Source: an uncultured Candidatus Bathyarchaeia archaeon (GTDB taxonomy: Archaea; Thermoproteota; Bathyarchaeia; TCS64). Taken from it: a DNA stretch of 64,000 bases. The position numbers and the translations under genes are program-made. Shown here piece after piece: positions 1 through 64,000 of this stretch. The stretch's first letter is position 1; each line of letters starts with the position of its first letter. Location of the stretch: positions 49-64,048 of the forward strand of contig CAZLHX010000001.1 of NCBI GenBank assembly GCA_964559475.1, written 5' to 3'. A model generated the notes under the pieces. That model had not been told where the DNA came from. It made no database searches and was given only the letters and a program-made list of their open reading frames with translations.

Positions 1-133
1 GAGGCTTTTCAAGAAAAACGTCTGATTCTAGAACCAATCCCTTAATACATAATCTTGAGCTCATTTTTTATGTCTTCCAAAAGTTTTAGAAATGTTGTTA
101 ATATCGTCAATTTTTATTTAAAAAAAGGGGAAG

Positions 134-295
134 TTAAGATTTTGGTACTGTGTGACTCAATTTTCCTTCAGAGTAATAAGCGCTGAAAATTTTTTCACAT
201 TTAGAGCATTTAGAGGATTTGGCATCAAACTTGCCAAATTTCCAGGTTTTACCTGTTTCTTCTGCTTTCCCACCACATCTAGGACATTCTAACAT
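134..295 (-). CDS. Small zinc-ribbon protein, 53 aa, below the ORF-track cutoff
   Basis: Hand translation of the minus strand gives MLECPRCGGKAEETGKTWKFGKFDAKSSKCSKCEKIFSAYYSEGKLSHTVPKS. It has two CxxC pairs (CPRC, CSKC). ATG is at 293-295 and TAA at 134-136. Confidence 0.45.
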   Translation of the reverse strand: MLECPRCGGKAEETGKTWKFGKFDAKSSKCSKCEKIFSAYYSEGKLSHTVPKS

Positions 296-773
296 TGTGG
301 TTCATCTATTTATTGTATATATATTACTTAAACTTTTAGGATAAATATAAAAAAATGAGACAATTTTCCCTCTTTCAAATTATTCTACATATAATTACAA
401 TCATGAATAAGGGCAACTTAAACAAATCCCTGAACAAAGTGAACTACTGCTACCACTGGTGCTATCAGATATCATTTTATTTCTATCAAAAAGCTCAACC
501 CAGCAATCTAAATAAACCAATTTTCTTAAGTTCTTTATGATTTGCCTGAAGAAGACTTAGTCCTTCTTCACTTCTATTACATAATTCACATGATCCCGTG
601 TTTATACCTAAATTAGAATAACATAATAATCTTTAGAGAAAATAGAAGCCTTTTAATGCATTTTAAAAACCTAAAATCAAAAAAGTCACAAATTTATTTA
701 TCAGAAATTCAAATAGTGAATTTGTAACATCAATGATTTCAAATTATGTTTGCTCTGAAAGATAATCTACCAC

Positions 774-1844
774 TTAATAATATTTTTCCAGAACTGAAAA
801 CAGAATTCCTATTGTCCCTGTCATCATCACATCCCCTCCTGGAGCTGCTTGAACATACTCAATTGAACTGCCTTTAAGAATACCACGTCTGGGACCTGTA
901 ACTGCAATTTTATCGATATTTGAAAATCCGGGCATATCTTCGAGAATTACAGCTCCATGACCTCCATCCTCGAAGACTTCTTTATGAGTTATATTACCCT
1001 CAGCTAGCCCTATTATCAAGTCTTCAAGCTTCTTTCCTGTTAAACCTCCAGTATGGTGCTCAAAGAACCCTAGTACTTGATTATTTCGTATAATTGCTGC
1101 CATGGTGTGTCCATTACCTACATTTACCGCGAGGACATCATCATGATCTTTTACATTTTCGTCTTCGAGACATCCTCTAACTGCACTGGAAGATGTATCC
1201 ATCACATAGACGGGGGTATTTGGTAGGAATGATTTTACAGATGATATACCAGAGTTCATACGGATAAAATAATCCGGCACATCATTTGTTGAGAATAGAA
1301 AGGTATCAATGCTCGGATTCTTTAATAGGAATTCTCTATACTTCCTTATTCTAAACTCCCGGTTACTCATTTCCTCTTCTGGAGCACCATGATCTTTTAC
1401 CGAGAGGGCTACAAAATCAACATCCTTTACCGTCTCTCCAAATCCCCTCAAGAATTTGTCGTATTTATCTAATTGAATCTCATCAAGGAAAATGGGTTCT
1501 CCACTGAATTTTTCAGTTTCATCAATTATTGTAACCCCAATTTTTCTTACTTGATCAAGGTTATTTCTTATACTGTAAGCGGCTGTCGGAGTCATATATA
1601 CCTTAAGCCCCCTCAAGATATGGGTTCTAATCTTAGACATAAGTGGTCCCCCTCCTATGGTATAACCCGAGAGAATTACGTCTAAGTTTTTACTTGTCGC
1701 CGACCTCAACTGCTCGGCATAATATCGAGGAGGGGAGGGGAGAACGAGTTTTATCGAGTTCTCTATAGCCTGCCCCTCTTGGTATAATAGAAAATCTGCT
1801 GTGCCTGCACCGATATCGATGGCTAGAGCTTTCATGATTAACAC
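774..1844 (-). CDS. ASKHA-fold (actin/Hsp70/sugar-kinase-like) ATPase family protein, DUF1786-like
   Basis: 356-aa ORF. The N-terminal phosphate-1 motif is LAIDIGAGTADFLLY and a later motif is AVNVGNGHT. The first codon is GTG; an alternative ATG lies at 1835. Confidence 0.55.
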   Translation of the reverse strand: MLIMKALAIDIGAGTADFLLYQEGQAIENSIKLVLPSPPRYYAEQLRSATSKNLDVILSGYTIGGGPLMSKIRTHILRGLKVYMTPTAAYSIRNNLDQVRKIGVTIIDETEKFSGEPIFLDEIQLDKYDKFLRGFGETVKDVDFVALSVKDHGAPEEEMSNREFRIRKYREFLLKNPSIDTFLFSTNDVPDYFIRMNSGISSVKSFLPNTPVYVMDTSSSAVRGCLEDENVKDHDDVLAVNVGNGHTMAAIIRNNQVLGFFEHHTGGLTGKKLEDLIIGLAEGNITHKEVFEDGGHGAVILEDMPGFSNIDKIAVTGPRRGILKGSSIEYVQAAPGGDVMMTGTIGILFSVLEKYY

Positions 1845-1853
1845 AGAATAGAG

Positions 1854-3041
1854 TTATGAGTTATTAGATTCTTCCCAGATTATTTCATCTGCTCTATTAA
1901 ATAATGCAAAGCTCTCAAGGTTTTCCCAGAGTTCATTCGTATAATCTTCTGAAGGCTTAAACCCGTCTTCTAACCAGTATCCAATGATTACCAGTTTTCT
2001 GTTTTCTCGGTCCATTTTTGGTTCAATCCTAGAAACCAGTCTTTCCCCATAGAGTACAGGAAAATGATAGTATCCATAGGTTCTATCTTTTTGAGGGACG
2101 TATATCTCGAGCTTGGGTTCAAAGTCGAATAGTAAACTGATCCTTTCCCTGTTCCACATGAAATTGTCAAAGTAACCTATCAGTTGAACACCATGGAAAA
2201 CTGGTTCAACACGTTCTTCTATAAGATTAAGGTCCTCTGTTAGACAGTAGTAAGGATCTTTATCCCAGTCTACCTCATATTTACTAACATCTCCTTCACT
2301 AACTAGACGGTCTAGAAGCTCTTGAATTTCTCTTGCAGTCCTCTCCAGTTTTACGGAACGATCATAATAATAACTTCTGATCTCCTGAGATTTGGCAAGT
2401 CCTAGGCAGCTTAACGTCTTTTTTATGAAGAAAAGGACTCTTTCTTTCTCATCAGGTGGATTTGTATCAACCCAATCTGGAATAATTTTTTCAGCTAAAT
2501 CATAATATTTCTGAAAGTTCTCTCTACGATCTATAAGAAGAATCCCAGCACCGAAAAAAAGCTCTAGAGCAAGCTTCGCGGGTTTCCAGTTCCACCAACC
2601 CCCTGTCCTTGTGGGGCCGTCAAAGTCTTTAGAAGAAATTGGTCCTTCCTCCTTTACCCGGTCCAAGACTATATCTAGTAATTCTGGGTCAGTCTTTCCC
2701 CACTTCTTAAAATTTGATTTAATTTCCTTTTCTCTAACTTCCATGGCGTGCTTGTAAAATCTGAAGTCCTTGAAAGGGATATAGCAGGCTGCATGTGCAT
2801 TATACTCGAATAATCGCCTCTCTTTGTATGTTAATTCCCAGAGACGCTTTTTGTCATACTTCCCTAACCTAGTCCAGAGGGTAATAAAATGAGCTCTCTC
2901 TACTACATTTATTGTATCAATCTGTACACACCCTAATTTATCAACAGTTTTATAGACGTTATAACTGTCCAAATTAAAGGAATCGGTTATCCCCTGTTTT
3001 TTCATCATCAGACGGCGGGCAGCTTCTTTGCTAATAGTCAA
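1854..3041 (-). CDS. Winged-helix DNA-binding protein, YcaQ/AlkZ-like (DUF1006) DNA glycosylase family
   Basis: 395 aa. The N-terminus ISKEAARRLMMKKQGI is typical of the family, as are the QIDTINVVERAH motif and the overall length. TTG start. Confidence 0.65.
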   Translation of the reverse strand: MTISKEAARRLMMKKQGITDSFNLDSYNVYKTVDKLGCVQIDTINVVERAHFITLWTRLGKYDKKRLWELTYKERRLFEYNAHAACYIPFKDFRFYKHAMEVREKEIKSNFKKWGKTDPELLDIVLDRVKEEGPISSKDFDGPTRTGGWWNWKPAKLALELFFGAGILLIDRRENFQKYYDLAEKIIPDWVDTNPPDEKERVLFFIKKTLSCLGLAKSQEIRSYYYDRSVKLERTAREIQELLDRLVSEGDVSKYEVDWDKDPYYCLTEDLNLIEERVEPVFHGVQLIGYFDNFMWNRERISLLFDFEPKLEIYVPQKDRTYGYYHFPVLYGERLVSRIEPKMDRENRKLVIIGYWLEDGFKPSEDYTNELWENLESFALFNRADEIIWEESNNS

Positions 3042-3060
3042 ATCAATGATAATGATATTG

Positions 3061-4302
3061 TTAGGGCTTTAATGTTTTGAAGGAGTATAAATAACCTAAA
3101 TGATCAAATACGTAAAGATGATCCCCGACAGTAACAGGGACTCCCGATATCCCTGAATTGAGTAATATTTTCTCCTTTAAGGTTCCTTTAAGTGAGTCTA
3201 AAATATAGATATACCCATCACGTGAACCTATGATAATGGTCTTGGTAGAATTTACAAGGGTTGGAGAGGAAATTATCTTACCCTCAGTTGAGTATCTCCA
3301 GAGCATCTTACCCGTCGTCATGTTAATTGCATAAAACATTCCGTAATGGTTTCCAAAGTAGACGATTTTATTCCAGATATCAAGAGTTGGAGAAGACATG
3401 CTAGCTGAGTTTGATTTAAATGACCATATCGCTTTACCACTGTAGACATCGATGGCGTAAAGGTAACTATCCCAGGAAGTTATGTAGACAACCCCATTGT
3501 ATACTGATGCAGTCGATTTTATGTCCCCCTGAGTCTTGAACACCCACCTCTCAGAATAATCGATAATAGAGTAACAGTATAGACAGCCATCATTTGCACC
3601 TATTATGATGCTTCCACTCTCAGGATCTATCGTTGGGGTACTATGAGGGTGGCTTCCCAGTTTACTGCTTCTGAATAACTCCAAACCAGTTTCAGCAGCA
3701 ACCCCCACCAAATAACCAGCTGGCTCCCTCGTCTCAACTCCAATATAAACTACCCCGTTGTATAGAACTGGGGAGGACCCAATATAACCTCCAAGTTTGT
3801 TCTCCCATACAAATTTTCCTGAAATTTTATCAACCGCATAGATCCAGCCATCATAAGCTCCAATATATACGAGACTCAAATCAGGATTTACAGTTGGAGA
3901 ACCATGGATCCCATTTTTTGAATTACGTGTATAGAAATTCCAAATAATCTTACCAGATAGCCGATCAACTGCAATTAACTCACCAGTATCCAAGCCAAGA
4001 TATATCTTATAATCATCAACAGCTGGAGAAGATTTCGAGGCCCCATATTCACCAATGTTTAACCTCTTAGTCTTCCACTCCAGCATGAGTCCCTCATCAA
4101 CCTTACAATCAATGGGAGCAACTCCTCTATGGGTTACATCAAATCTATATGTCAACCAAGGTGTGCTCGAATTAATAATAGCCTCTTTGAACACTAATAC
4201 AGATGGCTCAGGTTCATACTGTACCCCGTAAATTATGATCAAAGATAGAAAAATAACTAAAGTTGGTAGAATCTTACCTTTAATTACAAATTTTTGGTTC
4301 AA
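3061..4302 (-). CDS. Membrane-anchored PQQ-like / BamB-like beta-propeller repeat protein
   Basis: 413 aa with an N-terminal TM segment (ILPTLVIFLSLIIIYGV). Repeated G-x-hydrophobic-YA-hydrophobic-D-x-x-(S/T)GK-x-hydrophobic-W blades occur (IYAVDKISGKFVW, LYAIDVYSGKAIW, FYAINMTTGKMLW). Confidence 0.75.
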   Translation of the reverse strand: MNQKFVIKGKILPTLVIFLSLIIIYGVQYEPEPSVLVFKEAIINSSTPWLTYRFDVTHRGVAPIDCKVDEGLMLEWKTKRLNIGEYGASKSSPAVDDYKIYLGLDTGELIAVDRLSGKIIWNFYTRNSKNGIHGSPTVNPDLSLVYIGAYDGWIYAVDKISGKFVWENKLGGYIGSSPVLYNGVVYIGVETREPAGYLVGVAAETGLELFRSSKLGSHPHSTPTIDPESGSIIIGANDGCLYCYSIIDYSERWVFKTQGDIKSTASVYNGVVYITSWDSYLYAIDVYSGKAIWSFKSNSASMSSPTLDIWNKIVYFGNHYGMFYAINMTTGKMLWRYSTEGKIISSPTLVNSTKTIIIGSRDGYIYILDSLKGTLKEKILLNSGISGVPVTVGDHLYVFDHLGYLYSFKTLKP

Positions 4303-4457
4303 GATTACCTAAGAAAACTCGTATTTGATAGTAATAAGATATTAGATGGATCTCTAATTTAATAGAGAGTATTTATTTTGTATTTCTGAAATTCTTTTGA
4401 TTTAATTAAATAGGATAAAGAGGAGCAGGATAAGAGAGATACTTTAGTACTTTTTAC

Positions 4458-5240
4458 TTATTTAATCGCTATAAAAACAATGTATTTTGATCTCTTATCT
4501 ATTTCATTAAAACTAAAATCAGAGTAAGATTCTTTATAGTTCCAACCAGCGGATGCAGTTAACACCTTTAGCTCCTCAAAACTATATAACCTATTATTGA
4601 AATCTATGCTTCCAATTTTCTTTAAGCTATTATCATCCTCTTTATAAAAAGTCCAACGCGCCTTAAGCCTAGAATTATTGAAATCAAAAAAGGATTCCTG
4701 CAATCTGATAAAGCCATTAATCCTTCGAATTTTTTTATCTTTATCAAGCATTGCACCATAATCTTTTCTCATCATGTGTAAAATAAGGATCCCATTATCT
4801 TTTGATAGTTCATGTAACTGATTTAGAATACTCAAATCAGTATCTACATCATAGTAACCCAGTGATGTGAAAAGACTCAGAGCAGAATTAAAAAACGTTC
4901 CTTCTAAAAAAAAGCCTATTTTTCGCATATCTCCTTCTATAAACCTACACCTGTTTGAGAATCCTTTTTTCACTGATTCTTTTTTGGCTATTGTGAGAAA
5001 ATCACTGGAAATATCTACTCCCAACACATTAAATCCTCTCGATGCAAGTTCAATAGAGTGTCTTCCTATACCACATGCGAGATCTAGAATATGTGAATCC
5101 ACAGGAACACTATATTTATCGAATATGTTTACTATCCCATCAACTTGAAACTCAGCTTTACTAATTCTTTCTTCAAGTAATGGTAGAAACAGTTCAGGAT
5201 TTTTAATGAAAACTTGACTAGTCCAGTGATCTTTACTCAT
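4458..5240 (-). CDS. Class I SAM-dependent methyltransferase
   Basis: 260 aa. Motif I is ILDLACGIGRHSIELASRGFNVLGVDIS, followed by an acidic post-I residue. Confidence 0.8.
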   Translation of the reverse strand: MSKDHWTSQVFIKNPELFLPLLEERISKAEFQVDGIVNIFDKYSVPVDSHILDLACGIGRHSIELASRGFNVLGVDISSDFLTIAKKESVKKGFSNRCRFIEGDMRKIGFFLEGTFFNSALSLFTSLGYYDVDTDLSILNQLHELSKDNGILILHMMRKDYGAMLDKDKKIRRINGFIRLQESFFDFNNSRLKARWTFYKEDDNSLKKIGSIDFNNRLYSFEELKVLTASAGWNYKESYSDFSFNEIDKRSKYIVFIAIK

Positions 5241-5408
5241 CTGATCTATATGTTCAAATTATGTTATGAAAATATTTCCAGTAAAAATTTACAGATATCA
5301 AAATTATCCACATCTTCTTCAACAATAAAACAAGAATCTCTTAATCAACTCAATAATTTTTAACATAAAAGAAGGTTTTTAACCTATTATTATTCACCAA
5401 GAAGAATA

Positions 5409-5714
5409 ATGGCAAGTATCCCCCTAAATGAACAAATAAAGTGGCTTAAAACAAGACAAGAAGCATTACTCGATGATGTAATCAGCAACTTGGATGACAT
5501 TCCTGAAAAAATTCAGAAAGAAATAATAAGCGATCTCATAAAATATGTAAGAATAAGTCAAGAAATACAAAATCTAGGTTTTTTAGCAATACTAACACAT
5601 ATGGTTGAGACTCAATCAGCCATTGATGATGAACTTATGGACATATCTGACTACATGGCCACGATTCTAAGTATTCATAGAAAAGAAGCAGAAAACCTTG
5701 AGAAGCTAATTTAA
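5409..5714 (+). CDS. Hypothetical small helical protein
   Basis: 101-aa ORF in an otherwise non-coding gap. No recognisable motif. Confidence 0.35.
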   Translation: MASIPLNEQIKWLKTRQEALLDDVISNLDDIPEKIQKEIISDLIKYVRISQEIQNLGFLAILTHMVETQSAIDDELMDISDYMATILSIHRKEAENLEKLI

Positions 5715-5748
5715 TCATAATTCTAAAATAAAAAATCTAAATACTGAA

Positions 5749-5764
5749 CTATCAATATTGATAG
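5749..5764. promoter_or_regulatory. Perfect 16-nt palindrome ctatcaatattgatag, directly followed by the TATA-like ctataaata, upstream of tfb
   Basis: Read directly from the sequence. It lies between the stop of 5409..5714 and the tfb start. Confidence 0.3.
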
Positions 5765-5911
5765 CTATAAATACATTCGTAGTATATTCTATACAAGTTT
5801 TTACAAGAATAGTATAAAATAAATCACTGGGATTAATCTTCATCATGTAAATTACTTGATAAACAATTATAAGTGAAAACCCCATGTCATTACTTGACTC
5901 TGAGGGGTTAA

Positions 5912-6835
5912 GTGGTTATTTTACAGAAAAGCTCGGAAAAATGCTCAGTTTGCGAGTCAAAAAATATTATCATGGATATGGAAACTGGGGAAATAGTATG
6001 TAGAGACTGCGGTTATGTACACGCGGATAATTCAATAGATACTGGCCCCGAATGGAGGGCCTTTAATCTTCAACAGAGAGAAAATAGAACCAGAACCGGA
6101 GCCCCCATTAAACTTACTATACACGACCACGGATTAAGCACATCAATAAGCAGAAGAAATAGAGACTATGCTGGTAGAAACCTAAAACCAGATGTAAGAA
6201 GCCAGTTCTACAGACTTCGAAAATGGAATAGGAGAACCAAGGTAACTGATAGTACCCAGAGAAACTTAGCCAAAGCATTAAGCTACATGACGCACCTGGC
6301 AAATGAGTTAAGTTTACCCCAAAATATCTCGGAGACGGGAGCAATAATTTATAGACAGGTTCTCAAGAAAGGTGCTACGCGAGGAAGAACTATCAGGAAT
6401 CTAGTAGTCGCATCATTGTATATTGCTTGTAGAATCTGTGGTGTATCTAGGTCTCTAAAGACTTTTGCTGAGGAGGCTAATATTACAAAGAAAGAGGCAG
6501 CTCGAAATTACCGATATTTACATAATCTTTTAGATAAAGATATACCAGGGATTAGCACAGGAAAGGTAATTTCAAAACTGGTCAAACAACTAAAACTATC
6601 TGGAAATGTAGAGAGAGTTGCATTGGATCTTCTGAATACTGCGACTGATATGAAACTTACTTCAGGTAAAAGTCCTACTGGAATAGCTGCTGCTTGTATA
6701 TATGTTGGTTGTAGAATTACTGGGGAGAAAATAACTCAACATAAAATTGCCGCGAAAGGGAAGATTACTGAGGTTACTATAAGAAACAGGTATAAAGAGC
6801 TAGTCAAACGGATGGATATTAAGACGGCTATTTAG
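5912..6835 (+). CDS. tfb: Transcription initiation factor IIB (TFB)
   Basis: 307 aa. The N-terminal Zn ribbon is CSVCES..x..CRDCGYV. A B-reader motif (GPEWRAF) and two cyclin-fold repeats follow. GTG start is preceded by GAGGGG. Confidence 0.95.
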   Translation: MVILQKSSEKCSVCESKNIIMDMETGEIVCRDCGYVHADNSIDTGPEWRAFNLQQRENRTRTGAPIKLTIHDHGLSTSISRRNRDYAGRNLKPDVRSQFYRLRKWNRRTKVTDSTQRNLAKALSYMTHLANELSLPQNISETGAIIYRQVLKKGATRGRTIRNLVVASLYIACRICGVSRSLKTFAEEANITKKEAARNYRYLHNLLDKDIPGISTGKVISKLVKQLKLSGNVERVALDLLNTATDMKLTSGKSPTGIAAACIYVGCRITGEKITQHKIAAKGKITEVTIRNRYKELVKRMDIKTAI

Positions 6836-7016
6836 AGGAAGTCTGTTCAACACTCATTTTTATCATCCAATTTATGGGAGTATCTAGTTTACGATTACGC
6901 TTAGCAAAGTGTTTACATTTGTGATATTCTTTGAGGCAGAGGGATACAAAGAAGAACTTTGTAACTCTGAATTTGCAATTCTTTAGATAAGGGCACCCAT
7001 CTGACCTTTTACTCAT
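6828..7016 (-). CDS. Hypothetical small basic Cys-rich protein
   Basis: 62 aa with the pattern C-x5-C-x12-C-x6-C (GCPYLKNC...CLKEYHKC). It converges on tfb and overlaps it by 8 nt. Confidence 0.3.
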   Translation of the reverse strand: MSKRSDGCPYLKNCKFRVTKFFFVSLCLKEYHKCKHFAKRNRKLDTPINWMIKMSVEQTSSK

Positions 7017-7131
7017 TAAGGCAACTCATAGAGTATAAGTAATCAATGATTAAAAATATTCATCATTTTGAAGATATTTCTTGGTTTGATTTATTAACAC
7101 AATATCATTCGTAAAAAAGGTGTAAGGAAAA

Positions 7132-8061
7132 TTAGGGAGTCTCGTCAACTAGGCTTTTAATGTCTAATATGAAGCTTTGACCTTCACCTGACATAACAAG
7201 TGGAAGCTTACCATCCCACTGGTTTAACCAGAGATACTGGGCGTATTCATCAGTCATCTGTGTGGTGATTAACTGTATGGCTTCGGCTGTTGCATTGGCT
7301 GAGATAATCTGAGCGCTTGCTTCACCTTGTGCTCGTGTAATAGTCGCATTCTTCGCTGCTTCAGCTTGAATTATCTGTTGCTGAGCCTCGTAACGTATCC
7401 TCTCCAACTCGTTCTTAGCTTTAAGAGCCTCTTGCTCAGCCGTCACTTTAGCCTCTATTGCATCAGAAAAAGAGGCGCTAAACTGAAAATCAGTAAGACT
7501 TACTGAAACAACATTGATGTTAAATACGCTTAGTCTCTCAGCAAGAATTTCATCAAAAGTTGACTTTACTTCTGCACGTTTAGTGATGAGCTCTTCTGCT
7601 TTGTAAGTAGCAGTTGTTGCTTTTAGAGTCTCCTCAATGTTTGGTTTAATGACTCTTGAGACGTAGTCCTGTCGTAAATCCTTATAAATTATATTGACTT
7701 TGCTTTGATCTAATCGATAATTTACCGCGACTGTTGTCGATACTTCTTGGAGGTCCTTTGTGGCAGTGGATTCAGTAGACTCAGCTTTCTGTATCTGAAC
7801 ATCCATGAAAATTACTCGTTGAGTAACAGGGTTCTTGAAATTGAGACCTTCACTTAGAATTCTGTCCTCCACCTTTCCCAAAGTGATCAAGACGCCTCTT
7901 GTACCAGAAGGCACCTGTACTATAGCCAAGGAGCCCAGACTTACTACAATCAGTATCAAAACAATACCAACAACAATTATACCCCCAGCTCTACTTCCTC
8001 GAGGCATATCAGGGAAATCACGCCCAAACCTGTTTTCAAATTCTCTAAACATAAATTCCAA
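7132..8061 (-). CDS. SPFH/Band 7 (prohibitin/stomatin-like) membrane protein
   Basis: 309 aa. An N-terminal TM segment (GIIVVGIVLILIVVSLGSLAIV) is followed by an SPFH core and an Ala/Glu/Gln-rich coiled-coil tail. Confidence 0.85.
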   Translation of the reverse strand: MEFMFREFENRFGRDFPDMPRGSRAGGIIVVGIVLILIVVSLGSLAIVQVPSGTRGVLITLGKVEDRILSEGLNFKNPVTQRVIFMDVQIQKAESTESTATKDLQEVSTTVAVNYRLDQSKVNIIYKDLRQDYVSRVIKPNIEETLKATTATYKAEELITKRAEVKSTFDEILAERLSVFNINVVSVSLTDFQFSASFSDAIEAKVTAEQEALKAKNELERIRYEAQQQIIQAEAAKNATITRAQGEASAQIISANATAEAIQLITTQMTDEYAQYLWLNQWDGKLPLVMSGEGQSFILDIKSLVDETP

Positions 8062-8202
8062 TTATCACCACTTCCTTTTCTATGTTACTAAAAACTACTA
8101 ATCCAGAACTTTAGCAATTGAGTAATAGAGCACTAAACAATACCAGTGGTGAAGAATCGCTATAAACTCAAAAATCGATTCAATTAAATCAAGTGGGATA
8201 TA

Positions 8203-8727
8203 ATGAGTTTCTCTTCAAAAATTGATGTGCTCGAGCTCCTCATCAGCATAATAAAAGAACACGAACTAAAAATGGACAATTTAATCGAGCGGCTTGAGAT
8301 AGTAAATAACACTATTAAAAACACACCTGAGCTGAGCGTAAGATACCAACCAGGTAAGCTAACCCAAGATAAAGATCTCAGTAGCATTCTCATAGTAGAT
8401 GATGATAAGAATCTAGCTGAGAGCTTTAAGATCGTCCTCCAGAGCGTAGGGTTCGATGTAGATGTAGCGAGAACCGGTATGCAGGCTATTTACCACACAA
8501 GGATAAAAAATTATGACTTGGTTTTATTGGACGTTAATCTGCCTGATATGATGGGGGATGAGGTAGCTGAGAGATTATATGAGGAAGATGATGATCTTAA
8601 TATCATCTTTATAACAGGATACAAACAGTTTCAGGATGAAATGCAAGATTATCACAGCGTTCTTATGAAACCAATACCTCCCGAAGAACTAGTCAATATC
8701 ACCAAGAACTCTGTGAAAAACTCCTAA
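8203..8727 (+). CDS. Single-domain response regulator (receiver) with an N-terminal coiled-coil extension
   Basis: 174 aa. Receiver motifs are ILIVDDD, DLVLLDVNLPDMMG, IIFITGY and LMKP. There is no output domain. Confidence 0.8.
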   Translation: MSFSSKIDVLELLISIIKEHELKMDNLIERLEIVNNTIKNTPELSVRYQPGKLTQDKDLSSILIVDDDKNLAESFKIVLQSVGFDVDVARTGMQAIYHTRIKNYDLVLLDVNLPDMMGDEVAERLYEEDDDLNIIFITGYKQFQDEMQDYHSVLMKPIPPEELVNITKNSVKNS

Positions 8728-8787
8728 TTTATACAATTTTTCTGTAGAACTTGATATATCATTGAGGACATATTATATTTACTCGAT

Positions 8788-9840
8788 ATGAGAGATTTAA
8801 CAGAAGAGGAATTACAAAGAGCTGAGAAAATTCATAAATCATCTACAGTTGTGGATACTCATAATGATACAATTCTGCATCTAATTGATTCGCCTCCATT
8901 TATAGCTAATCCAGGGGAGCAAATACCCCCTAGACGGAGACTTGGTGAGAGATCAGAACACGGACAGATAGATATTCCCCGAATAATCGAGGGAGGGGTT
9001 AACTGCCTTATTTTTGCAATGTACGTAAACCCACATTACTCCTCAAGACTTCTACGCTTACTCCAAATGCTAGATACTTTTCAAAAAGAAACAGAAGAAA
9101 ACAAAGACACGATAGCCATAGTAAAAAACTATAACGAGATAACTGAGACCATAAAAAAAGGAAAAATAGCAGCCCTAATATCAGTCGAAGGAGGAGAGCC
9201 TCTTGAAGGCAAAATTGAGACCCTCAGAACGATATGTCGACTGGGAGTTAGATCACTGACGCTAACTCACTTTCCAAGAAACCAGTTGGGGGATGGCTCA
9301 GGAGCAGATAGTGGGTCACATCTGACCGAATTTGGTAAAGAGGTTGTTCAGGAAATGAACAAGCTGGGAATGATCATCGATATAAGTCATCTAAATGAGG
9401 CTGGGTTCTGGGATGTAATAGAATTAACAAAAGAACCTATACTAGCCACACACTCCAACTGTAAAGCCCTTTGCAGTCATCATAGAAACCTTACAGACGA
9501 GCAGATTAAGGCAGTTTCTGATACTGGTGGAGTACTTAATCTAAGCTTCTGTGGTTCATTTTTAAAGAATGGAATTGATTTCGGTGACAAGGCATCTCTT
9601 GAAGAGCTCCAAGTCGATGATTGGCTTGATCATTTAGATCATGCTGTAAATCTAGTGGGCTCAGAATATGTAGGAATTGGGTCGGATCTCGATGGAGGCT
9701 GTGGTTTCCCCGATCTCGAGGACATTACAAAGTTTCCCAGACTAACCCAGGGGATGGTTTACCGGGGGTACTCTGAGAAGGAGATAAAAAGAATTCTGGG
9801 AGAAAATAACATGAGAGTATTCAAAGAGGTATTGAATTAA
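8788..9840 (+). CDS. Membrane (renal-type) dipeptidase, peptidase family M19
   Basis: 350 aa with VVDTHNDT near the N-terminus, plus SLTLTHF, IIDISHL, ATHSN and GIGSDLDG. Confidence 0.85.
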   Translation: MRDLTEEELQRAEKIHKSSTVVDTHNDTILHLIDSPPFIANPGEQIPPRRRLGERSEHGQIDIPRIIEGGVNCLIFAMYVNPHYSSRLLRLLQMLDTFQKETEENKDTIAIVKNYNEITETIKKGKIAALISVEGGEPLEGKIETLRTICRLGVRSLTLTHFPRNQLGDGSGADSGSHLTEFGKEVVQEMNKLGMIIDISHLNEAGFWDVIELTKEPILATHSNCKALCSHHRNLTDEQIKAVSDTGGVLNLSFCGSFLKNGIDFGDKASLEELQVDDWLDHLDHAVNLVGSEYVGIGSDLDGGCGFPDLEDITKFPRLTQGMVYRGYSEKEIKRILGENNMRVFKEVLN

Positions 9841-9897
9841 ATTTCTGGCATTAATTAATACCTTAATTTTATCTACGTAAACCCCCATCAATAAACT

Positions 9898-11208
9898 ATG
9901 AATATTATAGAGAAATATTTTGAACAGAACGAAAAATCCAGACAGCAATTTGAACAGGCAAAAAAAATCCTACCATCAGGCAATACTCGAAGTGCTCTCT
10001 ATTGGCCTCCTTTCCCCGTTTATCTTGATAAAGGGAGGAGCAACACAGTGTATGATATTGATGGTAATAAAAGGATAGACTTCAACTACAACAACACCAC
10101 TCTAATTCACGGTCATAACCACCCAGACGTAATGAGAGCAGCACAGGCGCAAATAAGAAATGGAACCGTATTAGGCACTCCAACTGAAGCAGAGGTAAAA
10201 CTTGCAGAGGAGTTGACTTCAAGACTCCAGGGAGCAGATCAAATAAGATTTACACCTTCTGGTACTGAAGCAAATATGCAGGCCATAAGACTTGCGAGGG
10301 CTTATACCGGTAAGCCCATCATCGCTAAATGCATGGGAGCATACCATGGAAGCTGGGATGCGGTTCCTTTAACTCCCGATACAGTTGGTATACCAGACGG
10401 TGTTGAAAAAAATACCATTTATTTCCCTTATAATAACTCAGTGGAGGCTGAGAAGAAGATAAAGGAACATAGTGAAAACCTGGCTGCTGTTATTGTTGAG
10501 CCAACAATGAGGGATATGACTCCAGAACCAGGATTCCTCGAAACTATAAGAGAGGTAACCGAAAAGACCAACACCCTCCTCATTTTTGATGAGGTTATCA
10601 GTTTCAGATTGAGTCATGGAGGTGCCCAAGAATATTACGGAGTTACTCCAGATATAACAACCCTCGGTAAGATTATTGGAGGCGGGTTCGCCGTAGGAGC
10701 TTACGCTTCCACCGAAGAAACATTCGAGCCTATAATGATACCTCAAAAAGAACTACCTGAAGTATCATTCCCAGAACTTGGCTTCTCAGGAACATTCAAT
10801 GCACACCCTGTTTCAATGGCAGCTGGTTTAGCGGTCTTAAGAATGCTACGTCCTTCGGTATATGATGAGCTTGAAAGAATGGGACACCAGATTCGAACAG
10901 GTCTAAAAAAAGCTCTAGAAGAGGAGGAAGTATTAGCACATATTGGAGGAGCAGGCTCCCTATTTCATATAAACTGGACTGACAAGGAAGTAAAGGATCA
11001 TAACTCATCAAAAACAGGGGACAGAGCATTACATCATTATTTCAATCTTGGAATGATGAACAGGGGCGTATTCATACTCGGGCACCCCAACATATCAACT
11101 GCCCAGACACCAAGTGATATAAACTATCTAGTAAATTCCGCTCAAGAAACGATACAGGAAATGAAACCATTAATTGAGAAGAAAGCTCCACATCTTTTAA
11201 GAACCTAA
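9898..11208 (+). CDS. Class III PLP aminotransferase, glutamate-1-semialdehyde 2,1-aminomutase (HemL)-like
   Basis: 436 aa with FDEVISFRLSHGGAQEYYGVTPDITTLGKIIGGGFAVGAY, which includes the PLP lysine in TLGK. The N-terminal fold has GSA-AM-like length. Confidence 0.8.
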   Translation: MNIIEKYFEQNEKSRQQFEQAKKILPSGNTRSALYWPPFPVYLDKGRSNTVYDIDGNKRIDFNYNNTTLIHGHNHPDVMRAAQAQIRNGTVLGTPTEAEVKLAEELTSRLQGADQIRFTPSGTEANMQAIRLARAYTGKPIIAKCMGAYHGSWDAVPLTPDTVGIPDGVEKNTIYFPYNNSVEAEKKIKEHSENLAAVIVEPTMRDMTPEPGFLETIREVTEKTNTLLIFDEVISFRLSHGGAQEYYGVTPDITTLGKIIGGGFAVGAYASTEETFEPIMIPQKELPEVSFPELGFSGTFNAHPVSMAAGLAVLRMLRPSVYDELERMGHQIRTGLKKALEEEEVLAHIGGAGSLFHINWTDKEVKDHNSSKTGDRALHHYFNLGMMNRGVFILGHPNISTAQTPSDINYLVNSAQETIQEMKPLIEKKAPHLLRT

Positions 11209-11284
11209 AATTCTAAAAAAACTATTTTATCAAACAAGAAGTCTACAGAAAATGAAAGAAATAAGATGTAAAACTATTGAGTAC

Positions 11285-12130
11285 TTAAAGGTTAGTCTCC
11301 ATGACTATGAAATCTGATGGCTCAAGATCAAATCCATAATCAATAAATTTTTTCTCAATACTACCTGAAGAAGAAGGAAACAAACAGTTAATTGTTTCAA
11401 CATTTCTGCTTAATCCTTTTGCCATAGCAAAAGGAATAGACCTGAATCCGTCACCAGCAAATAAACCAATATGAAGCTGTTTCCAAGGCATAAAACGAGC
11501 TCCTAGGACGATTATACTATCAGTATCAATATCTCGATAAACCATACACCGCTCAATAAGATACTTCGCTAGTTCAAGGCTAATCTTGTAAAAAGTCCTA
11601 TTCATGACAATAAATCCACCCCACTTGGTAGAGTTTTTCATCATTAATTCGTAAGCTTCTATTTGATCGGTTACCTCTTGAAATTCAACATCAAAATCCT
11701 TTAAGCGGTCATTAGAGAGGCGGACACCTCTGAAGGACTCATCAAGTTTAAAGCCGTAACGCTCAGCGAGTCCTTTACTTACAACGTTATTTACACCGGT
11801 ATACATACGCATCGTTCTAACCCCATGACTACGCGCAATATCATAAAAATGCTCATAGAAGCGTTTACCAACACCTAATCCTTGTTTACTGGGTATTACT
11901 CTTAGAGTCTCCAGCCAGGCAGATCTATCAGGAAGTATTGTGAACTTACCACACCCTACTATTTCTCCATCTATCTCAGCTACACTGAATTCTCCTTTAT
12001 CATCAGAAACGAACATATCAAACACGTATGGGATGTATCTCAAATTTGGTGTTGATTTCGATTCAACCCAGATAACTTTCTCTCTATCTGCTGGTCTTGC
12101 TTTTCTCAATTTTATATCCAACAAATCCAC
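11285..12130 (-). CDS. GNAT-family N-acetyltransferase with an extra C-terminal domain
   Basis: 281 aa. The acetyl-CoA motif is RVIPSKQGLGVGKRFYEH. Confidence 0.7.
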   Translation of the reverse strand: MDLLDIKLRKARPADREKVIWVESKSTPNLRYIPYVFDMFVSDDKGEFSVAEIDGEIVGCGKFTILPDRSAWLETLRVIPSKQGLGVGKRFYEHFYDIARSHGVRTMRMYTGVNNVVSKGLAERYGFKLDESFRGVRLSNDRLKDFDVEFQEVTDQIEAYELMMKNSTKWGGFIVMNRTFYKISLELAKYLIERCMVYRDIDTDSIIVLGARFMPWKQLHIGLFAGDGFRSIPFAMAKGLSRNVETINCLFPSSSGSIEKKFIDYGFDLEPSDFIVMETNL

Positions 12131-12265
12131 CTGATATTAACCCGCAACATATGGATATTCTATTTTTTATTGTTTACCCATAAACCAGAGTTTACTACAC
12201 GTAGCTGTAGCACTACAATTATATTTAACAATGTTTTCTATAGCCTCTATAACCGAGGACACAAG

Positions 12266-13459
12266 ATGATGGAAAGAGAACTAGAAGAAACAAAGCAATC
12301 AAGATCTCTTGTATGGTCTGTAATACTTCTTCATATGCTAAACCACGTCATAAGCGGAGCTTTACCAATACTTTACCCAGACATTATGGAAGAATTCAAT
12401 TTATCATACTCCAGACTGGGTATCCTCCGTTCTGCTGCAACCTTTGCAGCAGGTTTCCCCCAGTTATTTGTAGGTATATTAAGAAGATGGTTTAGCGGAA
12501 GAATTCTGGTAGGGATAGGAAACGTCATAAACTCTATAATGAACATAGCTGCTGCCTTGAGCAGAGGTTTTTTCCAGTTCTTTGGACTTACGGTCATTGC
12601 TGGAATTGGTAGCAGTGCCCAGCATCCAGTAGGTGCATCAATTGTTTCAGCTGGAACGGATCCAGCAGAAAGGGGAAAAATGCTAGGATTAAACCAAGCA
12701 ATTCCCTCACTTGCATTCACCTTCACGCCCCTAGTAGCAGCTTATCTATTAACACAAATGGGATGGAGAACAGCGCTCGCATTACTCTCCTTACCTGCAC
12801 TGGCCCTATCAATGGTTATACTTTTCTTCATTAAAGGTAGCAAGACAATAGAGGCAACTACCAGAGATGCCTTAAATTTCAGTAAACTGAGAGAAGCGAT
12901 GCAAGACCGTAATGTTCTCTCAATAAGCCTGCTAAGGAGTGTAATGGCGTTCCGTCTGGGAGTAAGAACCTTCCTTCCTTTATATTTCATAGATATACTT
13001 GGATTTACATCAGAACAGAGCAGCATATTATACTCAATATTGCTTTTCGGTGGTGTTCTTGGGCCTTTTTTCTGGGGATGGCTATCCGACAGACTTAACA
13101 GAAAACCATTGATAATTGGGATAATGACTGCCAGCAGCTTTGGTTACTTTATGCTCAATTATATTACTGGTTATTGGTCACTGGCAATACTCTTATTTAT
13201 CATAGGATTTCTGGTTCAAACAGTAATTGTCCAGAGCGTATTATCAGACAGCGTTGAGAGCACACAGCTTGACCAGATCTTCGGGTTATACTTTACAATA
13301 GGATTCACAATTGCATCATTTTCTAGTGTTATCTTTGGATACATAGTAGAGATATTCAGCTTCAACCTAGGATTCACCTATATCGCAGCTGTAACCGGAA
13401 TATCAATAATTCCAGCTTTCTTCATTAGGGAACCAAGAAAACATCCAGAATATAGATAG
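12266..13459 (+). CDS. Major facilitator superfamily transporter
   Basis: About 12 predicted TM segments throughout. I place the start at the ATG at 12266 (MMERELEE), preceded by GAGGAC. The ORF-track extension from a TTG at 12170 looks non-coding. Confidence 0.8.
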   Translation: MMERELEETKQSRSLVWSVILLHMLNHVISGALPILYPDIMEEFNLSYSRLGILRSAATFAAGFPQLFVGILRRWFSGRILVGIGNVINSIMNIAAALSRGFFQFFGLTVIAGIGSSAQHPVGASIVSAGTDPAERGKMLGLNQAIPSLAFTFTPLVAAYLLTQMGWRTALALLSLPALALSMVILFFIKGSKTIEATTRDALNFSKLREAMQDRNVLSISLLRSVMAFRLGVRTFLPLYFIDILGFTSEQSSILYSILLFGGVLGPFFWGWLSDRLNRKPLIIGIMTASSFGYFMLNYITGYWSLAILLFIIGFLVQTVIVQSVLSDSVESTQLDQIFGLYFTIGFTIASFSSVIFGYIVEIFSFNLGFTYIAAVTGISIIPAFFIREPRKHPEYR

Positions 13460-13581
13460 AAATCAATAAATCATACATTTTCAAAGCATAATGAGACAGT
13501 TAATAATCTATTAAAACAAGAATTTTTATTTCAATTATTGATAGAACCCATAAATTTTTAGAAAAGACACTCCGTTAAGAA

Positions 13582-14442
13582 TCAAATACCTAGTATCTTC
13601 CTTGCTTCATCGGGAGAGGCTATAGGTCGCTCCAACTCTTTAGAAATATTTACCACTTTTCTAACAAGATGCGCATTACTCTCTGCAAGAACCCCTCTTC
13701 TGAGATATATGTTATCTTCAAAGCCTACACGTACATGTCCGCCCATAACCATCCCCACAGCAGCCATAGGAATCTCGTTACGACCAAGGGCACAAACACT
13801 CCAAGTCCAGTCATCTGGGATCTGATCTACGCTATACTGTAACATTCTCGGGTTTGGAAGAAATCCGGTTCTACCAACCATAACAAACTGTACGTGTAGA
13901 GGCCCAGGTACTATATCCTTGTCATTCAGCATCTTACAGACGTTTATCATTCCGGTATCATAAATCTCATGTTCAGGCTTGATGCCGTTCTCCACCATGT
14001 AGCTACACCACCTCTCAATCATTTTTACTGTGTTGAGAAAAATATCACCAGTAGGATGCTCTGCCCACCTATTCATAGTACCCATGTTTAAGCTCATCAT
14101 GTCAGCCCCTATCTTACAGCGCTCTTGAACAAGCCTATCCCAGACTTCGGGTGGATTTCCAACACGCCCACCCCCTGTTGTGACGTTTATCACCACATCA
14201 ACCTCATCCCTAATAGCCTCAATATAATTCTTTAAAACAGGATTGGGATCCCCCCTCCAAGGCTCACCCGTCTCAGGATCCTTGGCATGTAAATGAACAA
14301 TGCTTGCACCTTCATTCACACATGCATTAACTTCATCCGCGATCTCATCAACAGTACTAGGAACATGAGGAGTACTGGACTTAGATACGTATTCGCCACC
14401 TGTAACTGCAGCAGTTATAATCAACTTGTCCATAATAATCAT
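13582..14442 (-). CDS. Beta-keto acid cleavage enzyme (BKACE/DUF849, 3-keto-5-aminohexanoate cleavage enzyme family)
   Basis: 286 aa. LIITAAVTG at the N-terminus, IVHLHAKDPETG and the TIM-barrel length are typical of Kce/BKACE. Confidence 0.8.
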   Translation of the reverse strand: MIIMDKLIITAAVTGGEYVSKSSTPHVPSTVDEIADEVNACVNEGASIVHLHAKDPETGEPWRGDPNPVLKNYIEAIRDEVDVVINVTTGGGRVGNPPEVWDRLVQERCKIGADMMSLNMGTMNRWAEHPTGDIFLNTVKMIERWCSYMVENGIKPEHEIYDTGMINVCKMLNDKDIVPGPLHVQFVMVGRTGFLPNPRMLQYSVDQIPDDWTWSVCALGRNEIPMAAVGMVMGGHVRVGFEDNIYLRRGVLAESNAHLVRKVVNISKELERPIASPDEARKILGI

Positions 14443-14538
14443 ACTATATTGACGCCTGAACAGATAACATTTTACAACATTGGGATGTATATTTTCGCTA
14501 ATGTTTTATGAGCCCATTAACCAATTCTAGCCAACACA

Positions 14539-16386
14539 TTGTCGATAAAAATACTATTCAATCCCATTAACAGGGAGATAATGGCTGAAAAAGGGGACAA
14601 TCTACTCGAAAAAATGCGTGAGGAAGACATAAGAATTGAAGCACTCTGCGGGGGAAAAGGACAGTGCGGAAAATGCAAAGTTATATTAGATTCAGGCAGA
14701 GTAAAAAAGAAATCTACAACTCCAGACAAGTTCCTCTCCCCAGAAGAACTGAAACAAGGATATTATCTGGCATGCATGGTTGAACTCTTAGAGGACTGCG
14801 AGTTTACCATTCCAGCTGAGAGTAGGATAGAGAATCCAAAGATACTTCTAAGCAGTAAAATGGAGCTACCGGAGCCAAAGACTGCTATTAAAAAATACCT
14901 GATAGAGCCCATGAGAAAGACAAGTACCAGTCTTTTGCTTCAAAGCAGAGGAGTAAGGCTCCGAGAGTATAATGGACCATCACCCAGAATATCAGAGGGG
15001 ATCAATACTCAAATTAACAAGATCGGGGAAGGAGAGATTGCTACCGCTACGATTAGCCGAACTAGGGGATTTCCAGAGATAATTAATGTTGAGAAAGGGG
15101 ATACAAGAGATGAAAAATATGGATTAGCTATAGATATCGGTACTACTACAGTGGTGGTTATGCTCGTAGCCTTAGATACGGGTGATATCCTTGAATACGG
15201 GTCCGGGATGAACAAACAGATCACATACGGAGAGGACTTAGTAACTAGGATCGCATATACTAGAAGACCTGATGGTCTAAATAAATTGCAAAGCGCTGTT
15301 GTAGAGACTATTAATGGTATCATAAAAGATGTAAAGGATAAAACAAGTTTAGACATTCTGCAGATTCTCGATGTATCAGTTGGTGGTAACACAGTCATGA
15401 ACCACCTATTCGCAGGACTTGAGTCCACCTACTTAGAGTTAGCAAACATAGAAGTCCCGCGGGATCCCATCATTGTGAAAGCCAGAGATGTGGGATTAGA
15501 GATTAATCCAGAGACTTACATATACTGTCTTCCGAATGTAAGCAGATTCCTAGGGGGGGATGCTATAGGTGATGTCCTTGCGGGCAACATGCACAATCGT
15601 GATGAAATGAGCTTAATGGTGGACTTGGGTACCAATGGTGAGGTGATCTTTGGAAATAGGGAGTGGTTATTCTCTGCATCTTGTGCATCTGGACCAGCTT
15701 TTGAGGGAGAGGGTGTACGTCATGGTATGCGTGCATCGGTTGGAGGGATCGATCATATAAAGATTGACGATGAGAAATTGGAATCAGAGATATCTGTAAT
15801 TGGAGACGCTAAACCCAAAGGGATCTGTGGCTCAGGGCTTATCGACCTAGTGGCTGAGCTATTTAGAGTAGGCATCTTGGACTTTGCCGGTAAACTTGTT
15901 CCAGATAAGCCTCACGTCAGGGAGGGCAAGTGGGGGCTAGAGTACGTCGTAGTCCGCGAGGAGAAGACTTCCATTGGTAAAGACATAGTGCTTACTCAAC
16001 ATGACTTAGATTATGTTATAGATTCTAAGGCAGCAGCTTGTGGAGCCATAACGGTCCTGATGAAGAAACTCAAGATAGGAATAGAGGATGTAAAAAACAT
16101 CTTCTTGGCTGGTGCTTTCGGTACCTTCACAGATCTGGAAAACGCGAAACGTCTGGGGATATTCCCAGAGTTCCCCAACGGGATCATTATTCCTATAGGG
16201 AATGGGTCACTCTCAGGAGCATATGCAACACTTATGTCAACTGATAAGAGAGAAGAGGCAAAAGAAGTCGCAAAAAGGATGGTGTATATCGACCTGCTTG
16301 TAGACATTGAGTTTATTGATGAGTACAGTAAAGCCCTTTACCTTCCTGGAGATAAGGAATATTTCCCAACTCTTAGCCAAGCTTAA
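14539..16386 (+). CDS. Reductive activator of corrinoid Fe-S protein (RACo; ASKHA ATPase with an N-terminal 2Fe-2S ferredoxin domain)
   Basis: 615 aa. It has a plant-type ferredoxin motif (CGGKGQCGKCKV...C) and ASKHA motifs LAIDIGTTTV and VDLGTNGE. TTG start. Confidence 0.85.
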   Translation: MSIKILFNPINREIMAEKGDNLLEKMREEDIRIEALCGGKGQCGKCKVILDSGRVKKKSTTPDKFLSPEELKQGYYLACMVELLEDCEFTIPAESRIENPKILLSSKMELPEPKTAIKKYLIEPMRKTSTSLLLQSRGVRLREYNGPSPRISEGINTQINKIGEGEIATATISRTRGFPEIINVEKGDTRDEKYGLAIDIGTTTVVVMLVALDTGDILEYGSGMNKQITYGEDLVTRIAYTRRPDGLNKLQSAVVETINGIIKDVKDKTSLDILQILDVSVGGNTVMNHLFAGLESTYLELANIEVPRDPIIVKARDVGLEINPETYIYCLPNVSRFLGGDAIGDVLAGNMHNRDEMSLMVDLGTNGEVIFGNREWLFSASCASGPAFEGEGVRHGMRASVGGIDHIKIDDEKLESEISVIGDAKPKGICGSGLIDLVAELFRVGILDFAGKLVPDKPHVREGKWGLEYVVVREEKTSIGKDIVLTQHDLDYVIDSKAAACGAITVLMKKLKIGIEDVKNIFLAGAFGTFTDLENAKRLGIFPEFPNGIIIPIGNGSLSGAYATLMSTDKREEAKEVAKRMVYIDLLVDIEFIDEYSKALYLPGDKEYFPTLSQA

Positions 16387-16451
16387 CCTTTAACTTATCC
16401 GATATCAGTATATCCATATTAAAATAGCACACGCAAGGTAACGATGGCAAA

Positions 16452-17222
16452 ATGGGAGAAACAATCGTAATTACAGGCAGAGGAGGAACAGGAAAAAGTA
16501 CTTTCACTTCCTTATTTTCAAGGACTTTAGGAGAGAATGGTATAGAACCTCTACTAATGATAGATTCTGATCCAGATGAGAGTCTAGCAGATATGATGGG
16601 TATTAATCTCAAAAGCAATGGTAAGAAATCTATCGCAGAAGTTCTCGGTGAAATACTTAAAGAAAGAAAAATGTCCCAGATGGTAGGAATGTCCCCTACA
16701 GATAAGATAGAACCCTTCCTCTTTCAAGAGACTCTATGGGAGGGGAGAAGTTATTTCGATTTCCTTAAGGTAGGAGTTAAGTGGATAGAAGGGTGTTATT
16801 GTTTACCAGACAGGGCTCTAAGCCAGATTATGGATAGGTGGAGTGAAAACTATGTCTACCTGATCGTGGATAGCCCTGCAGGTGTGGAACATCTTAACAG
16901 ACGTATAACTAAAAAGGTGAAGGATGTCTTCAATATACTTGATCCATCAAAAAAGAGTTTTGATAATGCATTTAGAACTCATAAACTAATGAATGAAGTA
17001 GACATCGAGTTCGATAACTATTACTTGGTTGGCGGGTATAGATTCCCAGAATCTCTAGTTAAAGAAGCGAAAAAACAGCCCTTCAAATTCCTGGGAAAAA
17101 TTGAAGATAATGAAAAAGTTATGAGCTACAACCTTGAAGGAAAGCCATTACTAGATCTACCGAAAGATAACCCCACTTATCAATCAGTGATCAGTATTGC
17201 AAGAAAAGCTGGATACCCCTGA
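16452..17222 (+). CDS. CooC/AcsF-type Ni-insertion ATPase, paralog 1
   Basis: 256 aa. The deviant Walker A is GRGGTGKST and the CxC metal motif is EGCYCLP. Confidence 0.8.
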   Translation: MGETIVITGRGGTGKSTFTSLFSRTLGENGIEPLLMIDSDPDESLADMMGINLKSNGKKSIAEVLGEILKERKMSQMVGMSPTDKIEPFLFQETLWEGRSYFDFLKVGVKWIEGCYCLPDRALSQIMDRWSENYVYLIVDSPAGVEHLNRRITKKVKDVFNILDPSKKSFDNAFRTHKLMNEVDIEFDNYYLVGGYRFPESLVKEAKKQPFKFLGKIEDNEKVMSYNLEGKPLLDLPKDNPTYQSVISIARKAGYP

Positions 17223-18029
17223 GTGAAATATATGAAATTAGCTATAGCAGGCAAAGGCGGTGTAGGAAAAACTTTCACTTCAGCAACTCTATCGAGATTA
17301 TTAGCCAGAGAGGGTTATAGTGTACTGGCAGTTGACGCTGATCCTAACTTCAACCTCGCTTATGCCCTCGGTATTGAGAGAGAAAAAGCTGACGAGATCA
17401 CTCCCCTAACGGATAATGATGAATTAATTAAAGAAAAAACAGGGGTCTCATCAGAGGAGTCATATTCTCCAGTATTCAATATGACTCCAACCGTAGATGA
17501 TATTGTAGACAGGTTCGGAGTAAATACCCCCGGCGGTGTTAAACTTCTAGTAATGGGAACAGTGAAAGGGGGTGGAACAGGTTGTATGTGTGGAGCCAAC
17601 GCACTATTACGGGTTCTGATTCAGCATATCTTGATACAGAGAGGAGAGATTCTTGTTATGGATATGGTTGCAGGGCTTGAGCACCTTGGTCGAGGTACAG
17701 CGAGAAGAATGGATGCCATGCTTGTGGTTGTTGAGCCGCGAATGAAGTCAATGGACACCATCAGAAGGATCCTAAAACTATCTGATGAGATTGAAATTAA
17801 AGAAATAATGGCTATTGGAAACAAGATATCCAATAAAAATGAAGAAGAATTCATCAAGAACCATATGAAAAAACTAGGAATACCCATAGTTGCAATGATA
17901 CCTTATGATGAATCAGTCGGTGAAGCTGATATGGAGGGAATACCTGCAGTTGAACATAATCCTGAGTCCCCCGCAATAAAAGCTGTGGAAAACCTAATGT
18001 ATACACTCATTGAGAGATTTAATCCATAA
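17223..18029 (+). CDS. CooC/AcsF-type Ni-insertion ATPase, paralog 2
   Basis: 268 aa. Walker A is GKGGVGKTF and the CxC motif is GTGCMCGA. Start is GTG at 17223 or ATG at 17232. Confidence 0.85.
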   Translation: MKYMKLAIAGKGGVGKTFTSATLSRLLAREGYSVLAVDADPNFNLAYALGIEREKADEITPLTDNDELIKEKTGVSSEESYSPVFNMTPTVDDIVDRFGVNTPGGVKLLVMGTVKGGGTGCMCGANALLRVLIQHILIQRGEILVMDMVAGLEHLGRGTARRMDAMLVVVEPRMKSMDTIRRILKLSDEIEIKEIMAIGNKISNKNEEEFIKNHMKKLGIPIVAMIPYDESVGEADMEGIPAVEHNPESPAIKAVENLMYTLIERFNP

Positions 18030-18038
18030 AGATCCTCA

Positions 18039-18878
18039 ATGAAGATTAAGACCATCACCTTTCAAACCAAATACTGGAGACCAGGAACAGATTATGTAAA
18101 TGAAATAATCAAAAAAATTTCTCCTCATCTACAACATGGGGACATTATATCGGTATCAGAAAAAGCAATATCAACTGCTACTGGCAATATAGTAGATGAA
18201 GCTAAAATAAAACCAGGAAAAATGGCAAAACTTCTCGCCAATATATGGACGAGGAAAATGTGGGTGAAATTCTTAGGAAAAATTTGCAGATTAAAAACCC
18301 AAACACTAGAAAATCTAAAAAATTACCCTGATATAGAAGGCTCTCGTCACAAAGAGGTAGCGTTACGTTATGCTGGTCTCTTACAGAGCTTAAGACATTA
18401 TTCAGAAGGGGGTATTGATGCAAGCAACTTGCCTTATTCCTATGTTAGCCTTCCTTTGTATGATTCAGAAAAAATCGCGAAAAAAATCAAAGAGAAAATA
18501 GACAATTCTTGTAAGAAAAAAGTGACTGTCATGATATGCGATGGCGATACCACCCATAGTTGGAGAAATCTGCATCTCGCACCTAGAAAGGTATCTACCC
18601 CAGGTTTGATACATTTCGGAGGATTCTTGACTTTCGTAATAGGAAGAGCCTTAAGGCTAAAAGAAAGACAAACTCCGATAACAATTTCTGGAGAAGGTAT
18701 AAATCCTGACCGTCTTTTATGGCTGGCTCAACTCTTTCACAAACTATCTGGAGGTGGAGCAGGGAGAACTGTTTGGAGTATGGCAGAAAAAATGGAAACC
18801 GAGCTTACTGGGATCACATATGAAATGCTCGAGTCTGTACCTCATTTTCCTATTACAATAATTAGAATACTCAACTGA
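18039..18878 (+). CDS. CofE-like (F420-0:gamma-glutamyl ligase family) protein
   Basis: 279 aa. VSEKAISTATGNIV and EGGIDASNLP resemble the CofE/F420_ligase core. The specific substrate is unknown. Confidence 0.55.
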   Translation: MKIKTITFQTKYWRPGTDYVNEIIKKISPHLQHGDIISVSEKAISTATGNIVDEAKIKPGKMAKLLANIWTRKMWVKFLGKICRLKTQTLENLKNYPDIEGSRHKEVALRYAGLLQSLRHYSEGGIDASNLPYSYVSLPLYDSEKIAKKIKEKIDNSCKKKVTVMICDGDTTHSWRNLHLAPRKVSTPGLIHFGGFLTFVIGRALRLKERQTPITISGEGINPDRLLWLAQLFHKLSGGGAGRTVWSMAEKMETELTGITYEMLESVPHFPITIIRILN

Positions 18879-20439
18879 ATAAGGAGTCATCCTGTACATA
18901 ACTTCTACCCAGTTTTAAGGCGATGAAAGCTTTCTCTAGTTCCTTGCCAAGATAAGCAGCGTGGTCAAATTTGCTTATTAGGTTTTCTCGTATAATTGTT
19001 TGATAGATTTCTCTGGAATTAGACCCCTTAATGATAATGTCGGGTTCTTCTTCCCCTATATTGTAATGTATGGCTGCTATGCTATTGGTCTCCCTATCAA
19101 TAAGGATCTTAAACCATCCTTCGGGGTCCATAATAAACTCGTCCTCTGGATATCCCCTTATAACATCGTAATTTATCTCTAAATCACTATTATAATCTGG
19201 TTCTACTTTGCGTTTCTCTTTTAGAACTAATAGATCTATTCCTAGATCTTTAGGGATTGCCCCTTTCATCTGTGCTAGCCACATCATCTTTGAAGCTGTA
19301 ACAGCCTCTTTTACGCTTCCATATGCTTTGTCACTGTACTCTGGAATATGGAGCATGTTTGCACCTACTTCAGAAGCAAGAGCTGTTAATGAGGCATTTA
19401 CTCCCACAGAGTCAGCGTCTATTAGCTCCGTTACATTTCCCATTCCGAATAGAATGGGCATATCTGAGTATTTTTTCTTGAACATTCTGTAGGAGTCTAG
19501 AGAGTCCATTAATCCAGGGTTTATCAAAGGCTCTACCACGAGATCGGCTATTATTTTCTTTACCCCTCGCTCTTTAGCAAGTACAATATTAGTTTCCATT
19601 TTTCGAACTCTTTGTTCTGGTTTACGAGGTAAATATCCTTCTTTCATATTTGTGGGGAGAAGGACGATCGCTGTTTCCGCTATGCTTGATGTTATTTCAG
19701 ACATGTTTCCTGCATCTAAGCTTAGGATCAAGTCGACATCCAAGTCTAATGCCGTGTTAATCTCATCGGGATCAAGTGAGTCTATACTTATGGGTAGTCC
19801 TGTAACATTTCTAATAGTCTGAAAAATATTTTCTATAGAGTCAGGCATGGGGTTTCCTGCGAGCATCCCCACGTCAATTATATGAGCACCCTTGTTTTCA
19901 TAGTAGATAGCTTTCTGCTCAATCATTTCTAAATCCAGTAGAGGTGCATTAACAATCTCTGCGATAATCCTCATGGGAAACCCATTTCCGACTGGAACAC
20001 GAGCCCTTCCTTTACCAATTATAATTCCTCCCTTAGTCTTTAGGACTCTTTTCCAGTTTTCCTCTACTTTCCTGATCTCGGATAACGCTTTCTCTCTAAT
20101 CTGTTCTCTCAACATCAAATTTGCAGGCTGTTCCTTACTTAGAGAGACCTCTGGGTCAAGAGCTAGGAGAATCTCAGAAGCATGGATGGGTCCCTTGTAC
20201 GTAAGTATTCCTGTCGCCTTCTCTACCACTGTAACGTCCCCGCTGATAGTACCAGGAACTAGTATCATATCATAATTGGGAAGAGTTTGATTCTCTAGAT
20301 TTCTGGCAATCATCTCAGGGGTTAAGAATGCTGCGACAGTAACAGGCATTACAAATACATCTATCTCATGTTCTAAACCTGAAATACCCCTTCGAACCTC
20401 AGCTTCAGCTACTCTTCCGGTAACAACAAGAACCTTCAA
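18871..20439 (-). CDS. Dihydropteroate synthase-related protein of methanopterin biosynthesis (MJ0107-like, with a C-terminal DUF4346-like domain)
   Basis: 522 aa. The central pterin-binding TIM barrel carries AHIIDVG and ISIDS. The length and three-domain layout match the archaeal DHPS-related family. Confidence 0.75.
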   Translation of the reverse strand: MKVLVVTGRVAEAEVRRGISGLEHEIDVFVMPVTVAAFLTPEMIARNLENQTLPNYDMILVPGTISGDVTVVEKATGILTYKGPIHASEILLALDPEVSLSKEQPANLMLREQIREKALSEIRKVEENWKRVLKTKGGIIIGKGRARVPVGNGFPMRIIAEIVNAPLLDLEMIEQKAIYYENKGAHIIDVGMLAGNPMPDSIENIFQTIRNVTGLPISIDSLDPDEINTALDLDVDLILSLDAGNMSEITSSIAETAIVLLPTNMKEGYLPRKPEQRVRKMETNIVLAKERGVKKIIADLVVEPLINPGLMDSLDSYRMFKKKYSDMPILFGMGNVTELIDADSVGVNASLTALASEVGANMLHIPEYSDKAYGSVKEAVTASKMMWLAQMKGAIPKDLGIDLLVLKEKRKVEPDYNSDLEINYDVIRGYPEDEFIMDPEGWFKILIDRETNSIAAIHYNIGEEEPDIIIKGSNSREIYQTIIRENLISKFDHAAYLGKELEKAFIALKLGRSYVQDDSLFS

Positions 20440-20442
20440 TTT

Positions 20443-21420
20443 CTAATCCCCAGTAACTACAACATTTGCTCCAGAGTTTTTAGGTCTAGATACAAATGAA
20501 TAACCTGGTATTCCTTCCTCTTCAAAATAAACTTCTAGTTCAGCAGATAGTTTTTCCGCATGCTTCTGATCATGTGCAAGACCGTAGAAGGCTGGTCCCC
20601 ATGAACTCTGACCTGCACCATAAGCACCATTTTCCAATAAGAAATTAACCCCTTTGTAAATGAATGGATGACCGTATCGTCCTCCCTGCACCTTTACCCA
20701 GTAATCCCCAAATATAGAGTCCATCTTAGTCATGGCACTACCAAAAACCTGGATATCTTCTTCCAGTATTCCAGGTAACATGTTCAGAAGAACTGTGTGG
20801 GAGATCTTCCATACTAGTTTTTTAGGTGGAGGCTCTAAGCTTTTAAACGCGTTATTTTCATTTTTCCCGGCTACTCTTAAATTAATCTCTGGCACACCTA
20901 TTATGAAACGCCATTCTTCAGGAATGTCACATCTAAATAACATTGGTGGGATTACATCGGGTTCATCAGTCTTTCTTCCACCATCTAGAATAAAACCGCC
21001 GTGAAGGAAAAGGTAGGTTCCTATACCTGAGCGTCTACTCCTCTCAAGAATATGCGCTCCCTTTAATAAGTCAATATCTAGCCTGTATAACTTTTTGATG
21101 GCTGAGACGACTGCTAATGCTAGTTGAGTGCCTGAACCAAACCCATAATGTTCTGGTATATCGGATAAAACCTTGAATTTAACGCCACCCTGAATTCCAG
21201 TGTAATTAATTATTTCCTTTGCATTACTGATAACCCGTTCAGATCGATATCCTTCAGCAGCAATTTCATCAGACTTTTCAGCTTCCATTATTATACTAGG
21301 TTTATCTATAGCTACTCCAGCGCTCCCGTGTATTCTACCTGAATCACCCCTAAGATCGATTATCCCAAAGTGGAGCCTCGAAGGAGTAATTACTTTTACC
21401 CTCAATGTTCCCCACTCCAC
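20443..21420 (-). CDS. Beta-ribofuranosylaminobenzene 5'-phosphate (beta-RFAP) synthase, GHMP-kinase fold
   Basis: 325 aa. TPSRLHFGIIDL at the N-terminus and HYGFGSGTQLALA (GHMP motif II-like) match the MJ1427 family. Confidence 0.8.
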   Translation of the reverse strand: MEWGTLRVKVITPSRLHFGIIDLRGDSGRIHGSAGVAIDKPSIIMEAEKSDEIAAEGYRSERVISNAKEIINYTGIQGGVKFKVLSDIPEHYGFGSGTQLALAVVSAIKKLYRLDIDLLKGAHILERSRRSGIGTYLFLHGGFILDGGRKTDEPDVIPPMLFRCDIPEEWRFIIGVPEINLRVAGKNENNAFKSLEPPPKKLVWKISHTVLLNMLPGILEEDIQVFGSAMTKMDSIFGDYWVKVQGGRYGHPFIYKGVNFLLENGAYGAGQSSWGPAFYGLAHDQKHAEKLSAELEVYFEEEGIPGYSFVSRPKNSGANVVVTGD

Positions 21421-22043
21421 ACCTTCAACAGGCCCTCAATCTTATCTACAACTCTCATCTCGGGAGAATCCTCACCTGAAATTCTCTTAATCAGTCTTAT
21501 AGATTCCCAAATTTTTTCCTCTAATAGATCAGCCGTATCATACTTACCCTGTTCCTTATATGCTTTAACTCTAGTAGCATGGATCACAGCCTCAATGGCT
21601 TCCGATGTGCCTCTACTGAATACTCTTGGGTAACTGTGATATATCTTGATATCCTTCACTATATTGATAAAAGAAAAACGATCATCAGATAACTCAGAGC
21701 TTTCAAATTTCTCTAAGGATAAACTAGCCTCAGAATCCTTCAGATCGTGATCCACAAATTTAAAATCATAATTAAATTCATCTTTGAAAGCAGCAACCAG
21801 AAAAATATAGGGATCATTAATAATGTTAACGTATGAGACGTCACTACGTTGAAGGTTCTTATAAGTTCTTGATGACTTAAAGGGTTTGATCTCCATCAAA
21901 GAACCCCTAATCCATGATAATCCCATAGGCGCTGGATTAAGGGATTCATCCTCGTTTTTTGTTACCAGTATGGTTTCCACTATGCAATTCTCCCTAAATC
22001 CTAGGTCAATTATTGTATCGATTATTTGATTTTTCAAAGCCAT
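21402..22043 (-). CDS. DUF447 family protein (FMN-binding split-barrel-like), linked to the H4MPT cluster
   Basis: 213 aa. ETILVTKNEDESLNPAPMG is the characteristic DUF447 N-terminal motif. It overlaps the beta-RFAP synthase start by 19 nt. Confidence 0.6.
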   Translation of the reverse strand: MALKNQIIDTIIDLGFRENCIVETILVTKNEDESLNPAPMGLSWIRGSLMEIKPFKSSRTYKNLQRSDVSYVNIINDPYIFLVAAFKDEFNYDFKFVDHDLKDSEASLSLEKFESSELSDDRFSFINIVKDIKIYHSYPRVFSRGTSEAIEAVIHATRVKAYKEQGKYDTADLLEEKIWESIRLIKRISGEDSPEMRVVDKIEGLLKVWSGEH

Positions 22044-22087
22044 CAGCGAGCTGATTTATAACCAATTAACCATAGTTTATAAAATAT

Positions 22088-23077
22088 CTATTCATCCAAT
22101 AGACGTACAGGAAGAAGATAATCACCCTTTCTTCCCAAAACTAAACGATAGGCTATTTTATTTCCTTCCCAGACTTTCTCCAAAGTTCCTCGAGCTTCAA
22201 TAAGCTCCCCTTTTTTGACTTGCTCAGTAAATTTTCCTCTGTAACTTAATAATTCAATGGGCTCATTATCAGAGGAAATCTCCAGCATATATTTGCAGGG
22301 GGTAAATATTCCTTCACTATCATCTTTTATGGTTTTTCTAATTTTTACAACTTCAATAGGTTCACTCTTATCTGGAATATTTATGGGTTTTATTAGACGA
22401 ATAAAGTAGTCTTTATCCTCTACCCTACCGTGAAGTACTTTGTTTGTCTCAATTTCTAAGAAAAGTTTCAGATCCAGACCAGTATTAGACCATCTAGATT
22501 CTAGAACATTTTTTACCGTCTTTTTAGTATATGGTTTTAACCAATTTGAATCTAATCTAAGTTTCTTTAATGCATCATATACTCTTTTACTTTGTTCAAA
22601 CCCATACACGTTGATGTCTATATCGGAGTCTGGAGTATGCATGTCTATCAATATTGATCCTGTGATTCCAAAGCATTCTAGAGGAACCTCGCTTTCCTCG
22701 TTTAATGCATAAACAATTTTTCTTAAAATCTTGATTGGTTTTTGGTTGGAAGTATCAATTATTTCTTTTAACTTTTCTCTGGGCTTGTATATCTTCTTGA
22801 TATTGCTTATGGGAACTGATTGTGTGGTAATTCCAAGTCTTGGTATATAGGATAGGTAATGAGGATAATTTTTTTCAAGAAATCTTTTGGTTTTAACTAG
22901 GTTGTATACCCGTTTATACCTAGAAGTATTCTTGACTCTATCACCCCCTTTGTCTGGAATGTATCTAAGGACGGATAGAACTTTATCTTCTGGATGAAAC
23001 ATTCCTTTTACAGTGAAATATAATCCCTCAGAGGTTTCGATATAGTCTCCTTCTTGAAAATGGTTCGGGTCAGACAA
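22088..23077 (-). CDS. Pol-beta superfamily nucleotidyltransferase-like protein, paralog 1 (N-terminal domain, NTase core, beta-rich C-terminal domain)
   Basis: 329 aa. The intact NTase signature is GITGSILIDMHTPDSDIDINVYG. It is a clear paralog of 32566..33591, with shared DYIETSEGLYF/DFIETKEGLLF and KKIYKPREKL/KQYYKPKERL. Confidence 0.6.
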   Translation of the reverse strand: MSDPNHFQEGDYIETSEGLYFTVKGMFHPEDKVLSVLRYIPDKGGDRVKNTSRYKRVYNLVKTKRFLEKNYPHYLSYIPRLGITTQSVPISNIKKIYKPREKLKEIIDTSNQKPIKILRKIVYALNEESEVPLECFGITGSILIDMHTPDSDIDINVYGFEQSKRVYDALKKLRLDSNWLKPYTKKTVKNVLESRWSNTGLDLKLFLEIETNKVLHGRVEDKDYFIRLIKPINIPDKSEPIEVVKIRKTIKDDSEGIFTPCKYMLEISSDNEPIELLSYRGKFTEQVKKGELIEARGTLEKVWEGNKIAYRLVLGRKGDYLLPVRLLDE

Positions 23078-23153
23078 GCTGAGTAACTGAAATCTTTCCT
23101 GGTTTAATACGTTTATCCAAAATGTGATATTAATAGTAATATTAAGTTAGATC

Positions 23154-24089
23154 ATGCTGGCAATAGAGGCTGGAGATTATGTAAGTAGATGTCATAGTTT
23201 GGCATCATTACTAGAGGTATCAGCTTATCCTAAACCGGGGAACGTGCATCGAACCAGAGATTCTGAAGATACATTTTTTGAGCATTTCCTCGCAGGAAGT
23301 ATAGCTACAACCCCAGCGATCAGAGACCTTGCAACAAGAGCATACAAAGTAAATGATAGTCATTATGGTGAAATTTTCCTAGGAGAGGCTATTCTCAGAT
23401 CAGTACAAGAAATGATGAAATGGCAAAATGGGGGGAATGTACATCTTGGGATTATTCTACTTCATGCGCCCATAGCAGCAGCTGCGGGAGCCATATATAA
23501 GAAAAAGGGAGTTGAAACAGAACTTCGAAATAAAATAGGTGAAATAATTAGATATTCTCAACCTGAGGACTCGGTAAAGATCTATCAAGCTATAAGACTT
23601 GCAATGACAGCGAGAGTTCTTGGTACCATGCAGGAGATGGACGTCACAGACGTCTCTACAAATGAAAAGATAATTGAAGATAATATAGCTCCTCTAGAGG
23701 TATTTGAACTATGCTCGGAAAGAGATGATATTTGTAGTGAGTGGGTATCCAATTTTGAAATCACTTTTACAGAAGGATATTCTTACCTTTCTAATCTTTT
23801 AAATGATGGATTAAAAATAAATGAGGCGGTTATCAAGACTTTTCTATATATATTATCCAAGCATTCCGATTCTCTTATTATTAGGAAAAGTGGGGAAAAA
23901 GAAGCAAAAAGAATTTCGAGGAAAGCGGAAAAATTGTTGAAAATTTCGGATAAAGGAGAATTTCTTACTGAAATTTGGAAGATGGACGAGGAACTATGGA
24001 GAAGCAAGGGTAAATTAAATCCTGGTACTACTGCTGATCTAGTCTCAGCTGCGATCTTTGTCCTTCTTTTAAGGGGATGGAGACCCTGA
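23154..24089 (+). CDS. CitG/MdcB-like triphosphoribosyl-dephospho-CoA synthase family protein
   Basis: 311 aa. AYPKPGNVHR lies near the N-terminus and NPGTTADL near the C-terminus. Both are CitG-family hallmarks. Confidence 0.75.
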   Translation: MLAIEAGDYVSRCHSLASLLEVSAYPKPGNVHRTRDSEDTFFEHFLAGSIATTPAIRDLATRAYKVNDSHYGEIFLGEAILRSVQEMMKWQNGGNVHLGIILLHAPIAAAAGAIYKKKGVETELRNKIGEIIRYSQPEDSVKIYQAIRLAMTARVLGTMQEMDVTDVSTNEKIIEDNIAPLEVFELCSERDDICSEWVSNFEITFTEGYSYLSNLLNDGLKINEAVIKTFLYILSKHSDSLIIRKSGEKEAKRISRKAEKLLKISDKGEFLTEIWKMDEELWRSKGKLNPGTTADLVSAAIFVLLLRGWRP

Positions 24090-24578
24090 GCCAAAAATCT
24101 CTTCTATCAACTCACTACATTTACTCTGTTTAGTAGCTTGAACATATCTTAGATAATGAGGATACATACTCATCCACTCTTTCACACCTTTATCGGTGAT
24201 ATAGCCTTTGAGTTTCCCATTTTCGGTAACTGCTAGGCTATTGATATCGAATTTTGTCATGATGTCGAATGCTTCCTCGATTGTGTTCCCCATATTAATA
24301 GTTATCACCGGGGTGCAAATCAGATTCTCTACTTTAATCTTATCCCTGGGTAAGTCTGATTCTGCTAGCCATTTTAATACATCAAACATATTGAAACATC
24401 CAACAGGTTCACCGTCTTCCAGGGCAACGATATCTCCGTGATAGTTTTCCTGTACAGTTGTAATGACTTCTACTAAGTTCTGAGTAATTTCAGCGGTTGG
24501 AACAGTTTTATCCATAAGTACGCGGCATGGAAGCTTGCAGAACTCAGGATCTAACACCCGGTTTACCATTGAGATCAA
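24069..24578 (-). CDS. CBS-domain pair protein
   Basis: 169 aa with two CBS-like repeats (VALEDGEPVGCFNMFDVL, AVTENGKLKGYITDKGV). It converges on the CitG-like gene and overlaps it by 21 nt. Confidence 0.7.
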   Translation of the reverse strand: MISMVNRVLDPEFCKLPCRVLMDKTVPTAEITQNLVEVITTVQENYHGDIVALEDGEPVGCFNMFDVLKWLAESDLPRDKIKVENLICTPVITINMGNTIEEAFDIMTKFDINSLAVTENGKLKGYITDKGVKEWMSMYPHYLRYVQATKQSKCSELIEEIFGSGSPSP

Positions 24579-24697
24579 TATATAAAATATATATGTGAGT
24601 ATTTTAAGTTTTAAGTTACCCAGTTTCAGTACTTTTAAGTTACGAAAATTTTAATAAAATCTATTAAAAGGAAGATTTAGATATTAACTGATGGAAG

Positions 24698-25210
24698 ATG
24701 AGTTTTGAGAAAAAGATCCTTTACATCGAGAGTAAAGGTAATGAAAAGATAGCAGATTTGATTCTTGAACGTCTAGAGGAACATGATCTAAATACAGTTG
24801 TTATAGGTAGCGGTAAAGGAAAATCAGCATTAACTATCGCAGATGTGCTGAAAGACAGAGCAAAAATACTCAGTATAACAGAGTTCACATACAGTGACTC
24901 CTTAAAAAAAGATATGAAAAAGAAAAATGTAACACCTCTAGAAAAAGTAGACTTACCAATTCAGGACGAGCGGGAGATGAGGGAAACATTGCTGATGTTT
25001 GGCTCAGGGGTAAAAGCCGCACTGGAAGTTGCACGAATAGCGGTGATTCATGGATTGGAGGATGAAAAATTTATCACAGTAGCAGGAGCGGGACCGGGAC
25101 TTGACACAGCTCTCCTAGTAGATATGAATCACCCTGAAAAAGAGATGATAACAGATCCGAAGAAACAAATGCTCATTAAAGAAGTTATTGCCCTTAAAAG
25201 ATATGAGTAG
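24698..25210 (+). CDS. Hypothetical alpha/beta protein, possibly pyruvate-kinase C-terminal-domain-like
   Basis: 170-aa ORF. The resemblance to standalone PK_C-like proteins is only weak. It is a real gene by coding density. Confidence 0.3.
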   Translation: MSFEKKILYIESKGNEKIADLILERLEEHDLNTVVIGSGKGKSALTIADVLKDRAKILSITEFTYSDSLKKDMKKKNVTPLEKVDLPIQDEREMRETLLMFGSGVKAALEVARIAVIHGLEDEKFITVAGAGPGLDTALLVDMNHPEKEMITDPKKQMLIKEVIALKRYE

Positions 25211-25218
25211 GGAATTAA

Positions 25219-25515
25219 ATGTCAGATAAATTAAGTAAAACTATTTCAGACTCCTTAGAGGAGACGAAGGAACGGCACAAAAAGTATCTCAGAGCAATGA
25301 GCAACCCAATTAGAAGAGATATTATTCGCGCAATCAGAGAAGGATCAAACACAATCGACGAACTCGAAAAACAACTAGACACCGACTCAAAAACACTAAG
25401 ATGGCACATAAAGATACTTGAGGACGGTTACTGTCTAGAAATAAAACTGGTCGATGGCATTGAAAACTTTGTAGTAACAGAAGAAGGCGATGTAGTAGAT
25501 TACATTGAAGGTTAA
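25219..25515 (+). CDS. ArsR/SmtB-like winged-helix transcriptional regulator
   Basis: 98 aa. AMSNPIRRDIIRAIREGSNTIDELEKQLDTDSKTLRWHIKILEDG is a typical ArsR HTH. Confidence 0.65.
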   Translation: MSDKLSKTISDSLEETKERHKKYLRAMSNPIRRDIIRAIREGSNTIDELEKQLDTDSKTLRWHIKILEDGYCLEIKLVDGIENFVVTEEGDVVDYIEG

Positions 25516-25561
25516 CAATTTAGATCAATATTTTAAATAGTTTATTTACCGAATTGTAACC
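25510..25561. promoter_or_regulatory. Imperfect inverted repeat (ggttaacaatt ... aattgtaacc) bracketing the TATA-like ttttaaatag, just upstream of mch
   Basis: Read from the sequence. The arms are 25510-25520 and 25552-25561, with one bulged base. The repeat ends 10 nt before the mch ATG. Confidence 0.3.
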
Positions 25562-25571
25562 GTGTAGGGTT

Positions 25572-26522
25572 ATGTTAAGTATAAACAAGTTGTCTTATAA
25601 GATAGTTAAGAAATTAATCGATGCCCCTGAATATTACCGAGTTAATGTTGAGGAACTCTCCTCAGGCGCAACAATCATTGATACTGGTCTTGAAGCCCAT
25701 GGAGGATATGAGGCCGGATTGATGACTACAAAGATAGCAATGGGAGGAGCAGGAACAGCCACACTAGGTTACCATGAATATGATAAATTGAACCTTCCCA
25801 CAGTTGTAATATCCACCGACCACCCAGCAGTATCACTATTTGGAGCTCAGTTAGCAGGATGGAGAATAAAAGCTGGTGATTACCGAGCTGATGGATCGGG
25901 TCCCGCTAGAGCCTTGGCCTTGAAACCCAAAGAAGTGTATGAGAAAATCCAGTATCAAGATGAAGCGGATGTAGCAGTAATCTTACTGGAAACTGAGGAG
26001 AAACCACCAGACGAGGCTGCCTATTATATAGCAGATAGGTGTGGAGTCGAACCCAATAATGTCTACATGGTTCTTACAAACACAACATCCCTTGCAGGGA
26101 TGGTACAGATCTCAGGACGTATAGTGGAGACGGGTTTGTTCAGGTTAGATGTTCTAGGATTAGATCTTAAGAAGGTAAAGTATGGTGCAGGTTATGCGCC
26201 TGTTATGCCTGTTCATGTAGACTCAGGTAAAGCTATGGGTCGTGCTGAAGATGCTTTAACTTACGGAGGAGTAACCAGCTATATCATAGATGAATCAGAG
26301 TATAAACTGGAGGAAATAGCAAATAAAGCACCCTCAACAAACTGTGTAGATTATGGGAAGACGAGTTACGAGATATATAAAGCTGTAGACTTTGATTTTA
26401 CGAAAATTGATCCAGCCCTATTCGCTCCCGCTGCAATTTCAATAACGTGCTCTGAAACTGGAAAAACTTTCACTCGTGGAGAGGTAAATACAGAGATAAT
26501 CAAAAACTCAGCAAAGGAGTAA
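25572..26522 (+). CDS. mch: Methenyl-tetrahydromethanopterin cyclohydrolase
   Basis: 316 aa. The sequence is collinear with Mch (GATIIDTGLEAHGG, HPAVSLFGAQLAGW, DGSGPARALA). Confidence 0.9.
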   Translation: MLSINKLSYKIVKKLIDAPEYYRVNVEELSSGATIIDTGLEAHGGYEAGLMTTKIAMGGAGTATLGYHEYDKLNLPTVVISTDHPAVSLFGAQLAGWRIKAGDYRADGSGPARALALKPKEVYEKIQYQDEADVAVILLETEEKPPDEAAYYIADRCGVEPNNVYMVLTNTTSLAGMVQISGRIVETGLFRLDVLGLDLKKVKYGAGYAPVMPVHVDSGKAMGRAEDALTYGGVTSYIIDESEYKLEEIANKAPSTNCVDYGKTSYEIYKAVDFDFTKIDPALFAPAAISITCSETGKTFTRGEVNTEIIKNSAKE

Positions 26523-26536
26523 ACGGAGGATAATCT

Positions 26537-26932
26537 GTGAAAAAAATTGATGTAACATTAATTTCAGGAAGAACAACACAGCAAGGCGTAGGTCTTGAAG
26601 AGGGAAAAACATCTGAAGCGTATACAAAAAGTGTAGATTATATTGAATTGAACTCATCTGATGCTGAAAAACTTGGTTTAAAAGAAGAATACCTGGTCAA
26701 AGTATCGAATGAAAACGGCTCAGTAGTCCTAAAATGGAAAAAAACAGATGGACTAGACTCTGGGATAGCGTTTATCCCCTACGGTCCTTGGGCTAACCAG
26801 TTATTCGGTTACGAGACTGAGAGCACCGGTATGCCCTGGTTCAAAGGAATACCAGCGCTAATTGAAGGAGAATCCAAAGAAAATATGCTCACTCTACAAG
26901 AAATTGTAGAATCTTTCAGGAGTGGAAAATAG
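26537..26932 (+). CDS. fwdD: Formylmethanofuran dehydrogenase subunit D
   Basis: 131 aa with a molybdopterin-dinucleotide-binding beta-barrel (LISGRTTQQG...). GTG start. The stop overlaps the fwdB start (taGTG). Confidence 0.85.
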   Translation: MKKIDVTLISGRTTQQGVGLEEGKTSEAYTKSVDYIELNSSDAEKLGLKEEYLVKVSNENGSVVLKWKKTDGLDSGIAFIPYGPWANQLFGYETESTGMPWFKGIPALIEGESKENMLTLQEIVESFRSGK

Positions 26933-28209
26933 TGCAAATAGTAACAGATATTGTATGTCCTTTTTGTGGATGCCTTTGTGATGATCTTGAGGCTACAATA
27001 GAAAACAACCATATCTCTAAGATAAAGAACGCTTGTGCAATTTCACGTTCTAAATTCTTAAATCATAGTAAAAACAGGCTGAATTCACCGACAATCGATG
27101 GTGAAAAAGTCTCACTAGAAAAAGCGCTGGATGCAGCTGCTGATATATTATCCACGTCTAGACGTCCCTTGATATATGGTCTGAGTTCTACTGAGTGTGA
27201 AGCCATAGGGAAAGCCGTAGAAATCTCAGAATTAACAGGAGGAGTTATAGATAATACTTCTTCGGTTTGCCACGGTCCAACAATTTTAGCTCTACAACAG
27301 GTAGGCGAATCAAAGACTACTCTTGGGGAAGTCAAAAATCGGAGCGATCTTATTATCTTCTGGGGTAGCAACCCAACTCAAGCTCATCTACGTCATTTGC
27401 TTAGATATTCAGGTATTTCTAAGGGTCTCTATACCTCAGAGGGAAGAAAAAAACGCTTCATTATAGCTGTTGATATACGAGAAACTGCTACCGCAAAGAT
27501 GGCTGACCAGTTCATAAAGATCAAACCTAACAAAGACTTTGAATTATTACAGGCTCTCTCAGCAGCAGTGAGAGGATATGAAGTTCCTGATGTAGCAGGG
27601 GTAAGCAAAGATGAAATTATGGAACTAGCCGATAGAATGAAAAATGCAAAAGTTGGGATAGTTTTCTTCGGACTTGGTCTAACCCAAAGCAAGGGTAGAC
27701 ACATGAATATTGATGCAGCTGTTATGTTGGTTGCAGAGCTAAACCATCACACAAAGTTTCTGTTAACCCCCATGAGAGGTCATTATAACGTTGCGGGTGC
27801 AAACACAGTTACCACATGGCAGACGGGTTATCCGTATGCCGTGGATTTCAGTAGAGGATACCCGAGATACAATCCAGGAGAGTATACCTCGATAGATCTA
27901 TTGGCTAAGGGTGAAGTAGATGCTGCTTTAATAATAGCATCTGATCCAGTCTCAACTTTCCCAGCAAACGTAGTAAGGGAATTAGTCAAGATCCCAGTTA
28001 TTACATTGGATCATAAGATTTCCCCCACCACCATGTTAAGTAAAGTTGCTTTACCAGTAGCCACTGCGGGAATAGAAGGCGAAGGAACAGCTTACAGGAT
28101 GGATGGAGTCCCATTAAGATTGAGTAAATTATTGGAACCGGAAGAGGGAGTAAAAACTGATGCAGAGCTTCTTGATATGATCATTGAGAGAATTGGAGGA
28201 AAAAGATAA
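26932..28209 (+). CDS. fwdB: Formylmethanofuran dehydrogenase subunit B (Cys-type active site)
   Basis: 425 aa. The N-terminal cluster motif is CPFCGCLCDD. The active-site motif is SSVCHGP, with TGC at 27268-27270. Confidence 0.9.
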   Translation: MQIVTDIVCPFCGCLCDDLEATIENNHISKIKNACAISRSKFLNHSKNRLNSPTIDGEKVSLEKALDAAADILSTSRRPLIYGLSSTECEAIGKAVEISELTGGVIDNTSSVCHGPTILALQQVGESKTTLGEVKNRSDLIIFWGSNPTQAHLRHLLRYSGISKGLYTSEGRKKRFIIAVDIRETATAKMADQFIKIKPNKDFELLQALSAAVRGYEVPDVAGVSKDEIMELADRMKNAKVGIVFFGLGLTQSKGRHMNIDAAVMLVAELNHHTKFLLTPMRGHYNVAGANTVTTWQTGYPYAVDFSRGYPRYNPGEYTSIDLLAKGEVDAALIIASDPVSTFPANVVRELVKIPVITLDHKISPTTMLSKVALPVATAGIEGEGTAYRMDGVPLRLSKLLEPEEGVKTDAELLDMIIERIGGKR

Positions 28210-29915
28210 TGTCAGATATTATAATCAAAGGGGGAGTGGTCTTCGATCCCTTAAATAATGTAAACGGAGAGTTAAAAGAAATTTACATAAAAGAGGGAAA
28301 AGTAGCAGAGGAATTTCCAGAAAATAAGGCGAAGGTCATCGACGCTAAAGGTATGACGGTTATGCCTGGAGGAGTAGATCTCCATAGCCACATAGCGGGT
28401 AGTAAGATTAACATCGGGAGATTGATGAGACCCGAAGACCACCGAAAGGACCCTGTTCCAAGAAGCATAAATACAAGATCCGGGGTCGGATACAGCTGTC
28501 CCTCCACATTCGTAACCGGCTACAGGTATGCTCAAATGGGTTACACCACCGTGATGGAGGCAGCAATGCCGCCCCTAGGAGCGAGACATGTACATGAGGA
28601 ATTAAATGATACACCAATTATTGATAAGGCAGCCTTTACCCTGTTTGGGAACAATTACTTCGTATTAAAATACATTAAAGAAGGAGACAAAGATAAACTC
28701 AAAGCATTCATCGCCTGGCTTCTCCGAGCCACCCGCGGCTATGCAGTGAAAATTGTAAACCCTGGAGGGGTAGAACACTGGAAATGGGGACGGAACGTCG
28801 AGGGATTAGATACACCCATAGAGAACTATGAGATAACCCCTAGAGAAGTAATAACAAGTTTAGCTGAATCAAACGAAGAGCTAGGGCTGCCTCACACAAT
28901 ACATCTACACTGTAATAATCTGGGTGTACCTGGCAATTATGAAACAACCATTGAGACAATTGACACAGTGAAAGGTATAAAACCGAAAAAAGGTCGTGAG
29001 GCCAGTGTTCATATTGTCCACTGCCAGTTCAACGCCTTAGATGGAGAAAACTGGATGAATCTCAAATCTGGAGCATCGAAAATTTCAAAATACGTGAACG
29101 GAAAATCCCATGTTACGCTGGATCTGGGTCAGGTTATTTTCACAGACACAACCACAATGACTGGAGATGGACCTTGGCAGTTCAGATTATGGGAACTTAC
29201 AGGAAATAAATGGGTAAACAGCGACGTCGAAATGGAGGCCGGTGCAGGCGTGGTACCCTATACCTTCAAGAAAAACAATCCAGCGAACGCAATCCAGTGG
29301 GCAATAGGCTTGGAACTCGCTTTACTAATAAAAGATCCATGGAAAGTATACATGACTACAGATCACCCCAATGGTGGACCCTTCTACTATTATCCAAAGG
29401 TTATCTCCTGGCTCATGAGCCGTAAATCAAGAACGGAGACTATGCTTGAATCAAATAAAGCTTGTATAAGAAAAACAACACTAGATGGAAGTTACAGAGA
29501 ATACACATTTAATGATATAGCGATCGTGACGAGAGCAGCCACAGCAAAAGTACTTGGACTTGTAAACAAAGGACATTTAGGAATAGGAGCAGACGGGGAC
29601 GTTAGTATTTACAAGATTAACCCAAAAACATGGAGACCAAGTAAATTTAAGGAGCTTGAGAAGGCTTTCAGTAGCGCAGCTTACACAATTAAAAATGGAG
29701 ACATTGTGGTAAAGGATGGTGAAGTTTATTCAACTTCTCTTGGGTCAACCTTCTGGGCAGACGCGGAGATTCCCGAAGGGCTAGAAAGTGAATTAGTCAA
29801 AGAACTTGAGGAGGATTTCAGCAAGTATTATACCGTGAACTTCAGGAATTACCCTGTGGAGGAGGCTTACTTACCGACTCAGATACCTGTTGAAGCTAAG
29901 GGAGGTAAATGGTGA
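28209..29915 (+). CDS. fwdA: Formylmethanofuran dehydrogenase subunit A (amidohydrolase)
   Basis: 568 aa. GGVDLHSHI is the metal motif. Length and context fit. The start overlaps the fwdB stop (taATG). Confidence 0.9.
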   Translation: MSDIIIKGGVVFDPLNNVNGELKEIYIKEGKVAEEFPENKAKVIDAKGMTVMPGGVDLHSHIAGSKINIGRLMRPEDHRKDPVPRSINTRSGVGYSCPSTFVTGYRYAQMGYTTVMEAAMPPLGARHVHEELNDTPIIDKAAFTLFGNNYFVLKYIKEGDKDKLKAFIAWLLRATRGYAVKIVNPGGVEHWKWGRNVEGLDTPIENYEITPREVITSLAESNEELGLPHTIHLHCNNLGVPGNYETTIETIDTVKGIKPKKGREASVHIVHCQFNALDGENWMNLKSGASKISKYVNGKSHVTLDLGQVIFTDTTTMTGDGPWQFRLWELTGNKWVNSDVEMEAGAGVVPYTFKKNNPANAIQWAIGLELALLIKDPWKVYMTTDHPNGGPFYYYPKVISWLMSRKSRTETMLESNKACIRKTTLDGSYREYTFNDIAIVTRAATAKVLGLVNKGHLGIGADGDVSIYKINPKTWRPSKFKELEKAFSSAAYTIKNGDIVVKDGEVYSTSLGSTFWADAEIPEGLESELVKELEEDFSKYYTVNFRNYPVEEAYLPTQIPVEAKGGKW

Positions 29916-30844
29916 TGAGCTTCAAGTATAATGGAGTTAATATTGAAGATACCTTCGCCGAAGGTTTCAGCATGTGGGGAAGCAGAATAATTATCACAGC
30001 TACAAATAGAAAATGGGCGAATACAGCAGCAAACAACATGTGTGGCTTCGCTACAAGCGTCATCGCCTGTGATTGTGAGGCAGGAATAGAAAGAGAGCTT
30101 ACTCCAGAAGAAACACCAGATGGAAGACCGGGGACAGCGGTTATGGTGTTTGGGTTCAGTAGAAGCAAATTATCAGAGCCAATGCTAAACCGTATAGGCC
30201 AATGTGTGCTAACCTGCCCAACAACAGCAATCTATAATGGATTATCAGAGGAAAAAGCCGATGAAATGTTAGATGTAGGAAAAAGTGTACGTTTCTTTGG
30301 TGATGGTTATCAGGTAAAAATGAGGCTGGGAGATGGATATGGGAAACGGCAGAGGTATTGGAGAATACCCGTGATGGAAGGAGAGTTCATGATCGAGGAT
30401 AAATTCGGTGCCAAAAAAGCCGTTGCAGGAGGAAACTTCCTCATAATGGGTGAATCAGAAAAAGCTACATTAGAAGCATCCGAAAAAGCCATAGAGGCAA
30501 TAGATAAAGTTCCTATGGTTATAACCCCCTTCCCCGGTGGTTTATGCAGGAGCGGCAGCAAAGTAGGTTCAAGGTATAGTTTCCTGAGAGCTTCCACCAA
30601 CACCCCCTTTTGTCCTGCTATCAAGAATAGTTATCCAAATAGCAAGATACCTGACGGAGTAAATTCTGTTATTGAGATAGTAATAAACGGGCTTGATGAA
30701 CCCTCGGTGATGAATGCAATGGGTGAGGGAATTAAAGCAGCAACAAGCGTCAAAGGGATAAAATGGATTACAGCTGTAAATTTTGATGGAAAACTAGGGA
30801 AATATCAGATGTCTCTAAAGGATAGTCTTGGAGGTGAATGCTAG
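29909..30844 (+). CDS. ftr: Formylmethanofuran:tetrahydromethanopterin formyltransferase
   Basis: 311 aa. NGVNIEDTFAEGF, PEETPDGRPG, RIGQCVLT, FFGDGYQ, IPVMEGEF and EIVINGL all match Ftr. Confidence 0.93.
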   Translation: MVMSFKYNGVNIEDTFAEGFSMWGSRIIITATNRKWANTAANNMCGFATSVIACDCEAGIERELTPEETPDGRPGTAVMVFGFSRSKLSEPMLNRIGQCVLTCPTTAIYNGLSEEKADEMLDVGKSVRFFGDGYQVKMRLGDGYGKRQRYWRIPVMEGEFMIEDKFGAKKAVAGGNFLIMGESEKATLEASEKAIEAIDKVPMVITPFPGGLCRSGSKVGSRYSFLRASTNTPFCPAIKNSYPNSKIPDGVNSVIEIVINGLDEPSVMNAMGEGIKAATSVKGIKWITAVNFDGKLGKYQMSLKDSLGGEC

Positions 30845-31680
30845 TGAAAACCCTAGTCTTTACACCAAAGAGAATAACAAAGATACCCATCGAAGCAGAA
30901 ATAATCTCACCACCAAGAATTAGCGGAAAAAGTCTAGAAGATGTAAAGGAAATACTAGTCTATCAAGGAAACAAGAGACACAGACTCACTGACTTCTTTA
31001 CAATCGAAGGAGAAGTTGCAGAAAATCCAAGCAAAGTACGCATAGTAATAGATGATGACATTCCTCACGTCAAATACGTTGGAGCTGAAATGAATACAGG
31101 AGAGATACTAATCCGAGGTGACGCGGGAATGCATACAGGGTCTCAAATGGCTGGTGGAAAGATCACAATACAAGGTAATGTTTCTGATTGGGCAGGGGCA
31201 GAGATGAGCGGGGGGTTACTAAAAATCGAAGGAAACGCGGGTCACCAACTTGGTTCAGCTTACAGAGGAAGCAGTGAGGGTATGACGGGCGGAGTTATAA
31301 TAGTTGACGGAAAAGCTGGTTCAGAGGCAGCTGGATTCATGAGAAGAGGCATGTTGGTAATCGGAGAAGATACGGGACCATTTACTGGAGTACATATGAA
31401 TGGAGGAGAAATATTCGTTTTCGGAAAGACAGGGATAAGAGCAGGTGCACAAGCAAGAGGAAACGGGGGGTTCATAGCCTGTCTAGGAGGTATAGAGGAG
31501 GTTCTACCAACCTATAGATATGATACCACCTATAGCCCAGTCATGATGAAGCTATATCTAAAGGAGATGGCTGAAAAACTAGGAATCAAGAAAGCTTCCA
31601 AATTCAAGGATACCCGGTTTATACGATACAGGGGGGACCTCGCAGTAGGAGGCAACTCTGAGATCTTAGTTGCTAAGTGA
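30838..31680 (+). CDS. fwdC: Formylmethanofuran dehydrogenase subunit C
   Basis: 280 aa with tandem G-rich beta-helix repeats (GDAGMHTGSQMAGGKITIQGN, AGAEMSGGLLKIEGNAG). Confidence 0.9.
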   Translation: MLVKTLVFTPKRITKIPIEAEIISPPRISGKSLEDVKEILVYQGNKRHRLTDFFTIEGEVAENPSKVRIVIDDDIPHVKYVGAEMNTGEILIRGDAGMHTGSQMAGGKITIQGNVSDWAGAEMSGGLLKIEGNAGHQLGSAYRGSSEGMTGGVIIVDGKAGSEAAGFMRRGMLVIGEDTGPFTGVHMNGGEIFVFGKTGIRAGAQARGNGGFIACLGGIEEVLPTYRYDTTYSPVMMKLYLKEMAEKLGIKKASKFKDTRFIRYRGDLAVGGNSEILVAK

Positions 31681-32569
31681 TAACACTTTGAAATTCGGGA
31701 TACTATCCTCAGATAGGGAAGAATGGCATGTACTAAGGCTATCTAAAGAGCTTAAAAAAAGAGATAACGAGGTCTACATTTTCCCCGTCGCAAGGTTAGT
31801 ATCCAAGATAGCACTTGAGCCAAGCATATCCATACGTGGTTATCCTGTAGAGGATTATGACGCTGTTATAGTAAGACGTGTACCAGGAGGATCGGTAGAA
31901 CAGGTATTCTACAGAATGGATGTCCTTCACGTGTTAGAGGAATACGGGGTGAAGGTATTCAATCCTCCCCTTAGTATCGAAAAATCAGTTAACAAATACT
32001 ACACGTCAGCCCTCCTAGAGAAACATGGACTAAAATCCCCAAAAACCATAGTAGCTGAAAGCTTCAGAGATGCAATGAAAGGCTTCAAAGAGTTAAAAGA
32101 AGATGTAATAGTCAAACCATTATTTGGATCACTGGGCTCCGGGATGATTAGAGTAACTGATCAAGATATCGCGTACAGAGTTTTCAGAGCCCTGGAATCA
32201 ATAAATAGTGTATTTTATCTTCAAGAATATATTCCACATAAAAATACTGATATAAGAATATTTGTTGTTGGAGGAAGCGCAATATCTGCAATGAAAAGAG
32301 AGGGTGAAAGCTGGAAGACGAATATATCCTCTGGAGGTAAACCCATTCCATATGAGCCCTCAGAGGAAGAGACCAGAGTCAGCATTAAAGCAGCTGAAAT
32401 TTTTAATTTGGAATATACTGGAGTTGACCTTCTCCAATCTGAGGATGGAGAACTATACGTATTAGAAGTAAACAGCACACCAGGGTGGGAGGGGCTCCAA
32501 AAAGTGACGGAAAAAAATATCTCGAATGAAATTATCGAGCATATTCTTTCAAAGTTGAAGAAATCTTGA
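31670..32569 (+). CDS. RimK-type ATP-grasp ligase, MptN-like (tetrahydromethanopterin:alpha-L-glutamate ligase) or CofF-like
   Basis: 299 aa. ATP-grasp motifs are VIVKPLFGSLGSGM, YLQEYI and GVDLLQSEDGELYVLEVNSTPGW. The substrate assignment rests on context only. Confidence 0.7.
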   Translation: MLSDNTLKFGILSSDREEWHVLRLSKELKKRDNEVYIFPVARLVSKIALEPSISIRGYPVEDYDAVIVRRVPGGSVEQVFYRMDVLHVLEEYGVKVFNPPLSIEKSVNKYYTSALLEKHGLKSPKTIVAESFRDAMKGFKELKEDVIVKPLFGSLGSGMIRVTDQDIAYRVFRALESINSVFYLQEYIPHKNTDIRIFVVGGSAISAMKREGESWKTNISSGGKPIPYEPSEEETRVSIKAAEIFNLEYTGVDLLQSEDGELYVLEVNSTPGWEGLQKVTEKNISNEIIEHILSKLKKS

Positions 32570-33591
32570 AACCAAAAGATAGGGACTTTATCGAAACAAA
32601 GGAAGGATTACTGTTCTGTGTGGTCGGTTATCTTCACCCACCAGACAGAGTTACAGCTTACTTGAAATATATTCCATCTATAGACGGAAAATGGAGTAGA
32701 GGGGAGATTCATTATAATCGGACTTTACAGTTTTATCACGTAGCACAAGTCGAGAAGACGTATAATTACTTAGAAAAAATTTATCCAGACTATCTTTTCA
32801 AAGACCCTGTTAGAAATATAACCATCTCAGCAGTCCCAAAAAATAAGATTAAGCAATATTACAAACCTAAAGAGAGATTACAAGAAATCCTCGAAAAACC
32901 AAAGGATATCCTGGAAAAAAGGATATGTGAAATTATTAAAAAAATTAAAAAATACGTAAATATTGAGGGAAACATTGGAGTAACAGGATCTGTTCTTACA
33001 TGTTCTCATAACCCAAATTTCTCAGACTTAGATTTTACTGTTTATGGATTGAAAAATGTACTGGATCTCAAAAAATCGATACTTTCACTAAAATCAGAAG
33101 GAGAAATTAGGTTCTTATCTTCTGAAGAGCTTGAGACTTGGTGCCACGAACGTGGCAAGAAATTTCCTTTATCGGTAGCTGAATTAAAAAGAATTGCTTC
33201 TAAAAGATGGAATTTCGGGTACTATAAAGATACTTACATCTCATTTCACGCTACAAGAAATGATGAAGAAATCCAAGAAAAGTACGGTGATAATATTTAC
33301 ACACAGATAGGAGAAGTGAAAGGTACCGGGAGAGTAAATGATATATCTGAATCTATGTTTAATCCTGCTATTTATGAAATAAGAGACTCAGAACTCTTGG
33401 ATACTAATAGGAAGGTATCAGAGATTATTTCATTTGAAAGCTTATATGGAGGTCTATTTGAGGTTGATGAAAAGATTGAATTTAAGGGAAAACTTGAGAA
33501 AGTAGAAGGAAAAAAGAAATATTATCGTGTAGTTCTAGGTGGGTCAGGTTCCACTGATAGTTTTATGAAATGGTTTACTCCTCAGGATTAG
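32566..33591 (+). CDS. Pol-beta superfamily nucleotidyltransferase-like protein, paralog 2
   Basis: 341 aa. The NTase signature is GVTGSVLTCSHNPNFSDLDFTVYG. The TTG start overlaps the TGA of the ATP-grasp gene (cTTGA). The 3' end overlaps cdhE by 17 nt. Confidence 0.6.
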   Translation: MKPKDRDFIETKEGLLFCVVGYLHPPDRVTAYLKYIPSIDGKWSRGEIHYNRTLQFYHVAQVEKTYNYLEKIYPDYLFKDPVRNITISAVPKNKIKQYYKPKERLQEILEKPKDILEKRICEIIKKIKKYVNIEGNIGVTGSVLTCSHNPNFSDLDFTVYGLKNVLDLKKSILSLKSEGEIRFLSSEELETWCHERGKKFPLSVAELKRIASKRWNFGYYKDTYISFHATRNDEEIQEKYGDNIYTQIGEVKGTGRVNDISESMFNPAIYEIRDSELLDTNRKVSEIISFESLYGGLFEVDEKIEFKGKLEKVEGKKKYYRVVLGGSGSTDSFMKWFTPQD

Positions 33592-34990
33592 GCACCCATT
33601 TTTCGTCAAGGTACTTAGATATACCCGAGGAATCCATCGGTCCAACCGATACACTCCAACCTGAAAGCTCTCTGATCTCACCACTTAATCTTGCTGATCT
33701 ACCAGGTATTACTAAATGTCTATGGGATACTTTATCTCCGACTTTGTAGTTCGCCAATGCTTCCGCTACTGTATCGGCAGTCATCTTCCTACCAGCTACA
33801 GCACTCTCAACTGACATTCCCTCGCTGTCTATCACCAAAAGATAGCAGTCTATTTTAGCCGATTCAATGTCTGAAGCAACGGTATAGTAAGTTAATGCAA
33901 AGTTTGTCGTGAGTAAAACAGGCGACATTTCATCCGGTTCACCCATGACCTCCAATCCAGGTTCAACCGAGACAGGCTTTCTTGGATCCGTGTAAATGTT
34001 TGAGCGAAGTATTACTTGGGGTAGTAAAGCCCATCCACTTATACCATGAACCACCAAGGCATCAGTGAATCTGGTTATACATAATGCTGCAAGAGCGGCT
34101 TCATTCCATTCATTTATCAAAGGATCTTCCTCTTCTATTGCCCAGGCAGCCATGGGGGCACTCAATATTGGGTAGCCTAAGTGTTCCTCTTCATCATTTA
34201 TCGACTGCCATCTAAGTACCGTGAAGTTTTCTACGTTTGCTGACTGGTACATGTTAGGTTCAGTACCTGGGTCAAGAATTATATCCTCTATACCGTATTC
34301 TTCCAGTGTATGGGCTATGCTTTTCAGAGTATCTCTATCTTGAGGAGCATATGCTACTAAGGGACAGTTGAACTCAACTGCGAGTTCTGCCATATCACTC
34401 CAATTCGTGGTCGTGGCTCCATGTATTAAGGGACGTTTGTCTCCAACTATTTCTAGTGCTTTCCTCATACCTGCTGGTTCATGATTACAGAGGATCAATG
34501 GTTTTCTGGTTAATTCGCTAGCTCTCTCAACTGCTTTTGAAAAGATTTCAGGATCTTCACTGGTGCTGGTTATTGCTAGCATATCCAAGGTTAATTCCAT
34601 TCCAATGTATTCGTATCTAAAGTCATTTAGTATATTTATTCGTAACTCAAATTCATCGTCACTCATCTCATCACTGACATGGACCGCGATAGCAGGCTCA
34701 TGGAAGTAGGTGAACTCATGTCTATAAAGCACATATTCTCCACCGAGGGTTACTGTATCTTCTCCAGTGCCTACTTCGATGGCTTTGACTGCTGGTTTTA
34801 ATAAATTCCATAAGTCCTCATATTTATCATTATTTTCGGGGGTAAGCAGTGGTTCACATTCATCAAGTAATGCTTCCCTGTTTACTAGTTTAGCGGCGAA
34901 TGCCATGCAGTTTGCTTCTCCGCATTCTTTGCAGTTAGTCCTAGGAAGTTTCTGGTAGATCTCTATGGGGCTTAATTCTTTGGCTGGCAT
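33575..34990 (-). CDS. cdhE: CODH/ACS gamma subunit (corrinoid Fe-S protein large subunit)
   Basis: 471 aa. The N-terminal 4Fe-4S motif is LPRTNCKECGEANCMAFA. Confidence 0.9.
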   Translation of the reverse strand: MPAKELSPIEIYQKLPRTNCKECGEANCMAFAAKLVNREALLDECEPLLTPENNDKYEDLWNLLKPAVKAIEVGTGEDTVTLGGEYVLYRHEFTYFHEPAIAVHVSDEMSDDEFELRINILNDFRYEYIGMELTLDMLAITSTSEDPEIFSKAVERASELTRKPLILCNHEPAGMRKALEIVGDKRPLIHGATTTNWSDMAELAVEFNCPLVAYAPQDRDTLKSIAHTLEEYGIEDIILDPGTEPNMYQSANVENFTVLRWQSINDEEEHLGYPILSAPMAAWAIEEEDPLINEWNEAALAALCITRFTDALVVHGISGWALLPQVILRSNIYTDPRKPVSVEPGLEVMGEPDEMSPVLLTTNFALTYYTVASDIESAKIDCYLLVIDSEGMSVESAVAGRKMTADTVAEALANYKVGDKVSHRHLVIPGRSARLSGEIRELSGWSVSVGPMDSSGISKYLDEKWVPNPEE

Positions 34991-35001
34991 ACCATTTCCT
35001 C

Positions 35002-36327
35002 CTATACTTTTATCCTAACCCAGTCCGTGGGCTCGGGGGGTCTCTCTCCTTTCATAAGATTGTCTATTGTATTGCTGATGCTGTTAACTGCAGCTGGATG
35101 CATCATCATGAAGTAATCAACTCCTGCTAACAACAACGTTTGTGCTGTCACGGTTTCCCATATAGGTCCTCTGAGTTCACGGGGGGCAAATTCTGGGCCC
35201 ATTTTCATCCATGCTTCTCTTGCTGCCCAAGCATTAGTTGAACCAGATGATAGTGGGTGGTTTAACTCTGGATCTCCTTTAAGTGCTGCTAGTCTACATC
35301 GTTCCATCACGGTAAAAGCATAATCTAGACCGTATCCGAGGGCTGCCGTTGTGGTGTCCATTAATATCTGTTCTTTTTCTACGAAATCGTATAGTTTCCG
35401 GTTTAACTCCCTTGCCTTGTTTACGTCCATGCTCGTGAAGGCAATTACTGTGTTATTATAATCCCTTACCAGTTTGGCTGTTTCCTCAATCTTCATGTCC
35501 AATGTTACTGAGTTGAATAATAGGTTCTCTCCTTGGACATTCTCTGATATTGCTTTGAAAACTTCAAAATCTTTCTGTGGGTCTCCACATCCTCCTATAC
35601 TTATGGGCACGTCAACTGCTTCAACGACCTGTTCTACTGTCTTTACAGCTTCTTTTGGTGGTGCATCTTCTATTAGTGGATCTATAGTTAGAAGGTGTAC
35701 GTTAACCATTTCTGCTCCGTATTTCTCCACACATACACGTGACCACTCAGCCACATCATCTTTATATTCATCAAAGTGATTACGCACTGCTCTCGCGAGA
35801 CTGATCTTAGGCCAATCGAATACGTCAAGAGCGATTACTGGCTTATTAGGAGTGAGCTGTATAAAATTATAGAAAGCTGGAACCTTTTCTCCCCCAATAA
35901 CATAGGAGACTGAGCGGGTTCCACCTTCAGAAGATGTTGCTCCTAGCTTTACCTCAACTACTTCTCCTGGATACTCAGGAGTGGGCATACTTGCTTCATC
36001 TTGAAGTAGTTTATCAGGTTTGACTCTTTCTGGTGCCCTGTGTTGAATTTGTGTTTGTTGAACCTGTTGAGACATTGGCATGGAGGGAGCGCCAAGGAGA
36101 CTTGCCATTCTATTGGCTGAATCTCTAATTAACGCAAACTCATATCCAAGTCTAGCAAGTATGGGAGAGGATATTCCTCCGCTTCCAGCTTGGACATCAA
36201 ACTCTATCTCCTCGAGTTCGACGTCAAATTCTTCGAGTTCTACTTCCTCAAATTTTGCTATTTTTTCTAGTAAATCCCTACTAATAACTAGGTCTAGTTT
36301 ATCTTTTTCAGTCAACCTGGTCCTCAC
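35002..36327 (-). CDS. cdhD: CODH/ACS delta subunit (corrinoid Fe-S protein small subunit)
   Basis: 441 aa with a TIM-barrel pterin-binding-like C-terminal part. It occupies the expected operon position between cdhC and cdhE. Confidence 0.88.
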   Translation of the reverse strand: MRTRLTEKDKLDLVISRDLLEKIAKFEEVELEEFDVELEEIEFDVQAGSGGISSPILARLGYEFALIRDSANRMASLLGAPSMPMSQQVQQTQIQHRAPERVKPDKLLQDEASMPTPEYPGEVVEVKLGATSSEGGTRSVSYVIGGEKVPAFYNFIQLTPNKPVIALDVFDWPKISLARAVRNHFDEYKDDVAEWSRVCVEKYGAEMVNVHLLTIDPLIEDAPPKEAVKTVEQVVEAVDVPISIGGCGDPQKDFEVFKAISENVQGENLLFNSVTLDMKIEETAKLVRDYNNTVIAFTSMDVNKARELNRKLYDFVEKEQILMDTTTAALGYGLDYAFTVMERCRLAALKGDPELNHPLSSGSTNAWAAREAWMKMGPEFAPRELRGPIWETVTAQTLLLAGVDYFMMMHPAAVNSISNTIDNLMKGERPPEPTDWVRIKV

Positions 36328-37760
36328 TCCTTAACTACTTTTATGATTACTTTCTCTGCTTTTATTTTGGCATTTTTTAGGGTAATGCGGATTTTCATAC
36401 CCGAAGGTAATCCAGGCATAGATTGAGCTGGTAGCTGCATCGTCGGCATTGTAAAAGTAGATGGCATCTGTTGCATTTGATGGAATTGTTGCATTTGTTG
36501 TGGGGCTGATGGTTCTTCTTTAAGGGCTTCTTCCGTTTCTTCTGGCCATCTGTCTACGATTGGGTGTTCCTTCTCCTGTAACCAGCTCTCTAAGGTATCG
36601 AGGTCCATGGCATCATCTTCAGTGGTGATCTTTGATTTAATCTCCTCGGGTATGAATTCTTCAACTCTGCTCATTATATCCTTAGGCATCCAGACTATTC
36701 GGTCCCATCCTCCATCTGCCTGTAAGAATTTTGGGCTTCTCATATACTCAATGCTGAGGCCGTGGAATCCATCGACCTGTCTACCTCCAGCTGTCAGATC
36801 ACTTATAGTAACGAATGTGAGGCCGTTTACAGTCTCACCTTTATAATTTCTATCAACTATTCCAAATCCATCTACCTCAGGAATATAGAAAGCGCAGCCT
36901 TCAAAGCAGCCACAGCTGGTATGTGGGTATCCGAATGCGGTGTATAGTTGTACTCTTTCGATCTCTCCCAAGCTCTTATCTTGAATAACTTGATTTACTT
37001 CAGCGTATTCACCCGTTAGATCATCTAAAAGCTCTCCCTTAGGTATAGAAAAGACTGGTCCTTTTGGATCAACTTTTTCAGTGGCTCTTCCGTCGAACCA
37101 GCTTATAGCTCCACAGTTAGCGTACCTCTGAGGTGTAATGACGCATAGATGGGTTGGTGCAAAGCTCTGGCATAGACTGCATCCGTAGAATACGTCCACC
37201 TCATCGTCGCTCATTCCTCGGGCGCGTGCATCTCTTGCCTCGTAGATCTCCATAGCTTCATCGTATAATTCTTTTAATTTGTCTAAATCTGTGATAAACG
37301 TGATCTGCATTTTCTCAATAAATGGCATCTCACTCTTGTACAGTCTCATTAAGACTTCTCCGAACATCTTGAAGCTGTTAAATCCCTTCTGATAGCTCTT
37401 TTTACTTAACCTCATCTGGATGTCATACCTTTGATTAAGGTGCATGAATCCTTCGATGAAGTTTACGTACTCATGAAGTCTTCTCTCAATGACTCCTTCC
37501 AGATCCTTTTCAATCTCTTCCCCTGCAACTTCAATTATCATACCGAAAGGAGAGTTGGTTCCTTCAGGTAGTTCTGAGATATCTTTTCCAACTATCTCGA
37601 ATTTACCATCCTCAATATCATCCATACCCTTGGCTGTAACAAGTTCAAACTTGTAATCCTCTCTTGGACCACCGAGTTCGACTTGCATGTCTCTTCCACG
37701 GATTCTCTCACCCTCATAAATAATTCCAACATCTACAGGGATATCATCAAATAAACTCAT
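36324..37760 (-). CDS. cdhC: CODH/ACS beta subunit (acetyl-CoA synthase, A-cluster)
   Basis: 478 aa. Cluster motifs are CSLCQSFAPTHLCVITP, ANCGAISW and TSCGCFE. An archaeal-type Q/M/P-rich C-terminal extension is present. Confidence 0.93.
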   Translation of the reverse strand: MSLFDDIPVDVGIIYEGERIRGRDMQVELGGPREDYKFELVTAKGMDDIEDGKFEIVGKDISELPEGTNSPFGMIIEVAGEEIEKDLEGVIERRLHEYVNFIEGFMHLNQRYDIQMRLSKKSYQKGFNSFKMFGEVLMRLYKSEMPFIEKMQITFITDLDKLKELYDEAMEIYEARDARARGMSDDEVDVFYGCSLCQSFAPTHLCVITPQRYANCGAISWFDGRATEKVDPKGPVFSIPKGELLDDLTGEYAEVNQVIQDKSLGEIERVQLYTAFGYPHTSCGCFEGCAFYIPEVDGFGIVDRNYKGETVNGLTFVTISDLTAGGRQVDGFHGLSIEYMRSPKFLQADGGWDRIVWMPKDIMSRVEEFIPEEIKSKITTEDDAMDLDTLESWLQEKEHPIVDRWPEETEEALKEEPSAPQQMQQFHQMQQMPSTFTMPTMQLPAQSMPGLPSGMKIRITLKNAKIKAEKVIIKVVKE

Positions 37761-38305
37761 TTCTTAGCCTCCTCTAAGTTTGTAATAATCTCATCTAATT
37801 CCTCTTGCCATTTTTTATTTGGCGTGGACCCCATTGACCATTGCGCATTAGGTTGATATGAATTACTTAACGACATGGTTTTAAGATCAGGAGCGAAGTT
37901 TTTTAGCCCTGATAGTACAAGCCACTCCATATAATAGGGTGCACCTGCAAATAGTATAAGGTCATATTGTCCGTTTCCATCAAAACCATTCCAAGTGGGA
38001 TCCCTTAAACGGTCTCCTAGATTCATCATGGGCATACTCTGAACCATTGTACCTCTTTCTTTAAAATCTTTGATCAGATGGCCTGTAGCTGCTACGGTAA
38101 TTTTTCCAATTTTCTGTAATCTTATAGCAGTATCTATCAAGTCTCCATCTTTGGTAGATATATTTGGTGATTCTGAGCCAATAACCAAGAGGGGTCGCTC
38201 TGATTTCTTGATCATGGAAGCTGCCACTTTAGGGTTTGGTATCACAAATGCTTTTTTTGGACCCGCTATTTCCGCAGTCTGACCTGTCCTCATTTTTGCA
38301 GACAT
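37757..38305 (-). CDS. cdhB: CODH/ACS epsilon subunit
   Basis: 182 aa. Its size and its position immediately after cdhA (1-nt overlap) fit. Confidence 0.85.
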   Translation of the reverse strand: MSAKMRTGQTAEIAGPKKAFVIPNPKVAASMIKKSERPLLVIGSESPNISTKDGDLIDTAIRLQKIGKITVAATGHLIKDFKERGTMVQSMPMMNLGDRLRDPTWNGFDGNGQYDLILFAGAPYYMEWLVLSGLKNFAPDLKTMSLSNSYQPNAQWSMGSTPNKKWQEELDEIITNLEEAKK

Positions 38306-40650
38306 TAATCCCGTCTCCTAATCATTCTATCGAGTAGGGTAGGATCAGGCATACCAATCTTTCCTTCTTCCCAACCAGTATCTTCGAGTATTCCAAGTAT
38401 TTCCTCTTTCATCGTGAATGGAAGATCAGCCTCTCTTCTAACATAAAGATGTAAGTCATCAGGCATAGTATCATAATATCTTTTGTGAAGATCGATGTAA
38501 TGGCTTATCTTGACAGCTCTGCCTTTTGAAGTATCATTAGGCCGCATAGTTAATTTAGCTGCCATAACCATTGCTTCCTCTAGAGTTTCAGCTGCGTAAA
38601 ATAGGTGTTCAGGGGAAGGCCCAACATACATTTCCTCACCCGTCCTAGCATCATAAGTTATCCAATCTTCATCTTTATCTTTTCTTCCAAGAAGGTTTCT
38701 TCGGTATTTTGACCCATGTGGACCGACGATAACAGGTATCCCGAGTCTCCAGCAACCCGCGGCTATACTTGCAGCTTTCTGTGACATCGCCCCCCAAGCT
38801 ATACCTACGGCTCCAACACGATTATAGACATAATCAGCAATTTCCTCATAGTTAGCTCTTAATGATCGCTTAGCAAAGATATTTGCTATCTTTATTGTTG
38901 CTCCAGTTATATGCGCATTTGATACACAGCTTCCGATATTCACGAGACCTCCCGCGTCGAAGTACCCAGGGAACTTCTCGTAGAGGTTTTGACCTTCCTC
39001 ATCTTTTGTTAACGCAATATCCATAGCTGAGCAACCTGTAGCCAATACAATGAACCTTCGTTTCAAGAACTCCTCGGCTATCTTCGCAACCTCTTCTCCT
39101 CCTTTAGGATAATTTGCACATCCTACAAGTGCAACCACTCCTGGAATCTCTCCGAAAACTATTGCCCTTCCTACTTCACGAATTTCAACATCTGTGACGG
39201 CTCCTCGTCCAACCCTAATTGGATATTTTTCTGCTGTTTTCAGTTCAGTTGACGCTCTATAAAGAAAACTAACTAGCGGTATTCCTTCCGGACATGCACT
39301 CTCACATCGTCCACATCCAACACAGTAATCCTGAAGCTCGGCTAATGGTGCTAAGTTTCCTTCTCTTGCAGCCTGTACAGCATCCATTATTGGTAGACTA
39401 TTTGGACAAGCTCTGACACATTCCATGCAGTTTCTACACGTCTCTGCCAGTTCGAAGAGTTGTTCTTTTGAGAATGCCTTGAATTCTTTTCTCTTAGGAG
39501 CCATTTTTAGTGCAGTTTTTACAACTACCTCTCCAACTTTCTTAGGTTCGATTATTAATACCCCTGGGGTTTTCCCTTCCACTAAATCGTTAACTATTTC
39601 ATCAGGTGGATCATGTGTTCTGTTGGGAAGCCCTAACATGCTTTTTTCGCTTGTTGCGATTACTGGGGCACCAATTTTCCTTGCCTCATCAACAATATCT
39701 GTTCTTAAACATTGTTCATCTACGACTACGACATCTGGTATTCCGGATCTTATGTATCTTAGTTGCCAAGATATTGGTCCCATTATTTTTGCTCTTTTAT
39801 CATATCTGCTATTATCATGGGCTGTACAACATAATCCACCTACTTCTACTTCTCCAAAAAGCCCATTTTCCATTAAATAGTCGATTATGTCAACGCTTGG
39901 AAGAACATTGTGACCAATACACATGATAACTGTTTTTGATGGATCAATCGCACCAAACCCGATATCAGTCATAGGTGGATCAGCCACACCTTTAGGCATA
40001 TTTAGTGTGGATATCTGACAAATATCGGCAACTTCCATTGCTACATGGTCAAGCATACCTGCATGGAAGGCTTTCGACTCAAAATCTATATTATCACCCT
40101 CCTGTCCAGTATGGGCTGCAGCGGTTAATTGTACAAGCTGTGTTTCAACATAATCCAGAGCATCTTCGAGGTCGCTTAGTGTTCTAGGACGTATTCCACA
40201 TACAAGTCTTGTATTTGGTGCTTCCACATTTGTATTAACCGCGATATCTAACACATGATCTCGACCGTATTCTTCTAACAGGTGTTCAAGCATATGTCTT
40301 GCATGGGCACAGTGTGTTGATGCTCCTATACAACATGCAAGTAGAACAATTCTGGATTGTTGTCCAGCCATTGTTATTCCACAAGCACCTTTCTTGTCTG
40401 CTGTTAAATCACATTTCCCGAAGGTACACAGACAACAAAGGTCACAGAAAGGCATGTAAAAGGGCTTATACCTGTTGAGAAGTTTTAGATCCCACTCTCT
40501 GAGAGTACCAACTGAAGGCATAGGAGTTGGCCCCATGGGTTCTTCCCATTCTTCATCAATTATTTTTCCGATCTGTATGTCAAGTCCTTTGAAGACACCT
40601 AAATCTGATTTAAGCTCATCAATTTTTAGTCTTAGATCTTTTTTAGCCAA
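38305..40650 (-). CDS. cdhA: CODH/ACS alpha subunit (Ni-CODH catalytic subunit with inserted 2x[4Fe-4S] ferredoxin domain)
   Basis: 781 aa with PMGPTPMPS, CDLCCLCTFGKCDL and a ferredoxin insert (CRNCMECVRACP...CVGCGRCESACP). TTG start with GGAG 8 nt upstream. Confidence 0.93.
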   Translation of the reverse strand: MAKKDLRLKIDELKSDLGVFKGLDIQIGKIIDEEWEEPMGPTPMPSVGTLREWDLKLLNRYKPFYMPFCDLCCLCTFGKCDLTADKKGACGITMAGQQSRIVLLACCIGASTHCAHARHMLEHLLEEYGRDHVLDIAVNTNVEAPNTRLVCGIRPRTLSDLEDALDYVETQLVQLTAAAHTGQEGDNIDFESKAFHAGMLDHVAMEVADICQISTLNMPKGVADPPMTDIGFGAIDPSKTVIMCIGHNVLPSVDIIDYLMENGLFGEVEVGGLCCTAHDNSRYDKRAKIMGPISWQLRYIRSGIPDVVVVDEQCLRTDIVDEARKIGAPVIATSEKSMLGLPNRTHDPPDEIVNDLVEGKTPGVLIIEPKKVGEVVVKTALKMAPKRKEFKAFSKEQLFELAETCRNCMECVRACPNSLPIMDAVQAAREGNLAPLAELQDYCVGCGRCESACPEGIPLVSFLYRASTELKTAEKYPIRVGRGAVTDVEIREVGRAIVFGEIPGVVALVGCANYPKGGEEVAKIAEEFLKRRFIVLATGCSAMDIALTKDEEGQNLYEKFPGYFDAGGLVNIGSCVSNAHITGATIKIANIFAKRSLRANYEEIADYVYNRVGAVGIAWGAMSQKAASIAAGCWRLGIPVIVGPHGSKYRRNLLGRKDKDEDWITYDARTGEEMYVGPSPEHLFYAAETLEEAMVMAAKLTMRPNDTSKGRAVKISHYIDLHKRYYDTMPDDLHLYVRREADLPFTMKEEILGILEDTGWEEGKIGMPDPTLLDRMIRRRD

Positions 40651-40664
40651 AATTCCATCTCCTT

Positions 40665-40681
40665 ATCACGTTTAACGTGAT
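40665..40681. promoter_or_regulatory. 17-nt palindrome atcacgtt-t-aacgtgat between a TATA-like element and the cdhA ribosome-binding site (candidate operator or 5' UTR hairpin)
   Basis: Read from the sequence in the 146-bp divergent cdhA/metF intergenic region. On the cdhA strand the order is ctataaat, then the palindrome, then aaGGAGatgg, then TTG. Confidence 0.35.
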
Positions 40682-40796
40682 TTATAGCATTTGTTATTTA
40701 TAATATGTATGAAACCTTTGATTCATATATTTTTCAATAAAAAAATAAACAAATAATTCTAAAAACCACCGTGTATCTAAGAGTGTGTGATGTCAA

Positions 40797-41720
40797 ATGA
40801 CTCAAAGACCGGCTTATAGTCAGTTAGTAAAGGATATTCGGAAGGGTAAATTTGTTCTAACAGGTGAACTTGAGCCAGAGAAGGTAACTAGCCTAGAAGA
40901 AATTATTCACAGTGCTAAAGCAATGAAACCTTACGTAGTCGCTGCAAACGTAACAGATAACCCATTAGCATATGCCTACATGAACAGTCTAATACCATCT
41001 TGGAAAGTTCAAGAAGAAGTAGGACTCGAGACAGTCTATCAAGTGACTGTAAGAGACCGTAATCGCCTAGCATTAACTTCTGATATTCTTGCAGCAGCTC
41101 ATCTTGGTATTAAAAATGTTCTCGCGCTTTCTGGAGATCATACAGTACTGGGAGATAACAGACAAGCTAATTCAGTGTACGATATTGATTCGGCTCAGTT
41201 CGTATACTTATTAGGTAAAATGATTGACGAAGGTGAAGATCTCGCAGGCAACGAAATTCATGGAGATGTAAATATTAACGTGGGTATTGCGGCAAACCCT
41301 AACGCCAATCCTTTGATGCCTGAAGTCCTTAAAATTGGTAGGAAGACGAAGATTGGATCAGATTTTATACAAACCCAGACCATGTTCGATATCGATAGGA
41401 CAAAAGAATTTCTGAAAGAAATGGAGAAGTATAAAACACCAGTATTGGTAGGTATATTCCCACTCAAAGGATTCACCATCGCTGACTTTTTTGATAAGTA
41501 TATACCTGGAGTGTCTGTTCCTCAGGAGTTAATGGAGAACATGTATAAAGCCAAACAAGAACCTGACTCTGAGATTCGTAAACAAAAATATGATGAGGTA
41601 AACCTAGAATTCTTCAGGCCATTCATTAAAGAGATACATAAAACAACTCATGCAGCTGGTATACACGTAATGGCTGTATTATATGAAAGAATCTTTGACC
41701 CGTTATTGGAGGCTTTCTAA
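40797..41720 (+). CDS. metF: Methylenetetrahydrofolate reductase-like protein (acetogen-type MetF)
   Basis: 307 aa with a TIM-barrel MTHFR fold (VLTGELEP, VTDNP, LALSGDH, FIQTQ). Confidence 0.85.
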   Translation: MTQRPAYSQLVKDIRKGKFVLTGELEPEKVTSLEEIIHSAKAMKPYVVAANVTDNPLAYAYMNSLIPSWKVQEEVGLETVYQVTVRDRNRLALTSDILAAAHLGIKNVLALSGDHTVLGDNRQANSVYDIDSAQFVYLLGKMIDEGEDLAGNEIHGDVNINVGIAANPNANPLMPEVLKIGRKTKIGSDFIQTQTMFDIDRTKEFLKEMEKYKTPVLVGIFPLKGFTIADFFDKYIPGVSVPQELMENMYKAKQEPDSEIRKQKYDEVNLEFFRPFIKEIHKTTHAAGIHVMAVLYERIFDPLLEAF

Positions 41721-41721
41721 G

Positions 41722-42357
41722 ATGATAATTACTGAGCAAAAACCCTTTGAAAAAGTCTCAGAGATGATTGATCAATACAAAAAGATCTTCATCGTGGGAT
41801 GTGGAACCTGCAGCACCAGTTGTCAGACTGGTGGAGAAGAAGAAGTCAAAGAGATGGCTGAAAAACTAGGAGACAGAGTAAACGGATGGGCCATGGTAGA
41901 GGACCCATGTGACTTAAGGCTTGACCGCAGAGATCTAAGAGACTATAAAAAGGAGATTGCTGAATCTGATGCAGTCTTAGTTATGGCATGTGGTGCAGGC
42001 GTTCAGACTGTAAGTGATTTCACTAAAAAGATAACATTACCGGCTCTAAATACGCTATTCATCGGTCAGACTGAGAGACTTGGAAAATTCCATGATACCT
42101 GTAAGGCTTGTGGAGACTGTATCCTCGATGAAACAGGGGGAGTCTGCCCCATTACCAGGTGCGCTAAAGGTCTGTTGAATGGTCCCTGTGGAGGACAGGT
42201 AGATGGAAAATGCGAGGTAGGGGACTATGAGAACGAGTGCGCGTGGATACAGATCTATGATAGATTGGAAGAACAAGGTAGACTGGATCTTTTCACAACA
42301 TTCAGACCACCAAGAGACTTCTCTAAAAAGACTCTGAAAATGCACCACTATTTCTAA
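41722..42357 (+). CDS. metV: MetV-like Cys-rich MTHFR-associated subunit
   Basis: About 211 aa from the ATG at 41722, 1 nt after the metF stop. Cys clusters are GCGTCSTSC, CKACGDC, CPITRCAKGLLNGPCGG and KCE..x..ECAW. Confidence 0.8.
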   Translation: MIITEQKPFEKVSEMIDQYKKIFIVGCGTCSTSCQTGGEEEVKEMAEKLGDRVNGWAMVEDPCDLRLDRRDLRDYKKEIAESDAVLVMACGAGVQTVSDFTKKITLPALNTLFIGQTERLGKFHDTCKACGDCILDETGGVCPITRCAKGLLNGPCGGQVDGKCEVGDYENECAWIQIYDRLEEQGRLDLFTTFRPPRDFSKKTLKMHHYF

Positions 42358-42899
42358 TCCACTAATATATTTTTTAGAGCTTTTTTTATCTTATCAGGAC
42401 TCTCTAATACAGATATTCCATCCATTTCTTCAAGTTTTCTGACATTCAGCACATCTTCTTTTCTTACTCTCAACCTCAAAGTTTTTCCGTTAGGAAGAAC
42501 TGTTACCGTTTCTCCTTCGCGGAAGTCAGTAGGCATAATATAAACAGGAACATATCCCTTTATGCCTTGTATAATAGCATTTGTAAGAAGAGTATCAGAT
42601 ATTCCAACAGCAATTTTTGCCACTGTATTGCTCGTTGCGGGGGCAATTAAAAGTAAGTCGAACTCCTTCATCTGTAGACGACCGGTTAGAAATGGTGTAT
42701 TTGCATCTTTTTCTATCCAAACCTTATCAAAAGAGGCCCCCAAATCCTCGTAAATTTTGTAGTATTTTGATACAAGGTAACCAGCTTCCGATAAATAAAT
42801 CTCTACAATTAATTGTTTTTCTTGTTTGATGCTCTTTAAAATTTCAACTGTTTCTAGAAGTTTATCTCCTCCGCCAGTTATCCCCCAAGCAATCTTCAT
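42354..42899 (-). CDS. Archaeal flavoprotein AfpA/DmrB-like (PF02441-type flavoprotein)
   Basis: 181 aa with KIAWGITGGGD and LLIAPATSNTVAKIAVGISDTLLTNA. Its stop codon overlaps the metV stop codon on the opposite strand. Confidence 0.7.
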   Translation of the reverse strand: MKIAWGITGGGDKLLETVEILKSIKQEKQLIVEIYLSEAGYLVSKYYKIYEDLGASFDKVWIEKDANTPFLTGRLQMKEFDLLLIAPATSNTVAKIAVGISDTLLTNAIIQGIKGYVPVYIMPTDFREGETVTVLPNGKTLRLRVRKEDVLNVRKLEEMDGISVLESPDKIKKALKNILVD

Positions 42900-43534
42900 C
42901 TACTATTCTCCAAGTATTCGATTAGATGTTTTACAGTTTTATTCACAGTTTTCATGCCATATTTATCCTGTTTTATTCCTTCCATGGAATCCTTTGACCA
43001 TAAGGATGCCCCAAGATTGGCGCCATATGCTCCACCGCTCAAGGGAATTGCCTCAGTTAGTAGGTAAAAAGAGTGGAGCTGAAGTAATGCTAATTCTTGT
43101 CCTCCTGCCCGGTCCCCGCCTACTGCAATTGCTATACATGGTTTATTTTTTAATGCCTCAGGGTTTTTGGAGAATAGTGCTCTGGTTCTATCTAAGACTG
43201 CTTTGAGTTGTGCACTTACTCCTCCGTTGTATACAGGGGTTGCCATTATTATGGCTTCAGCTTCCTCAATCATAGGATAAAGATCCTGTATATCATCTTT
43301 GATGATACATTTTTTCTCTTTTAGACAAAAATCACAATGTATACAAAACCCGATTTTTTTACCCTTTACACTCCAGAATACTGTATCATATCCTTCATCT
43401 TCAAGGGTGATCAATGATTTTTTAAGTACATATTCTGTTGTTCTTGCTCTGGGGCTACCACATAACCCGAGGATCATAAGAATTCTATCACTCCGGGAGG
43501 TAAAATATTTACTAAAATCAGGATTCAAATACAT
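42896..43534 (-). CDS. Iron-sulfur flavoprotein (Isf-like NADPH-dependent FMN reductase fold with a compact Cys cluster)
   Basis: 212 aa with ILGLCGSPR and the cluster motif CIHCDFCLKEKKC. Confidence 0.7.
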   Translation of the reverse strand: MYLNPDFSKYFTSRSDRILMILGLCGSPRARTTEYVLKKSLITLEDEGYDTVFWSVKGKKIGFCIHCDFCLKEKKCIIKDDIQDLYPMIEEAEAIIMATPVYNGGVSAQLKAVLDRTRALFSKNPEALKNKPCIAIAVGGDRAGGQELALLQLHSFYLLTEAIPLSGGAYGANLGASLWSKDSMEGIKQDKYGMKTVNKTVKHLIEYLENSR

Positions 43535-43592
43535 AAAATTTTTCTAAGAGCTTATTTTACTGCTATTTCAGCATTCAATTTTATATAATTAA

Positions 43593-43871
43593 ATGATAAT
43601 ATTTCTAGTGGTTAAGTTGACAGAGGAAAGCCCCAAAAAGGAAGAAAGAATTTACACTTGTCCTCTCTGTGGCTGTGAGAAAAACAGCAAGAAACAAATG
43701 GACTTTCATCTAAAGTATGGGCACTCCAGATACTATGAGCTTGTTACAACAGAGACACCTGTTGTGGATCTTGAAGCCAAACTACAGAATCTTCTAGAAG
43801 AAAAGGAAGAACTAGAAGAAGAGATAGATGTCATTCGCGCCATAATTCAAGAAAAAAGGACAACCAATTAG
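43593..43871 (+). CDS. Small C2H2-type zinc-finger protein with an acidic coiled-coil tail
   Basis: 92 aa. YTCPLCGCEKNSKKQMDFHLKYGH has C-x2-C-x12-H-x4-H spacing. The true start may lie a few codons inside the ORF. Confidence 0.5.
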   Translation: MIIFLVVKLTEESPKKEERIYTCPLCGCEKNSKKQMDFHLKYGHSRYYELVTTETPVVDLEAKLQNLLEEKEELEEEIDVIRAIIQEKRTTN

Positions 43872-43953
43872 CAATTTTTTTTTAAACCTCTCTAAAGTTA
43901 TCTTATTTCTTTAGGTTTATTATGCAGGGTTCCTTAATGAAAAATGGATTAAG

Positions 43954-44460
43954 ATGGATAAAAAAGAAATTATTGAGAGACTAAATAAGTTAGCAGATAT
44001 AGAAGAGGAATATGCTCTAAAACTTAATGACGTCACTGGTTTTGGAAATGAACAAGTTATGATGCTCATTAAATCGATTGGTTATGATAGTCAAAAACAT
44101 GCTGGACTTTACAGAGCTGCAGCAAATATCTTGGAAGGTAAGAGCATGAGCATTATGGGTTCAGAAATAGAGGACTTGGAAAATGACTTGAAGGATCATG
44201 TTCGTGTTGAAAAACAGATGATCAGACAGGTAAAAGAGATAAAAAATGAAATTAAGGATGATAGGGTTAAAGCTCTTTTAGAAGTTATCGAAACAGATGA
44301 AGAATATCATCATCCATTAATGGAAAAGATCCTAGAGATTGTTCTGAAGCCTGAGATATTAGAGGATGAAGAGGTCTGGAAGATGATGGTAGGATATCTA
44401 CCTCGACACGGGCACGTTCTAGATCCCTATGCTGATCTTGATTACAAGGGCACTAGTTAA
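43954..44460 (+). CDS. Hypothetical all-helical protein, possibly a ferritin-like four-helix bundle
   Basis: 168-aa ORF. EEEYA and DEEYHH motifs weakly suggest a di-metal bundle. Confidence 0.3.
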   Translation: MDKKEIIERLNKLADIEEEYALKLNDVTGFGNEQVMMLIKSIGYDSQKHAGLYRAAANILEGKSMSIMGSEIEDLENDLKDHVRVEKQMIRQVKEIKNEIKDDRVKALLEVIETDEEYHHPLMEKILEIVLKPEILEDEEVWKMMVGYLPRHGHVLDPYADLDYKGTS

Positions 44461-46025
44461 TTTTTTATTATTTTACCATTTTTTAAACCAGTAAATTTCC
44501 CATTTTTTACTGATAGTTCACCGGAAACTAGAATATGTTTTATACCTTCAGGAAATTGACGAGGTTCTTCAAATGTTGAGGTATCCTTGACTTTATTCGG
44601 ATCGAAAACCACTAAATCAGCTATATAATCTGATAAGATGTATCCTCTTTTCCCGAGATTGAATACTCTAGCGGGATAGCTTGTCATTCTTCTAACTGCC
44701 TCCTCTATTCTTAGGATTTTTTGTTCCCTAGCATAATGACTTAAGACTCTCGGGAAAGCACCATAAGCTCTTGGATGAGGTTTACCAAGTAATAATCCAT
44801 CTGTGCATACCATCCCCAAGGGATTTTTTATAATTCGTTTTACATCTTCTTCGCTCATTGTGAAGCTTGCCATTGAAGCCATGTTTTTTTCCTCAATTAT
44901 TAAGTCCATTAAAGTGTATATGGGGGACTTTTCGCGAATTTTAGATATTTCTTCCAGACTCTTCCCCTCAATATTTTTGTTTTTAGAAGACCCAACATAA
45001 GTAACTAGGACCTTGTCCCAGTTAGTAGCTCTACCACTTTCGAGTTTTTCCCCATATTCCTCTTTTATTTTCTCCCGGATACTTGGTTCCTCGAGTTTTT
45101 TAAGCATCTTTTCCACTCCGCCTTCATGGACCCAGGAGGGGAGGAGGCTACTAAGGAAGGTGCTGCCTGCCGTGTAAGGATACTGATCATATGAGATTTG
45201 GATGCCTTTAGCTTTCGCTTCTTCGAGCTTTTGTAAAGCTTGCTTTGATTTTCCCCAATTACTTTTCCCTCCAGCTTTAAAGTGACTAATATGTGCATGA
45301 ACTCCTGATTCCTCGGCTATCTGAATCACTTCATCTATACTTTCCAGAAGTCTATCTCCTTCATCTCTCATATGAATTACAAAAACACCAGCGTATTCAG
45401 CTACCAATTTACAAAGCTCAATTAATTCCCTTGTATCAGCGTAGACGCAGGGAGCGTAGATCATTCCTGTACTCATGCCTATTGCTCCATCTTCAAGGCT
45501 TTCTTTTAGAAGGCTTTTCATTTCTTCTAGTTCAGATACTGTAGGCTTTTTGTCATCCATTCCCATCGCTAATAGTCGAAGATTTCCATGCCCAACTAGA
45601 CTGGCGACGTTGACGGCTGGTTTTGATTCTTCAAGTACCTTTAAATAATCTCGAAATTTCTCCCAGCTCCATTTAATTGGAGGATCACCATTGAGCCCGG
45701 AGAGGTACTTTCTCCATTCTTCTAGATGTTCTTGGTTTATTGGTGCTTCTCCTAACCCGTCTTGTCCAATTATCTCTGTTGTTATACCCTGCATTATCTT
45801 TTGGAGAGATTCCGGTTCATGTATTAAATAGAGGTCTGAGTGGCTATGAGTGTCAATAAACCCAGGCGCTACTATAAGCCCCTCTATATCGAGAACTTCT
45901 TTTGCTTCAAGATTTAATTTACCAATTTTTACTATTTTGCAGTCTTCTATTGCAATATCGCTCTTATAGCTGGGATTACCTGTCCCATCAATAATTATTC
46001 CATTTTTTAGGACTATATCAAACAT
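44457..46025 (-). CDS. N-acyl-D-amino-acid deacylase (D-aminoacylase) family amidohydrolase
   Basis: 522 aa. FDIVLKNGIIIDGTG and GFIDTHSHSD match, and the C-terminal beta-sandwich is typical. Confidence 0.85.
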   Translation of the reverse strand: MFDIVLKNGIIIDGTGNPSYKSDIAIEDCKIVKIGKLNLEAKEVLDIEGLIVAPGFIDTHSHSDLYLIHEPESLQKIMQGITTEIIGQDGLGEAPINQEHLEEWRKYLSGLNGDPPIKWSWEKFRDYLKVLEESKPAVNVASLVGHGNLRLLAMGMDDKKPTVSELEEMKSLLKESLEDGAIGMSTGMIYAPCVYADTRELIELCKLVAEYAGVFVIHMRDEGDRLLESIDEVIQIAEESGVHAHISHFKAGGKSNWGKSKQALQKLEEAKAKGIQISYDQYPYTAGSTFLSSLLPSWVHEGGVEKMLKKLEEPSIREKIKEEYGEKLESGRATNWDKVLVTYVGSSKNKNIEGKSLEEISKIREKSPIYTLMDLIIEEKNMASMASFTMSEEDVKRIIKNPLGMVCTDGLLLGKPHPRAYGAFPRVLSHYAREQKILRIEEAVRRMTSYPARVFNLGKRGYILSDYIADLVVFDPNKVKDTSTFEEPRQFPEGIKHILVSGELSVKNGKFTGLKNGKIIKN

Positions 46026-46062
46026 AGATAATAATTGTATAAGGGATTAAAGAAATGTGAGA

Positions 46063-46911
46063 TCAGGAGTAACTTGGTAGAACCTCTGAGACGAAGTCTT
46101 CCATTGATTTCTCAATTGTTTCACGTGGAAAAGCTATTGTGAAGTAGGTTGCAACAAAGTTGAGTGCATCCTCGATCCTATTTATTATCTCTTGTCTTTT
46201 GTATTGTTGTGATCCCATATATCCGAGCATGAATTCTACATCGTTTACTCGATTGTATATCTCGGCTGACTCAAGTACAGTCTTTTTAATCTCGTCCCCC
46301 CTTTCTTCAGCCCATGGCGGAATAAAGCAAATATGTCCGTATTTTCCTGTTAGTTTTAGCATGCGTTTTCCCTGACTCCCAAACAGTAATTGAGGATACG
46401 GTTCCTGAACGGGTTTGGGTTGGAGCACGGCTTTTTTGATGTTATAGAATTTACTGCTGGAGGTTACTTCATCTTCAGCCCAGAGTCGGGTCATGATCTC
46501 TAATGCTTCTATAGTCTTATCTACTCGGTATTTTGCGTCTCCCCATTTGCTATATCCCTCGAATTCAACTTTTGACCAGCCAGCCCCAACCCCTAGAACC
46601 ACTCGACCTTTTGATAAAATATCTAAAGTGGATAATCGTTTAGCCAAGATTCCGGGGTGCCTAAAAGGCAAAGGAGATACAAGGGTACCTAATTTGATTT
46701 GGCTTGTTTTTCCTGCCAGATAGGAAAGTGTTGTCCAAGTCTCAAGAGTATTATATGGATTTTCCATACTATGACCGATCTCTGGACCCCACATATAGTG
46801 GTCGGGCATTAAGGCTCCATCCAGACATAGCTGGTCTGCCTTTATAACAGAGTTGATAATATGTTCTTTGTTTTCAGCTAGGTTTCCTAGCCCTGTTAAG
46901 AAGAAATTCAT
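46063..46911 (-). CDS. LLM-class (luciferase-like) flavin/F420-dependent oxidoreductase
   Basis: 282 aa with MPDHY, KLGTLVSPLPFRHP and LSTLDILSKGRVVLGVGAGW. Confidence 0.8.
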   Translation of the reverse strand: MNFFLTGLGNLAENKEHIINSVIKADQLCLDGALMPDHYMWGPEIGHSMENPYNTLETWTTLSYLAGKTSQIKLGTLVSPLPFRHPGILAKRLSTLDILSKGRVVLGVGAGWSKVEFEGYSKWGDAKYRVDKTIEALEIMTRLWAEDEVTSSSKFYNIKKAVLQPKPVQEPYPQLLFGSQGKRMLKLTGKYGHICFIPPWAEERGDEIKKTVLESAEIYNRVNDVEFMLGYMGSQQYKRQEIINRIEDALNFVATYFTIAFPRETIEKSMEDFVSEVLPSYS

Positions 46912-46997
46912 ATAATCGGATTAGAAGAGATTGGGTTATTTAAGGAGTGTAATCTTGAAGACATAAATATCATTAGACATGAATATTCTTGATTGAA

Positions 46998-47441
46998 ATG
47001 AAAAAAGCACTGGTATTGTTTCACTCGCAGCAGTATGGTAATACTGAGTTGATGGCTAGAGCTGTTGGGGAAGGCTTTAGGGAGGCTGGATTGGAGGTTG
47101 TGCTTCATAATACGAATGATCTGAGGTTCGATATAGAGGATTTTCCTCAATATGAATGCGTTGCCTTCGGTACTCCGGATTATTTCAGCTATATTGCGGG
47201 CACAATGAAAACTTTCATGGATGACTGGTATCTTAATAGGAATGAGCCTGGGTATACTGGTAAACCTTACGTCATATTTTACACCCACGGGGGCGGAGGA
47301 AGAGTCCGAGATCATCTTGACCTATTCAGTAGAGTTGGTGATCAAGTTGGACAGGCAGTTGAGTCCAGAGGAAAACCAACAAAAAGCGTCTTGGAAAAAT
47401 GCAGGGAATTAGGTAAAGAACTAGGAAAGACAGTTAGATAG
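46998..47441 (+). CDS. Flavodoxin-like protein
   Basis: The N-terminus KKALVLFHSQQYGNTE is an FMN phosphate loop. About 147 aa from the ATG at 46998. Confidence 0.8.
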   Translation: MKKALVLFHSQQYGNTELMARAVGEGFREAGLEVVLHNTNDLRFDIEDFPQYECVAFGTPDYFSYIAGTMKTFMDDWYLNRNEPGYTGKPYVIFYTHGGGGRVRDHLDLFSRVGDQVGQAVESRGKPTKSVLEKCRELGKELGKTVR

Positions 47442-47682
47442 TTTAACATTTCTTAAAATATTTACTGGCATACGCTACTTGAATAAATGGTGATTACTTT
47501 GAGGTGTTATTCATATTTTTTTAAGAGAAGGGAAGGAGGTTGGGCTTCTATACTTTCATGATTATATTAAACGCTCAGTAATGTAAGGAAGGGCTACTAG
47601 TTATGAAGCCCGGTTAGAGCTGATTGGAATCTGGCTGTTTAGTTATTATTAAGTCAATGATATAGGCTTCCTGCACTTACTC

Positions 47683-47730
47683 GTGGGCGGCTCGGGGGGA
47701 GGGGGGGGTTCATTTGTTCATTTGTTCGTT
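47683..47730. repeat. GC-rich block ending in G6-A-G8 (47694-47708), followed by the tandem octamer ttcatttg x2 (plus a degenerate third copy), inside a 470-bp non-coding gap
   Basis: Read directly: gtgggcggctcggggggaggggggggttcatttgttcatttgttcgttt. Confidence 0.6.
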
Positions 47731-47910
47731 TCTACATGTTTGTCCCCTTATAATTGCTTAATTAGATTAATGGATTCCTTAATTGTTATTAGATTGATAT
47801 ATTTCTAGTATCCATTTTTTGGTAGATAATTCTGGTTCTCATTGAGGAAAAATTCGATTTCATCATGTAACTACTATAAATAAGGTTTACTCTATTTTTA
47901 GTGAATTAAC

Positions 47911-48627
47911 TTGTTCGAAGGCAAAGTAGCTATCATAACGGGTTCAGCTGGATCTTTGGGGTCAGTCACTACAAAAGCATTCTTAAAGAAAAAGGCGAAA
48001 GTTGTAGCATTATATCATACAGAGGGAAAATTCAACAAGTTTGTTGATGCCCTCGGCGATTTGAGTGAAAATTTATATGGGGTTCAAGGGGATGCCACGT
48101 CCGCAGATGACTGTAAGAGGCTTGTAAAGGAGACCATCGATAGACATGGAAAAGTGGATATTCTGGTAAATATTGTAGGAGGGTGGAAAGGGGGAAAGAA
48201 TTTAGATAAAACCAGTGAAGAGACCTGGGACAAAATGATTAACCTTAACGCTAAAACTGTATTCCTCTGCAGTAGAGAGGTTCTCCCCCACATGATAGAT
48301 GAAAATTATGGGAGAATAGTTAACATCTCCGCTAAAAGTAGCACAAGGAAAGGTCGCATGAAGGACTCCTCTGCCTACGCTGCCAGTAAAGGAGCTGTAA
48401 GAACATTAACCTACGCCATGACTGAGGAGTTAAAGGATAAAAACATCAATGTTAACTGCATTATGCCCAGTACTATCGATACGGAGGACAATAGAAAGAT
48501 AATACCCAAAGCAGATTTCAGTAAATGGGTCCCCCCTGAACAAATAGCAGAGACTATATTATTCTTATGTAGTGATAAAGCAAAAGACATCAAAGGAGCC
48601 TGTGTCCCTATATATGGAAAATCTTAG
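47911..48627 (+). CDS. Short-chain dehydrogenase/reductase (FabG-like)
   Basis: 238 aa with TGSAGSLG (a TGxxxGxG variant), NIVGG and the YAASK catalytic motif. TTG start. Confidence 0.9.
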   Translation: MFEGKVAIITGSAGSLGSVTTKAFLKKKAKVVALYHTEGKFNKFVDALGDLSENLYGVQGDATSADDCKRLVKETIDRHGKVDILVNIVGGWKGGKNLDKTSEETWDKMINLNAKTVFLCSREVLPHMIDENYGRIVNISAKSSTRKGRMKDSSAYAASKGAVRTLTYAMTEELKDKNINVNCIMPSTIDTEDNRKIIPKADFSKWVPPEQIAETILFLCSDKAKDIKGACVPIYGKS

Positions 48628-48720
48628 ACCTTACTACACCATGCTTTCTGATATCCTTAGAAACTGCTTGTTTATATTAGTAACAAATAGATTATTTTAT
48701 TTAATAATCGAGGCTCAACA

Positions 48721-49143
48721 ATGAGTAAAGGATACGAGTATCTGGAACATACAGCTGATGTTTACATAAAGGCAGTTGGTAACACACTTGAGGAAGCTTT
48801 TGAGAATGCTGGTAGAGCCACAACCGATATAATGACTGATATAGAGAAAGTGGAATCAAAAAAGTCCATAGAAATTAGAGTTGAGGCTGAAAATCTTGAG
48901 GAGCTCCTTTATCTTTGGCTCGAGGAGATTATATTCAGATTTGATACAGAAGCTTTTCTATTCTCTGAGTTTGAGGTCAAAGAAATTGCAAATAGTGGAA
49001 CTTTACTCAAAGGGGAAGGGAGAGGAGAAGAGTTTAATCCAGATAAACATCCTCAACGTCTGGGTATAAAAGCAGTAACATACCATATGATGGATATCAG
49101 GAAGGATAAAGAAGTCATTTTAAAGTTCGTCTTGGATGTTTAG
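48721..49143 (+). CDS. Archease (RtcB activator)
   Basis: 140 aa. The N-terminus YEYLEHTADVYIKA and the C-terminus IKAVTYH are archease hallmarks. Confidence 0.9.
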   Translation: MSKGYEYLEHTADVYIKAVGNTLEEAFENAGRATTDIMTDIEKVESKKSIEIRVEAENLEELLYLWLEEIIFRFDTEAFLFSEFEVKEIANSGTLLKGEGRGEEFNPDKHPQRLGIKAVTYHMMDIRKDKEVILKFVLDV

Positions 49144-49182
49144 TGTTTATTAAAGACCTTTCATTATGTCTCTTAGATTCAT

Positions 49183-50643
49183 ATGGGTAACAACAGCGGA
49201 GACATAAAATTAAACAAGATAGCAGAAGATATCTGGGAGATCCCCCAAGAAAATCAAATGAGGGTCCCTGGCAGAGTTTATGCTGATGAGGAACTAATTC
49301 AAAAAATTCAGCAGGATAAGACGCTCTGGCAGTGTAAGAATGTAGCCCATCTACCGGGAATTTATAAGTATGCTATTACTCTTCCAGATGGGCATCAAGG
49401 ATACGGTTTTCCAATCGGCGGAGTAGCTGCAACCGATTATGAGGAAGGCGTGATAAGCCCCGGTGGAGTAGGATACGACATCAACTGTGGGGTTAGATTA
49501 CTGACCACCAGCATAGAGCTAAAAAATATACGCCCAAAACTATTAGATCTGACAGAGACACTTTTTAATAACATCCCCTCAGGTCTAGGAAGTAGCAGGA
49601 AAAAGTTCAAGTTAAGTAGAAAGGAGCTCGAGGATCTAGTAACAGAAGGAACTCCATGGTTAATCGAACGGGATATGGGGTGGACTGAGGACGCTGAACA
49701 CTGCGAGGAAAGTGGCTGCATGAAGAACGCAAACCCTGATAAGATATCTGAGAGAGCTAAACAGAGGGGGCTCTCACAGGTTGGAACACTAGGTTCAGGT
49801 AACCACTTCCTAGAAATACAGAGAGTTGACAAGATCTTCGATGAAAAAGCAGCAAAAACCTTCGGTGTGACTCATGAAGATCAAGTTACTGTAATGATTC
49901 ACACAGGATCAAGAGGGTTTGGCCACCAAATCTGTTCAGACTACTTAAAAGTAATGGAGAGAGCACTCAACAAACACAGTATACAAGTCCCAGACAAACA
50001 GCTAGCATGTACACCCGGGCATAGTAAGGAGGGAAAAGATTACTACGAAGCAATGGCTTGCGCAGTGAACTATGCCTTCAGCAACAGACAGGCAATAACC
50101 CACTGGACTAGAGAGAGCTTTAGCCAGGTTTTCAAAGAGCCAGCTGAGAATTTCGGTCTCAAACTAGTTTACGACGTCGCTCACAACATCGTAAAGAAGG
50201 AAGATCACGACGTAGGCGGAAAGACAAGGAAAGTATGGACCCATAGAAAAGGAGCAACCCGAGCATTCCCTCAAGGACATCCTGAAGTCCCCAGAGACTA
50301 TAGAGGTATCGGCCAACCAGTGATCATACCAGGAACTATGGGAACCGAATCATGGCTGATGGTAGGAAAACCCAAAGCCATGGAACTTAGTTTTGGTTCA
50401 ACACCTCATGGCGCCGGTAGGCTCCTGAGTAGATCTGCAGCTAAAAGAAGATTCTGGGGTGGAGACGTCAAGAAGGAACTTGAGGATAGAGGCATGGTTG
50501 TCAGGGCAGCCAGTCAGGTAGTTCTAGCAGAAGAGGCTTCTGGAGCCTATAAAAGAGTTGACCGTGTTATTGAGGTAGGTCACAGATTAGGATTTGCTGG
50601 TAAAGTGGCTCGTTTAAAGCCCCTTGCAGTAGTTAAGGGATAA
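49183..50643 (+). CDS. rtcB: RNA-splicing ligase RtcB
   Basis: 486 aa with GYDINCGVR, GSGNHF, HTGSRGFGHQ, PGTMGT and HGAGR. Confidence 0.95.
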   Translation: MGNNSGDIKLNKIAEDIWEIPQENQMRVPGRVYADEELIQKIQQDKTLWQCKNVAHLPGIYKYAITLPDGHQGYGFPIGGVAATDYEEGVISPGGVGYDINCGVRLLTTSIELKNIRPKLLDLTETLFNNIPSGLGSSRKKFKLSRKELEDLVTEGTPWLIERDMGWTEDAEHCEESGCMKNANPDKISERAKQRGLSQVGTLGSGNHFLEIQRVDKIFDEKAAKTFGVTHEDQVTVMIHTGSRGFGHQICSDYLKVMERALNKHSIQVPDKQLACTPGHSKEGKDYYEAMACAVNYAFSNRQAITHWTRESFSQVFKEPAENFGLKLVYDVAHNIVKKEDHDVGGKTRKVWTHRKGATRAFPQGHPEVPRDYRGIGQPVIIPGTMGTESWLMVGKPKAMELSFGSTPHGAGRLLSRSAAKRRFWGGDVKKELEDRGMVVRAASQVVLAEEASGAYKRVDRVIEVGHRLGFAGKVARLKPLAVVKG

Positions 50644-50742
50644 TCCTCCCTCCTTTTTAAGAACTCTATTATAATCAGTTCCATTTTATATTGTGTACAG
50701 TTACCCAAGGATTATATACATAGGCTGTTTGGGAGTTACGAT

Positions 50743-50982
50743 ATGCGGAGGAAAGCCTACGGTGTTAGTCGAATGCTTGAAAAAGCAAAAAAACTGGCTG
50801 AAAGCAACAGGATCGAGTATCTTGGGGATAAAAGATACAACGTAATCGGGGACCATGGAACATACATGGTAGTCGAGTCCCCTGAGGGCAAAATCAGCTG
50901 CAGTTGCCCAGGATATAGAAACCGTGGTAGATGCAGTCACAGCATAGCGGTTCTAATTAGAACTCATAAATACCGTAAATAG
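50743..50982 (+). CDS. Small SWIM zinc-finger protein
   Basis: 79 aa with the CxC-x(n)-CxH motif CSCPGYRNRGRCSHSIAV. Confidence 0.6.
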   Translation: MRRKAYGVSRMLEKAKKLAESNRIEYLGDKRYNVIGDHGTYMVVESPEGKISCSCPGYRNRGRCSHSIAVLIRTHKYRK

Positions 50983-51138
50983 GTTCAAAACTTGTACAAT
51001 GTATAATAACTCTAATTTCATAGTTGAAGAGCTCATTTATCAATTTAGTATATGTTTAAGTGGCTTTTAGAAATTCCATTAAGAGTAAGAAATTACTGGG
51101 GGTTTAAAAGATGCCCTTTCACGTCTAATTAAGGTACA

Positions 51139-51369
51139 GTGTCTCGAATAGAAGGGGAGTCTTTAGCGGAAATCAGCTTTAGAAATACAGTGCACTTTTA
51201 CAGAGAAGAGTTATTGAAGATAGACAGAGGAGAAAAAGCAACCAAAGTCTTCAAGGACAGGCAGAGAAAATCCCTTGTAAAAGCAGGCATACTAAATCGT
51301 GAATATGGGCAAGGCGGATGCAGGCTCAGACTGAGTAAAAAAACCAGACAAATACTGGAGAATAGTTAG
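51139..51369 (+). CDS. Hypothetical small basic protein, possibly wHTH
   Basis: 76-aa ORF with a GTG start. LVKAGILNREY...RLSKKTRQIL is loosely wHTH-like. Confidence 0.3.
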   Translation: MSRIEGESLAEISFRNTVHFYREELLKIDRGEKATKVFKDRQRKSLVKAGILNREYGQGGCRLRLSKKTRQILENS

Positions 51370-52703
51370 GGTAGTACCTTTTCTAGTTCTTTTTCAAGGC
51401 TTCCTTTCTCAATCTCTTCGAACTCATAGGTGACCCGGATTAGGGGTTTATCCACATCCATGAATCTTCTGATATCAGCAGGAGTTCCTAGGAGAACTAA
51501 GTCACATGGCACTTCATGTATAGTCTCACTTAGTTCATCGATCTGCTCCTTGCTGTATCCTATGGCAGGCAGTACCTTTCCAAGATGTGGCCAGAGATCA
51601 TAGACTTTCTTAATGCTACCTTTAGCGTACGGTCTGGGATCTACTATTTCAGCTCCAAGTTGCCTTGCCTTTATCGTTGCAGCACCATACTTCATCTCAC
51701 CATGAGTTAAGGTTGGACCATCCTCAACTACCAGTACCTTTTTTCCCTTAATTTGATCCTCTTTCTCTGCCTCTATCACTATGTTGGCTCTAATGATCTT
51801 TGCTTTCCTGTTGATTTTACGGACATTATCTTCTACCTGTTTCACATCCCGCGGTTCAGCAGTATTCACCTTCGAAACTATGATTAAATCCGCCAGTCTT
51901 ACATTTGTCTCTCCTGGATAATACTTTAGTTCGTGACCTACACGATGAGGATCGACGATTACTATATGAAGAGTTGGTTCATAGAATGGAAAATCATTGT
52001 TCCCCCCGTCCCAGATTATCACATCTGCTTCTTTTTCAGCTTCCTTTAATATTTTTTCATAGTCTACTCCACTAAATAGTATTGCACCTCTATCTATGTG
52101 TGGTTCATAATCTTCCCTCTCTTCTATGGTACAATTATAGCGATCAAGGTCATCGTAGTCCTCGAAGCGCTGAACCATCTGTTCCACCAAGTCTCCATAG
52201 GGCATTGGATGCCTTATTACGACTACATTATGCCCTTTATCGCGTAGTTTTGATACGATCCACCTACTAGTGGGACTTTTTCCGCTCCCAGTCCTAGCTG
52301 CACAGACTGAAATCAAAGGTTTATTACTTTTTAGCATAGTATCCGCTGGTCCTAATAACACAAAGGTAGCTCCAGCTCCTTGGACTCTGGACGCCTCATC
52401 ATGAAGATAATCGTCGGATACGTCACTATAGCTGAAGAAACATTCATCTACTTCAAATTCCTTGATCAACTCCTCTAGTTCATTTTCTGAATAGATTTTA
52501 ATGCCATCAGGATAGCGGGAACCGGAGAGTTCCGGTGGATATATTCTCTTCTCGATACCTGAACCAGTATCCAACTCACTTATCTGAGCCGCTGTAAAGG
52601 CTACAACCTCATAGTTATCATTATCCCTTAGATAGGTGTTAAAATTGTGAAAGTCCCTTCCCGCTGCTCCCATTACTATAGCTCGCCTAACCATCTCAAC
52701 CAT
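51366..52703 (-). CDS. P-loop protein of the cyclic 2,3-diphosphoglycerate synthetase-like / predicted GTPase family
   Basis: 445 aa. The N-terminus is IVMGAAGRDFHNFN and the P-loop is ARTGSGKSPT. Confidence 0.6.
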   Translation of the reverse strand: MVEMVRRAIVMGAAGRDFHNFNTYLRDNDNYEVVAFTAAQISELDTGSGIEKRIYPPELSGSRYPDGIKIYSENELEELIKEFEVDECFFSYSDVSDDYLHDEASRVQGAGATFVLLGPADTMLKSNKPLISVCAARTGSGKSPTSRWIVSKLRDKGHNVVVIRHPMPYGDLVEQMVQRFEDYDDLDRYNCTIEEREDYEPHIDRGAILFSGVDYEKILKEAEKEADVIIWDGGNNDFPFYEPTLHIVIVDPHRVGHELKYYPGETNVRLADLIIVSKVNTAEPRDVKQVEDNVRKINRKAKIIRANIVIEAEKEDQIKGKKVLVVEDGPTLTHGEMKYGAATIKARQLGAEIVDPRPYAKGSIKKVYDLWPHLGKVLPAIGYSKEQIDELSETIHEVPCDLVLLGTPADIRRFMDVDKPLIRVTYEFEEIEKGSLEKELEKVLP

Positions 52704-52922
52704 GTTGGGTTTGCAAGCTAAGAATAAAAACCCTCACTGGGGGGAGCATTATTCAAGTTAAACCAAAATACAGAAAGATGTAACAAATGATGTAATAGCG
52801 TAAATGATTTTGATTTGAATTCAAGTTTAAGTGGACCCACTTTTTTTGATCCTAACTTGTATAATTTAATTGCTGTCAGATTTTTATTTAATGTTACATA
52901 TCCTAGAGGGAGATGTGTTTAA

Positions 52923-53573
52923 TTGATTCCTATTGGCGATGAGAATCCTTCGAGAATTTTTCCAGTTATTAACTGGGTGATAATTTTATCCTGCATTGGA
53001 GTATTTATCTGGCAGACGAGTGGAAATACCCAGTTTTTCAGATATACTATAAATACATATGGTATTACTCCCGCCAAAATATTCAACGGTCAACAGATCT
53101 ACAGCTTAGGGACTAGTATGTTTCTTCATGGAGGAATCGTCCATTTACTTGGTAATATGCTATTTCTCTGGATCTTTGGTGACAATATCGAGGATAAATT
53201 AGGGCATATAAAATATCTAGGATTTTATCTCATCTCCGGAATTCTTGCCAGTTTAATCTGGATAATAGCAGCGCGAGGAAGCAGTCAACCTGTTGTTGGT
53301 GCCAGCGGGGCGATATCAGCGGTTATGGCTGCTTACCTCATAATGTTTCCGAGTGCCAAGATTCGCACACTTGTTACTCTGGGTCTATTCGTCTGGCCAT
53401 TGAAAGTACCTGCTTATGTAATGATAGGATTATGGATTGCCTTACAGGTTGCTATGAGTTTTTTAAACCCAAATACAGGAATCGCTTACCTGGCTCATAT
53501 AGGTGGATTTGTTGTTGGTTACATCTTGGCAAATTTTACGTCACCGAGGAAAGAATCTAGAGGCCAAGAATAA
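52923..53573 (+). CDS. Rhomboid-family intramembrane serine protease
   Basis: 216 aa with six TM segments, HLLGNMLFLWIFG, GASGAISAVMAAY (catalytic Ser) and AHIGGF (His). Confidence 0.85.
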   Translation: MIPIGDENPSRIFPVINWVIILSCIGVFIWQTSGNTQFFRYTINTYGITPAKIFNGQQIYSLGTSMFLHGGIVHLLGNMLFLWIFGDNIEDKLGHIKYLGFYLISGILASLIWIIAARGSSQPVVGASGAISAVMAAYLIMFPSAKIRTLVTLGLFVWPLKVPAYVMIGLWIALQVAMSFLNPNTGIAYLAHIGGFVVGYILANFTSPRKESRGQE

Positions 53574-54085
53574 GAACTATTTTTTTTGGTTATTACGTCT
53601 ATAAATATAGCCATTATTAGCTAGTACAATAAGAAGTATCAGTAATGCAGGTAGATCTAAATCTGTCCTTTAGATAAATTCATAATGATTCCAATCGTAA
53701 TTATTCGAAATATTGAAACATAGGTTATTTCTCTATTAATATTCATAAATCTTTCAGTTATAGAAGCTTCATTCCTTTCTATGAAGGGTTTAAACCTTTA
53801 ACACGGGTAACATTGAGGATTTATTGAAGAAGTTGACTCAGGAAGCATACATATCTTACCATTGAAATAGAGAGGAGTTGCACGCATGCAAATAAATCGA
53901 GTCCATAGACTCCTTGATTCTACAATACACCATAGTCTTGGAGATTTTAAAGGGAAGATGGCCTAGCATATCCAAGGTCTTTATTCAAGTCCAATATCTA
54001 TATTAAAGGCTGAGCGAGGGCGGGTAAAAGACTAGGAAAATTATTGAGTTGAAAAATAAATCGATAATGAAGATTAAAACCTTAA

Positions 54086-55342
54086 TTATACGAGTGATTG
54101 TTTTTGGGTTGCTTTTAGTAGGTCCATGAAGAGTAGTGCGTAGATTTTTGTGTTATCTATTAGTCCTGATATTGTAGAATATTCGTTATATCCATGTGAT
54201 GGACCTCCTCGACTGCACCCATAGCTGACTACAGGTCTCTCAAGATACCTCCACATATACCACCCCCAGTCACTGGAACCACCCCCAACTGTATCAGCTA
54301 TCCTTGGAACTGTTCCTAAGATCTTTTCTGCTGATCTTTGAAGCGATTTAATCAGCTCTGAATCAGGGAATGACCATGCAGGCTCCATGGATCTATCCAG
54401 TATTCTCGTTATCTCTGCTATAAACTCCGGATCCTCCTCTCCAAGTCTATCTATTACCTCTTGGATCTCCCTTTCACAACTTTCTGGCGTCTCTACCTGG
54501 GGGATGAACCTCCTGTCTATCTGAAGGATACATTCATCGGGGACATTGTTACCGGTCACAAACGCGTGGGCGTAGTTTATGGAGAACCTTGCCTTTCCTT
54601 TGATCATTAACCCGTGGGAGTCGAATTCATCTCTTCTTTCGTTGACGTCCTTCCCAAGTTCCTCGAGACGGTTTATCAGTTTTGCTGCCTTGTTTACAGC
54701 GTTTATTCCCTGGTCGTTGTTGCCAGTGTGAGCCGTCTTTCCCTTAACTTTTATCCTGTAATACTGCCTGCCATTGGAGGCTATTCCAATACTCTTACCA
54801 TCTCCGCCTCCACCAGAATAAAGCATCATATCCGTATCAAGTAAACCTCTATCCACCAGAAGCTTGGTCCCATGGTGTCCTCCCCTCTCCTCGTCGCATA
54901 CAAACGCAAATACGATGTCTCCTTCTAACTGTAATCCAGCTTCCTTTATCGCCTTAATAGCATAGAGTAGCGGGGGAATGGGAAACTTGTGATCCTTAGA
55001 GCCCCTACCATATATTCTGTCTCCAACTATCTCCCCGCTATAGGGACCATAATCCCATTTTGAGATATCTCCAGGAGGTACAGTATCATAGTGGGCATAG
55101 ACCGTAAGGGATGGCTTTCCTTTAGTTCCCCTATATCTAGCTATTACATTGGGTCTATCTGCTGTATCTTGCACAAGCTCAACATCCTCCAACCCAATCC
55201 GCTGTACCTCATCGTAGACAAAGGTTCCAATATCCTGCTCCTCCCCAGTGATGCTGGGAATCTGAACAAGCTTCTGCATCAAAGAGACTATTTTATCTCT
55301 ATCTTCGTCAATTATTTCCAGTATACGTTGATTAAAAGACAA
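54086..55342 (-). CDS. M20-family metallopeptidase (ArgE/DapE/acetylornithine deacetylase-like)
   Basis: 418 aa with AHYDTVP, RGSKDHK, DEERGG and HGYNEY. Confidence 0.85.
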   Translation of the reverse strand: MSFNQRILEIIDEDRDKIVSLMQKLVQIPSITGEEQDIGTFVYDEVQRIGLEDVELVQDTADRPNVIARYRGTKGKPSLTVYAHYDTVPPGDISKWDYGPYSGEIVGDRIYGRGSKDHKFPIPPLLYAIKAIKEAGLQLEGDIVFAFVCDEERGGHHGTKLLVDRGLLDTDMMLYSGGGGDGKSIGIASNGRQYYRIKVKGKTAHTGNNDQGINAVNKAAKLINRLEELGKDVNERRDEFDSHGLMIKGKARFSINYAHAFVTGNNVPDECILQIDRRFIPQVETPESCEREIQEVIDRLGEEDPEFIAEITRILDRSMEPAWSFPDSELIKSLQRSAEKILGTVPRIADTVGGGSSDWGWYMWRYLERPVVSYGCSRGGPSHGYNEYSTISGLIDNTKIYALLFMDLLKATQKQSLV

Positions 55343-55442
55343 CTTATTCGAAATAGAATCAGAAAATAATAAAAAATATTCGCGCGTCTAAAATCAGAGT
55401 CATTTCAATCGAAATTATTTTCTTATCAAAAAACAACGTATC

Positions 55443-57359
55443 TTGACCTCTATGCCTCTTCCTGAAGATGAAAATGGAACTTTATTAATAATTGATCTTA
55501 GCGATAAAAAAATCGAAGTTGAGGATATCCCCCCTGAAATCCATAGAAAATATCTCCTAGGCTTGGGATATAACACCTGGTTATTATATCAAAAAACAAA
55601 TAAGGAAACAGATCCTTTTGGCAAAGATAACGTAGTCATTATATCACCCGGTATTTTAACTGGTACGGATGCTCCTGCAAGTTGTAGGGTGGAAGTGACA
55701 ACTAAGTCACCTCTCACCGGTATACTTGGTACTGGGAACTCTGGAGGATACTGGGGTCCAAGGTTCAAAAGAGCAGGATATGACTCATTACTTATTCATG
55801 GAGCCTCCCATAAACCAGAATATATCGTAATTGAAGACCAAGAGATTCAGTTTTTTGATGCAGAACCCTACTGGGGGCTTGATGTTTATGAGACCTTTGA
55901 TCAGCTATCTAAGCAACATGGTTCAGAGTTTAGTCAGATGGTTATAGGACCAGCTGGAGAACGTCTGGTCCGGTTCGCTGCTCCAGTCTTTGATAAGCAG
56001 CATATGCCTGGCAGATGCCATGTTGGAGGAGTGCTTGGTAGCAAAAAGTTAAAGGCTGTACTTGTAAAAGGTTCGGGATCTGTAGAGCCAAGATATCCTC
56101 AAGTCTTCAAAGAGGCGTCAAGATCAGTTGAAGAAAGGATCCAAGATTATCCTGCTTGGAGAGCTCGTGCTAAAGCGGGCTCCATGGGAACAATTGGAAT
56201 GACGGAAAAAGGCATTGATTATGATGATATTGTGGGGCCCTATCTTAAACGTGGAAAACCTGGTATATACTGTCCCTGTTCCTTAGAGGCGTTATATGGA
56301 TGCAACTTAATCACAGACGTAAAAGAGGGCCCTTATAGCGGAGTTGAGGTTGCCTGTGCTGGATTGACTCTTTACTCTGGTACCGCTCAGAGGTATGGAG
56401 TGAGTATTCCAGCAGCCTTCTATATCAATGAACTATGCCAAAGATTAGGGATGGACATGTTTGGGCCCTTTTTCTATATCTATGAACTAGTCAAACGAGG
56501 AATAATAACAGAAAAACAACTGGGTTTCAGTCTTGAACCTGGAAATGAAGAGGACCTTATGAGACTCATAAAAATGGTTGGATATAGGGAAGGGTTTGGT
56601 GATGTTCTAGCTGAAGGTTCATCGAGGATAGCTGAAAGAATTGGTGATAAAGCAGCAAAATACTCTCCGGTAGTTAAAGGATTGGAGGTTATGACTCCTG
56701 ATCCTCGGACAGATCTTAAAGGAAACATTTTCACATCCATGAGTATTCTCACAAATCCTCGCGGTGGAGATGACCTGAAGGGGACTCACGGAGTCTCGAA
56801 TTATCCCGGTTATGCTAGCTGGGCGAAAAAAATTGAAGTACCCGAGGATGACTATTCTAAATGGATATATGAATGGTTGGATATTCCCCCTGAATATAAG
56901 AAAAGGGTATTCGGAGACCCACCGGATACATCCAATCCAGACGAGTTACTGATGACTATATGGTATAATCACCTAACAAGCGTATACAACAGTCTAGGCA
57001 TATGCATGTTCGCATCCAGCGTAGCTGAAGTAATAGGACCAACTCAATTAGCCAACCTCTATTCAGCAGCGACAGGAAATCATCTTACTGCAGAGGAGAT
57101 CATGGAGACGGGTGAGAGAATATTCAACCTAATGAGAGTATACATCAACAAACAGGGGATCACCGCAAAGGACGACCATTGGCCAGAAATCTACTATAAT
57201 GAACCCGGACTCGCGGGAAAGGATGAAGCACCACCCTTTAATAGAACCAGATTTCAAAAAGAACTCGAACGATATTACAAAATCAGAGGATGGGACCCAG
57301 ACACAGGCAAACCTCTGCCTGAAATACTAAAAAAATTAGGTATAAAAATAAATGAGTAA
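55443..57359 (+). CDS. Aldehyde:ferredoxin oxidoreductase family tungstoenzyme
   Basis: 638 aa with the AOR N-terminal domain (LLIIDLSDKKIEVEDI) and GNSGGYWG. Length and C-terminus (YYKIRGWDPDTGKP) are typical. Confidence 0.9.
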   Translation: MTSMPLPEDENGTLLIIDLSDKKIEVEDIPPEIHRKYLLGLGYNTWLLYQKTNKETDPFGKDNVVIISPGILTGTDAPASCRVEVTTKSPLTGILGTGNSGGYWGPRFKRAGYDSLLIHGASHKPEYIVIEDQEIQFFDAEPYWGLDVYETFDQLSKQHGSEFSQMVIGPAGERLVRFAAPVFDKQHMPGRCHVGGVLGSKKLKAVLVKGSGSVEPRYPQVFKEASRSVEERIQDYPAWRARAKAGSMGTIGMTEKGIDYDDIVGPYLKRGKPGIYCPCSLEALYGCNLITDVKEGPYSGVEVACAGLTLYSGTAQRYGVSIPAAFYINELCQRLGMDMFGPFFYIYELVKRGIITEKQLGFSLEPGNEEDLMRLIKMVGYREGFGDVLAEGSSRIAERIGDKAAKYSPVVKGLEVMTPDPRTDLKGNIFTSMSILTNPRGGDDLKGTHGVSNYPGYASWAKKIEVPEDDYSKWIYEWLDIPPEYKKRVFGDPPDTSNPDELLMTIWYNHLTSVYNSLGICMFASSVAEVIGPTQLANLYSAATGNHLTAEEIMETGERIFNLMRVYINKQGITAKDDHWPEIYYNEPGLAGKDEAPPFNRTRFQKELERYYKIRGWDPDTGKPLPEILKKLGIKINE

Positions 57360-57577
57360 ACTATTCGGTCTAAGATAAAGAAGAAACTATTTCGAATATA
57401 TCCATTATCTTTGGATCAGAGAGCTGATAAAATATTATACTATCTTTACGACTTTATTCTGCTTTATTTTCCTCAATTAATTGGATTTTAAGTTTTATTC
57501 AGGTAATTCACCTTTTAATGAAAGGTATATTTGAGCGGTATATTTCAGAACAAAGATATTATAGAAATATTCAATAA

Positions 57578-57964
57578 TTGTTGGTATTAATTGGCTATGG
57601 TGTTCTTGTGTTAAATGAGTTTCTATGGAAAAATAGAGTTTTAGTTGTCTTGGGTGATGCTGATACAAAATCTAAACAGAGATATATTCTTGATCAAGCA
57701 ATAGATGGTGTTATAGATAGAGATATGGTGATTCTTGGATTCAATAAACATGAAGAACCTTACTATAAGTGGAATGACACAAAGCTTGATATAATATCAG
57801 AAGAATTTAACCTAAACAGTGATGATAATATAATCTTGTTTGGTAAAGATGGAACAATAAAAGCAAAATGGAGGGAACCAGTCACTGTTGAAGAGATTTT
57901 CCAAATTATTGACGCGATGCCTATGAGGAGGGCGGAAATGCGTCGAAGAAAAGGCGGAGAATAG
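57578..57964 (+). CDS. DUF4174 domain protein (thioredoxin-like fold)
   Basis: 128 aa. WKNRVLVVL, ILFGKDGTIKAKW and IDAMPMRRAEM match the DUF4174 consensus. Confidence 0.7.
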   Translation: MLVLIGYGVLVLNEFLWKNRVLVVLGDADTKSKQRYILDQAIDGVIDRDMVILGFNKHEEPYYKWNDTKLDIISEEFNLNSDDNIILFGKDGTIKAKWREPVTVEEIFQIIDAMPMRRAEMRRRKGGE

Positions 57965-59422
57965 TTGGAAGCTACAGTAGTTTTCCCAAATCAGTTATTC
58001 AAAAATAACCCTCACCTAGAAAAAAACGTTCGAGTATACTTGGTAGAAGAGGACGCATACTTCAGGAGATATAGATTCCATAAGAAAAAACTCATATTAC
58101 ACAGAGCCTCCATGAAGTCTTTTAATGACGAGTTGAAAGACTTTGAAGTAACTTACATTCAAAACAAGAAAAATAAGACTCTTGATGAATTATTTAAACT
58201 TCTTACTAAAGATGAGGTAGCGCTGATTAACCTCACAGAAGTGCTTGATTATAGACTTGAGGATTTATTGGTAAAATATTCAGAGAAACACAATATTCGT
58301 CTAAATATTAAGGATAGTCCTGGTTTTCTAACAGATATTGACTGGATTAGAAATTTCTTCTCTTCAAAAAAGTATAGTATGACGAGTTTCTATATAGCTC
58401 AACGTAAAAGACTTGAGGTCCTAGTTGAGGGTGAGAAGCCTATTGGTGATAAGTGGAGCTTTGACCCTGAGAACAGAAGAAGATTACCAAAAGAGATAGA
58501 GTTACCTGATCTATGGGTCCCAGTTCCTGGTGATTACGTAAAAGAAGCAGAAGAGTATGTGAATACAAATTTTCCTGAAAACCCTGGAAGTGGTACTGAC
58601 TTTGAGTATCCAATAAACCAGAAGCAAGCTAAAAAATGTCTTGGGGACTTCATTGAGAACAGATTAGAGTTATTTGGTGATTACCAGGATGCGATATCAA
58701 AAAGAAGCCAATTTTTGTTTCATTCAGTACTATCTCCGAGTTTAAATATTGGCTTACTTACACCTCGACAGATATTAGAAAAAGTCCTTTCTTCTCATGA
58801 GGTTAAAGAATTTCCTATGAACAGCATTGAAGGCTTCATCCGCCAATTAATCGGGTGGAGAGAATACATGAGAGCAGTATATATTTTAAGACATGATGAA
58901 TTTATCAGTAGAAATTACTGGGATCATGATAAATCTTTGCCCGCTTCATTTTACGATGCTAGCACAGGTATAGAACCCTTGGATGATACTTTGAGGAAAG
59001 TGAACCAAACTGGGTACGCACAGCATATAGAAAGGTTGATGATCTTGGGTAACTTTTTTCTCTTAGCTAAGATTAAGCCAAGTGAAGTTTACAGGTGGTT
59101 TATGGAGATGTTCATCGACTCATATGAATGGGTCATGGAGCCCAACGTGTTAGGCATGAGTCAATACGCTGATGGCGGGGGAATTACCACTAAACCATAT
59201 GTGAGTTCAAGTAACTATATCAGACGTATGAGTGATTATGGTAAAGGAGATTGGAGCGATATCTGGGATGCCCTCTTCTGGAACTTTATTGCCGAAAATA
59301 AAGAAAAAATCTATGAGATACCCCGGATGAGAGTAATAATTTACAATCTGGAGAAAATGCCTGATAATAAAATTAAAAAATATAGCCAACTAGCAAAAGA
59401 GACCATAAAACTACTGCAATAA
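57965..59422 (+). CDS. Cryptochrome/photolyase family protein of the FeS-BCP / PhrB-CryB (prokaryotic 6-4 photolyase) lineage, without the Fe-S ligands
   Basis: 485 aa with EGFIRQLIGWREYMR, GYAQHIERLMILGNF, YEWVMEPNVLGMSQYADGG and KPYVSSSNYIRRMSDY. A TTG start is forced, because a TAG lies directly upstream in frame. Confidence 0.8.
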   Translation: MEATVVFPNQLFKNNPHLEKNVRVYLVEEDAYFRRYRFHKKKLILHRASMKSFNDELKDFEVTYIQNKKNKTLDELFKLLTKDEVALINLTEVLDYRLEDLLVKYSEKHNIRLNIKDSPGFLTDIDWIRNFFSSKKYSMTSFYIAQRKRLEVLVEGEKPIGDKWSFDPENRRRLPKEIELPDLWVPVPGDYVKEAEEYVNTNFPENPGSGTDFEYPINQKQAKKCLGDFIENRLELFGDYQDAISKRSQFLFHSVLSPSLNIGLLTPRQILEKVLSSHEVKEFPMNSIEGFIRQLIGWREYMRAVYILRHDEFISRNYWDHDKSLPASFYDASTGIEPLDDTLRKVNQTGYAQHIERLMILGNFFLLAKIKPSEVYRWFMEMFIDSYEWVMEPNVLGMSQYADGGGITTKPYVSSSNYIRRMSDYGKGDWSDIWDALFWNFIAENKEKIYEIPRMRVIIYNLEKMPDNKIKKYSQLAKETIKLLQ

Positions 59423-59541
59423 AGATTCATAAACGCGACTTTGTTCTAGGTATAAGTCAGAAAATTTGACTCCATTACTCTAGAAAACTAGGCTAATTGT
59501 CAGGTTAATATATTTTGAACTTAGATTATTAGAGTATTAAA

Positions 59542-60897
59542 ATGATCCAAGGGGAACGCATTAAAAAATTAAATACTAATGAGGTTCAAGACGGAGAATA
59601 TCTACTATACTGGATGCAATCTAGCGTCAGAACAACCTACAATCATGCCTTAGAGTATGCGGTAAGAGAGGCTAACAAGTCTAGTAAACCTCTGATAGTT
59701 TTCTTCGGAATCACGCCCACGTACCCAGAAGCAAACCTAAGGCATTTTACTTTCATGTTAGAGGGACTTAAAGATACGAAGAAAGCAATGTTAAGAAGAA
59801 ACATTGATCTGATCATAAATAAAATTTCACCTGACCTAGGAGCCGTAAAATTTGCTAAAAAAGCGTCCACCGTGCTAACAGATAGAGGGTATACAAGAAT
59901 TCTAAGAAAGTGGCGAGAAAACGTCGCAAGTAAAATTAAGTGCCCATTAATCCAGGTAGAGAGTGATATAATCGTACCAGTAGAGGAAGCTTCAGAGAAG
60001 GAAGAATACGCCGCTAGAACAATTAGACCAAAAATAAAGAAAAAACTCGATAAATTCCTAGTTCCATTGAAGGAAACTAAACTCAATGATCAATACGGGG
60101 AAGAATTTGATTCTCTTAATTTAAGTTCGCCAAAAGAATTAGCTAAAAAATTAAAGGTTGACCAAAGTGTTAGACCCGTCTCAAAATATAAGGGAGGACA
60201 AACGGAAGCTAAAAAACACCTCAAAACATTCCTTGATGAAAAACTTGACGATTACCATGAAATCAGAAACGATCCAACAAAGGACTTCCAATCTAATCTA
60301 AGCCCCTACCTCCATTTCGGTCAAATCAGTCCCCTTGAGATTGCCTTAAAAGTTCAGGGGACAGATAGCCCGGGGAAAGAAGCTTTTTTAGAGGAATTGA
60401 TCATAAGACGAGAGTTGGCTATTAATTACGTTTACTATAACTCCAAATATGATTCATATGATGGGATAACAGATTGGGCGAAAAAAACCCTGAGAGAACA
60501 TGAAGATGACCCCAGAGAATATATTTACAGTTTCAAAGATCTGGAATTAGCCAAGACTCATGACCCTTACTGGAACGCCGCTCAGATGGAGATGGTAATA
60601 ACCGGAAAGATGCATGGATACATGAGGATGTACTGGGGGAAAAAGATACTAGAATGGTCGAAAAATCCTGTTACCGCACTTAATACAGCACTTGAATTAA
60701 ATAATAAATATGAACTGGATGGAAGAGACCCCAACAGTTATACAGGTGTAGCATGGTGTTTTGGAAAACACGACAGACCCTGGAAAGAAAGACCCATCTT
60801 TGGCAAAACAAGATACATGAATAACAGAGGTCTGGAAAGAAAGTTCGACATAGAAAAATATGTAGAAAAAATTAATGAGTTATCAAAGACAATATAA
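59542..60897 (+). CDS. phr: Class II CPD photolyase
   Basis: 451 aa with YLLYWMQSSVR, RNDPTKDFQSNLSPYLHFGQIS, THDPYWNAAQMEMVITGKMHGYMRMYWGKKILEW and ELDGRDPNSYTG. Confidence 0.92.
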   Translation: MIQGERIKKLNTNEVQDGEYLLYWMQSSVRTTYNHALEYAVREANKSSKPLIVFFGITPTYPEANLRHFTFMLEGLKDTKKAMLRRNIDLIINKISPDLGAVKFAKKASTVLTDRGYTRILRKWRENVASKIKCPLIQVESDIIVPVEEASEKEEYAARTIRPKIKKKLDKFLVPLKETKLNDQYGEEFDSLNLSSPKELAKKLKVDQSVRPVSKYKGGQTEAKKHLKTFLDEKLDDYHEIRNDPTKDFQSNLSPYLHFGQISPLEIALKVQGTDSPGKEAFLEELIIRRELAINYVYYNSKYDSYDGITDWAKKTLREHEDDPREYIYSFKDLELAKTHDPYWNAAQMEMVITGKMHGYMRMYWGKKILEWSKNPVTALNTALELNNKYELDGRDPNSYTGVAWCFGKHDRPWKERPIFGKTRYMNNRGLERKFDIEKYVEKINELSKTI

Positions 60898-60992
60898 GAC
60901 CCTCAAGTTACAGAAGAAATTATTATTTTTATATTTGAGTATTCTTAAATCAAAAAACTATATTAGTGCATACTCCCCCGTAACCTGATTAA

Positions 60993-63950
60993 ATGTATAA
61001 AAGATTAAACCGGTTAATCATTCCTTTAACCCTATTTCTAATCGTTATAACAATCAAGTTCCCTGCAGTGCAAGCAGCACAGAGCACCATCACAGGATAT
61101 AATACCCAAACAGATTGGTTTGCAGGAGGAGTTGGCTTATCATCTGATAGAGCAACTATGACTATTAACCTACTTACTGGAACAACTTATGGAAAATTAA
61201 CCGGCAGAGGAGACCTAGTTCGTCTGAATGAAACAACTGAAGAATATTATAAAGCGGGATATGGGTTATGGAGTCTCACATTAACAGGTTCGTATACTGG
61301 AAAACTACAAGGAACTGGTACAGGTTCTGTGAGTGGAACAATCACCGGCATTAAAGATGGTGATGCTCTAAATATAGGGGTAGGTGGTACCTGGAGCCTA
61401 GAGTTAGATGCCACTCTCGGAGGCATGATTCTAGAGATATACCCTACTTATAGTAACAAGCCCTCTGATATCAGCTACACAAACTTCCTTCAAAGGGTTT
61501 TATTATTTCAGCCTATTAAAGAAGCTGGAAGTCTAAGTCTTGAAATATTCCCTGGACAGCTATATATCTCAGAACCAGGAACGTATCGATTACTTCTAAA
61601 AACAGAGCTATTTGATAAAAGTGGGATGCCGATCCCAGACCGTAAAATTCTGTTCGATGTGAACTCGCCAATCCCGGTAGTCCAATTGCCTTCAAGTTCC
61701 ACAAATCAGGATGGCGCGATATCAACTAGTCTTTATGTGACTGTACCTGACCTGAATTACCTTCCCCAAGATATCGTTGTTTCAGCAAGTGAACCACTAT
61801 CAGATGTCGGCGTTTCTAATCTGGTATCTATCGAACAGACTCAAGTGAAACTAGAAATTGAGAGTGTATCTCCAGCAAACCTTCAAGATAATATATGGAT
61901 TACGGACGCAAACAACATAGTTGTCACCGGAAAAGTACAAGGTCTCGAGATTGAATCCATAGAGATGGTAGCAGACGTTGACTCTGTTAATAGCTCCTAC
62001 GTCTATGATAATCGACCTGAAGTAGACCAGGAGGGTTCTTTTTCTGTGCCTATAAGCTTCTATACAGCTGGTTCAGAGTATAAGTTAACTGTTACAGCGA
62101 GTGATGATAAAGGGATAACAGTAAGCGATACCGTGACGGTCAAATATCTAGGGCCATCTCTTGTTAAGATAATCAGTGTGTCTGCCCCTGAGCGGGTAGA
62201 TCCTACCTTATATGATAGCTTTGATGTTGATATAACAGTAAGAACAGTAAGTGCAGAACCCACCAACCTCTACCTAGATTTAATAATAGTACCCTATAGT
62301 ACCCAGAAGGTCTTGCAAGTAGAGGCGGGGGACTTTATCCACCAAGTATCATTCAATGTACCGATCAGCCCCTTCCAAACAGTAGGATTCAAGCCATCCC
62401 AAGAAGGAACCCTTCATACTCTTTTGTATACCGGTGACTCTGAAAAACAGCAGGCTCAACAAACAGACAATCAGGGTGGCCTCGGAGAAATTATTGGAAA
62501 GACGGATAATGGAAGCGGGGATACGGAGACTTTTGATGTCCCAGAGATCAGTGAAGAGGATATCGGTATAACAGTGAATATTGATTATTCCCTTCCGTAC
62601 CCTGAAAACCGGGGCGTAGGAAATGACCGCTTCGAATGTGAAACAAAGCAGTGGACTAGATATAGCAGGCACAGTAATGTCCTCGATGACTTAAAAGCAG
62701 GGAAAAAAACCTTTCCTCAATGGGTCGAAGCCTTAGGTGTTGGAACAAATGTTCAATGGACTATGACTGGAAACATTGAATTTGAGATTATTTCAGCGAC
62801 AATTGAGGTTATAAGGTTACCGTACAACTTTCCTGAAGGAGATACTATCTATGTTACAAGTGAAGAAATAATAAAAGACGGCTTGGTACAGTCCCTGTCT
62901 AAGAGGTGGGGTAAAAATAGAGATATACCATCTGGGGAGTACAAGATCAGAGTAACATATCGCGTCCAATATACTTTGGAAAATGAAGTGATAGAACAAG
63001 AGTTCCAGAAGACAAGCAGAATATCTTTCCATATCAACCCTAAGAGGGTTGATCCATGTGGTGAAGATTTCGATCACCAACAACTCTATGAAGAAAAAAC
63101 CTACGAAGTAAATCGTGGTAGGACCGATTTAAACCTGAATAAACAGGGAGACAGATCAACAGGTTCATTCAACCCAGGTGCAACAACAAGCGGAGTACTA
63201 GGCGGATTAAGCAAACCAGAGATACATACAGTATCAATTACTGATGTGCAGATTAGTAAAGAACCCATTACACTATTTTTAGACTGGGATGACGAAGCTG
63301 CTGACTTAGACTTGACATTGATTGATCCATCAGGCAGGTCTTTAGGATATATTTACGGCGCAGGTATAGTGGTAAATGGGATACCGGGCACAGAGTATAG
63401 TGGTAATGATGTTAAACCTGAATGGATTAAGCTTTACAAGACTATTGAAGGTGAATACCTAATATCAGTATATTTGGCAAAGTCAGAAGGTCCTGTTGAT
63501 GCTTGGATCCAGTTAGGTGAAGCAGGCGGTTCTGGATTAACTGTAAATGAGCATAGTATCGGTAGAAGTATAGATGAGAACGGTTTCCTCGAAGAGGCTG
63601 GTTTCCTTTTCAGTCCAAAAGATCTTGTTTACAGCCATGTTAGCTTTTCCGGGATAGAGATAGGAGATATTGTAAGTTGGGTTTTCACAGGCCCCAATGG
63701 ACAAAGTTCTGAAGAAGCAATAGCCATGGAGTATGAAGGAGATGCTTTTGCTTATGCTCCTATAGATCTTCGTAATTATCCAAGTGAAGACGTTGTAGGG
63801 TCATGGAGTGTTGATGTATATGTAAACGATTCAATGGTTTCAACTGCTTCATTCGAAGTTAACCCTATTGGTGATTTAATACCCGGGTACCCGATGATAT
63901 CAATACTAATTGCGGTAATATTTCTAGTCTATTCAATTAATAAGCATTAA
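60993..63950 (+). CDS. Large secreted or surface-anchored protein with Ig-like repeats, a PPC (pre-peptidase C-terminal)-like domain and a C-terminal TM anchor
   Basis: 985 aa. The signal peptide is LIIPLTLFLIVITIKFPAVQA|AQ. A PPC-like motif is WDDEAADLDLTLIDPSGRSLGY. The C-terminus is IPGYPMISILIAVIFLVYSINKH. Confidence 0.7.
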   Translation: MYKRLNRLIIPLTLFLIVITIKFPAVQAAQSTITGYNTQTDWFAGGVGLSSDRATMTINLLTGTTYGKLTGRGDLVRLNETTEEYYKAGYGLWSLTLTGSYTGKLQGTGTGSVSGTITGIKDGDALNIGVGGTWSLELDATLGGMILEIYPTYSNKPSDISYTNFLQRVLLFQPIKEAGSLSLEIFPGQLYISEPGTYRLLLKTELFDKSGMPIPDRKILFDVNSPIPVVQLPSSSTNQDGAISTSLYVTVPDLNYLPQDIVVSASEPLSDVGVSNLVSIEQTQVKLEIESVSPANLQDNIWITDANNIVVTGKVQGLEIESIEMVADVDSVNSSYVYDNRPEVDQEGSFSVPISFYTAGSEYKLTVTASDDKGITVSDTVTVKYLGPSLVKIISVSAPERVDPTLYDSFDVDITVRTVSAEPTNLYLDLIIVPYSTQKVLQVEAGDFIHQVSFNVPISPFQTVGFKPSQEGTLHTLLYTGDSEKQQAQQTDNQGGLGEIIGKTDNGSGDTETFDVPEISEEDIGITVNIDYSLPYPENRGVGNDRFECETKQWTRYSRHSNVLDDLKAGKKTFPQWVEALGVGTNVQWTMTGNIEFEIISATIEVIRLPYNFPEGDTIYVTSEEIIKDGLVQSLSKRWGKNRDIPSGEYKIRVTYRVQYTLENEVIEQEFQKTSRISFHINPKRVDPCGEDFDHQQLYEEKTYEVNRGRTDLNLNKQGDRSTGSFNPGATTSGVLGGLSKPEIHTVSITDVQISKEPITLFLDWDDEAADLDLTLIDPSGRSLGYIYGAGIVVNGIPGTEYSGNDVKPEWIKLYKTIEGEYLISVYLAKSEGPVDAWIQLGEAGGSGLTVNEHSIGRSIDENGFLEEAGFLFSPKDLVYSHVSFSGIEIGDIVSWVFTGPNGQSSEEAIAMEYEGDAFAYAPIDLRNYPSEDVVGSWSVDVYVNDSMVSTASFEVNPIGDLIPGYPMISILIAVIFLVYSINKH

Positions 63951-64000
63951 TATCTTGAAGAGTTAATACTCCAATATTTATTTCACAAAAGATTATCAAA

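Follow-up and report, generated by a model that had tools for sequence, protein, structure and literature searches.

The 29-kb block of C1 genes at positions 14539-43534 is, in all probability, a chromosomal, vertically inherited super-cluster characteristic of a single genus-level lineage within Bathyarchaeia. The block lies within the window, that is, the 64,000-nucleotide stretch of an uncultured Bathyarchaeia genome that was analysed here. All 29 of its ORFs were present, arranged in eight predicted transcription units, and 98.1% of the block was coding, compared with 89.6% and 86.1% in the flanks. Seventeen of the 28 internal junctions were 0 or negative, so the near-gapless supercluster of the original prediction was borne out. 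The junctions indeed overlap, although the range proposed for them (1-21 nt) was too narrow, as we measured -1 to -38 nt, the latter value hinging on the longest-ORF start of metV. The anticipated overlap of convergent gene ends was also found, with four stop-to-stop overlaps (-8, -21, -17 and -4 nt) that are independent of start choice. The block has just three divergent intergenic regions (76, 119 and 146 bp), and the median junction was -1 nt inside it versus +95 nt outside (Mann-Whitney p = 2.6e-7). A motif comparison detected no operator motif common to the intergenic regions of the block.

Gene identities were assigned using Pfam and NCBIfam profile searches, with PDB matches for selected proteins, and nearly all of the gene names proposed previously were backed by the profile searches. 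Unit 1 is headed by the gene for RACo, the corrinoid/Fe-S protein reductive activator (14539..16386, plus strand), which displays Fer2, Raco_middle and RACo_C_ter domains (PF14574 at 3.8e-88, PF17651 and PF00111) and whose orthologs, 65-77% identical, occupy the corresponding place in genus members. Two putative Ni-insertion ATPases of the CooC family are encoded at 16452-17222 and 17223-18029 (plus strand); both gave CbiA/ParA-type P-loop matches and had CooC 3kje as the top PDB match (E 2.1e-11 and 1.7e-44), and they are divergent from each other. The following gene (18039..18878, plus strand) encodes a CofE-family paralog (PF01996, 3.1e-20) that is not CofE itself (TIGR01916, 51 bits versus a cut-off of 180.65), the true CofE of the genome being encoded at C2:34895-35629 (306 bits). 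This paralog shares 59-65% identity with its counterparts in genus members, and in two genomes outside this family (G048 and G049) the gene adjoins ftr. By analogy with MyfA/OrfY, the experimental precedent for such a role (PMC8141765), it is a candidate gamma-glutamyl ligase for the methanofuran or H4MPT tail.

Unit 2 (18871..23077, minus strand) contains predicted H4MPT side-chain genes, in the transcription order NTase paralog 1 (22088-23077, with a weak PF01909 match), DUF447 (21402-22043, with PDB matches 2iml, 2nr4 and 2ptf), a beta-RFAP synthase family gene (20443-21420, TIGR00144 above cut-off) and a DHPS-like gene (18871-20439; TIGR00284, 407 bits versus a cut-off of 257), and this order is kept in G002, G006, G010, G017, G018, G019 and metagenome contig L135. 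From the 76-bp intergenic region, unit 2 diverges from a gene for a CitG-family protein (23154..24089, plus strand; PF01874 at 7.5e-65, 220 bits versus a cut-off of 27), which scored only 36-47 bits against equivalog cut-offs of 272-282 and was thus rejected as a CitG/MdcB triphosphoribosyl-dephospho-CoA synthase. Convergent with the CitG-like gene, and overlapping it by 21 nt, is the gene for a CBS-domain protein (24069..24578, minus strand; PF00571), which keeps its position in genus members.

The ten-gene unit 5 (24698..33591, plus strand) comprises genes for a small protein and a regulator, mch, fwdD, fwdB, fwdA, ftr, fwdC, a ligase gene and NTase 2. The PK-C-like/MTH1675-like small protein (24698-25210) had no family match and resembled PDB entries 1t57 and 1vp8, and some of its orthologs carry PF02887; the regulator (25219-25515) is of the ArsR type, with a profile match to the HTH family. 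Mch (PF02289 at 1e-109), FwdB (TIGR03129, 561 bits versus a cut-off of 328), FwdC (TIGR03122, 249 bits versus a cut-off of 131), FwdA (PF07969), FwdD (PF01568) and Ftr (PF01913/PF02741) were all recognized, and the combination of Fwd subunits, Ftr and Mch that marks the archaeal Wood-Ljungdahl pathway is therefore present in the block. The adjoining RimK/MptN-like ligase (31670-32569; TIGR00768, 222 bits versus a cut-off of 143) was not accepted as MptN, the H4MPT:alpha-L-glutamate ligase (NF040720, 279.8 bits versus a cut-off of 350). NTase paralog 2 (32566-33591) had no family match either, and aligns over its full length, at 31% identity, with its paralog encoded at 22088-23077; its AF2 model (pLDDT 93) gave Foldseek matches to OB-fold proteins only, over about 105 residues, which we would place in the beta-rich C-terminal part.

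The cdhA-B-C-D-E (CODH/ACS) operon (33575..40650, minus strand) is convergent with unit 5, with a 17-nt overlap. Its products matched PF03063 with Fer4, PF02552, PF03598 with PF19436, and PF03599 twice (once with an FeS domain), indicating a five-subunit CODH/ACS (CdhABCDE), and the orthologs in genus members are 67-87% identical. The metF-metV pair (40797..42357, plus strand; PF02219 for MetF, MTHFR, and PF12225 for MetV, DUF5981) diverges from cdhA at the 146-bp intergenic region, an arrangement that is also retained in G038, a genome of the same order and another family. At the end of the block are the archaeoflavoprotein AfpA (42354-42899, minus strand; TIGR02699, 245.5 bits versus a cut-off of 192.45), whose gene is convergent with metV and which was rejected as a DmrX-type protein (TIGR02700, 136.8 bits versus a cut-off of 251), and an Isf-like FMN reductase (FMN_red; 42896-43534, minus strand; PF03358).

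Two pathway enzymes are encoded on other contigs and not in the window, namely Mtd (C39:9773-10591) and a bona fide Mer (C158:1458-2432; 415 bits versus a cut-off of 349), in place of which the block carries MetFV, and a second, divergent cdh operon is present on C12. Because Mtd, Mer and the second CODH/ACS operon are located elsewhere in the genome, the block does not hold the complete pathway and is not self-sufficient. The description of the block as a supercluster for the archaeal Wood-Ljungdahl pathway was correct for most of the enzymes, their helpers and the cofactor genes, but not for coverage of the whole pathway.

The same order was found gene for gene in at least 10 independent assemblies, all of the same GTDB genus. 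Six genomes (G017, G018, G019, G006, G010 and G002) and contig L135 display the full order on single contigs, and for G027, G003 and G030 the same order was judged by marker spacing. Among the 31 other genus genomes, Ftr and CdhE are on one contig in 18, with a spacing that is always 3.5-4.2 kb; the DHPS-like gene and RACo are on one contig in 18, within ~1 kb of the spacing in the window, and Ftr and the DHPS-like gene in 9. By marker spacing, no contradictory arrangement was seen in any of the 31 other genus genomes. In one species (G010), metFV is missing from this position. The proposed synteny check therefore found the order to be ordinary in the closest relatives, although every one of these is uncultivated and belongs to a single GTDB genus; the arrangement is thus a trait at the level of the genus rather than something peculiar to this genome. 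The embedded uncharacterized genes also hold the same positions in genus relatives. The proposal that every one of them is a strong guilt-by-association candidate was nevertheless too broad: positional conservation stood, but the CofE-like, CitG-like, ATP-grasp and AfpA families are already known from methylotroph H4MPT/methylofuran islands, and the case for DUF447 is weakened by its presence in Haloferax volcanii, which is a folate user.

Outside the genus, the arrangement is looser. The complete 2.3-Mb chromosome of G036, from the sister genus, has the four modules separated by as much as about 1.4 Mb, with fwd/ftr at 1.864 Mb, cdhA at 2.098 and 2.115 Mb, RACo at 1.771 Mb, and the DHPS-like and CitG-like genes at 0.661-0.665 Mb; this contrast could reflect either assembly in the genus ancestor or fragmentation in the sister genus. 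Intermediate arrangements were observed in G038 and in G034 (same family). The mch-fwdDBA-ftr-fwdC-ligase core recurs in Bathyarchaeia loci from within this family and this order, in most of which it is followed by an NTase gene, and more distant Bathyarchaeia retain only the fwd/ftr/mch core, often with an MptN-like ligase. In other families, the NTase pair adjoins ftr (G046 and G053) or cdh adjoins fwd (G047), and ftr and cdh are on separate contigs in G046, G048, G049, G053 and G054.

We considered whether the block could be a C1 genomic island, mobile or recently transferred, that travels between Bathyarchaeia as one piece. The flanks are common within sub-clades and differ between them, whereas the block ends at the same genes, as an island would; the AfpA/Isf pair, the sole part that moves, is at the RACo end in G010, G017, G018 and G019, as would result if the block were cut open in more than one place; and G007, a high-quality member of the genus (96% complete, 1.5 Mb), gave no match to any of six markers that represent four modules, an absence that fits loss as a unit and equally gain or loss as an island. 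Against this, the composition of the block is native to the genome: among 29 genome windows of equal size, it ranks at the 35th percentile for tetranucleotide distance to the genome, and its GC content is 40.2% versus 40.6%, so the deviating composition that was looked for is not there. No tRNA was found in the window, and the flank ORFs scanned, which are housekeeping genes (among them BKACE, MFS, GNAT, aminotransferase, TFB, archease and RtcB), include neither an integrase nor a transposase. The closest relative found (83%-identical) has the same BKACE/MFS/GNAT left flank, so flanks are conserved at short evolutionary distance as well as within sub-clades, and all of the at least 10 occurrences are confined to one genus. 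Phylogenetic congruence, another of the proposed checks, was obtained for four of the five module trees (fwd, pterin, maturation and tail), which are compatible and agree with the flank-defined groups, but not for cdhA: the cdh module rejects a G010+G018 clade (AU test, p about 1e-95), whereas the cofactor genes reject the alternative to that clade (AU test, p = 4e-4). This conflict is a point in favour of an island, and it means that co-inheritance of the block was imperfect. Overall, the suggestion of a potentially transferable module was not sustained, an island is very unlikely, and we have good confidence that the block is a lineage trait across the genus.

It is also improbable that the adjacency is a neutral by-product of rearrangement and compaction, meaning nothing beyond the individual operons. 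Dispersed modules do work in G036 and in other orders, the units point in different directions and so cannot form one transcript, and Mtd and Mer were left out of the block. However, gene order within the block is kept in at least 10 species-level assemblies, among species whose proteins are only 45-85% identical and whose flanks have been reshuffled, as would fit a selective advantage of linkage or co-regulation; genes are packed more tightly in the block than around it, with four convergent overlaps; and other families fuse cofactor genes with ftr/fwd in different ways (G046, G053, G048, G049 and G047). A chimeric contig in a contaminated MAG might be suspected, given the 197 contigs, the estimated contamination of 7.68% and the divergent cdh operon on C12, which could be another organism's, but such an assembly or binning artefact is effectively refuted by the identical order in independent assemblies that other studies produced, among them contigs 127 and 126 kb long and two metagenome contigs from JGI, and by a block composition like that of the rest of the MAG.

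As a vertically inherited super-cluster, the eight abutting units would unite five functions: the enzymes predicted to convert CO2 to methenyl-H4MPT (Fwd, Ftr and Mch); CODH/ACS (cdhABCDE); its putative helpers, namely RACo, which would reactivate the corrinoid protein, and the two CooC-type ATPases, which would insert Ni; a MetFV-type methylene reductase; and probable cofactor tailoring by the DHPS-like, RFAP synthase, CitG-like, DUF447, MptN-like, CofE-like and AfpA/Isf proteins and the two NTases. The distribution of the modules suggests a stepwise merging of blocks, in which fwd/ftr/mch plus the ligase would be the oldest core, cdh, metFV and RACo would have been added at the order level, and the pterin module and RACo-CooC within the genus. 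The block may be kept together because selection favours expressing and inheriting the enzymes jointly with their required cofactors and metal centres, and the embedded ArsR-type regulator and the three short divergent promoter regions are likely control points.

We know of no genes assigned to the later steps of the H4MPT side-chain pathway. We tentatively propose, as a possibility that we hold to be somewhat less than even, that the conserved uncharacterized genes supply these missing steps and possibly those of the methanofuran glutamyl tail too. The CitG-like enzyme would transfer 5-triphospho-alpha-ribosyl from ATP to the ribitol of an RFAP-derived intermediate; one or both of the two Bathyarchaeia-type NTase paralogs, acting in the manner of CitX/MdcG, would make the phosphodiester to hydroxyglutarate with displacement of pyrophosphate; DUF447 and AfpA/Isf, likely flavoproteins, could perform reductions, and the MptN-like and CofE-like ligases could add glutamate. 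If this is true, the block is a nearly full parts list for the cofactor pathway. The block also narrows the candidates for H4MPT and methanofuran biosynthesis steps without assigned genes to a small number of conserved genes that are amenable to experiment. The comparison of genus, family and order likewise offers a stepwise view of how a super-cluster is built or broken. In addition, an archaeal-type MetFV beside cdh and H4MPT genes supports the prior hypothesis that such MetF acts on H4MPT-bound C1 units (PMC9012536).

The block represents an archaeal convergence on the one-place layout of acetogen acs clusters and methylotroph islands, with cofactor synthesis and metallocentre maturation added. 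In the acs cluster of acetogenic Clostridia and Moorella, acsA-E, cooC/acsF, metF/metV, fhs/fchA/folD and a RACo-type activator occur together. As in that cluster, CODH/ACS, two Ni-insertion ATPases, a corrinoid activator and MetF/MetV adjoin the methyl-branch enzymes in one dense chromosomal block, and the MetF-MetV pairing is common to both (PMC9012536). Unlike the folate-type acs cluster, the methyl branch of the block is that of archaeal methanofuran and H4MPT (Fwd, Ftr and Mch), the Cdh is the five-subunit archaeal form, cofactor-biosynthesis genes are embedded, and two steps, Mtd and Mer, are encoded outside.

Methylotroph islands also hold RFAP synthase (mptG), a CitG-like gene (orf7) and AfpA/DmrB-type flavoproteins; as far as we know, neither NTase paralog has a counterpart in them, nor does the PK-C-like protein. 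The archaeal-like H4MPT/methylofuran islands of methylotrophic bacteria such as Methylorubrum extorquens contain fhcABCD, mch, orf5/9/17/19-22 and orfY (PMC8141765, PMC5020050), encoding the ATP-grasp ligases Orf5/Orf17 and the CofE-like ligase OrfY, which is MyfA (PMC8141765). The likeness to the block, drawn by description, is that C1-transfer enzymes lie beside pterin and furan cofactor genes; unlike the block, these islands are bacterial, serve formaldehyde oxidation and are without CODH/ACS, RACo, CooC and MetFV. In model methanogens, the same modules are dispersed. Other Bathyarchaeia use the same gene families, sharing the core with this lineage within the family and order and the fwd/ftr/mch neighbourhoods across other orders, and, compared with the dispersed layout of the sister-genus chromosome, the four modules are brought together here.

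The block at 14539-43534 holds all 29 of the open reading frames originally predicted for it, and the names assigned to them are supported by Pfam and NCBIfam. Split by strand, these genes form eight transcription units. RACo, two CooC-family ATPases (top PDB match for each, CooC 3kje) and a CofE-family paralog (CofE-like) lie on the plus strand, followed on the minus strand by a weak Pol-beta-type NTase (NTase1), a DUF447 protein, a member of the beta-RFAP-synthase family and a TIGR00284 DHPS-like protein. A CitG-family protein (CitG-like, plus strand) and a CBS protein (minus strand) are units of their own. The fifth unit, on the plus strand, runs from a PK-C-like protein through an ArsR-type HTH regulator, mch, fwdDBA, ftr, fwdC and a RimK/MptN-like ligase to a second NTase (NTase2), the first and last of these proteins belonging to no family. 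The remaining units are cdhABCDE (minus), metFV (plus) and Isf-AfpA (minus), in which Isf is an Isf-like FMN reductase and AfpA exceeds its curated cut-off. Between units, obvious promoter regions are confined to three divergent intergenic stretches (76, 119 and 146 bp); at four unit boundaries, convergent genes overlap stop to stop by 4-21 nt. The near-gapless character of the block was confirmed, in that 17 of its 28 internal junctions measure 0 nt or less, same-strand overlaps resting on the longest-ORF choice of start whereas convergent overlaps are independent of it. The median junction is -1 nt, compared with +95 nt outside (p = 2.6e-7), and coding density is 98.1%, compared with 86-90% in the flanks, and the consolidation lies far above chance expectation. 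Immediately past the block end is a small ORF without a family (43593-43871), for which no ortholog adjoining the block was found in other sub-clades.

The description of this block as an archaeal Wood-Ljungdahl supercluster holds for the genes it contains, but not for the whole pathway, as two further enzymes of the source MAG, Mtd and a bona fide Mer, are encoded on contigs C39 and C158, respectively. Just beyond the block, an F420-dependent luciferase-like gene (46063-46911) was examined as a possible hidden Mer, but its 67 bits fall below the cut-off of 349 and the idea was rejected. Contig C12 of the MAG carries another complete cdhABCDE operon (18143-27568), accompanied by a RACo-like gene and a CooC; the genes there share 45-67% identity with the window copies, and the same type occurs at G004:C55. 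This operon is either a true CODH/ACS paralog or a contaminant contig, the source MAG (G000; 2.76 Mb in 197 contigs, with the window at C1:49-64048) being estimated as 96% complete and 7.7% contaminated.

When all window proteins were mapped onto the 40 kb around ftr from 20 relatives, the same order was observed gene for gene in the same GTDB genus. RACo through metV plus AfpA/Isf lie on a single contig in each of G017, G018 and G019, and the order is the same up to the contig ends in G006, G002, G010, G020 and G025. Marker spacing was compatible with the window layout in all 31 other genomes of the genus, with no contradictory arrangement: 18 of the 31 carry Ftr and CdhE on one contig, always 3.5-4.2 kb apart; 18 likewise carry the DHPS-like gene and RACo together, and nine carry Ftr and the DHPS-like gene together. 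An 83%-identical relative, represented by two JGI metagenome contigs, retains both the order and the BKACE-MFS-GNAT left flank. Variation concerns the AfpA/Isf pair, which adjoins RACo in G010, G017, G018 and G019 and metV in the window, G020 and G025, and metFV, which is missing from its usual position in G010. In two nearly complete genomes, larger parts appear to be missing. In G007 (same genus, 96% complete, 1.5 Mb), a search with six markers covering four modules (Ftr, FwdA, DHPS-like, CdhE, CdhC and RACo) found none of them, which, given the general limits of MAGs, is consistent with the block having been lost as a whole from a reduced genome; in G026 (98% complete), Ftr, FwdA and the DHPS-like gene are present, and CdhE, CdhC and RACo were not found. 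The gene order is ordinary across this uncultivated genus, indicating that the block is a lineage trait rather than a peculiarity of the source genome.

Beyond the genus, the block dissolves. A member of the same family (G034) retains ArsR-mch-fwd-ftr-fwdC-ligase-cdhEDC, and in a member of the same order (G038) cdh, RACo, metFV, the NTases, the ligase, fwd and mch are reordered and the pterin genes are absent. On the complete chromosome of a sister genus (G036), fwd/ftr are located at 1.864 Mb (the ftr coordinates coincide with locus L001, record CP070784.1), RACo at 1.771 Mb and two cdhA genes at 2.098 and 2.115 Mb; the DHPS-like and CitG-like genes lie at 0.661-0.665 Mb. In two other families of the same order (f3 and f4, G038-G044), Ftr, CdhE and RACo are present and no TIGR00284-type DHPS-like protein was found at E <= 1e-30; these genomes may use a different enzyme for the DHPS-like step of H4MPT synthesis. 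Other orders retain fwd/ftr/mch, frequently with the ligase alongside, and some of them show small fusions of their own, with the NTase pair (G046, G053) or the CofE-like gene (G048, G049) beside ftr.

The 25 best loci for the window Ftr (71-81% identity) are all from Bathyarchaeota/Bathyarchaeia MAGs, placing the window in Bathyarchaeia. The best matches beyond Bathyarchaeia, leaving L026 aside (L027-L080), come mostly from Planctomycetota MAGs (40-55% identity), with a few contigs that are Nitrososphaeria, Desulfurococcales-labelled or proteobacterial scattered among them. Among the best 120 matches for the NTase paralogs and the PK-C-like protein, which carry no information on methanogens, all organism names are Bathyarchaeota save a few labelled Krumholzibacteriaceae (P0021/P0169/P0264). 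These last contigs, and one labelled Patescibacteria that carries a Bathyarchaeia-type ftr and an NTase paralog (L026, DATLAV010000118.1), are probably mis-binned archaeal contigs.

The original prediction also regarded the block as a selectable and potentially transferable C1 module. A selectable unit is reasonable; transferability is unsupported. In composition the block is native, its tetranucleotide distance to the genome falling at the 35th percentile and its GC content being 40.2% against 40.6%. No tRNA was found in the window, and no integrase or transposase among the flank ORFs scanned, which are housekeeping genes. Flanks are common to sub-clade members (G017/G006/G019 and G018/G010) and differ across sub-clades, indicating that the surroundings of the block change more quickly than the block itself.

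For the seven taxa with a full data set, a tree was computed for each concatenated module. Every module tree recovered the window with G002, (WIN,G002), and (G006,G019). (G010,G018) also came out at 90-100% support in the pterin, maturation and tail trees, in agreement with the flank groups, and the fwd module did not reject it (AU p = 0.40). The cdh module did (AU p about 1e-95), and single-gene trees traced the conflict to cdhA alone (38305-40650), which strongly supports (G018,(G006,G019)) against ((WIN,G002),(G010,G017)). Four of the five module trees are compatible with each other, and the cdhA conflict in the fifth suggests paralog exchange or recombination inside the genus; paralog exchange is plausible because of the paralogous cdh operon on C12 and the duplicated cdhA in G036.

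The five uncharacterized genes in the block are conserved outside the source genome: each holds its position throughout the genus, with identities of 36-65%. The DUF447 protein (21402-22043) is related to PDB chains 2iml, 2nr4 and 2ptf, which we take to be FMN-binding split barrels; the family was also matched in Haloferax volcanii and Sulfolobus acidocaldarius and is therefore not H4MPT-specific. The PK-C-like protein (24698-25210) matches MTH1675 and AF0103 (1t57, 1vp8), and some of its orthologs contain the pyruvate-kinase C-terminal domain PF02887. NTase1 (22088-23077) and NTase2 (32566-33591) are full-length paralogs (31% identity, E 3e-32), and PDB sequence searches gave no meaningful match for either. 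With a confident AF2 model of NTase2 (pLDDT 93, pTM 0.89), Foldseek found no whole-protein analogue in the PDB and returned weak OB-fold matches (SSB, LysRS; best E 8e-3, ~105 residues), which by our placement would lie in the beta-rich C-terminal part of the model. From the pairing of CitG and NTase, the ribosyl-phosphate-hydroxyglutarate tail of H4MPT may be made by chemistry like that of CitG/CitX; the fold of NTase2 speaks neither for nor against such a CitX-like role. The CofE-like protein (18039-18878) belongs to the CofE family yet is not CofE, the true CofE being located on contig C2. Within H4MPT/furan islands, the one analogue of the CofE-like protein that has been studied is the methylofuran glutamate ligase MyfA (OrfY; PMC8141765).

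At 24600-24645, TTTTAAGTTAC is present in two directly repeated copies within the 119-bp divergent region that lies upstream of the PK-C-like/ArsR/mch unit; this repeat is a candidate binding site of the embedded ArsR-type regulator, and its sequence is not conserved in relatives. The palindrome ATCACGTTTAACGTGAT (40665-40681) separates a TATA-like box from the start of cdhA, the corresponding site being CCAATGGGTTCCATTGG in G002 and CTACATGGTAG in G006. Position but not sequence is thus kept, and possible roles of the palindrome are a rapidly evolving operator or a hairpin in the 5'-UTR. As an operator common to the divergent promoter regions it was dropped, since the block has a single copy, the genome four, and its sequence is not kept in relatives.

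Archaeal-type MetFV is known from Bathyarchaeota, and H4MPT-bound C1 units have been proposed as its substrate in ANME-1 (PMC9012536). The conserved divergent pairing of metFV and cdhA, found also in G038, fits MetFV acting on H4MPT-bound C1. As the true Mer is encoded elsewhere in the genome, MetFV is no simple Mer replacement here.

The literature searched yielded no account of this super-cluster. Its chief value is as a compact, conserved list of candidates for unassigned cofactor-biosynthesis steps, and as an illustration of how super-clusters form step by step in archaea. The functional counterpart is the acs cluster of acetogens, of which the block is the archaeal version, differing in its methanofuran/H4MPT branch and embedded cofactor-biosynthesis genes. 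A parallel is provided by the 'archaeal-like' H4MPT/methylofuran islands of methylotrophs (PMC8141765, PMC5020050), to which the block adds CODH/ACS together with the genes for its maturation and reactivation, as well as MetFV.

Follow-up and report, generated by a model that had tools for sequence, protein, structure and literature searches.

Tetrahydromethanopterin is the C1 carrier of methanogenesis and of the anaerobic oxidation of methane, and it also serves the archaeal Wood-Ljungdahl pathway and the oxidation of formaldehyde by bacteria; several of the enzymes that build its side chain have never been identified. Methanopterin features an alpha-ribofuranosyl 5-phosphate esterified to hydroxyglutarate, an ester that is made by the model methanogens; the first committed step of the side chain is catalyzed by beta-ribofuranosylaminobenzene 5'-phosphate (beta-RFAP) synthase, and the type of DHPS-like protein found here links pterin and arylamine ribosyl phosphate. 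In cell extracts studied by White in 1996, PRPP reportedly served as the ribosyl donor, and hydroxyglutarate was added to the 5-phosphate intermediate in an ATP-dependent reaction. A genome survey of Methanothermobacter left about seven methanopterin enzymes unassigned (PMC3087415). The cofactor of methylotrophs is dephospho-H4MPT, which has neither the phosphate nor the hydroxyglutarate, and Orf5 of Methylobacterium is the glutamate ligase MyfB (PMC8141765). The CitG-like gene of Methylobacterium would, judging by gene order, be orf7, the gene after Orf5; a full-text literature search returned no paper linking CitG or a nucleotidyltransferase (NTase) to methanopterin pathway function.

CitG and MdcB (EC 2.4.2.52, PF01874) use ATP to form an alpha-(1''->2') ribosyl 5''-triphosphate on dephospho-CoA. 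Their partners CitX and MdcG carry a Pol-beta-type GS...DxD signature and use a serine of the acyl-carrier protein (ACP) as acceptor; the E. coli CitX is a 183 aa protein, and citX overlaps citG by 26 nt. A comparable logic is found in the biosynthesis of coenzyme F420, where CofC and CofD activate an intermediate with a nucleotide on the way to a phosphodiester with a 2-hydroxy acid, after which CofE ligases add glutamates.

Gene content of the Bathyarchaeia locus

The window is a 64,000-nt stretch of DNA from an uncultured Candidatus Bathyarchaeia archaeon, in which a CitG-like gene and a Pol-beta-type NTase gene, termed NT-A, are found amongst genes for the synthesis and use of a methanopterin-type cofactor:

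18039..18878, plus strand, CofE-like protein of the F420_ligase family (PF01996, E 3.1e-20)
18871..20439, minus strand, DHPS-like protein with DUF6513, Pterin_bind and PterinBD-DUF4346 domains (TIGR00284, 407 bits against a cut-off of 257)
20443..21420, minus strand, beta-RFAP synthase family protein (TIGR00144, 200 bits against a cut-off of 113.5)
21402..22043, minus strand, DUF447 protein with N- and C-terminal domains (DUF447_N, 7.7e-17)
22088..23077, minus strand, NT-A, Pol-beta-type nucleotidyltransferase (329 aa, TTG start, from the ORF list)
23078..23153, no strand, AT-rich intergenic region of 76 bp between the divergent NT-A and CitG-like genes (from the sequence)
23154..24089, plus strand, CitG-like protein of the PF01874 family (311 aa)
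24069..24578, minus strand, CBS-domain protein (Pfam)
24698..25210, plus strand, 170-aa protein without a family (Pfam scan)
25219..25515, plus strand, ArsR-type regulator (Pfam)
25572..31680, plus strand, mch, fwdD, fwdB, fwdA, ftr and fwdC (MCH E 1e-109; the rest from ORF translations and gene order)
31670..32569, plus strand, RimK-like ATP-grasp ligase (PF08443, E 8.5e-34)
32566..33591, plus strand, NT-B, a paralog of NT-A (subfamily B HMM, E 1.4e-138)

The start codons of the NT-A and CitG-like genes lie 76 bp apart on opposite strands, as a preliminary description of this DNA had stated, and both promoters are presumably located within 23078..23153. NT-A is the first gene of an operon that continues on the same strand with DUF447, beta-RFAP synthase and the DHPS-like gene; this contiguity had also been described, and the spacings bear it out (44 bp between NT-A and DUF447, a 19-bp overlap between DUF447 and beta-RFAP synthase, and 3 bp between beta-RFAP synthase and the DHPS-like gene). 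The CofE-like protein, from its family, is a possible gamma-glutamyl ligase for the cofactor side chain. The CBS-domain, 170-aa and ArsR-type genes, located between the CitG-like gene and mch, are kept in 11-14 loci of the window's clade.

The products of mch, fwd and ftr are H4MPT- and methanofuran-dependent C1 enzymes, the users of the cofactor. The Pfam scan of the mch-fwdDBA-ftr-fwdC group was confined to mch, with the other names taken from ORF translations and conserved gene order; the FTR, Molybdopterin, Amidohydro and GXGXG domains are present in the syntenic locus L088. The RimK-like gene belongs to the alpha-L-glutamate ligases, the family of MptN and MyfB; within the fwdDBA-ftr-fwdC operon it is the last gene but one, and its final 4 nt are also the first of NT-B. 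MptA, MptB, MptD and MptE were not found in the remaining window ORFs scanned, and citD, citE, citF and mdc genes were not found among the scanned window ORFs or the annotated homolog neighbourhoods.

The CitG-like protein and the NT-A family

The CitG-like protein is a full-length yet divergent member of the CitG family, and is not an equivalog of CitG or MdcB. Profile searches had been proposed in the preliminary description for both members of the pair; the CitG-like protein matches PF01874 at E 7.5e-65 over residues 12-303 against profile positions 2-283 of 284, and the CitG hallmarks previously reported for it, KPGNVHR (residues 27-33) and NPGTTADL, are both present. Four motif blocks with the patterns KPG-x-V, N-x-x-x-G, D-x-x-x-x-R/K-x-G and (N/S)PG-x-(T/S)AD are common to 60 archaeal CitG-like sequences and E. 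coli CitG, in which the counterparts are PKPGLVDR, GVNTHKG, GDTNVASRGG and LSPGGSADL. Because all four are kept, the ATP-ribosyl-transfer machinery of the protein is plausibly intact, and its expected chemistry would resemble that of CitG/MdcB, with a ribosyl group taken from ATP, adenine lost and an alpha-glycoside formed. The equivalog scores, however, fall below their cut-offs (46.7 against 272 for TIGR03125 CitG, 36.1 against 282 for TIGR03132 MdcB and 37 against 280 for NF002315); these models align over the C-terminal ~100 residues only, and pairwise likeness to E. coli CitG is limited to the C-terminal third. Given these failing scores and the neighbouring DUF447, beta-RFAP synthase, mch and fwd genes in place of a citrate-lyase or malonate-decarboxylase context, the acceptor is almost certainly a molecule other than dephospho-CoA. 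The nearest solved structure is that of an Archaeoglobus homolog (PDB 3h9p, E 1.4e-27).

NT-A is assigned to the Pol-beta nucleotidyltransferase superfamily through its signature and profile match. The motif reads G140-S141-x8-D150-S151-D152-I153-D154, with G140, S141, D152 and D154 invariant in 80 homologs; the signature is thus intact, as had been noted, while the spacing once given as GS-x10-DSDID is corrected to GS-x8-DSDID, or GS-x10-DID. The window protein itself only just passes the NTP_transf_2 (PF01909) cut-off of 21 bits, at 21.9 (E 2.4e-4). All 20 family members tested match PF01909 (best E 2.8e-7) and 15 of the 20 match Polbeta (PF18765), in each case at the motif region, and these family-wide matches together with the invariant GS...DxD residues place the signature beyond chance. 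Ten Arg/Lys residues spread over all three domains of the protein are invariant in the 80 homologs, a set that would fit a polyanionic substrate.

The AF2 model of NT-A (pLDDT 93.3) consists of a beta-barrel (residues ~8-97), an NTase core (~100-232) and an OB fold (~237-323); when residues 1-236 are predicted again without the OB domain, the pLDDT is 91.7. The Foldseek comparison suggested earlier, run with these confident models, returned no significant match for the NTase core. With the full-length model only OB-fold proteins are found (SSB, RPA and lysyl-tRNA synthetase, the last through its anticodon-binding domain); all structural matches fall short of significance (E >= 6e-3), with the OB folds alone near-significant. 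The best matches of residues 1-236 are poly(A) polymerase, ANT(2'')-Ia and the CD-NTases CdnE and DncV (E 0.08-0.5, TM 0.13-0.36, non-significant), with weak core matches to poly(A) polymerases and TENT2; ANT(2'')-Ia gives the most compact superposition among these weak matches, at an rmsd of ~4 A over ~120 columns. Enzymes of the ANT(2'')-Ia type, small-molecule O-nucleotidyltransferases, transfer a nucleotidyl group to a metabolite hydroxyl; their structural matches (E 0.25-0.5) are non-significant, however, and the two flanking beta-barrel domains of NT-A, with their invariant residues, have no counterpart in them. Searches of PDB sequences with NT-A alone and with the 80-sequence profile found no relative, and no dedicated Pfam or NCBIfam model was found for the family, flanking domains included. 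The three-domain beta-barrel-NTase-OB family is new and invisible to Pfam and NCBIfam; the missing models for its flanking domains suggest that it is absent from the model methanogens. Single family members show weak matches to the tRNA_anti-codon and RlaP Pfam models. A PADLOC scan, run to exclude an NTase of a CBASS-like or toxin-antitoxin system, gave marginal motif-level matches only.

The preliminary description had cast NT-A as a CitX/MdcG-style partner, and homology does not sustain this: aligned to E. coli CitX with hhalign, the 80-sequence profile of NT-A reaches a probability of 0.2%, and none of 20 members matches CitX (PF03802) or MdcG (PF10620) in Pfam at E<=10. Because similarity is undetectable, the analogy rests on superfamily-level fold and gene order, namely the shared GS...DxD signature and a tight linkage to CitG, in which NT-A adjoins or sometimes overlaps the CitG-like gene. 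NT-A differs from CitX in being longer (~330 aa), with a beta-barrel added at the N-terminus and an OB fold at the C-terminus, and in belonging to a four-paralog family; no ACP gene lies near NT-A, and in place of the ACP serine it would use a small hydroxy acid or other alcohol as acceptor.

The family comprises four paralogous subfamilies, A-D, all of which keep the GS..DxD motif, and amounts to at least 376 clusters at 50% identity (E<=1e-30); NT-A matches the subfamily A HMM at E 2.8e-125. NT-B shares the three-domain layout and has the motif GVTGS..SDLDFTVYG with only a weak match to PF01909; it is 40% identical to L079:9042-10079 from Jordarchaeia. Paralogs C and D adjoin Cdv/ESCRT genes in one Bathyarchaeia clade. 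Named matches come only from uncultured Bathyarchaeia, Methanomethylicia, Nezhaarchaeales, Thermofilaceae-like and Asgard archaea; no NT-A homolog from a methanogen, Archaeoglobus or a methylotroph is among the matches listed by these searches, which list close relatives. Among these matches the family is not seen outside lineages with H4MPT-type genes, consistent with the earlier proposal. When the CitG-like sequence of Archaeoglobus, reconstructed from PDB 3h9p, served as query, the close relatives listed were Archaeoglobi only, and cluster look-ups for 20 distant representatives yielded hardly any names; in Archaeoglobus veneficus and Ferroglobus the CitG-like gene adjoins DUF447, and no NTase is found within 10 kb of it. 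If hydroxyglutarate-containing methanogens do lack the family, it could not be the universal hydroxyglutarate-coupling enzyme.

Gene linkage across genomes

Linkage was counted in 80 NT-A genome loci, with a CitG-like gene sought within 8 kb by tblastn and by ORF clustering. It is present in 54 of the 80 loci by the former and 51 by the latter, where chance would place a single-copy gene of a 2-Mb genome within 8 kb in ~1% of cases; the CitG-like gene is the most frequent associate of NT-A, above any pterin-branch gene. Within 8 kb, 68/80 loci have one or more genes linked to H4MPT, methanofuran or a cofactor, and a CofE-like gene co-occurs with NT-A in 18-20 of the 80 and also in L088.

The two genes occur in at least six arrangements, and the conserved synteny on which the preliminary description had made its idea depend is therefore found. 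The divergent order of the window, with a gap below 100 bp, is seen in ~22 loci including the window itself. Co-directional CitG->NT-A pairs overlap or nearly abut in L035 (-3 nt), L043 (+4 nt) and L046 (-13 nt), and in L090 the pair stands alone as a CitG->NT-A cassette whose genes are 13 nt apart. A further order is CitG|membrane protein-NT-A; this membrane-protein family, found upstream of NT-A in other clades, has no Pfam match and no homolog in the window. The remaining arrangements are fwd-ftr-mch-RimK-CitG-NT-A-NT-B and, in L088, CitG / CofE-like / RimK-NT-B-NT-A-ftr-mtd-fwd-mch.

NT-A is also linked, in a conserved manner, to methanopterin pathway genes (beta-RFAP synthase, the DHPS-like MptH type, the MptA type and the DmrX type). 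In Jordarchaeia (L079) and Promethearchaeota (L089) it closes an operon of DUF1464, a DmrX-like flavoprotein, the DHPS-like protein and an MptA-like GTP cyclohydrolase, in some cases with NT-B following; in Methanomethylicia (L091) it comes last after DUF1464, DUF447, beta-RFAP synthase, MptA-like, DmrX-like, DHPS-like and aminotransferase genes. DUF447, a repeated partner of the CitG-like gene, likewise occurs in the methanopterin operons of Methanomethylicia and Asgard archaea. The CitG-like gene adjoins mch in methylotrophs by gene order, in agreement with the link between CitG homologs and H4MPT-dependent C1 genes stated in the preliminary description. There is good support for the view that NT-A helps to build a methanopterin-type cofactor, and the CitG-like protein and NT-A are the best current candidates for the missing side-chain steps.

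Proposed side-chain chemistry and alternative functions

Family memberships, motif conservation, domain architecture and gene linkage were observed directly, and from here on we infer each chemical step. It is tentatively proposed, as a possible reading, that in TACK and Asgard archaea the CitG-like protein and NT-A, probably with NT-B, build the side chain of a C1 cofactor of the methanopterin type, in which they would together install an alpha-ribosyl-5-phosphate, with ATP as source of the ribose 5-phosphate, and the head group bound to it by a phosphodiester. A CitG-type alpha-ribosylation followed by phosphodiester formation with a hydroxy acid is a plausible but hypothetical route. In the first step the CitG-like protein would bind ATP, and the 5-OH of the aminophenyl-ribitol intermediate would displace adenine with inversion to give an alpha-glycoside with a 5''-triphosphate, as CitG/MdcB do on dephospho-CoA. 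NT-A would then act as CitX/MdcG do: a hydroxyl, that of 2-hydroxyglutarate in methanopterin or of another head group possible in TACK/Asgard lineages, would attack the alpha-phosphate of the 5''-triphosphoribosyl group to form the phosphodiester with release of pyrophosphate. The reverse order would yield the same product, with NT-A adenylylating the hydroxy acid (chemistry of the ANT(2'')-Ia type) and the CitG-like protein displacing adenine from the AMP ester. The RimK-like and CofE-like ligases of the same clusters may subsequently add glutamates; the CofE-like gene in the window cluster extends the parallel with CofC/CofD, which is one of logic only, as these proteins have other folds and families and no sequence relation to NT-A.

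This scheme is favored by the gene linkage, the kept CitG motif blocks and the invariant Arg/Lys residues described above, by the match between the alpha ribosyl 5''-triphosphate of CitG/MdcB and the alpha-ribosyl stereochemistry of methanopterin, by the E. coli citX/citG overlap, which displays the same tight coupling, and by the methylotrophs, in which the CitG-like gene lies by mch, the cofactor has no phosphate or hydroxyglutarate, and no NTase homolog is among the matches listed. Against it, four paralogs exceed the need of a single coupling step, the reported PRPP route differs from a triphosphate route, named matches are all from uncultured TACK/Asgard archaea while two Archaeoglobi have CitG-DUF447 with no NTase within 10 kb, CitX/MdcG similarity is absent, the NTase-core Foldseek matches are non-significant, the OB folds would suit a nucleic-acid substrate as well, and the missing flanking-domain models hint that the family is absent from the model methanogens, makers of the hydroxyglutarate ester. 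That the ribose 5-phosphate is supplied from ATP by CitG-type transfer and not from PRPP, with the beta-barrel-NTase-OB family (NT-A with NT-B, perhaps as a heterodimer) making the phosphodiester with an acidic head group, is considered doubtful.

NT-A and NT-B might instead act in the same biosynthesis at a step uncoupled from CitG, either as a RelA/SpoT-style pyrophosphokinase replacing MptE, the 6-hydroxymethyl-dihydropterin diphosphokinase, or in a CofC/CofD-like nucleotidylation of a phosphomonoester or alcohol intermediate that serves a separate transferase. This is thought unlikely, yet NT-A does directly follow the MptA-like or DHPS-like gene in Asgard and Methanomethylicia operons, 26-29 of the 80 loci have no CitG-like gene within 8 kb, the Pol-beta fold is established to perform pyrophosphoryl transfer in the RelA/SpoT family, and the MptB, MptD and MptE Pfam families are found neither in the annotated neighbourhoods nor in the window, although for MptE this absence covers 20-kb neighbourhoods and not whole genomes, and the negative result in the rest of the window leaves MptE replacement neither favored nor disfavored. 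The overlapping CitG->NT-A pairs and the two-gene cassette nevertheless indicate direct partnership, and CitG ranks above every pterin-branch gene among NT-A associates.

It is quite improbable that the family acts on nucleic acid, for example in 3'-end nucleotidylation or repair of tRNA/RNA, and shares its C1-cofactor neighbourhood without sharing the pathway. An OB fold resembling SSB, RPA and anticodon-binding domains would also be expected of a nucleic-acid enzyme, and the single-member tRNA_anti-codon and RlaP matches, the weak core matches to poly(A) polymerases and TENT2, and the Cdv/ESCRT neighbours of paralogs C and D agree with such a role; all structural matches have E >= 6e-3, however, OB folds bind small ligands too, and NT-B is translationally coupled to a glutamate ligase gene. 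In at least five lineages, and in varied gene order, NT-A is placed within tightly packed cofactor operons read in one direction, which would be difficult to account for unless function were shared. The canonical function, in which the pair makes 2'-(5''-phosphoribosyl)-3'-dephospho-CoA and loads it onto an acyl-carrier protein as for citrate lyase or malonate decarboxylase, is extremely improbable: PF01874 membership, the CitG motifs and an NTase-fold neighbour as in citX-citG speak for it, but the scores lie far under the equivalog cut-offs, citD, citE, citF and mdc genes are missing from the scanned window ORFs and annotated neighbourhoods, and NT-A has no detectable relation to CitX/MdcG and is consistently accompanied by methanopterin and C1 genes.

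The locus provides two concrete, clonable candidates and an explicit chemical scheme for the side-chain steps, and the CitG-type scheme would explain why the ribosyl unit has its unusual alpha configuration. If ATP-derived ribose and an NTase-made phosphodiester prove true, two of the oldest gaps of the pathway would be filled, and TACK/Asgard archaea would either have another head group or complete the last step with a family missing from euryarchaeal methanogens. In Bathyarchaeia and Asgard archaea the NTase family is a mark of methanopterin clusters; should it make a head group particular to these lineages, its genes could serve as a genomic marker of cofactor diversity in the lineages nearest to eukaryotes. 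The NT-B copy, the four paralogs and the restriction of named matches to TACK/Asgard archaea are all observations beyond the preliminary description.

The CitG-like and nucleotidyltransferase proteins

The window carries an archaeal H4MPT-dependent Wood-Ljungdahl island; within it the CitG-like gene and NT-A, a Pol-beta-type nucleotidyltransferase gene, are divergent with a spacing of 76 bp, at the positions assigned to them in the preliminary description. The same gene order recurs in the nearest genome loci, on contigs that bear the label Candidatus Bathyarchaeia; their identity to the window is 75-81% for Fwd and Mch and only 46-48% for the nucleotidyltransferase.

Genes of the window island
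22088..23077 (-): NT-A, in the minus-strand operon NT-A-DUF447-beta-RFAP synthase-DHPS-like
23154..24089 (+): CitG-like gene, divergent from the NT-A operon
CBS-domain protein, 170-aa protein without family, ArsR regulator
mch, fwdDBA-ftr-fwdC, RimK-like ligase
32566..33591 (+): NT-B, a paralog of NT-A
CooC-type ATPases and CofE-like gene
Farther along: CODH/ACS subunits and MTHFR-like genes

The Pfam match of NT-A is to NTP_transf_2 alone, over about 45 residues and at threshold; this model (PF01909) is matched by 20 of 20 family members tested. NT-A has no NCBIfam match, no sequence relative in the PDB (searches with an 80-sequence profile included), and no membership in a defence-system family was found. 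A search found 226 close homologs, and 1.84 billion representatives searched with a profile yielded at least 376 clusters at E<=1e-30. Among 80 homologs 43 columns are invariant, including G140, S141, D152 and D154 as well as ten basic residues, K24, R38, R47, R56, R195, K213, R227, R280, K282 and R311; the family is genuine and well conserved. AlphaFold models NT-A with confidence (pLDDT 93.3, pTM 0.88), with a small β-barrel (residues ~8-97), a nucleotidyltransferase core (~100-232) and an OB fold (~237-323). No homology between NT-A and CitX/MdcG is detectable; NT-A is a new, undescribed family within the Pol-beta superfamily.

The CitG-like protein matches PF01874 end to end (E 7.5e-65), and among solved structures its nearest relative is 3h9p, an Archaeoglobus protein (E 1.4e-27). 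Sixty archaeal CitG-like sequences, aligned with E. coli CitG, have four motif blocks in common with it, all shared by the window protein; KPGNV and NPGT(T/S)AD, which had been singled out at the outset, are both among them. Since these blocks are shared, the protein has plausibly retained its catalytic machinery for transferring ribosyl from ATP, with divergence in the acceptor-binding parts.

Gene linkage, paralogs and distribution

The NT-A profile retrieved 80 genome loci, at which neighbours within 8 kb were counted (L-numbers are handles for homologous loci compared with the window). A CitG-like gene lies within this distance of NT-A at 54 loci by tblastn and at 51 by ORF clustering; the other neighbours are fwd (about 33 loci), beta-RFAP synthase (31), DHPS-like (28), DUF447 (28) and mch (27). 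The CitG-like/NT-A linkage takes at least six gene arrangements and is not one inherited block.

Arrangements of CitG-like and nucleotidyltransferase genes
1. Divergent CitG and NT-A, gap below 100 bp: about 22 loci including the window
2. Co-directional CitG then NT-A, ORFs overlapping or near-abutting: L035 (-3 nt), L043 (+4 nt), L046 (-13 nt)
3. Two-gene stand-alone cassette, 13-nt gap: L090
4. CitG|membrane protein-NT-A: Bathyarchaeia clade with NT-D and NT-C, e.g. L036, L048
5. fwd-ftr-mch-RimK-CitG-NT-A-NT-B: L046, L060; L035 has the same operon up to NT-A
6. CitG / CofE-like / RimK-NT-B-NT-A-ftr-mtd-fwd-mch: L088
Compact methanopterin operons (Jordarchaeia, Promethearchaeota, Methanomethylicia): L079 2568-10079; L089 3556-10158; L091 1801-10005
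C/D paralogs, GS..DxD kept in both: L036 9173-11079; L048 9014-11232; L078 14494-15507; and others
CitG-like then DUF447, preceded by a divergent UbiA-family gene: L082 8256-11464 (A. veneficus); L084 9099-12265 (Ferroglobus placidus)

NT-A is also the closing gene of methanopterin operons in Jordarchaeia, Promethearchaeota and Methanomethylicia, which contain DUF1464, DUF447, beta-RFAP synthase, an MptA-type cyclohydrolase, a DmrX-type flavoprotein and the DHPS-like gene; nearly all genes of these operons are known or strongly suspected methanopterin genes. The varied arrangements and the operon-end positions therefore make conserved synteny clearly present and the family tied to C1-cofactor biosynthesis; the genetic linkage of the CitG-like gene and NT-A is strong and new, and the synteny on which the initial proposal depended is borne out.

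DUF1464 is always present in the three compact operons, beside DUF447 and with the DmrX-like, DHPS-like and MptA-like genes; this uncharacterised family is a further candidate for the methanopterin pathway. In the Methanomethylicia operon a class I/II aminotransferase gene immediately precedes NT-A. A family of polytopic membrane proteins of about 266 aa, resembling an ECF-type S component or other small transporter, is encoded directly upstream of NT-A and co-directionally at about 27 of the 80 loci (e.g. L057 6424-7215), covering many Bathyarchaeia and Asgard loci, also where the CitG gene is not nearby; it has no Pfam match and no copy in the window.

NT-B, absent from the preliminary description, is a 341 aa protein with the same layout and motif as NT-A and no Pfam match at E<=0.001; its gene lies last in the fwd-ftr operon, where 4 nt are shared between its start and the stop of the RimK-like ligase gene. 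Clustering of 141 sequences (139 members of at least 250 aa from 80 loci, plus the two window copies) gave four subfamilies, A to D, all of which keep the G-S...D-x-D signature. Asgard archaea, Thermofilaceae-like archaea and several clades of Bathyarchaeia mostly carry A and B in tandem with the same orientation, and NT-B is directly downstream of NT-A in most other lineages. The clade of the window has them apart, A with CitG, DUF447 and beta-RFAP synthase and B with the RimK-like ligase; one Bathyarchaeia clade has C and D as a further tandem pair, encoded on the opposite strand immediately beyond NT-A. Such pairing of A with B and of C with D hints at heterodimers. A deep-branching member (L086 10001-10996) gives nearly equal scores with the A and B profiles and may be an undivided ancestral form; it adjoins an isopropylmalate/homocitrate-synthase-like gene and an inositol-monophosphatase-family gene, with FmdE, a B12-binding radical-SAM enzyme and MfnB (4HFCP synthase) within 8 kb.

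Every source name among the family matches listed is an uncultured TACK archaeon (Bathyarchaeia including BA1, Methanomethylicia, Nezhaarchaeales, Thermofilaceae/Thermofilum MAGs and one Nitrososphaerota MAG) or Asgard archaeon (Thor-, Hod-, Prometheo-, Jord-, Frey- and Sigynarchaeota); no methanogen, Archaeoglobus or methylotroph is among them. The CitG-like gene of Archaeoglobus veneficus and that of Ferroglobus placidus have DUF447 as their partner, with no nucleotidyltransferase gene within 10 kb. Judged from the best matches listed, the family is likely absent from Euryarchaeota, which also fits the missing Pfam model. The two euryarchaeal loci each carry an overlapping extra gene, DAGK/NAD-kinase-like in Ferroglobus and NAD-dependent epimerase-like in A. 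veneficus. Archaeal-type fwd-ftr-mch-RimK-CitG-NT-A clusters also occur in bacterial-labelled bins (L035, L045, L046 and L060, also L007, L011, L016 and L044; labels Caldisericota, Anaerolineales, Patescibacteria, Krumholzibacteriaceae, Desulfaltia and Thermoleophilia); these contigs represent either contaminated bins or transfer of the cluster into bacteria, and some, with gene order exactly as in the window, are probably mis-binned.

Possible roles in methanopterin biosynthesis

In the CitG/MdcB reaction a ribose hydroxyl of dephospho-CoA displaces the adenine of ATP to give an α-linked 5''-triphosphoribosyl compound; CitX/MdcG, of the nucleotidyltransferase fold, then joins its α-phosphate to serine with release of PPi. 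Methanopterin bears α-ribofuranosyl 5-phosphate on the ribitol 5-OH, esterified to 2-hydroxyglutarate. NT-A and NT-B are probably enzymes of methanopterin-type cofactor biosynthesis; the best-supported reading of the pair, itself tentative, is that the CitG-like protein and NT-A install the α-ribofuranosyl 5-phosphate/hydroxyglutarate unit from ATP. The CitG-like protein would act first and NT-A second, or NT-A would first produce an AMP-hydroxy-acid for the CitG-like protein; both orders are chemically reasonable. Of the preliminary description, the observation stands with strong synteny and the interpretation in part; ATP-ribosylation/phosphodiester chemistry is a good hypothesis.

The methylotroph island is mch-orf5-orf7-fae (PMC3615186); Orf5 is MyfB, a methylofuran glutamate ligase, and the M. 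extorquens product is dephospho-H4MPT, without phosphate and hydroxyglutarate (PMC8141765). Methylomonas DH-1 has, after mch, genes with the annotations α-L-glutamate ligase and triphosphoribosyl-dephospho-CoA synthase (PMC11533326). We infer that the methylotroph CitG-like gene is orf7, present where there is an α-ribosyl unit but no phosphodiester; such a pattern fits a CitG-like role in ribosylation and a separate enzyme for the phosphodiester. A Methanothermobacter genome survey counted about seven methanopterin enzymes as still unknown (PMC3087415), and in the literature searched no paper placed missing ones in the CitG-like or nucleotidyltransferase families.

The ATP route is weakened by the missing CitX/MdcG homology, by four paralogs with no assigned division of labour, and by a family apparently limited to TACK and Asgard archaea, yet methanogens make the hydroxyglutarate ester. 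White's extract work reportedly implicated PRPP and an ATP-dependent hydroxyglutarate addition, which also counts against it. NT-A may instead serve another cofactor step, as a RelA-type pyrophosphokinase replacing MptE or in nucleotide activation of an intermediate; the operons that it closes would accommodate this role, which is nonetheless rather unlikely. The OB fold of NT-A further weakens the ATP route: Foldseek with the full model retrieved only OB-fold proteins from the PDB (SSB, RPA, LysRS anticodon domain; E >= 6e-3), and residues 1-236 alone only non-significant nucleotidyltransferase cores (E 0.08-0.5; poly(A) polymerase, ANT(2'')-Ia, CD-NTases). That NT-A is a nucleic-acid nucleotidyltransferase is improbable beside the methanopterin operons in which it lies. 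Canonical prosthetic-group synthesis by the pair is scarcely credible, the CitG-like protein scoring 36-47 bits on curated CitG and MdcB models with cut-offs of 272-282.

Other genes of the window

The 170-aa protein (24698..25210, +), between the CBS-domain gene and ArsR-mch, is kept in 12 related loci and has no Pfam or NCBIfam match. A complete CODH/ACS set (33575..40650, -), with two CdhD-family proteins, CdhC, epsilon subunit and prismane-type alpha subunit, adjoins an MTHFR-like gene and its C-terminal-domain partner of the MetF/MetV type (40797..42357, +); a luciferase-like (Mer-family) gene is at 46063..46911. The organism seems to use the MTHFR-like enzyme instead of Mer in a pathway otherwise of H4MPT type. 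At 42354..43534 (-) lie a gene of the Flavoprotein family (PF02441, 181 aa) and, after it, one for an FMN reductase. PF02441 is the family of the AfpA/DmrX dihydromethanopterin reductases, and the Flavoprotein-family gene is a possible candidate for this reductase in the cluster. The Archease and RtcB tRNA-splicing ligase pair at 48721..50643 (+) is ordinary and bears no relation to NT-A or the CitG-like gene.

Follow-up and report, generated by a model that had tools for sequence, protein, structure and literature searches.

NT_A and NT_B, two putative nucleotidyltransferases of an uncultured Bathyarchaeia archaeon, are subfamilies of one uncurated three-domain family, and what we have seen tilts modestly towards a part for them in the biosynthesis of an H4MPT-type pterin C1 carrier. 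The family is found in Bathyarchaeia, other Thermoproteota, Chloroflexota, Acidobacteriota, Coprothermobacterota and others. Because intact paralogs lie inside cofactor gene clusters, NT_A and NT_B are good candidates for missing methanopterin steps. We know of no enzymes for the side-chain ribosylation and phosphodiester steps of this pathway. An inventory of 2011 estimated that seven proteins of methanopterin biosynthesis were unknown (PMC3087415). The features discussed below are the following, within a window that is the whole stretch of 64,000 nucleotides analysed:

18871..20439, minus strand: dihydropteroate-synthase-like (DHPS-like) protein (TIGR00284; DUF6513 + Pterin_bind + DUF4346)
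20443..21420, minus strand: beta-RFAP synthase (MptG family), by Pfam/NCBIfam
21402..22043, minus strand: DUF447 protein (Orf19-type), directly downstream of NT_B
22088..23077, minus strand: NT_B, subfamily B paralog, 329 aa, TTG start, heading the operon NT_B-DUF447-RFAP synthase-DHPS-like
22616..22627, minus strand: NT_B SDID, from translation
22655..22669, minus strand: NT_B GITGS, from translation
23154..24089, plus strand: CitG-like gene, a homolog of the Orf7-type triphosphoribosyl-transferase, separated by 76 intergenic nt from the divergent NT_B
25572..31680, plus strand: mch-fwdD-fwdB-fwdA-ftr-fwdC, a run continuing into the ATP-grasp gene and NT_A
31670..32569, plus strand: RimK-family alpha-L-glutamate ligase (ATP-grasp), MptN/MyfB-like, its stop in a 4-nt overlap with the NT_A start
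32566..33591, plus strand: NT_A, subfamily A nucleotidyltransferase, 341 aa, TTG start, closing the mch-fwd-ftr-ATP-grasp operon
32566..32865, plus strand: NT_A N-terminal beta-rich domain, residues 1-100 (AF2 model), without Pfam or PDB relative
32893..33270, plus strand: NT_A Pol-beta-type nucleotidyltransferase core, residues 110-235, with GVTGS, SDLD and invariant E235
32977..32991, plus strand: NT_A GVTGS, from translation
33022..33033, plus strand: NT_A SDLD, from translation
33295..33573, plus strand: NT_A C-terminal OB-like beta barrel, residues 244-336 (AF2 model)
42354..42899, minus strand: AfpA-like flavoprotein (PF02441), whose bacterial homologs adjoin NT_B and the DHPS-like gene

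Two intact paralogs of a three-domain family

BLASTP aligns NT_A with NT_B over about 330 residues at 31% identity (E 1e-34). This similarity is far above chance and the genes are real, intact paralogs over their full length, as the original prediction stated. Translation of both genes confirmed the shared motifs that it listed: DFIETKEGL in NT_A and DYIETSEGL in NT_B near the N-terminus, then YKPKERL and YKPREKL, and in the core GVTGS...SDLD and GITGS...SDID. The G-S and D-x-D residues are present in both proteins and invariant across 242 homologs. By these motifs neither copy is catalytically dead. The h-G-[GS] feature of the Pol-beta-like superfamily is represented by G141-S142, and the metal-binding [DE]-x-[DE] pair by D154-x-D156 in NT_A and D152-x-D154 in NT_B; both features are invariant in all subfamilies. 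E235 is invariant just past strand 223-230, where positions 226 and 228 are acidic in subfamily D only.

The NT_A frame opens with a TTG (32566-32568) that shares bases with the TGA stop of the ligase gene (32567-32569; cTTGA). That this is the sole possible start agrees with the positions of in-frame codons: the upstream in-frame stop is at 32527, no alternative start lies between it and the TTG, and the later starts, codons 19 and 33, are disfavoured because the conserved N-terminal motif would be lost. NT_A homologs have the same start (MKPKDRDF). At the 3' end the expected 17-nt overlap with the convergent gene 33575..34990 was found, and this gene is cdhE, encoding the ACDS gamma subunit (NF003195: 558.8 bits, cutoff 306).

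The family had been described as two paralogs. Instead, related loci, scanned separately for the A and B clades, yield four subfamilies (A-D) that all keep the catalytic motifs. Invariant residues common to all of them occur also in the N-terminal domain (F17, G21, H24, P25, Y35, P37, R52 and Y76 in NT_A numbering) and in the OB-like barrel (P267, Y270, E311). Pocket residues are invariant in a subfamily-specific way, so that the NT_A pocket differs from that of NT_B while the core is alike: T140, W192, W215, N216, S226, H228 and E291 in NT_A correspond to S, L, V, I/L, F, R and R, in this order, in NT_B.

An AF2 model of NT_A (pLDDT 93.6) predicts a beta N-domain, a Pol-beta-type core and a C-terminal OB-like barrel, the last being the beta-rich C-terminus noticed earlier. 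The predicted core has the alpha-beta-alpha-beta-alpha-beta order (H115-128, E137-140, H141-144, E155-160, H162-177). The modelled N-terminal beta domain is novel.

No specific family in Pfam, NCBIfam or the PDB fits NT_A or NT_B, in line with the earlier remark that the family has no known function. Matches to Pfam NTP_transf_2 (PF01909; gathering threshold 21 bits) are generic and weak, with 21.9 bits for NT_B, 17.1 for NT_A, 19.9-21.2 for NT_C and 13.5-19 for NT_D. NCBIfam holds no model for the family, and Pfam gave nothing specific for NT_C, NT_D or the isolated N-terminal and OB domains. Against the PDB, both single-sequence and profile searches returned chance-level matches, apart from kanamycin NTase, which the family profile matches across the G-S/D-x-D segment. 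Foldseek with the full-length model gave weak OB-fold matches only; for the OB-like domain the best structural matches are SSB and the anticodon-binding OB fold of LysRS. With residues 1-242 the top matches are all of the NTase fold (PAP, class I CCA enzymes, OAS1, ANT(2'')-Ia, CdnE), all weak with E at least 0.12, and none covers the N-terminal domain. ANT(2'')-Ia is the top target-normalised match, with the lowest rmsd among them (TMt 0.35, 4.3 A). The viral structure library BFVD had no significant match to the model.

Several identities could be discarded. Only the NTase head aligns with class I CCA enzymes and PAP (Foldseek TMq 0.23-0.28, rmsd 9-12 A) and Pfam detects no PAP or CCA domains in the NT proteins; a TiaS-like or CCA-like tRNA enzyme is likewise rejected on domain mismatch. 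A defence or CD-NTase role is rejected since PADLOC gave no significant match, only 16-19 bits to PDC-S09 in the G-S/D-x-D segment; the neighbours of NT genes are cofactor and C1 genes, not defence-type. NT_B cannot be an analog of HPPK, since it occurs fused to a canonical HPPK. The window and four related loci, scanned with Rfam, yielded a single tRNA and no riboswitch or other RNA element.

Gene neighbourhoods

Context was counted at 80 genome loci for NT_A and 80 metagenome loci for NT_B. The named homologs that we saw all come from MAGs or metagenomes, none from a cultured methanogen. In the window, as in most Bathyarchaeia, NT_A and NT_B belong to separate operons with about 9.5 kb between them. 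From mch through NT_A, each of the eight junctions is either an overlap or a gap of no more than 14 nt, and in Bathyarchaeia NT_A closes the mch-fwdDBA-ftr-fwdC-ATP-grasp operon. The label MptN-like, given earlier to the ligase, is unsafe: the protein scores 279.8 bits against the MptN equivalog NF040720, below its cutoff of 350, and passes the RimK-family subfamily model only (221.9, cutoff 143.4). Its gene is positionally equivalent to Orf5/MyfB, a methylofuran glutamate ligase (PMC3615186, PMC8141765). The CitG-like protein scores 46.7 bits with the CitG equivalog model, whose cutoff is 272, and belongs to a distinct subfamily.

On Bathyarchaeial contigs NT_B heads its operon with DUF447, RFAP synthase and the DHPS-like gene, divergent from the CitG-like gene. 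Beta-RFAP synthase catalyses the first committed step of methanopterin biosynthesis. The test of conserved neighbourhoods did not refute the original prediction: CitG is divergently upstream of NT_B in 37/57 metagenome loci, DUF447 directly downstream in 43/60, and the ATP-grasp gene directly upstream of Bathyarchaeial NT_A in 21/40 (within 6 kb in 28/42). The attachment of NT_B to the CitG-like gene is thus real but not exclusive, because its tightest partners include DUF447, RFAP synthase (within 5 kb at 38 of 74 metagenome loci), the DHPS-like gene and HPPK. In at least 17 protein clusters (56-100% identity) NT_B is fused to HPPK, and AfpA and the DHPS-like gene come next after the fusion gene. 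Acidobacteriota-type loci combine NT_B with HPPK, AfpA, DHPS-like, DUF447 and MptG, with no CitG within 10 kb, a pattern that suits a core-assembly step as well as a side-chain step. In Coprothermobacterota and Chloroflexota NT_B follows rimK-citG; the former have the order fwdDBA-ftr-fwdC-mch-rimK-citG-NT_B, NT_B being the sole NT gene of the cluster. At one further locus (L087) its neighbours are mfnB, mfnE, orf17-like and ATP-grasp_3 genes.

The idea that each paralog belongs to one tailoring gene holds for Bathyarchaeia only. Tandem arrays of A and B (and C, D) inside one methanopterin gene set are seen in Chloroflexota and other Thermoproteota. NT_B and NT_A are 2 nt apart or overlap in Chloroflexota and Thermoprotei; another locus (L077) has NT_B-NT_C-NT_A-NT_D back to back, and NT_C-NT_A and NT_A-NT_D pairs occur elsewhere. 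A second Chloroflexota order is NT_B-AfpA-DHPSlike-NT_A-DUF447-RFAPs. Among loci of at least 8 kb, genes linked to H4MPT or methanofuran are near NT_A in 29/32 from Bathyarchaeia and 11/12 from Chloroflexota. No H4MPT gene lies within 8 kb of NT_A in 5/7 loci of other Thermoproteota and in 3/4 labelled Theionarchaea, Rokubacteria or Nitrososphaeria; in Theionarchaea NT_A stands alone, with no C1 genes nearby. Thermofilaceae have NT_C, NT_A and NT_D beside an ECF transporter, a kinase and a phosphatase, with no core-assembly genes nearby. A CitG-family gene adjoins NT_A in few loci only (L073, L079). DRG GTPase and Kae1/Bud32/Ham1 genes flank NT_A in 12/40 Bathyarchaeial loci; the Kae1/Bud32 neighbours are confined to one Bathyarchaeial arrangement, where NT_C still follows the ATP-grasp gene.

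Much of this recalls the H4MPT/methylofuran islands of methylotrophs (mch-orf5-orf7; orf19-orf20-afpA-orf21-orf22), which share Mch, Orf5/MyfB, the CitG-like Orf7, DUF447 Orf19, DHPS-like Orf20 and AfpA with the NT loci (PMC3615186, PMC8141765). As described, these islands list no nucleotidyltransferase (PMC3615186), and the NT genes are an addition in other phyla.

What the enzymes might do

From ATP, CitG produces an alpha-linked 5''-triphosphoribosyl compound; CitX subsequently builds a phosphodiester, releasing PPi. One part of H4MPT is an alpha-ribofuranosyl 5-phosphate diester; the form made by proteobacterial methylotrophs is dephospho-H4MPT. By analogy, at least one of the paralogs might form the side-chain phosphodiester through alpha-phosphate transfer, a mechanism that we regard as a serious possibility, though short of probable. 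The CitG-like enzyme would make a 5-triphospho-alpha-D-ribosyl intermediate from ATP. In a Mg2+-dependent reaction, a side-chain alcohol, (S)-2-hydroxyglutarate in canonical H4MPT, would attack the alpha-phosphate of the ribose 5'-triphosphate, PPi would leave, and the product would be the sole phosphodiester of the cofactor. The CitG/CitX logic of citrate lyase would then have been transferred to a small molecule. NT_A, whose gene is translationally coupled to that of the RimK-type glutamate ligase, could work with this ligase on another donor or acceptor to elaborate the tail; alternatively, it could pair with NT_B as a subunit. Two distinct phosphodiester or nucleotidyl steps for the two putative enzymes, as proposed originally, are plausible. 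This analysis gave no evidence for modification of a C1 enzyme by NT_A or NT_B, and no paper in the library searched ties a nucleotidyltransferase to methanopterin biosynthesis. Some facts sit uneasily with this chemistry. The phosphodiester of canonical H4MPT is a single one, and one step cannot account for two to four catalytically intact paralogs. If the family is absent from methanogens, another enzyme must form the same bond there.

Rather than building the side chain, the NT enzymes may act in core assembly, where adenylylation or another nucleotidylation would turn a hydroxyl or phosphate group on an early intermediate into a leaving group; we consider this rather unlikely. Candidates would be the phenolic OH of ribofuranosyl-hydroxybenzene phosphate (White's phenol-to-aniline route) or the pterin or arylamine around the HPPK/DHPS-like condensation, and the chemistry would be of the CofC/CobY or aminoglycoside-ANT type. 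The HPPK-NT_B fusion with its DHPS-like follower points this way, as do NT_B-DUF447-RFAP synthase-DHPS-like being the most conserved block, the Chloroflexota NT_A between the DHPS-like gene and DUF447/RFAP synthase, and the ANT(2'')-Ia structural match. However, the described H4MPT intermediates are all without a nucleotide. The methylotroph islands have orf19, orf20 and afpA, with mptG in a separate pcbD-mptG island, and list no NTase (PMC3615186), which suggests that core assembly does not require one. The Thermofilaceae trio lacks core-assembly neighbours, and fusion partners may act in non-consecutive steps; the same operon holds AfpA, a homolog of the last-step reductase. Compatible with either chemistry, the paralogs may be subunits of one hetero-oligomer (A/B or A/B/C/D). 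Tandem, translationally coupled NT genes and the invariant residues of the N-terminal and OB domains suggest such a complex. We find it doubtful given the separate Bathyarchaeial operons, the solitary NT_B of Coprothermobacterota and NT_A of Theionarchaea, and full catalytic motifs in all four subfamilies, which would be unusual for purely structural partners.

A methanofuran- or methylofuran-like side chain could be the target instead of methanopterin, seeing that NT_A closes the formylmethanofuran dehydrogenase operon after the Orf5/MyfB-equivalent ligase (PMC8141765, PMC3615186) and that the L087 NT_B has mfn neighbours. Yet the known structures contain no phosphodiester or nucleotide, the known pathway needs no NTase, and the HPPK fusion and RFAP synthase/DHPS-like operons are pterin-specific, which makes this target improbable. 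More improbable still is that the enzymes modify RNA, DNA or protein (tRNA, for instance, or by regulatory AMPylation) and lie beside C1 genes by chance or for regulatory reasons. Nucleic acids are the more usual ligands of OB folds, which counts against a small-molecule role; the resemblance of the C-terminal domain to SSB and LysRS, the DRG and Kae1/Bud32/Ham1 flanks and the Theionarchaea loci agree with such modification. Against it, the Foldseek matches are weak throughout (E of 7.6e-3 or more; TM no higher than 0.59, on the small target), the Kae1/Bud32 neighbours belong to a single arrangement, PADLOC found no significant defence match, and H4MPT-gene context is kept across phyla of both domains, in agreement with the HPPK fusion.

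Likeness to known systems and a possible new cofactor

For the favoured role in H4MPT-type carrier biosynthesis, the closest functional parallel is CitX/MdcG. There, as proposed for NT_B, a PPi-releasing transferase adjoins a CitG-family gene, and the proposed NT chemistry would be identical, joining a hydroxyl to the alpha-phosphate of a 5-triphospho-alpha-ribosyl compound in a phosphodiester. Homology to CitX can be dismissed: when the family profile was compared with E. coli CitX, hhalign gave a probability of 0.1%, so only functional analogy is retained, and Pfam, the one check made for MdcG, detected neither CitX (PF03802) nor MdcG in the NT proteins. The acceptor there is a protein serine, whereas a small hydroxy acid is proposed here, and the NT proteins have three domains, among them the OB barrel and the novel N-domain; the CitG homolog here is of a distinct subfamily.

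KNTase, ANT(2'')-Ia and MNT (PF01909), the only sequence or profile matches of the family, share G-S, D-x-D and the alpha/beta core. They lack the NT flanking domains and belong to resistance or toxin-antitoxin modules rather than cofactor operons, and the similarity is borderline, with NTP_transf_2 scores at or under the gathering threshold and structural E at least 0.1. CofC/CofD (F420) and CobY/CobS (cobamide), models for activation during core assembly, form a side-chain phosphodiester via a nucleotidyl- or pyrophosphate-activated intermediate; their folds (MobA-like, CofD-like) are unrelated and Pfam/NCBIfam show no homology to NT proteins. LicD/fukutin-type enzymes are NTase-fold phosphotransferases that make phosphodiester products on alcohols from CDP-alcohol donors. 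They have no significant similarity to the NT family, one LicD protein being among the weak BFVD matches.

Methanogenesis, methylotrophy and, in abundant sediment lineages such as Bathyarchaeia, the archaeal Wood-Ljungdahl pathway all rest on H4MPT-dependent C1 metabolism. The NT family, conserved, unnamed, novel in domain architecture, with cross-domain operons and an HPPK fusion, offers clonable candidates for the missing steps and a proposed mechanistic pairing with the likewise unassigned CitG-like Orf7. The finding also suggests that uncultured groups possessing the family may use a modified cofactor. We can go further, tentatively: the family might supply the missing enzymes of side-chain assembly, and its two to four paralogs, with RimK/ATP-grasp ligases and by CitG/CitX-like logic, might build an undescribed tail, in which phosphodiester- or nucleotide-linked units number more than one, on a new C1-carrier variant of Bathyarchaeia, Thermoproteota and several bacterial phyla. 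If correct, the ECF transporter, kinase and phosphatase set of Thermofilaceae would be a salvage and re-tailoring route.

Two intact nucleotidyltransferases and their family

NT_A and NT_B, the two nucleotidyltransferase (NT) paralogs of the window, are members of an uncharacterised, structurally novel, four-subfamily nucleotidyltransferase family in the methanopterin biosynthesis clusters of archaea and bacteria. The original prediction took them for two active paralogs, each tied to a different cofactor-tailoring gene, and what it had seen in the DNA (both open reading frames, the motifs, the start and the overlap) is confirmed in full. The genes are:

32566..33591, + strand, NT_A, 341 aa
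22088..23077, - strand, NT_B, 329 aa

Their paralogy is full-length, with an end-to-end alignment at 31% identity (E 1e-34). Both have the N-terminal motif (DFIETKEGL in NT_A, DYIETSEGL in NT_B), the YKP motif (YKPKERL and YKPREKL) and the NTase core (GVTGS...SDLD and GITGS...SDID). Neither copy is degenerate: G-S and D-x-D are kept, and by motif both are catalytically intact. NT_A begins with a TTG, lying within cTTGA, that overlaps the stop codon of the preceding ATP-grasp gene. No alternative start occurs after the in-frame stop at 32527 and before the TTG, and use of either later in-frame start (codons 19 and 33) would delete invariant N-terminal residues; the NT_A homologs share the same beginning, MKPKDRDF. 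At its 3' end NT_A overlaps by 17 nt the convergent gene 33575..34990, which is indeed cdhE (ACDS gamma subunit). Since all junctions from mch (25572) through NT_A overlap or are at most 14 nt long, mch-fwdD-fwdB-fwdA-ftr-fwdC-ATP-grasp-NT_A reads as a single operon.

Homologs found in database searches form two clean clades, of 121 sequences each, around NT_A and NT_B. Conservation exceeds 90% across both clades at G-x-x-G-S, S-D-x-D and some 40 further positions. A profile run against 1.84 billion representative proteins gave 1735 clusters at E <=1e-3 and 568 at E <=1e-30, making this a small family of almost entirely metagenome-derived sequences. Two more subfamilies, C and D, were detected in related loci. 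The interpretation in the original prediction survives its own refutation tests but is too narrow; there are four subfamilies, not two. Common to all four are the G-S and D-x-D motifs, E235, P267, Y270 and E311; subfamily-specific invariant residues occur at positions 140, 192, 215/216, 226, 228 and 291. Such a pattern would be expected if the subfamilies share one chemistry and differ in their substrates or partner surfaces.

No characterised family fits these proteins, the searches yielding generic NTase signals alone. The sole Pfam match is NTP_transf_2 (21.9 bits for NT_B, with a cutoff of 21, and 17.1 bits for NT_A), NCBIfam has no family match to either protein, and sequence and profile searches of the PDB matched only kanamycin nucleotidyltransferase, over the G-S/D-x-D segment. 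An AlphaFold model built with 77 homologs is confident (pLDDT 93.6, pTM 0.90) and divides the protein into three: residues 1-100 form a beta-rich N-terminal domain, 110-235 an alpha/beta core and 244-336 a C-terminal barrel, the last in agreement with the beta-rich C-terminus that had been proposed. For the barrel, Foldseek against the PDB returned weak OB-fold matches alone (best E 7.6e-3), namely SSB and the anticodon-binding domain of LysRS. With a second model (residues 1-242, pLDDT 92.9) the matches were weak throughout (E >=0.12), the top ones having the nucleotidyltransferase fold (poly(A) polymerases, class I CCA-adding enzymes, OAS1, ANT(2'')-Ia and CD-NTases); in this model Foldseek found no structural match for the N-terminal domain. 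Searched separately, the N-terminal and OB segments hit no Pfam family. Because of these Pfam, NCBIfam, PDB, AlphaFold and Foldseek results, we regard the NT proteins as predicted Pol-beta-type nucleotidyltransferases in a domain combination that is neither curated nor solved.

Neighbourhoods of the NT genes

The context of NT_A was analysed in 80 loci from species-representative genomes, using our own ORF calling and BLAST/HMM labelling. The dominant arrangement in Bathyarchaeia is fwdDBA-ftr-fwdC-ATP-grasp-NT_A followed by convergent cdhE, and the neighbourhood is conserved there, with the ATP-grasp gene directly upstream in 21/40 loci and cdhE downstream in 20/41. Twelve more Bathyarchaeial loci have an alternative order: ATP-grasp, NT_C, a DRG GTPase on the opposite strand, NT_A and Kae1/Bud32/Ham1. 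Chloroflexota have NT_A directly behind NT_B (mch-rimK-citG-NT_B-NT_A) or between the dihydropteroate-synthase-like (DHPS-like) gene and DUF447/RFAP synthase (MptG), as in loci L064 and L067 (NT_B-AfpA-DHPSlike-NT_A-DUF447-RFAPs). Among NT_A loci of at least 8 kb, genes linked to tetrahydromethanopterin (H4MPT) or methanofuran are present in 29 of 32 from Bathyarchaeia and 11 of 12 from Chloroflexota. In other Thermoproteota the paralogs are in tandem, e.g. NT_B-NT_C-NT_A-NT_D in locus L077, and such loci frequently lack a recognisable H4MPT gene within 8 kb. Locus L068 has the order ATP-grasp_3-NT_C-NT_A-NikR-NT_B.

In the Thermofilaceae loci L071 (4500..14674), L045 and L059, NT_C-(HAD phosphatase)-NT_A-NT_D adjoins V4R proteins, a PfkB-family kinase and a complete ECF transporter (S, T and ATPase components). 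This group looks like a salvage or re-tailoring module. NT_A is also flanked by ECF S-components or an SSF symporter in L057, L076, L078 and L079, and in Chloroflexota. Two genes upstream of the tandem array of L077, a Thermofilaceae MAG, lies a luciferase-like (Mer-family type) oxidoreductase gene (4156..5196, +). Bins labelled Patescibacteria, Desulfaltia or Krumholzibacteriaceae contain loci (L041, L028; also protein P0021) with the order of genes typical of Bathyarchaeia and roughly 50% identity to NT_A; these contigs are probably mis-binned.

For NT_B, 80 metagenome loci were analysed. Conservation of its neighbourhood is again evident: CitG is divergently adjacent in 37/57 loci and DUF447 lies directly downstream in 43/60, with RFAP synthase within 5 kb in 38/74 and the DHPS-like gene in 26/74. 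Independent gene calls with precomputed Pfam agree: Coprothermobacterota contigs read fwdD-B-A-ftr-fwdC-mch-RimK-CitG-NT_B, contig L087 reads ftr-mch-RimK-CitG ... ATP-grasp_3-Orf17-MfnE-MfnB-NT_B, and an Acidobacteriota-type contig reads NT_B-AfpA-...-DHPSlike-DUF447-MptG-MtdB. Most revealing of all, canonical HPPK (FolK, PF01288), the enzyme making pterin diphosphate, carries NT_B fused at its C-terminus in at least 17 protein clusters (56-100% identity), and the flavoprotein gene afpA and the DHPS-like gene lie downstream in both fusion contigs examined (2/2). Irrespective of operon context, this Rosetta-stone fusion links the NT family to the biosynthesis of pterin cofactors.

The association with H4MPT genes is not universal, as shown by archaeal contig L086 (8001..10134, +). 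There a 349-aa subfamily-B-type member lies beside an uncharacterised 356-aa protein without a Pfam match; AFOR, MoeA and a SPASM protein are encoded nearby, and no H4MPT gene lies within 8 kb. Coprothermobacterota loci L084/L085 (9052..11944, -) hold, convergent to the rimK-citG-NT_B block, a second CitG gene, an NTP_transf_3 (MobA/IPCT-like) nucleotidyltransferase and myo-inositol-1-phosphate synthase. This is a second pairing of CitG with a nucleotidyltransferase, possibly for a product with inositol phosphate.

What the NT proteins may do

The NT proteins have two-metal nucleotidyltransferase catalytic motifs and are linked by operon and fusion to H4MPT biosynthesis genes. Very probably they are dedicated enzymes of H4MPT-type cofactor biosynthesis. 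By analogy with established chemistry, a more specific suggestion can be made, which we hold only tentatively. From ATP and the hydroxyl of an acceptor, CitG makes an alpha-linked 5''-triphosphoribosyl product and releases adenine; with its partner CitX, a hydroxyl attacks the alpha-phosphate, yielding a phosphodiester and releasing PPi. Precisely this kind of unit is present in H4MPT, where an alpha-ribofuranosyl 5-phosphate on ribitol is esterified to 2-hydroxyglutarate. Beta products are normal for PRPP-dependent transferases, whereas an inverting CitG-type reaction on ATP leads to alpha. On these grounds, the CitG-like enzyme would install the triphosphoribosyl group and an NT paralog (NT_B is the first candidate, by adjacency) would turn this group into the phosphodiester. 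NT_A, whose translation is coupled to that of the RimK-type glutamate ligase, might carry out the next tail-building step or serve as a partner subunit. Consistent with this chemistry, dephospho-H4MPT methylotrophs have Orf7 and no NTase in their described islands, and the Thermofilaceae NT genes lie beside transport and kinase rather than core-assembly genes. Counting against it, the NT family has no detectable similarity to CitX.

A single phosphodiester cannot explain why as many as four intact paralogs exist. Either these lineages build a more complex tail, or the paralogs assemble into hetero-oligomers, which their tandem, overlapping genes suggest. A serious rival to the CitG/CitX-type route is an adenylyl-activation step in core assembly, because Acidobacteriota-type loci combine NT_B with HPPK, AfpA, DHPS-like, DUF447 and MptG but lack CitG. 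Candidates for such a step are the ATP-dependent conversion of phenol to aniline or a reaction at the condensation of pterin and arylamine. NT_A might have a role in methanofuran synthesis, but the pterin-specific links do not agree with this. That the target is a nucleic acid or a protein is suggested only by the weak OB-fold matches and a single lineage-specific neighbourhood. The family has no significant PADLOC match, and a defence role is excluded.

Partner genes and literature

The NT family supplies concrete candidates for long-unassigned steps of methanopterin biosynthesis, and it may be a sign that abundant uncultured lineages use a modified C1 carrier. For this pathway, an inventory of 2011 put the number of unknown proteins at an estimated seven (PMC3087415), and H4MPT/methanofuran genes are widespread in Bathyarchaeota and Chloroflexi (PMC5020050). 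In our literature search no paper joined "nucleotidyltransferase" with methanopterin biosynthesis terms.

The archaeal-like islands of proteobacteria are mch-orf5-orf7 and orf19-orf20-afpA-orf21-orf22 (PMC3615186). The methylofuran glutamate ligases Orf5 and OrfY have since been renamed MyfB and MyfA, and Orf21, Orf22 and Orf9 are homologs of MfnE, MfnB and MfnF (PMC8141765). The ATP-grasp gene of the window (31670..32569, +) had been labelled MptN-like, but at 279.8 bits, below the MptN equivalog cutoff of 350, it is not confidently MptN; it is the positional equivalent of Orf5/MyfB in the mch-orf5-orf7 island (PMC3615186, PMC8141765). Its substrate would be either the methanopterin or the methanofuran tail. 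The counterparts of Orf7, Orf19 and Orf20 are the CitG-like gene (23154..24089), DUF447 and the DHPS-like gene, respectively.

Several other neighbours deserve mention. At 16452..18878 (+), convergent to the DHPS-like gene, lie the genes of two ATPases of the CooC/ParA type and of a CofE-like protein (PF01996) that scores far under the CofE equivalog cutoff; about 16-19 Bathyarchaeial metagenome loci share the syntenic block DHPSlike / CofE-like / CooC2 / CooC1. Such a gamma-glutamyl-ligase-like gene beside pterin genes could be another tail-modifying enzyme. The region 40797..43534 holds MetF-like MTHFR and MetV-like (DUF5981) genes, which also lie directly upstream of the HPPK-NT_B fusion in one bacterial contig. 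Two genes there are on the strand opposite to MetF/MetV:

42354..42899, AfpA-like flavoprotein
42896..43534, FMN reductase

Between the CitG-like gene and mch (24069..25515) are a CBS-domain protein, an ArsR-type regulator and the following gene:

24698..25210, 170-aa protein, no Pfam match

This trio may regulate the C1 cluster, and it is syntenic in many Bathyarchaeial loci.
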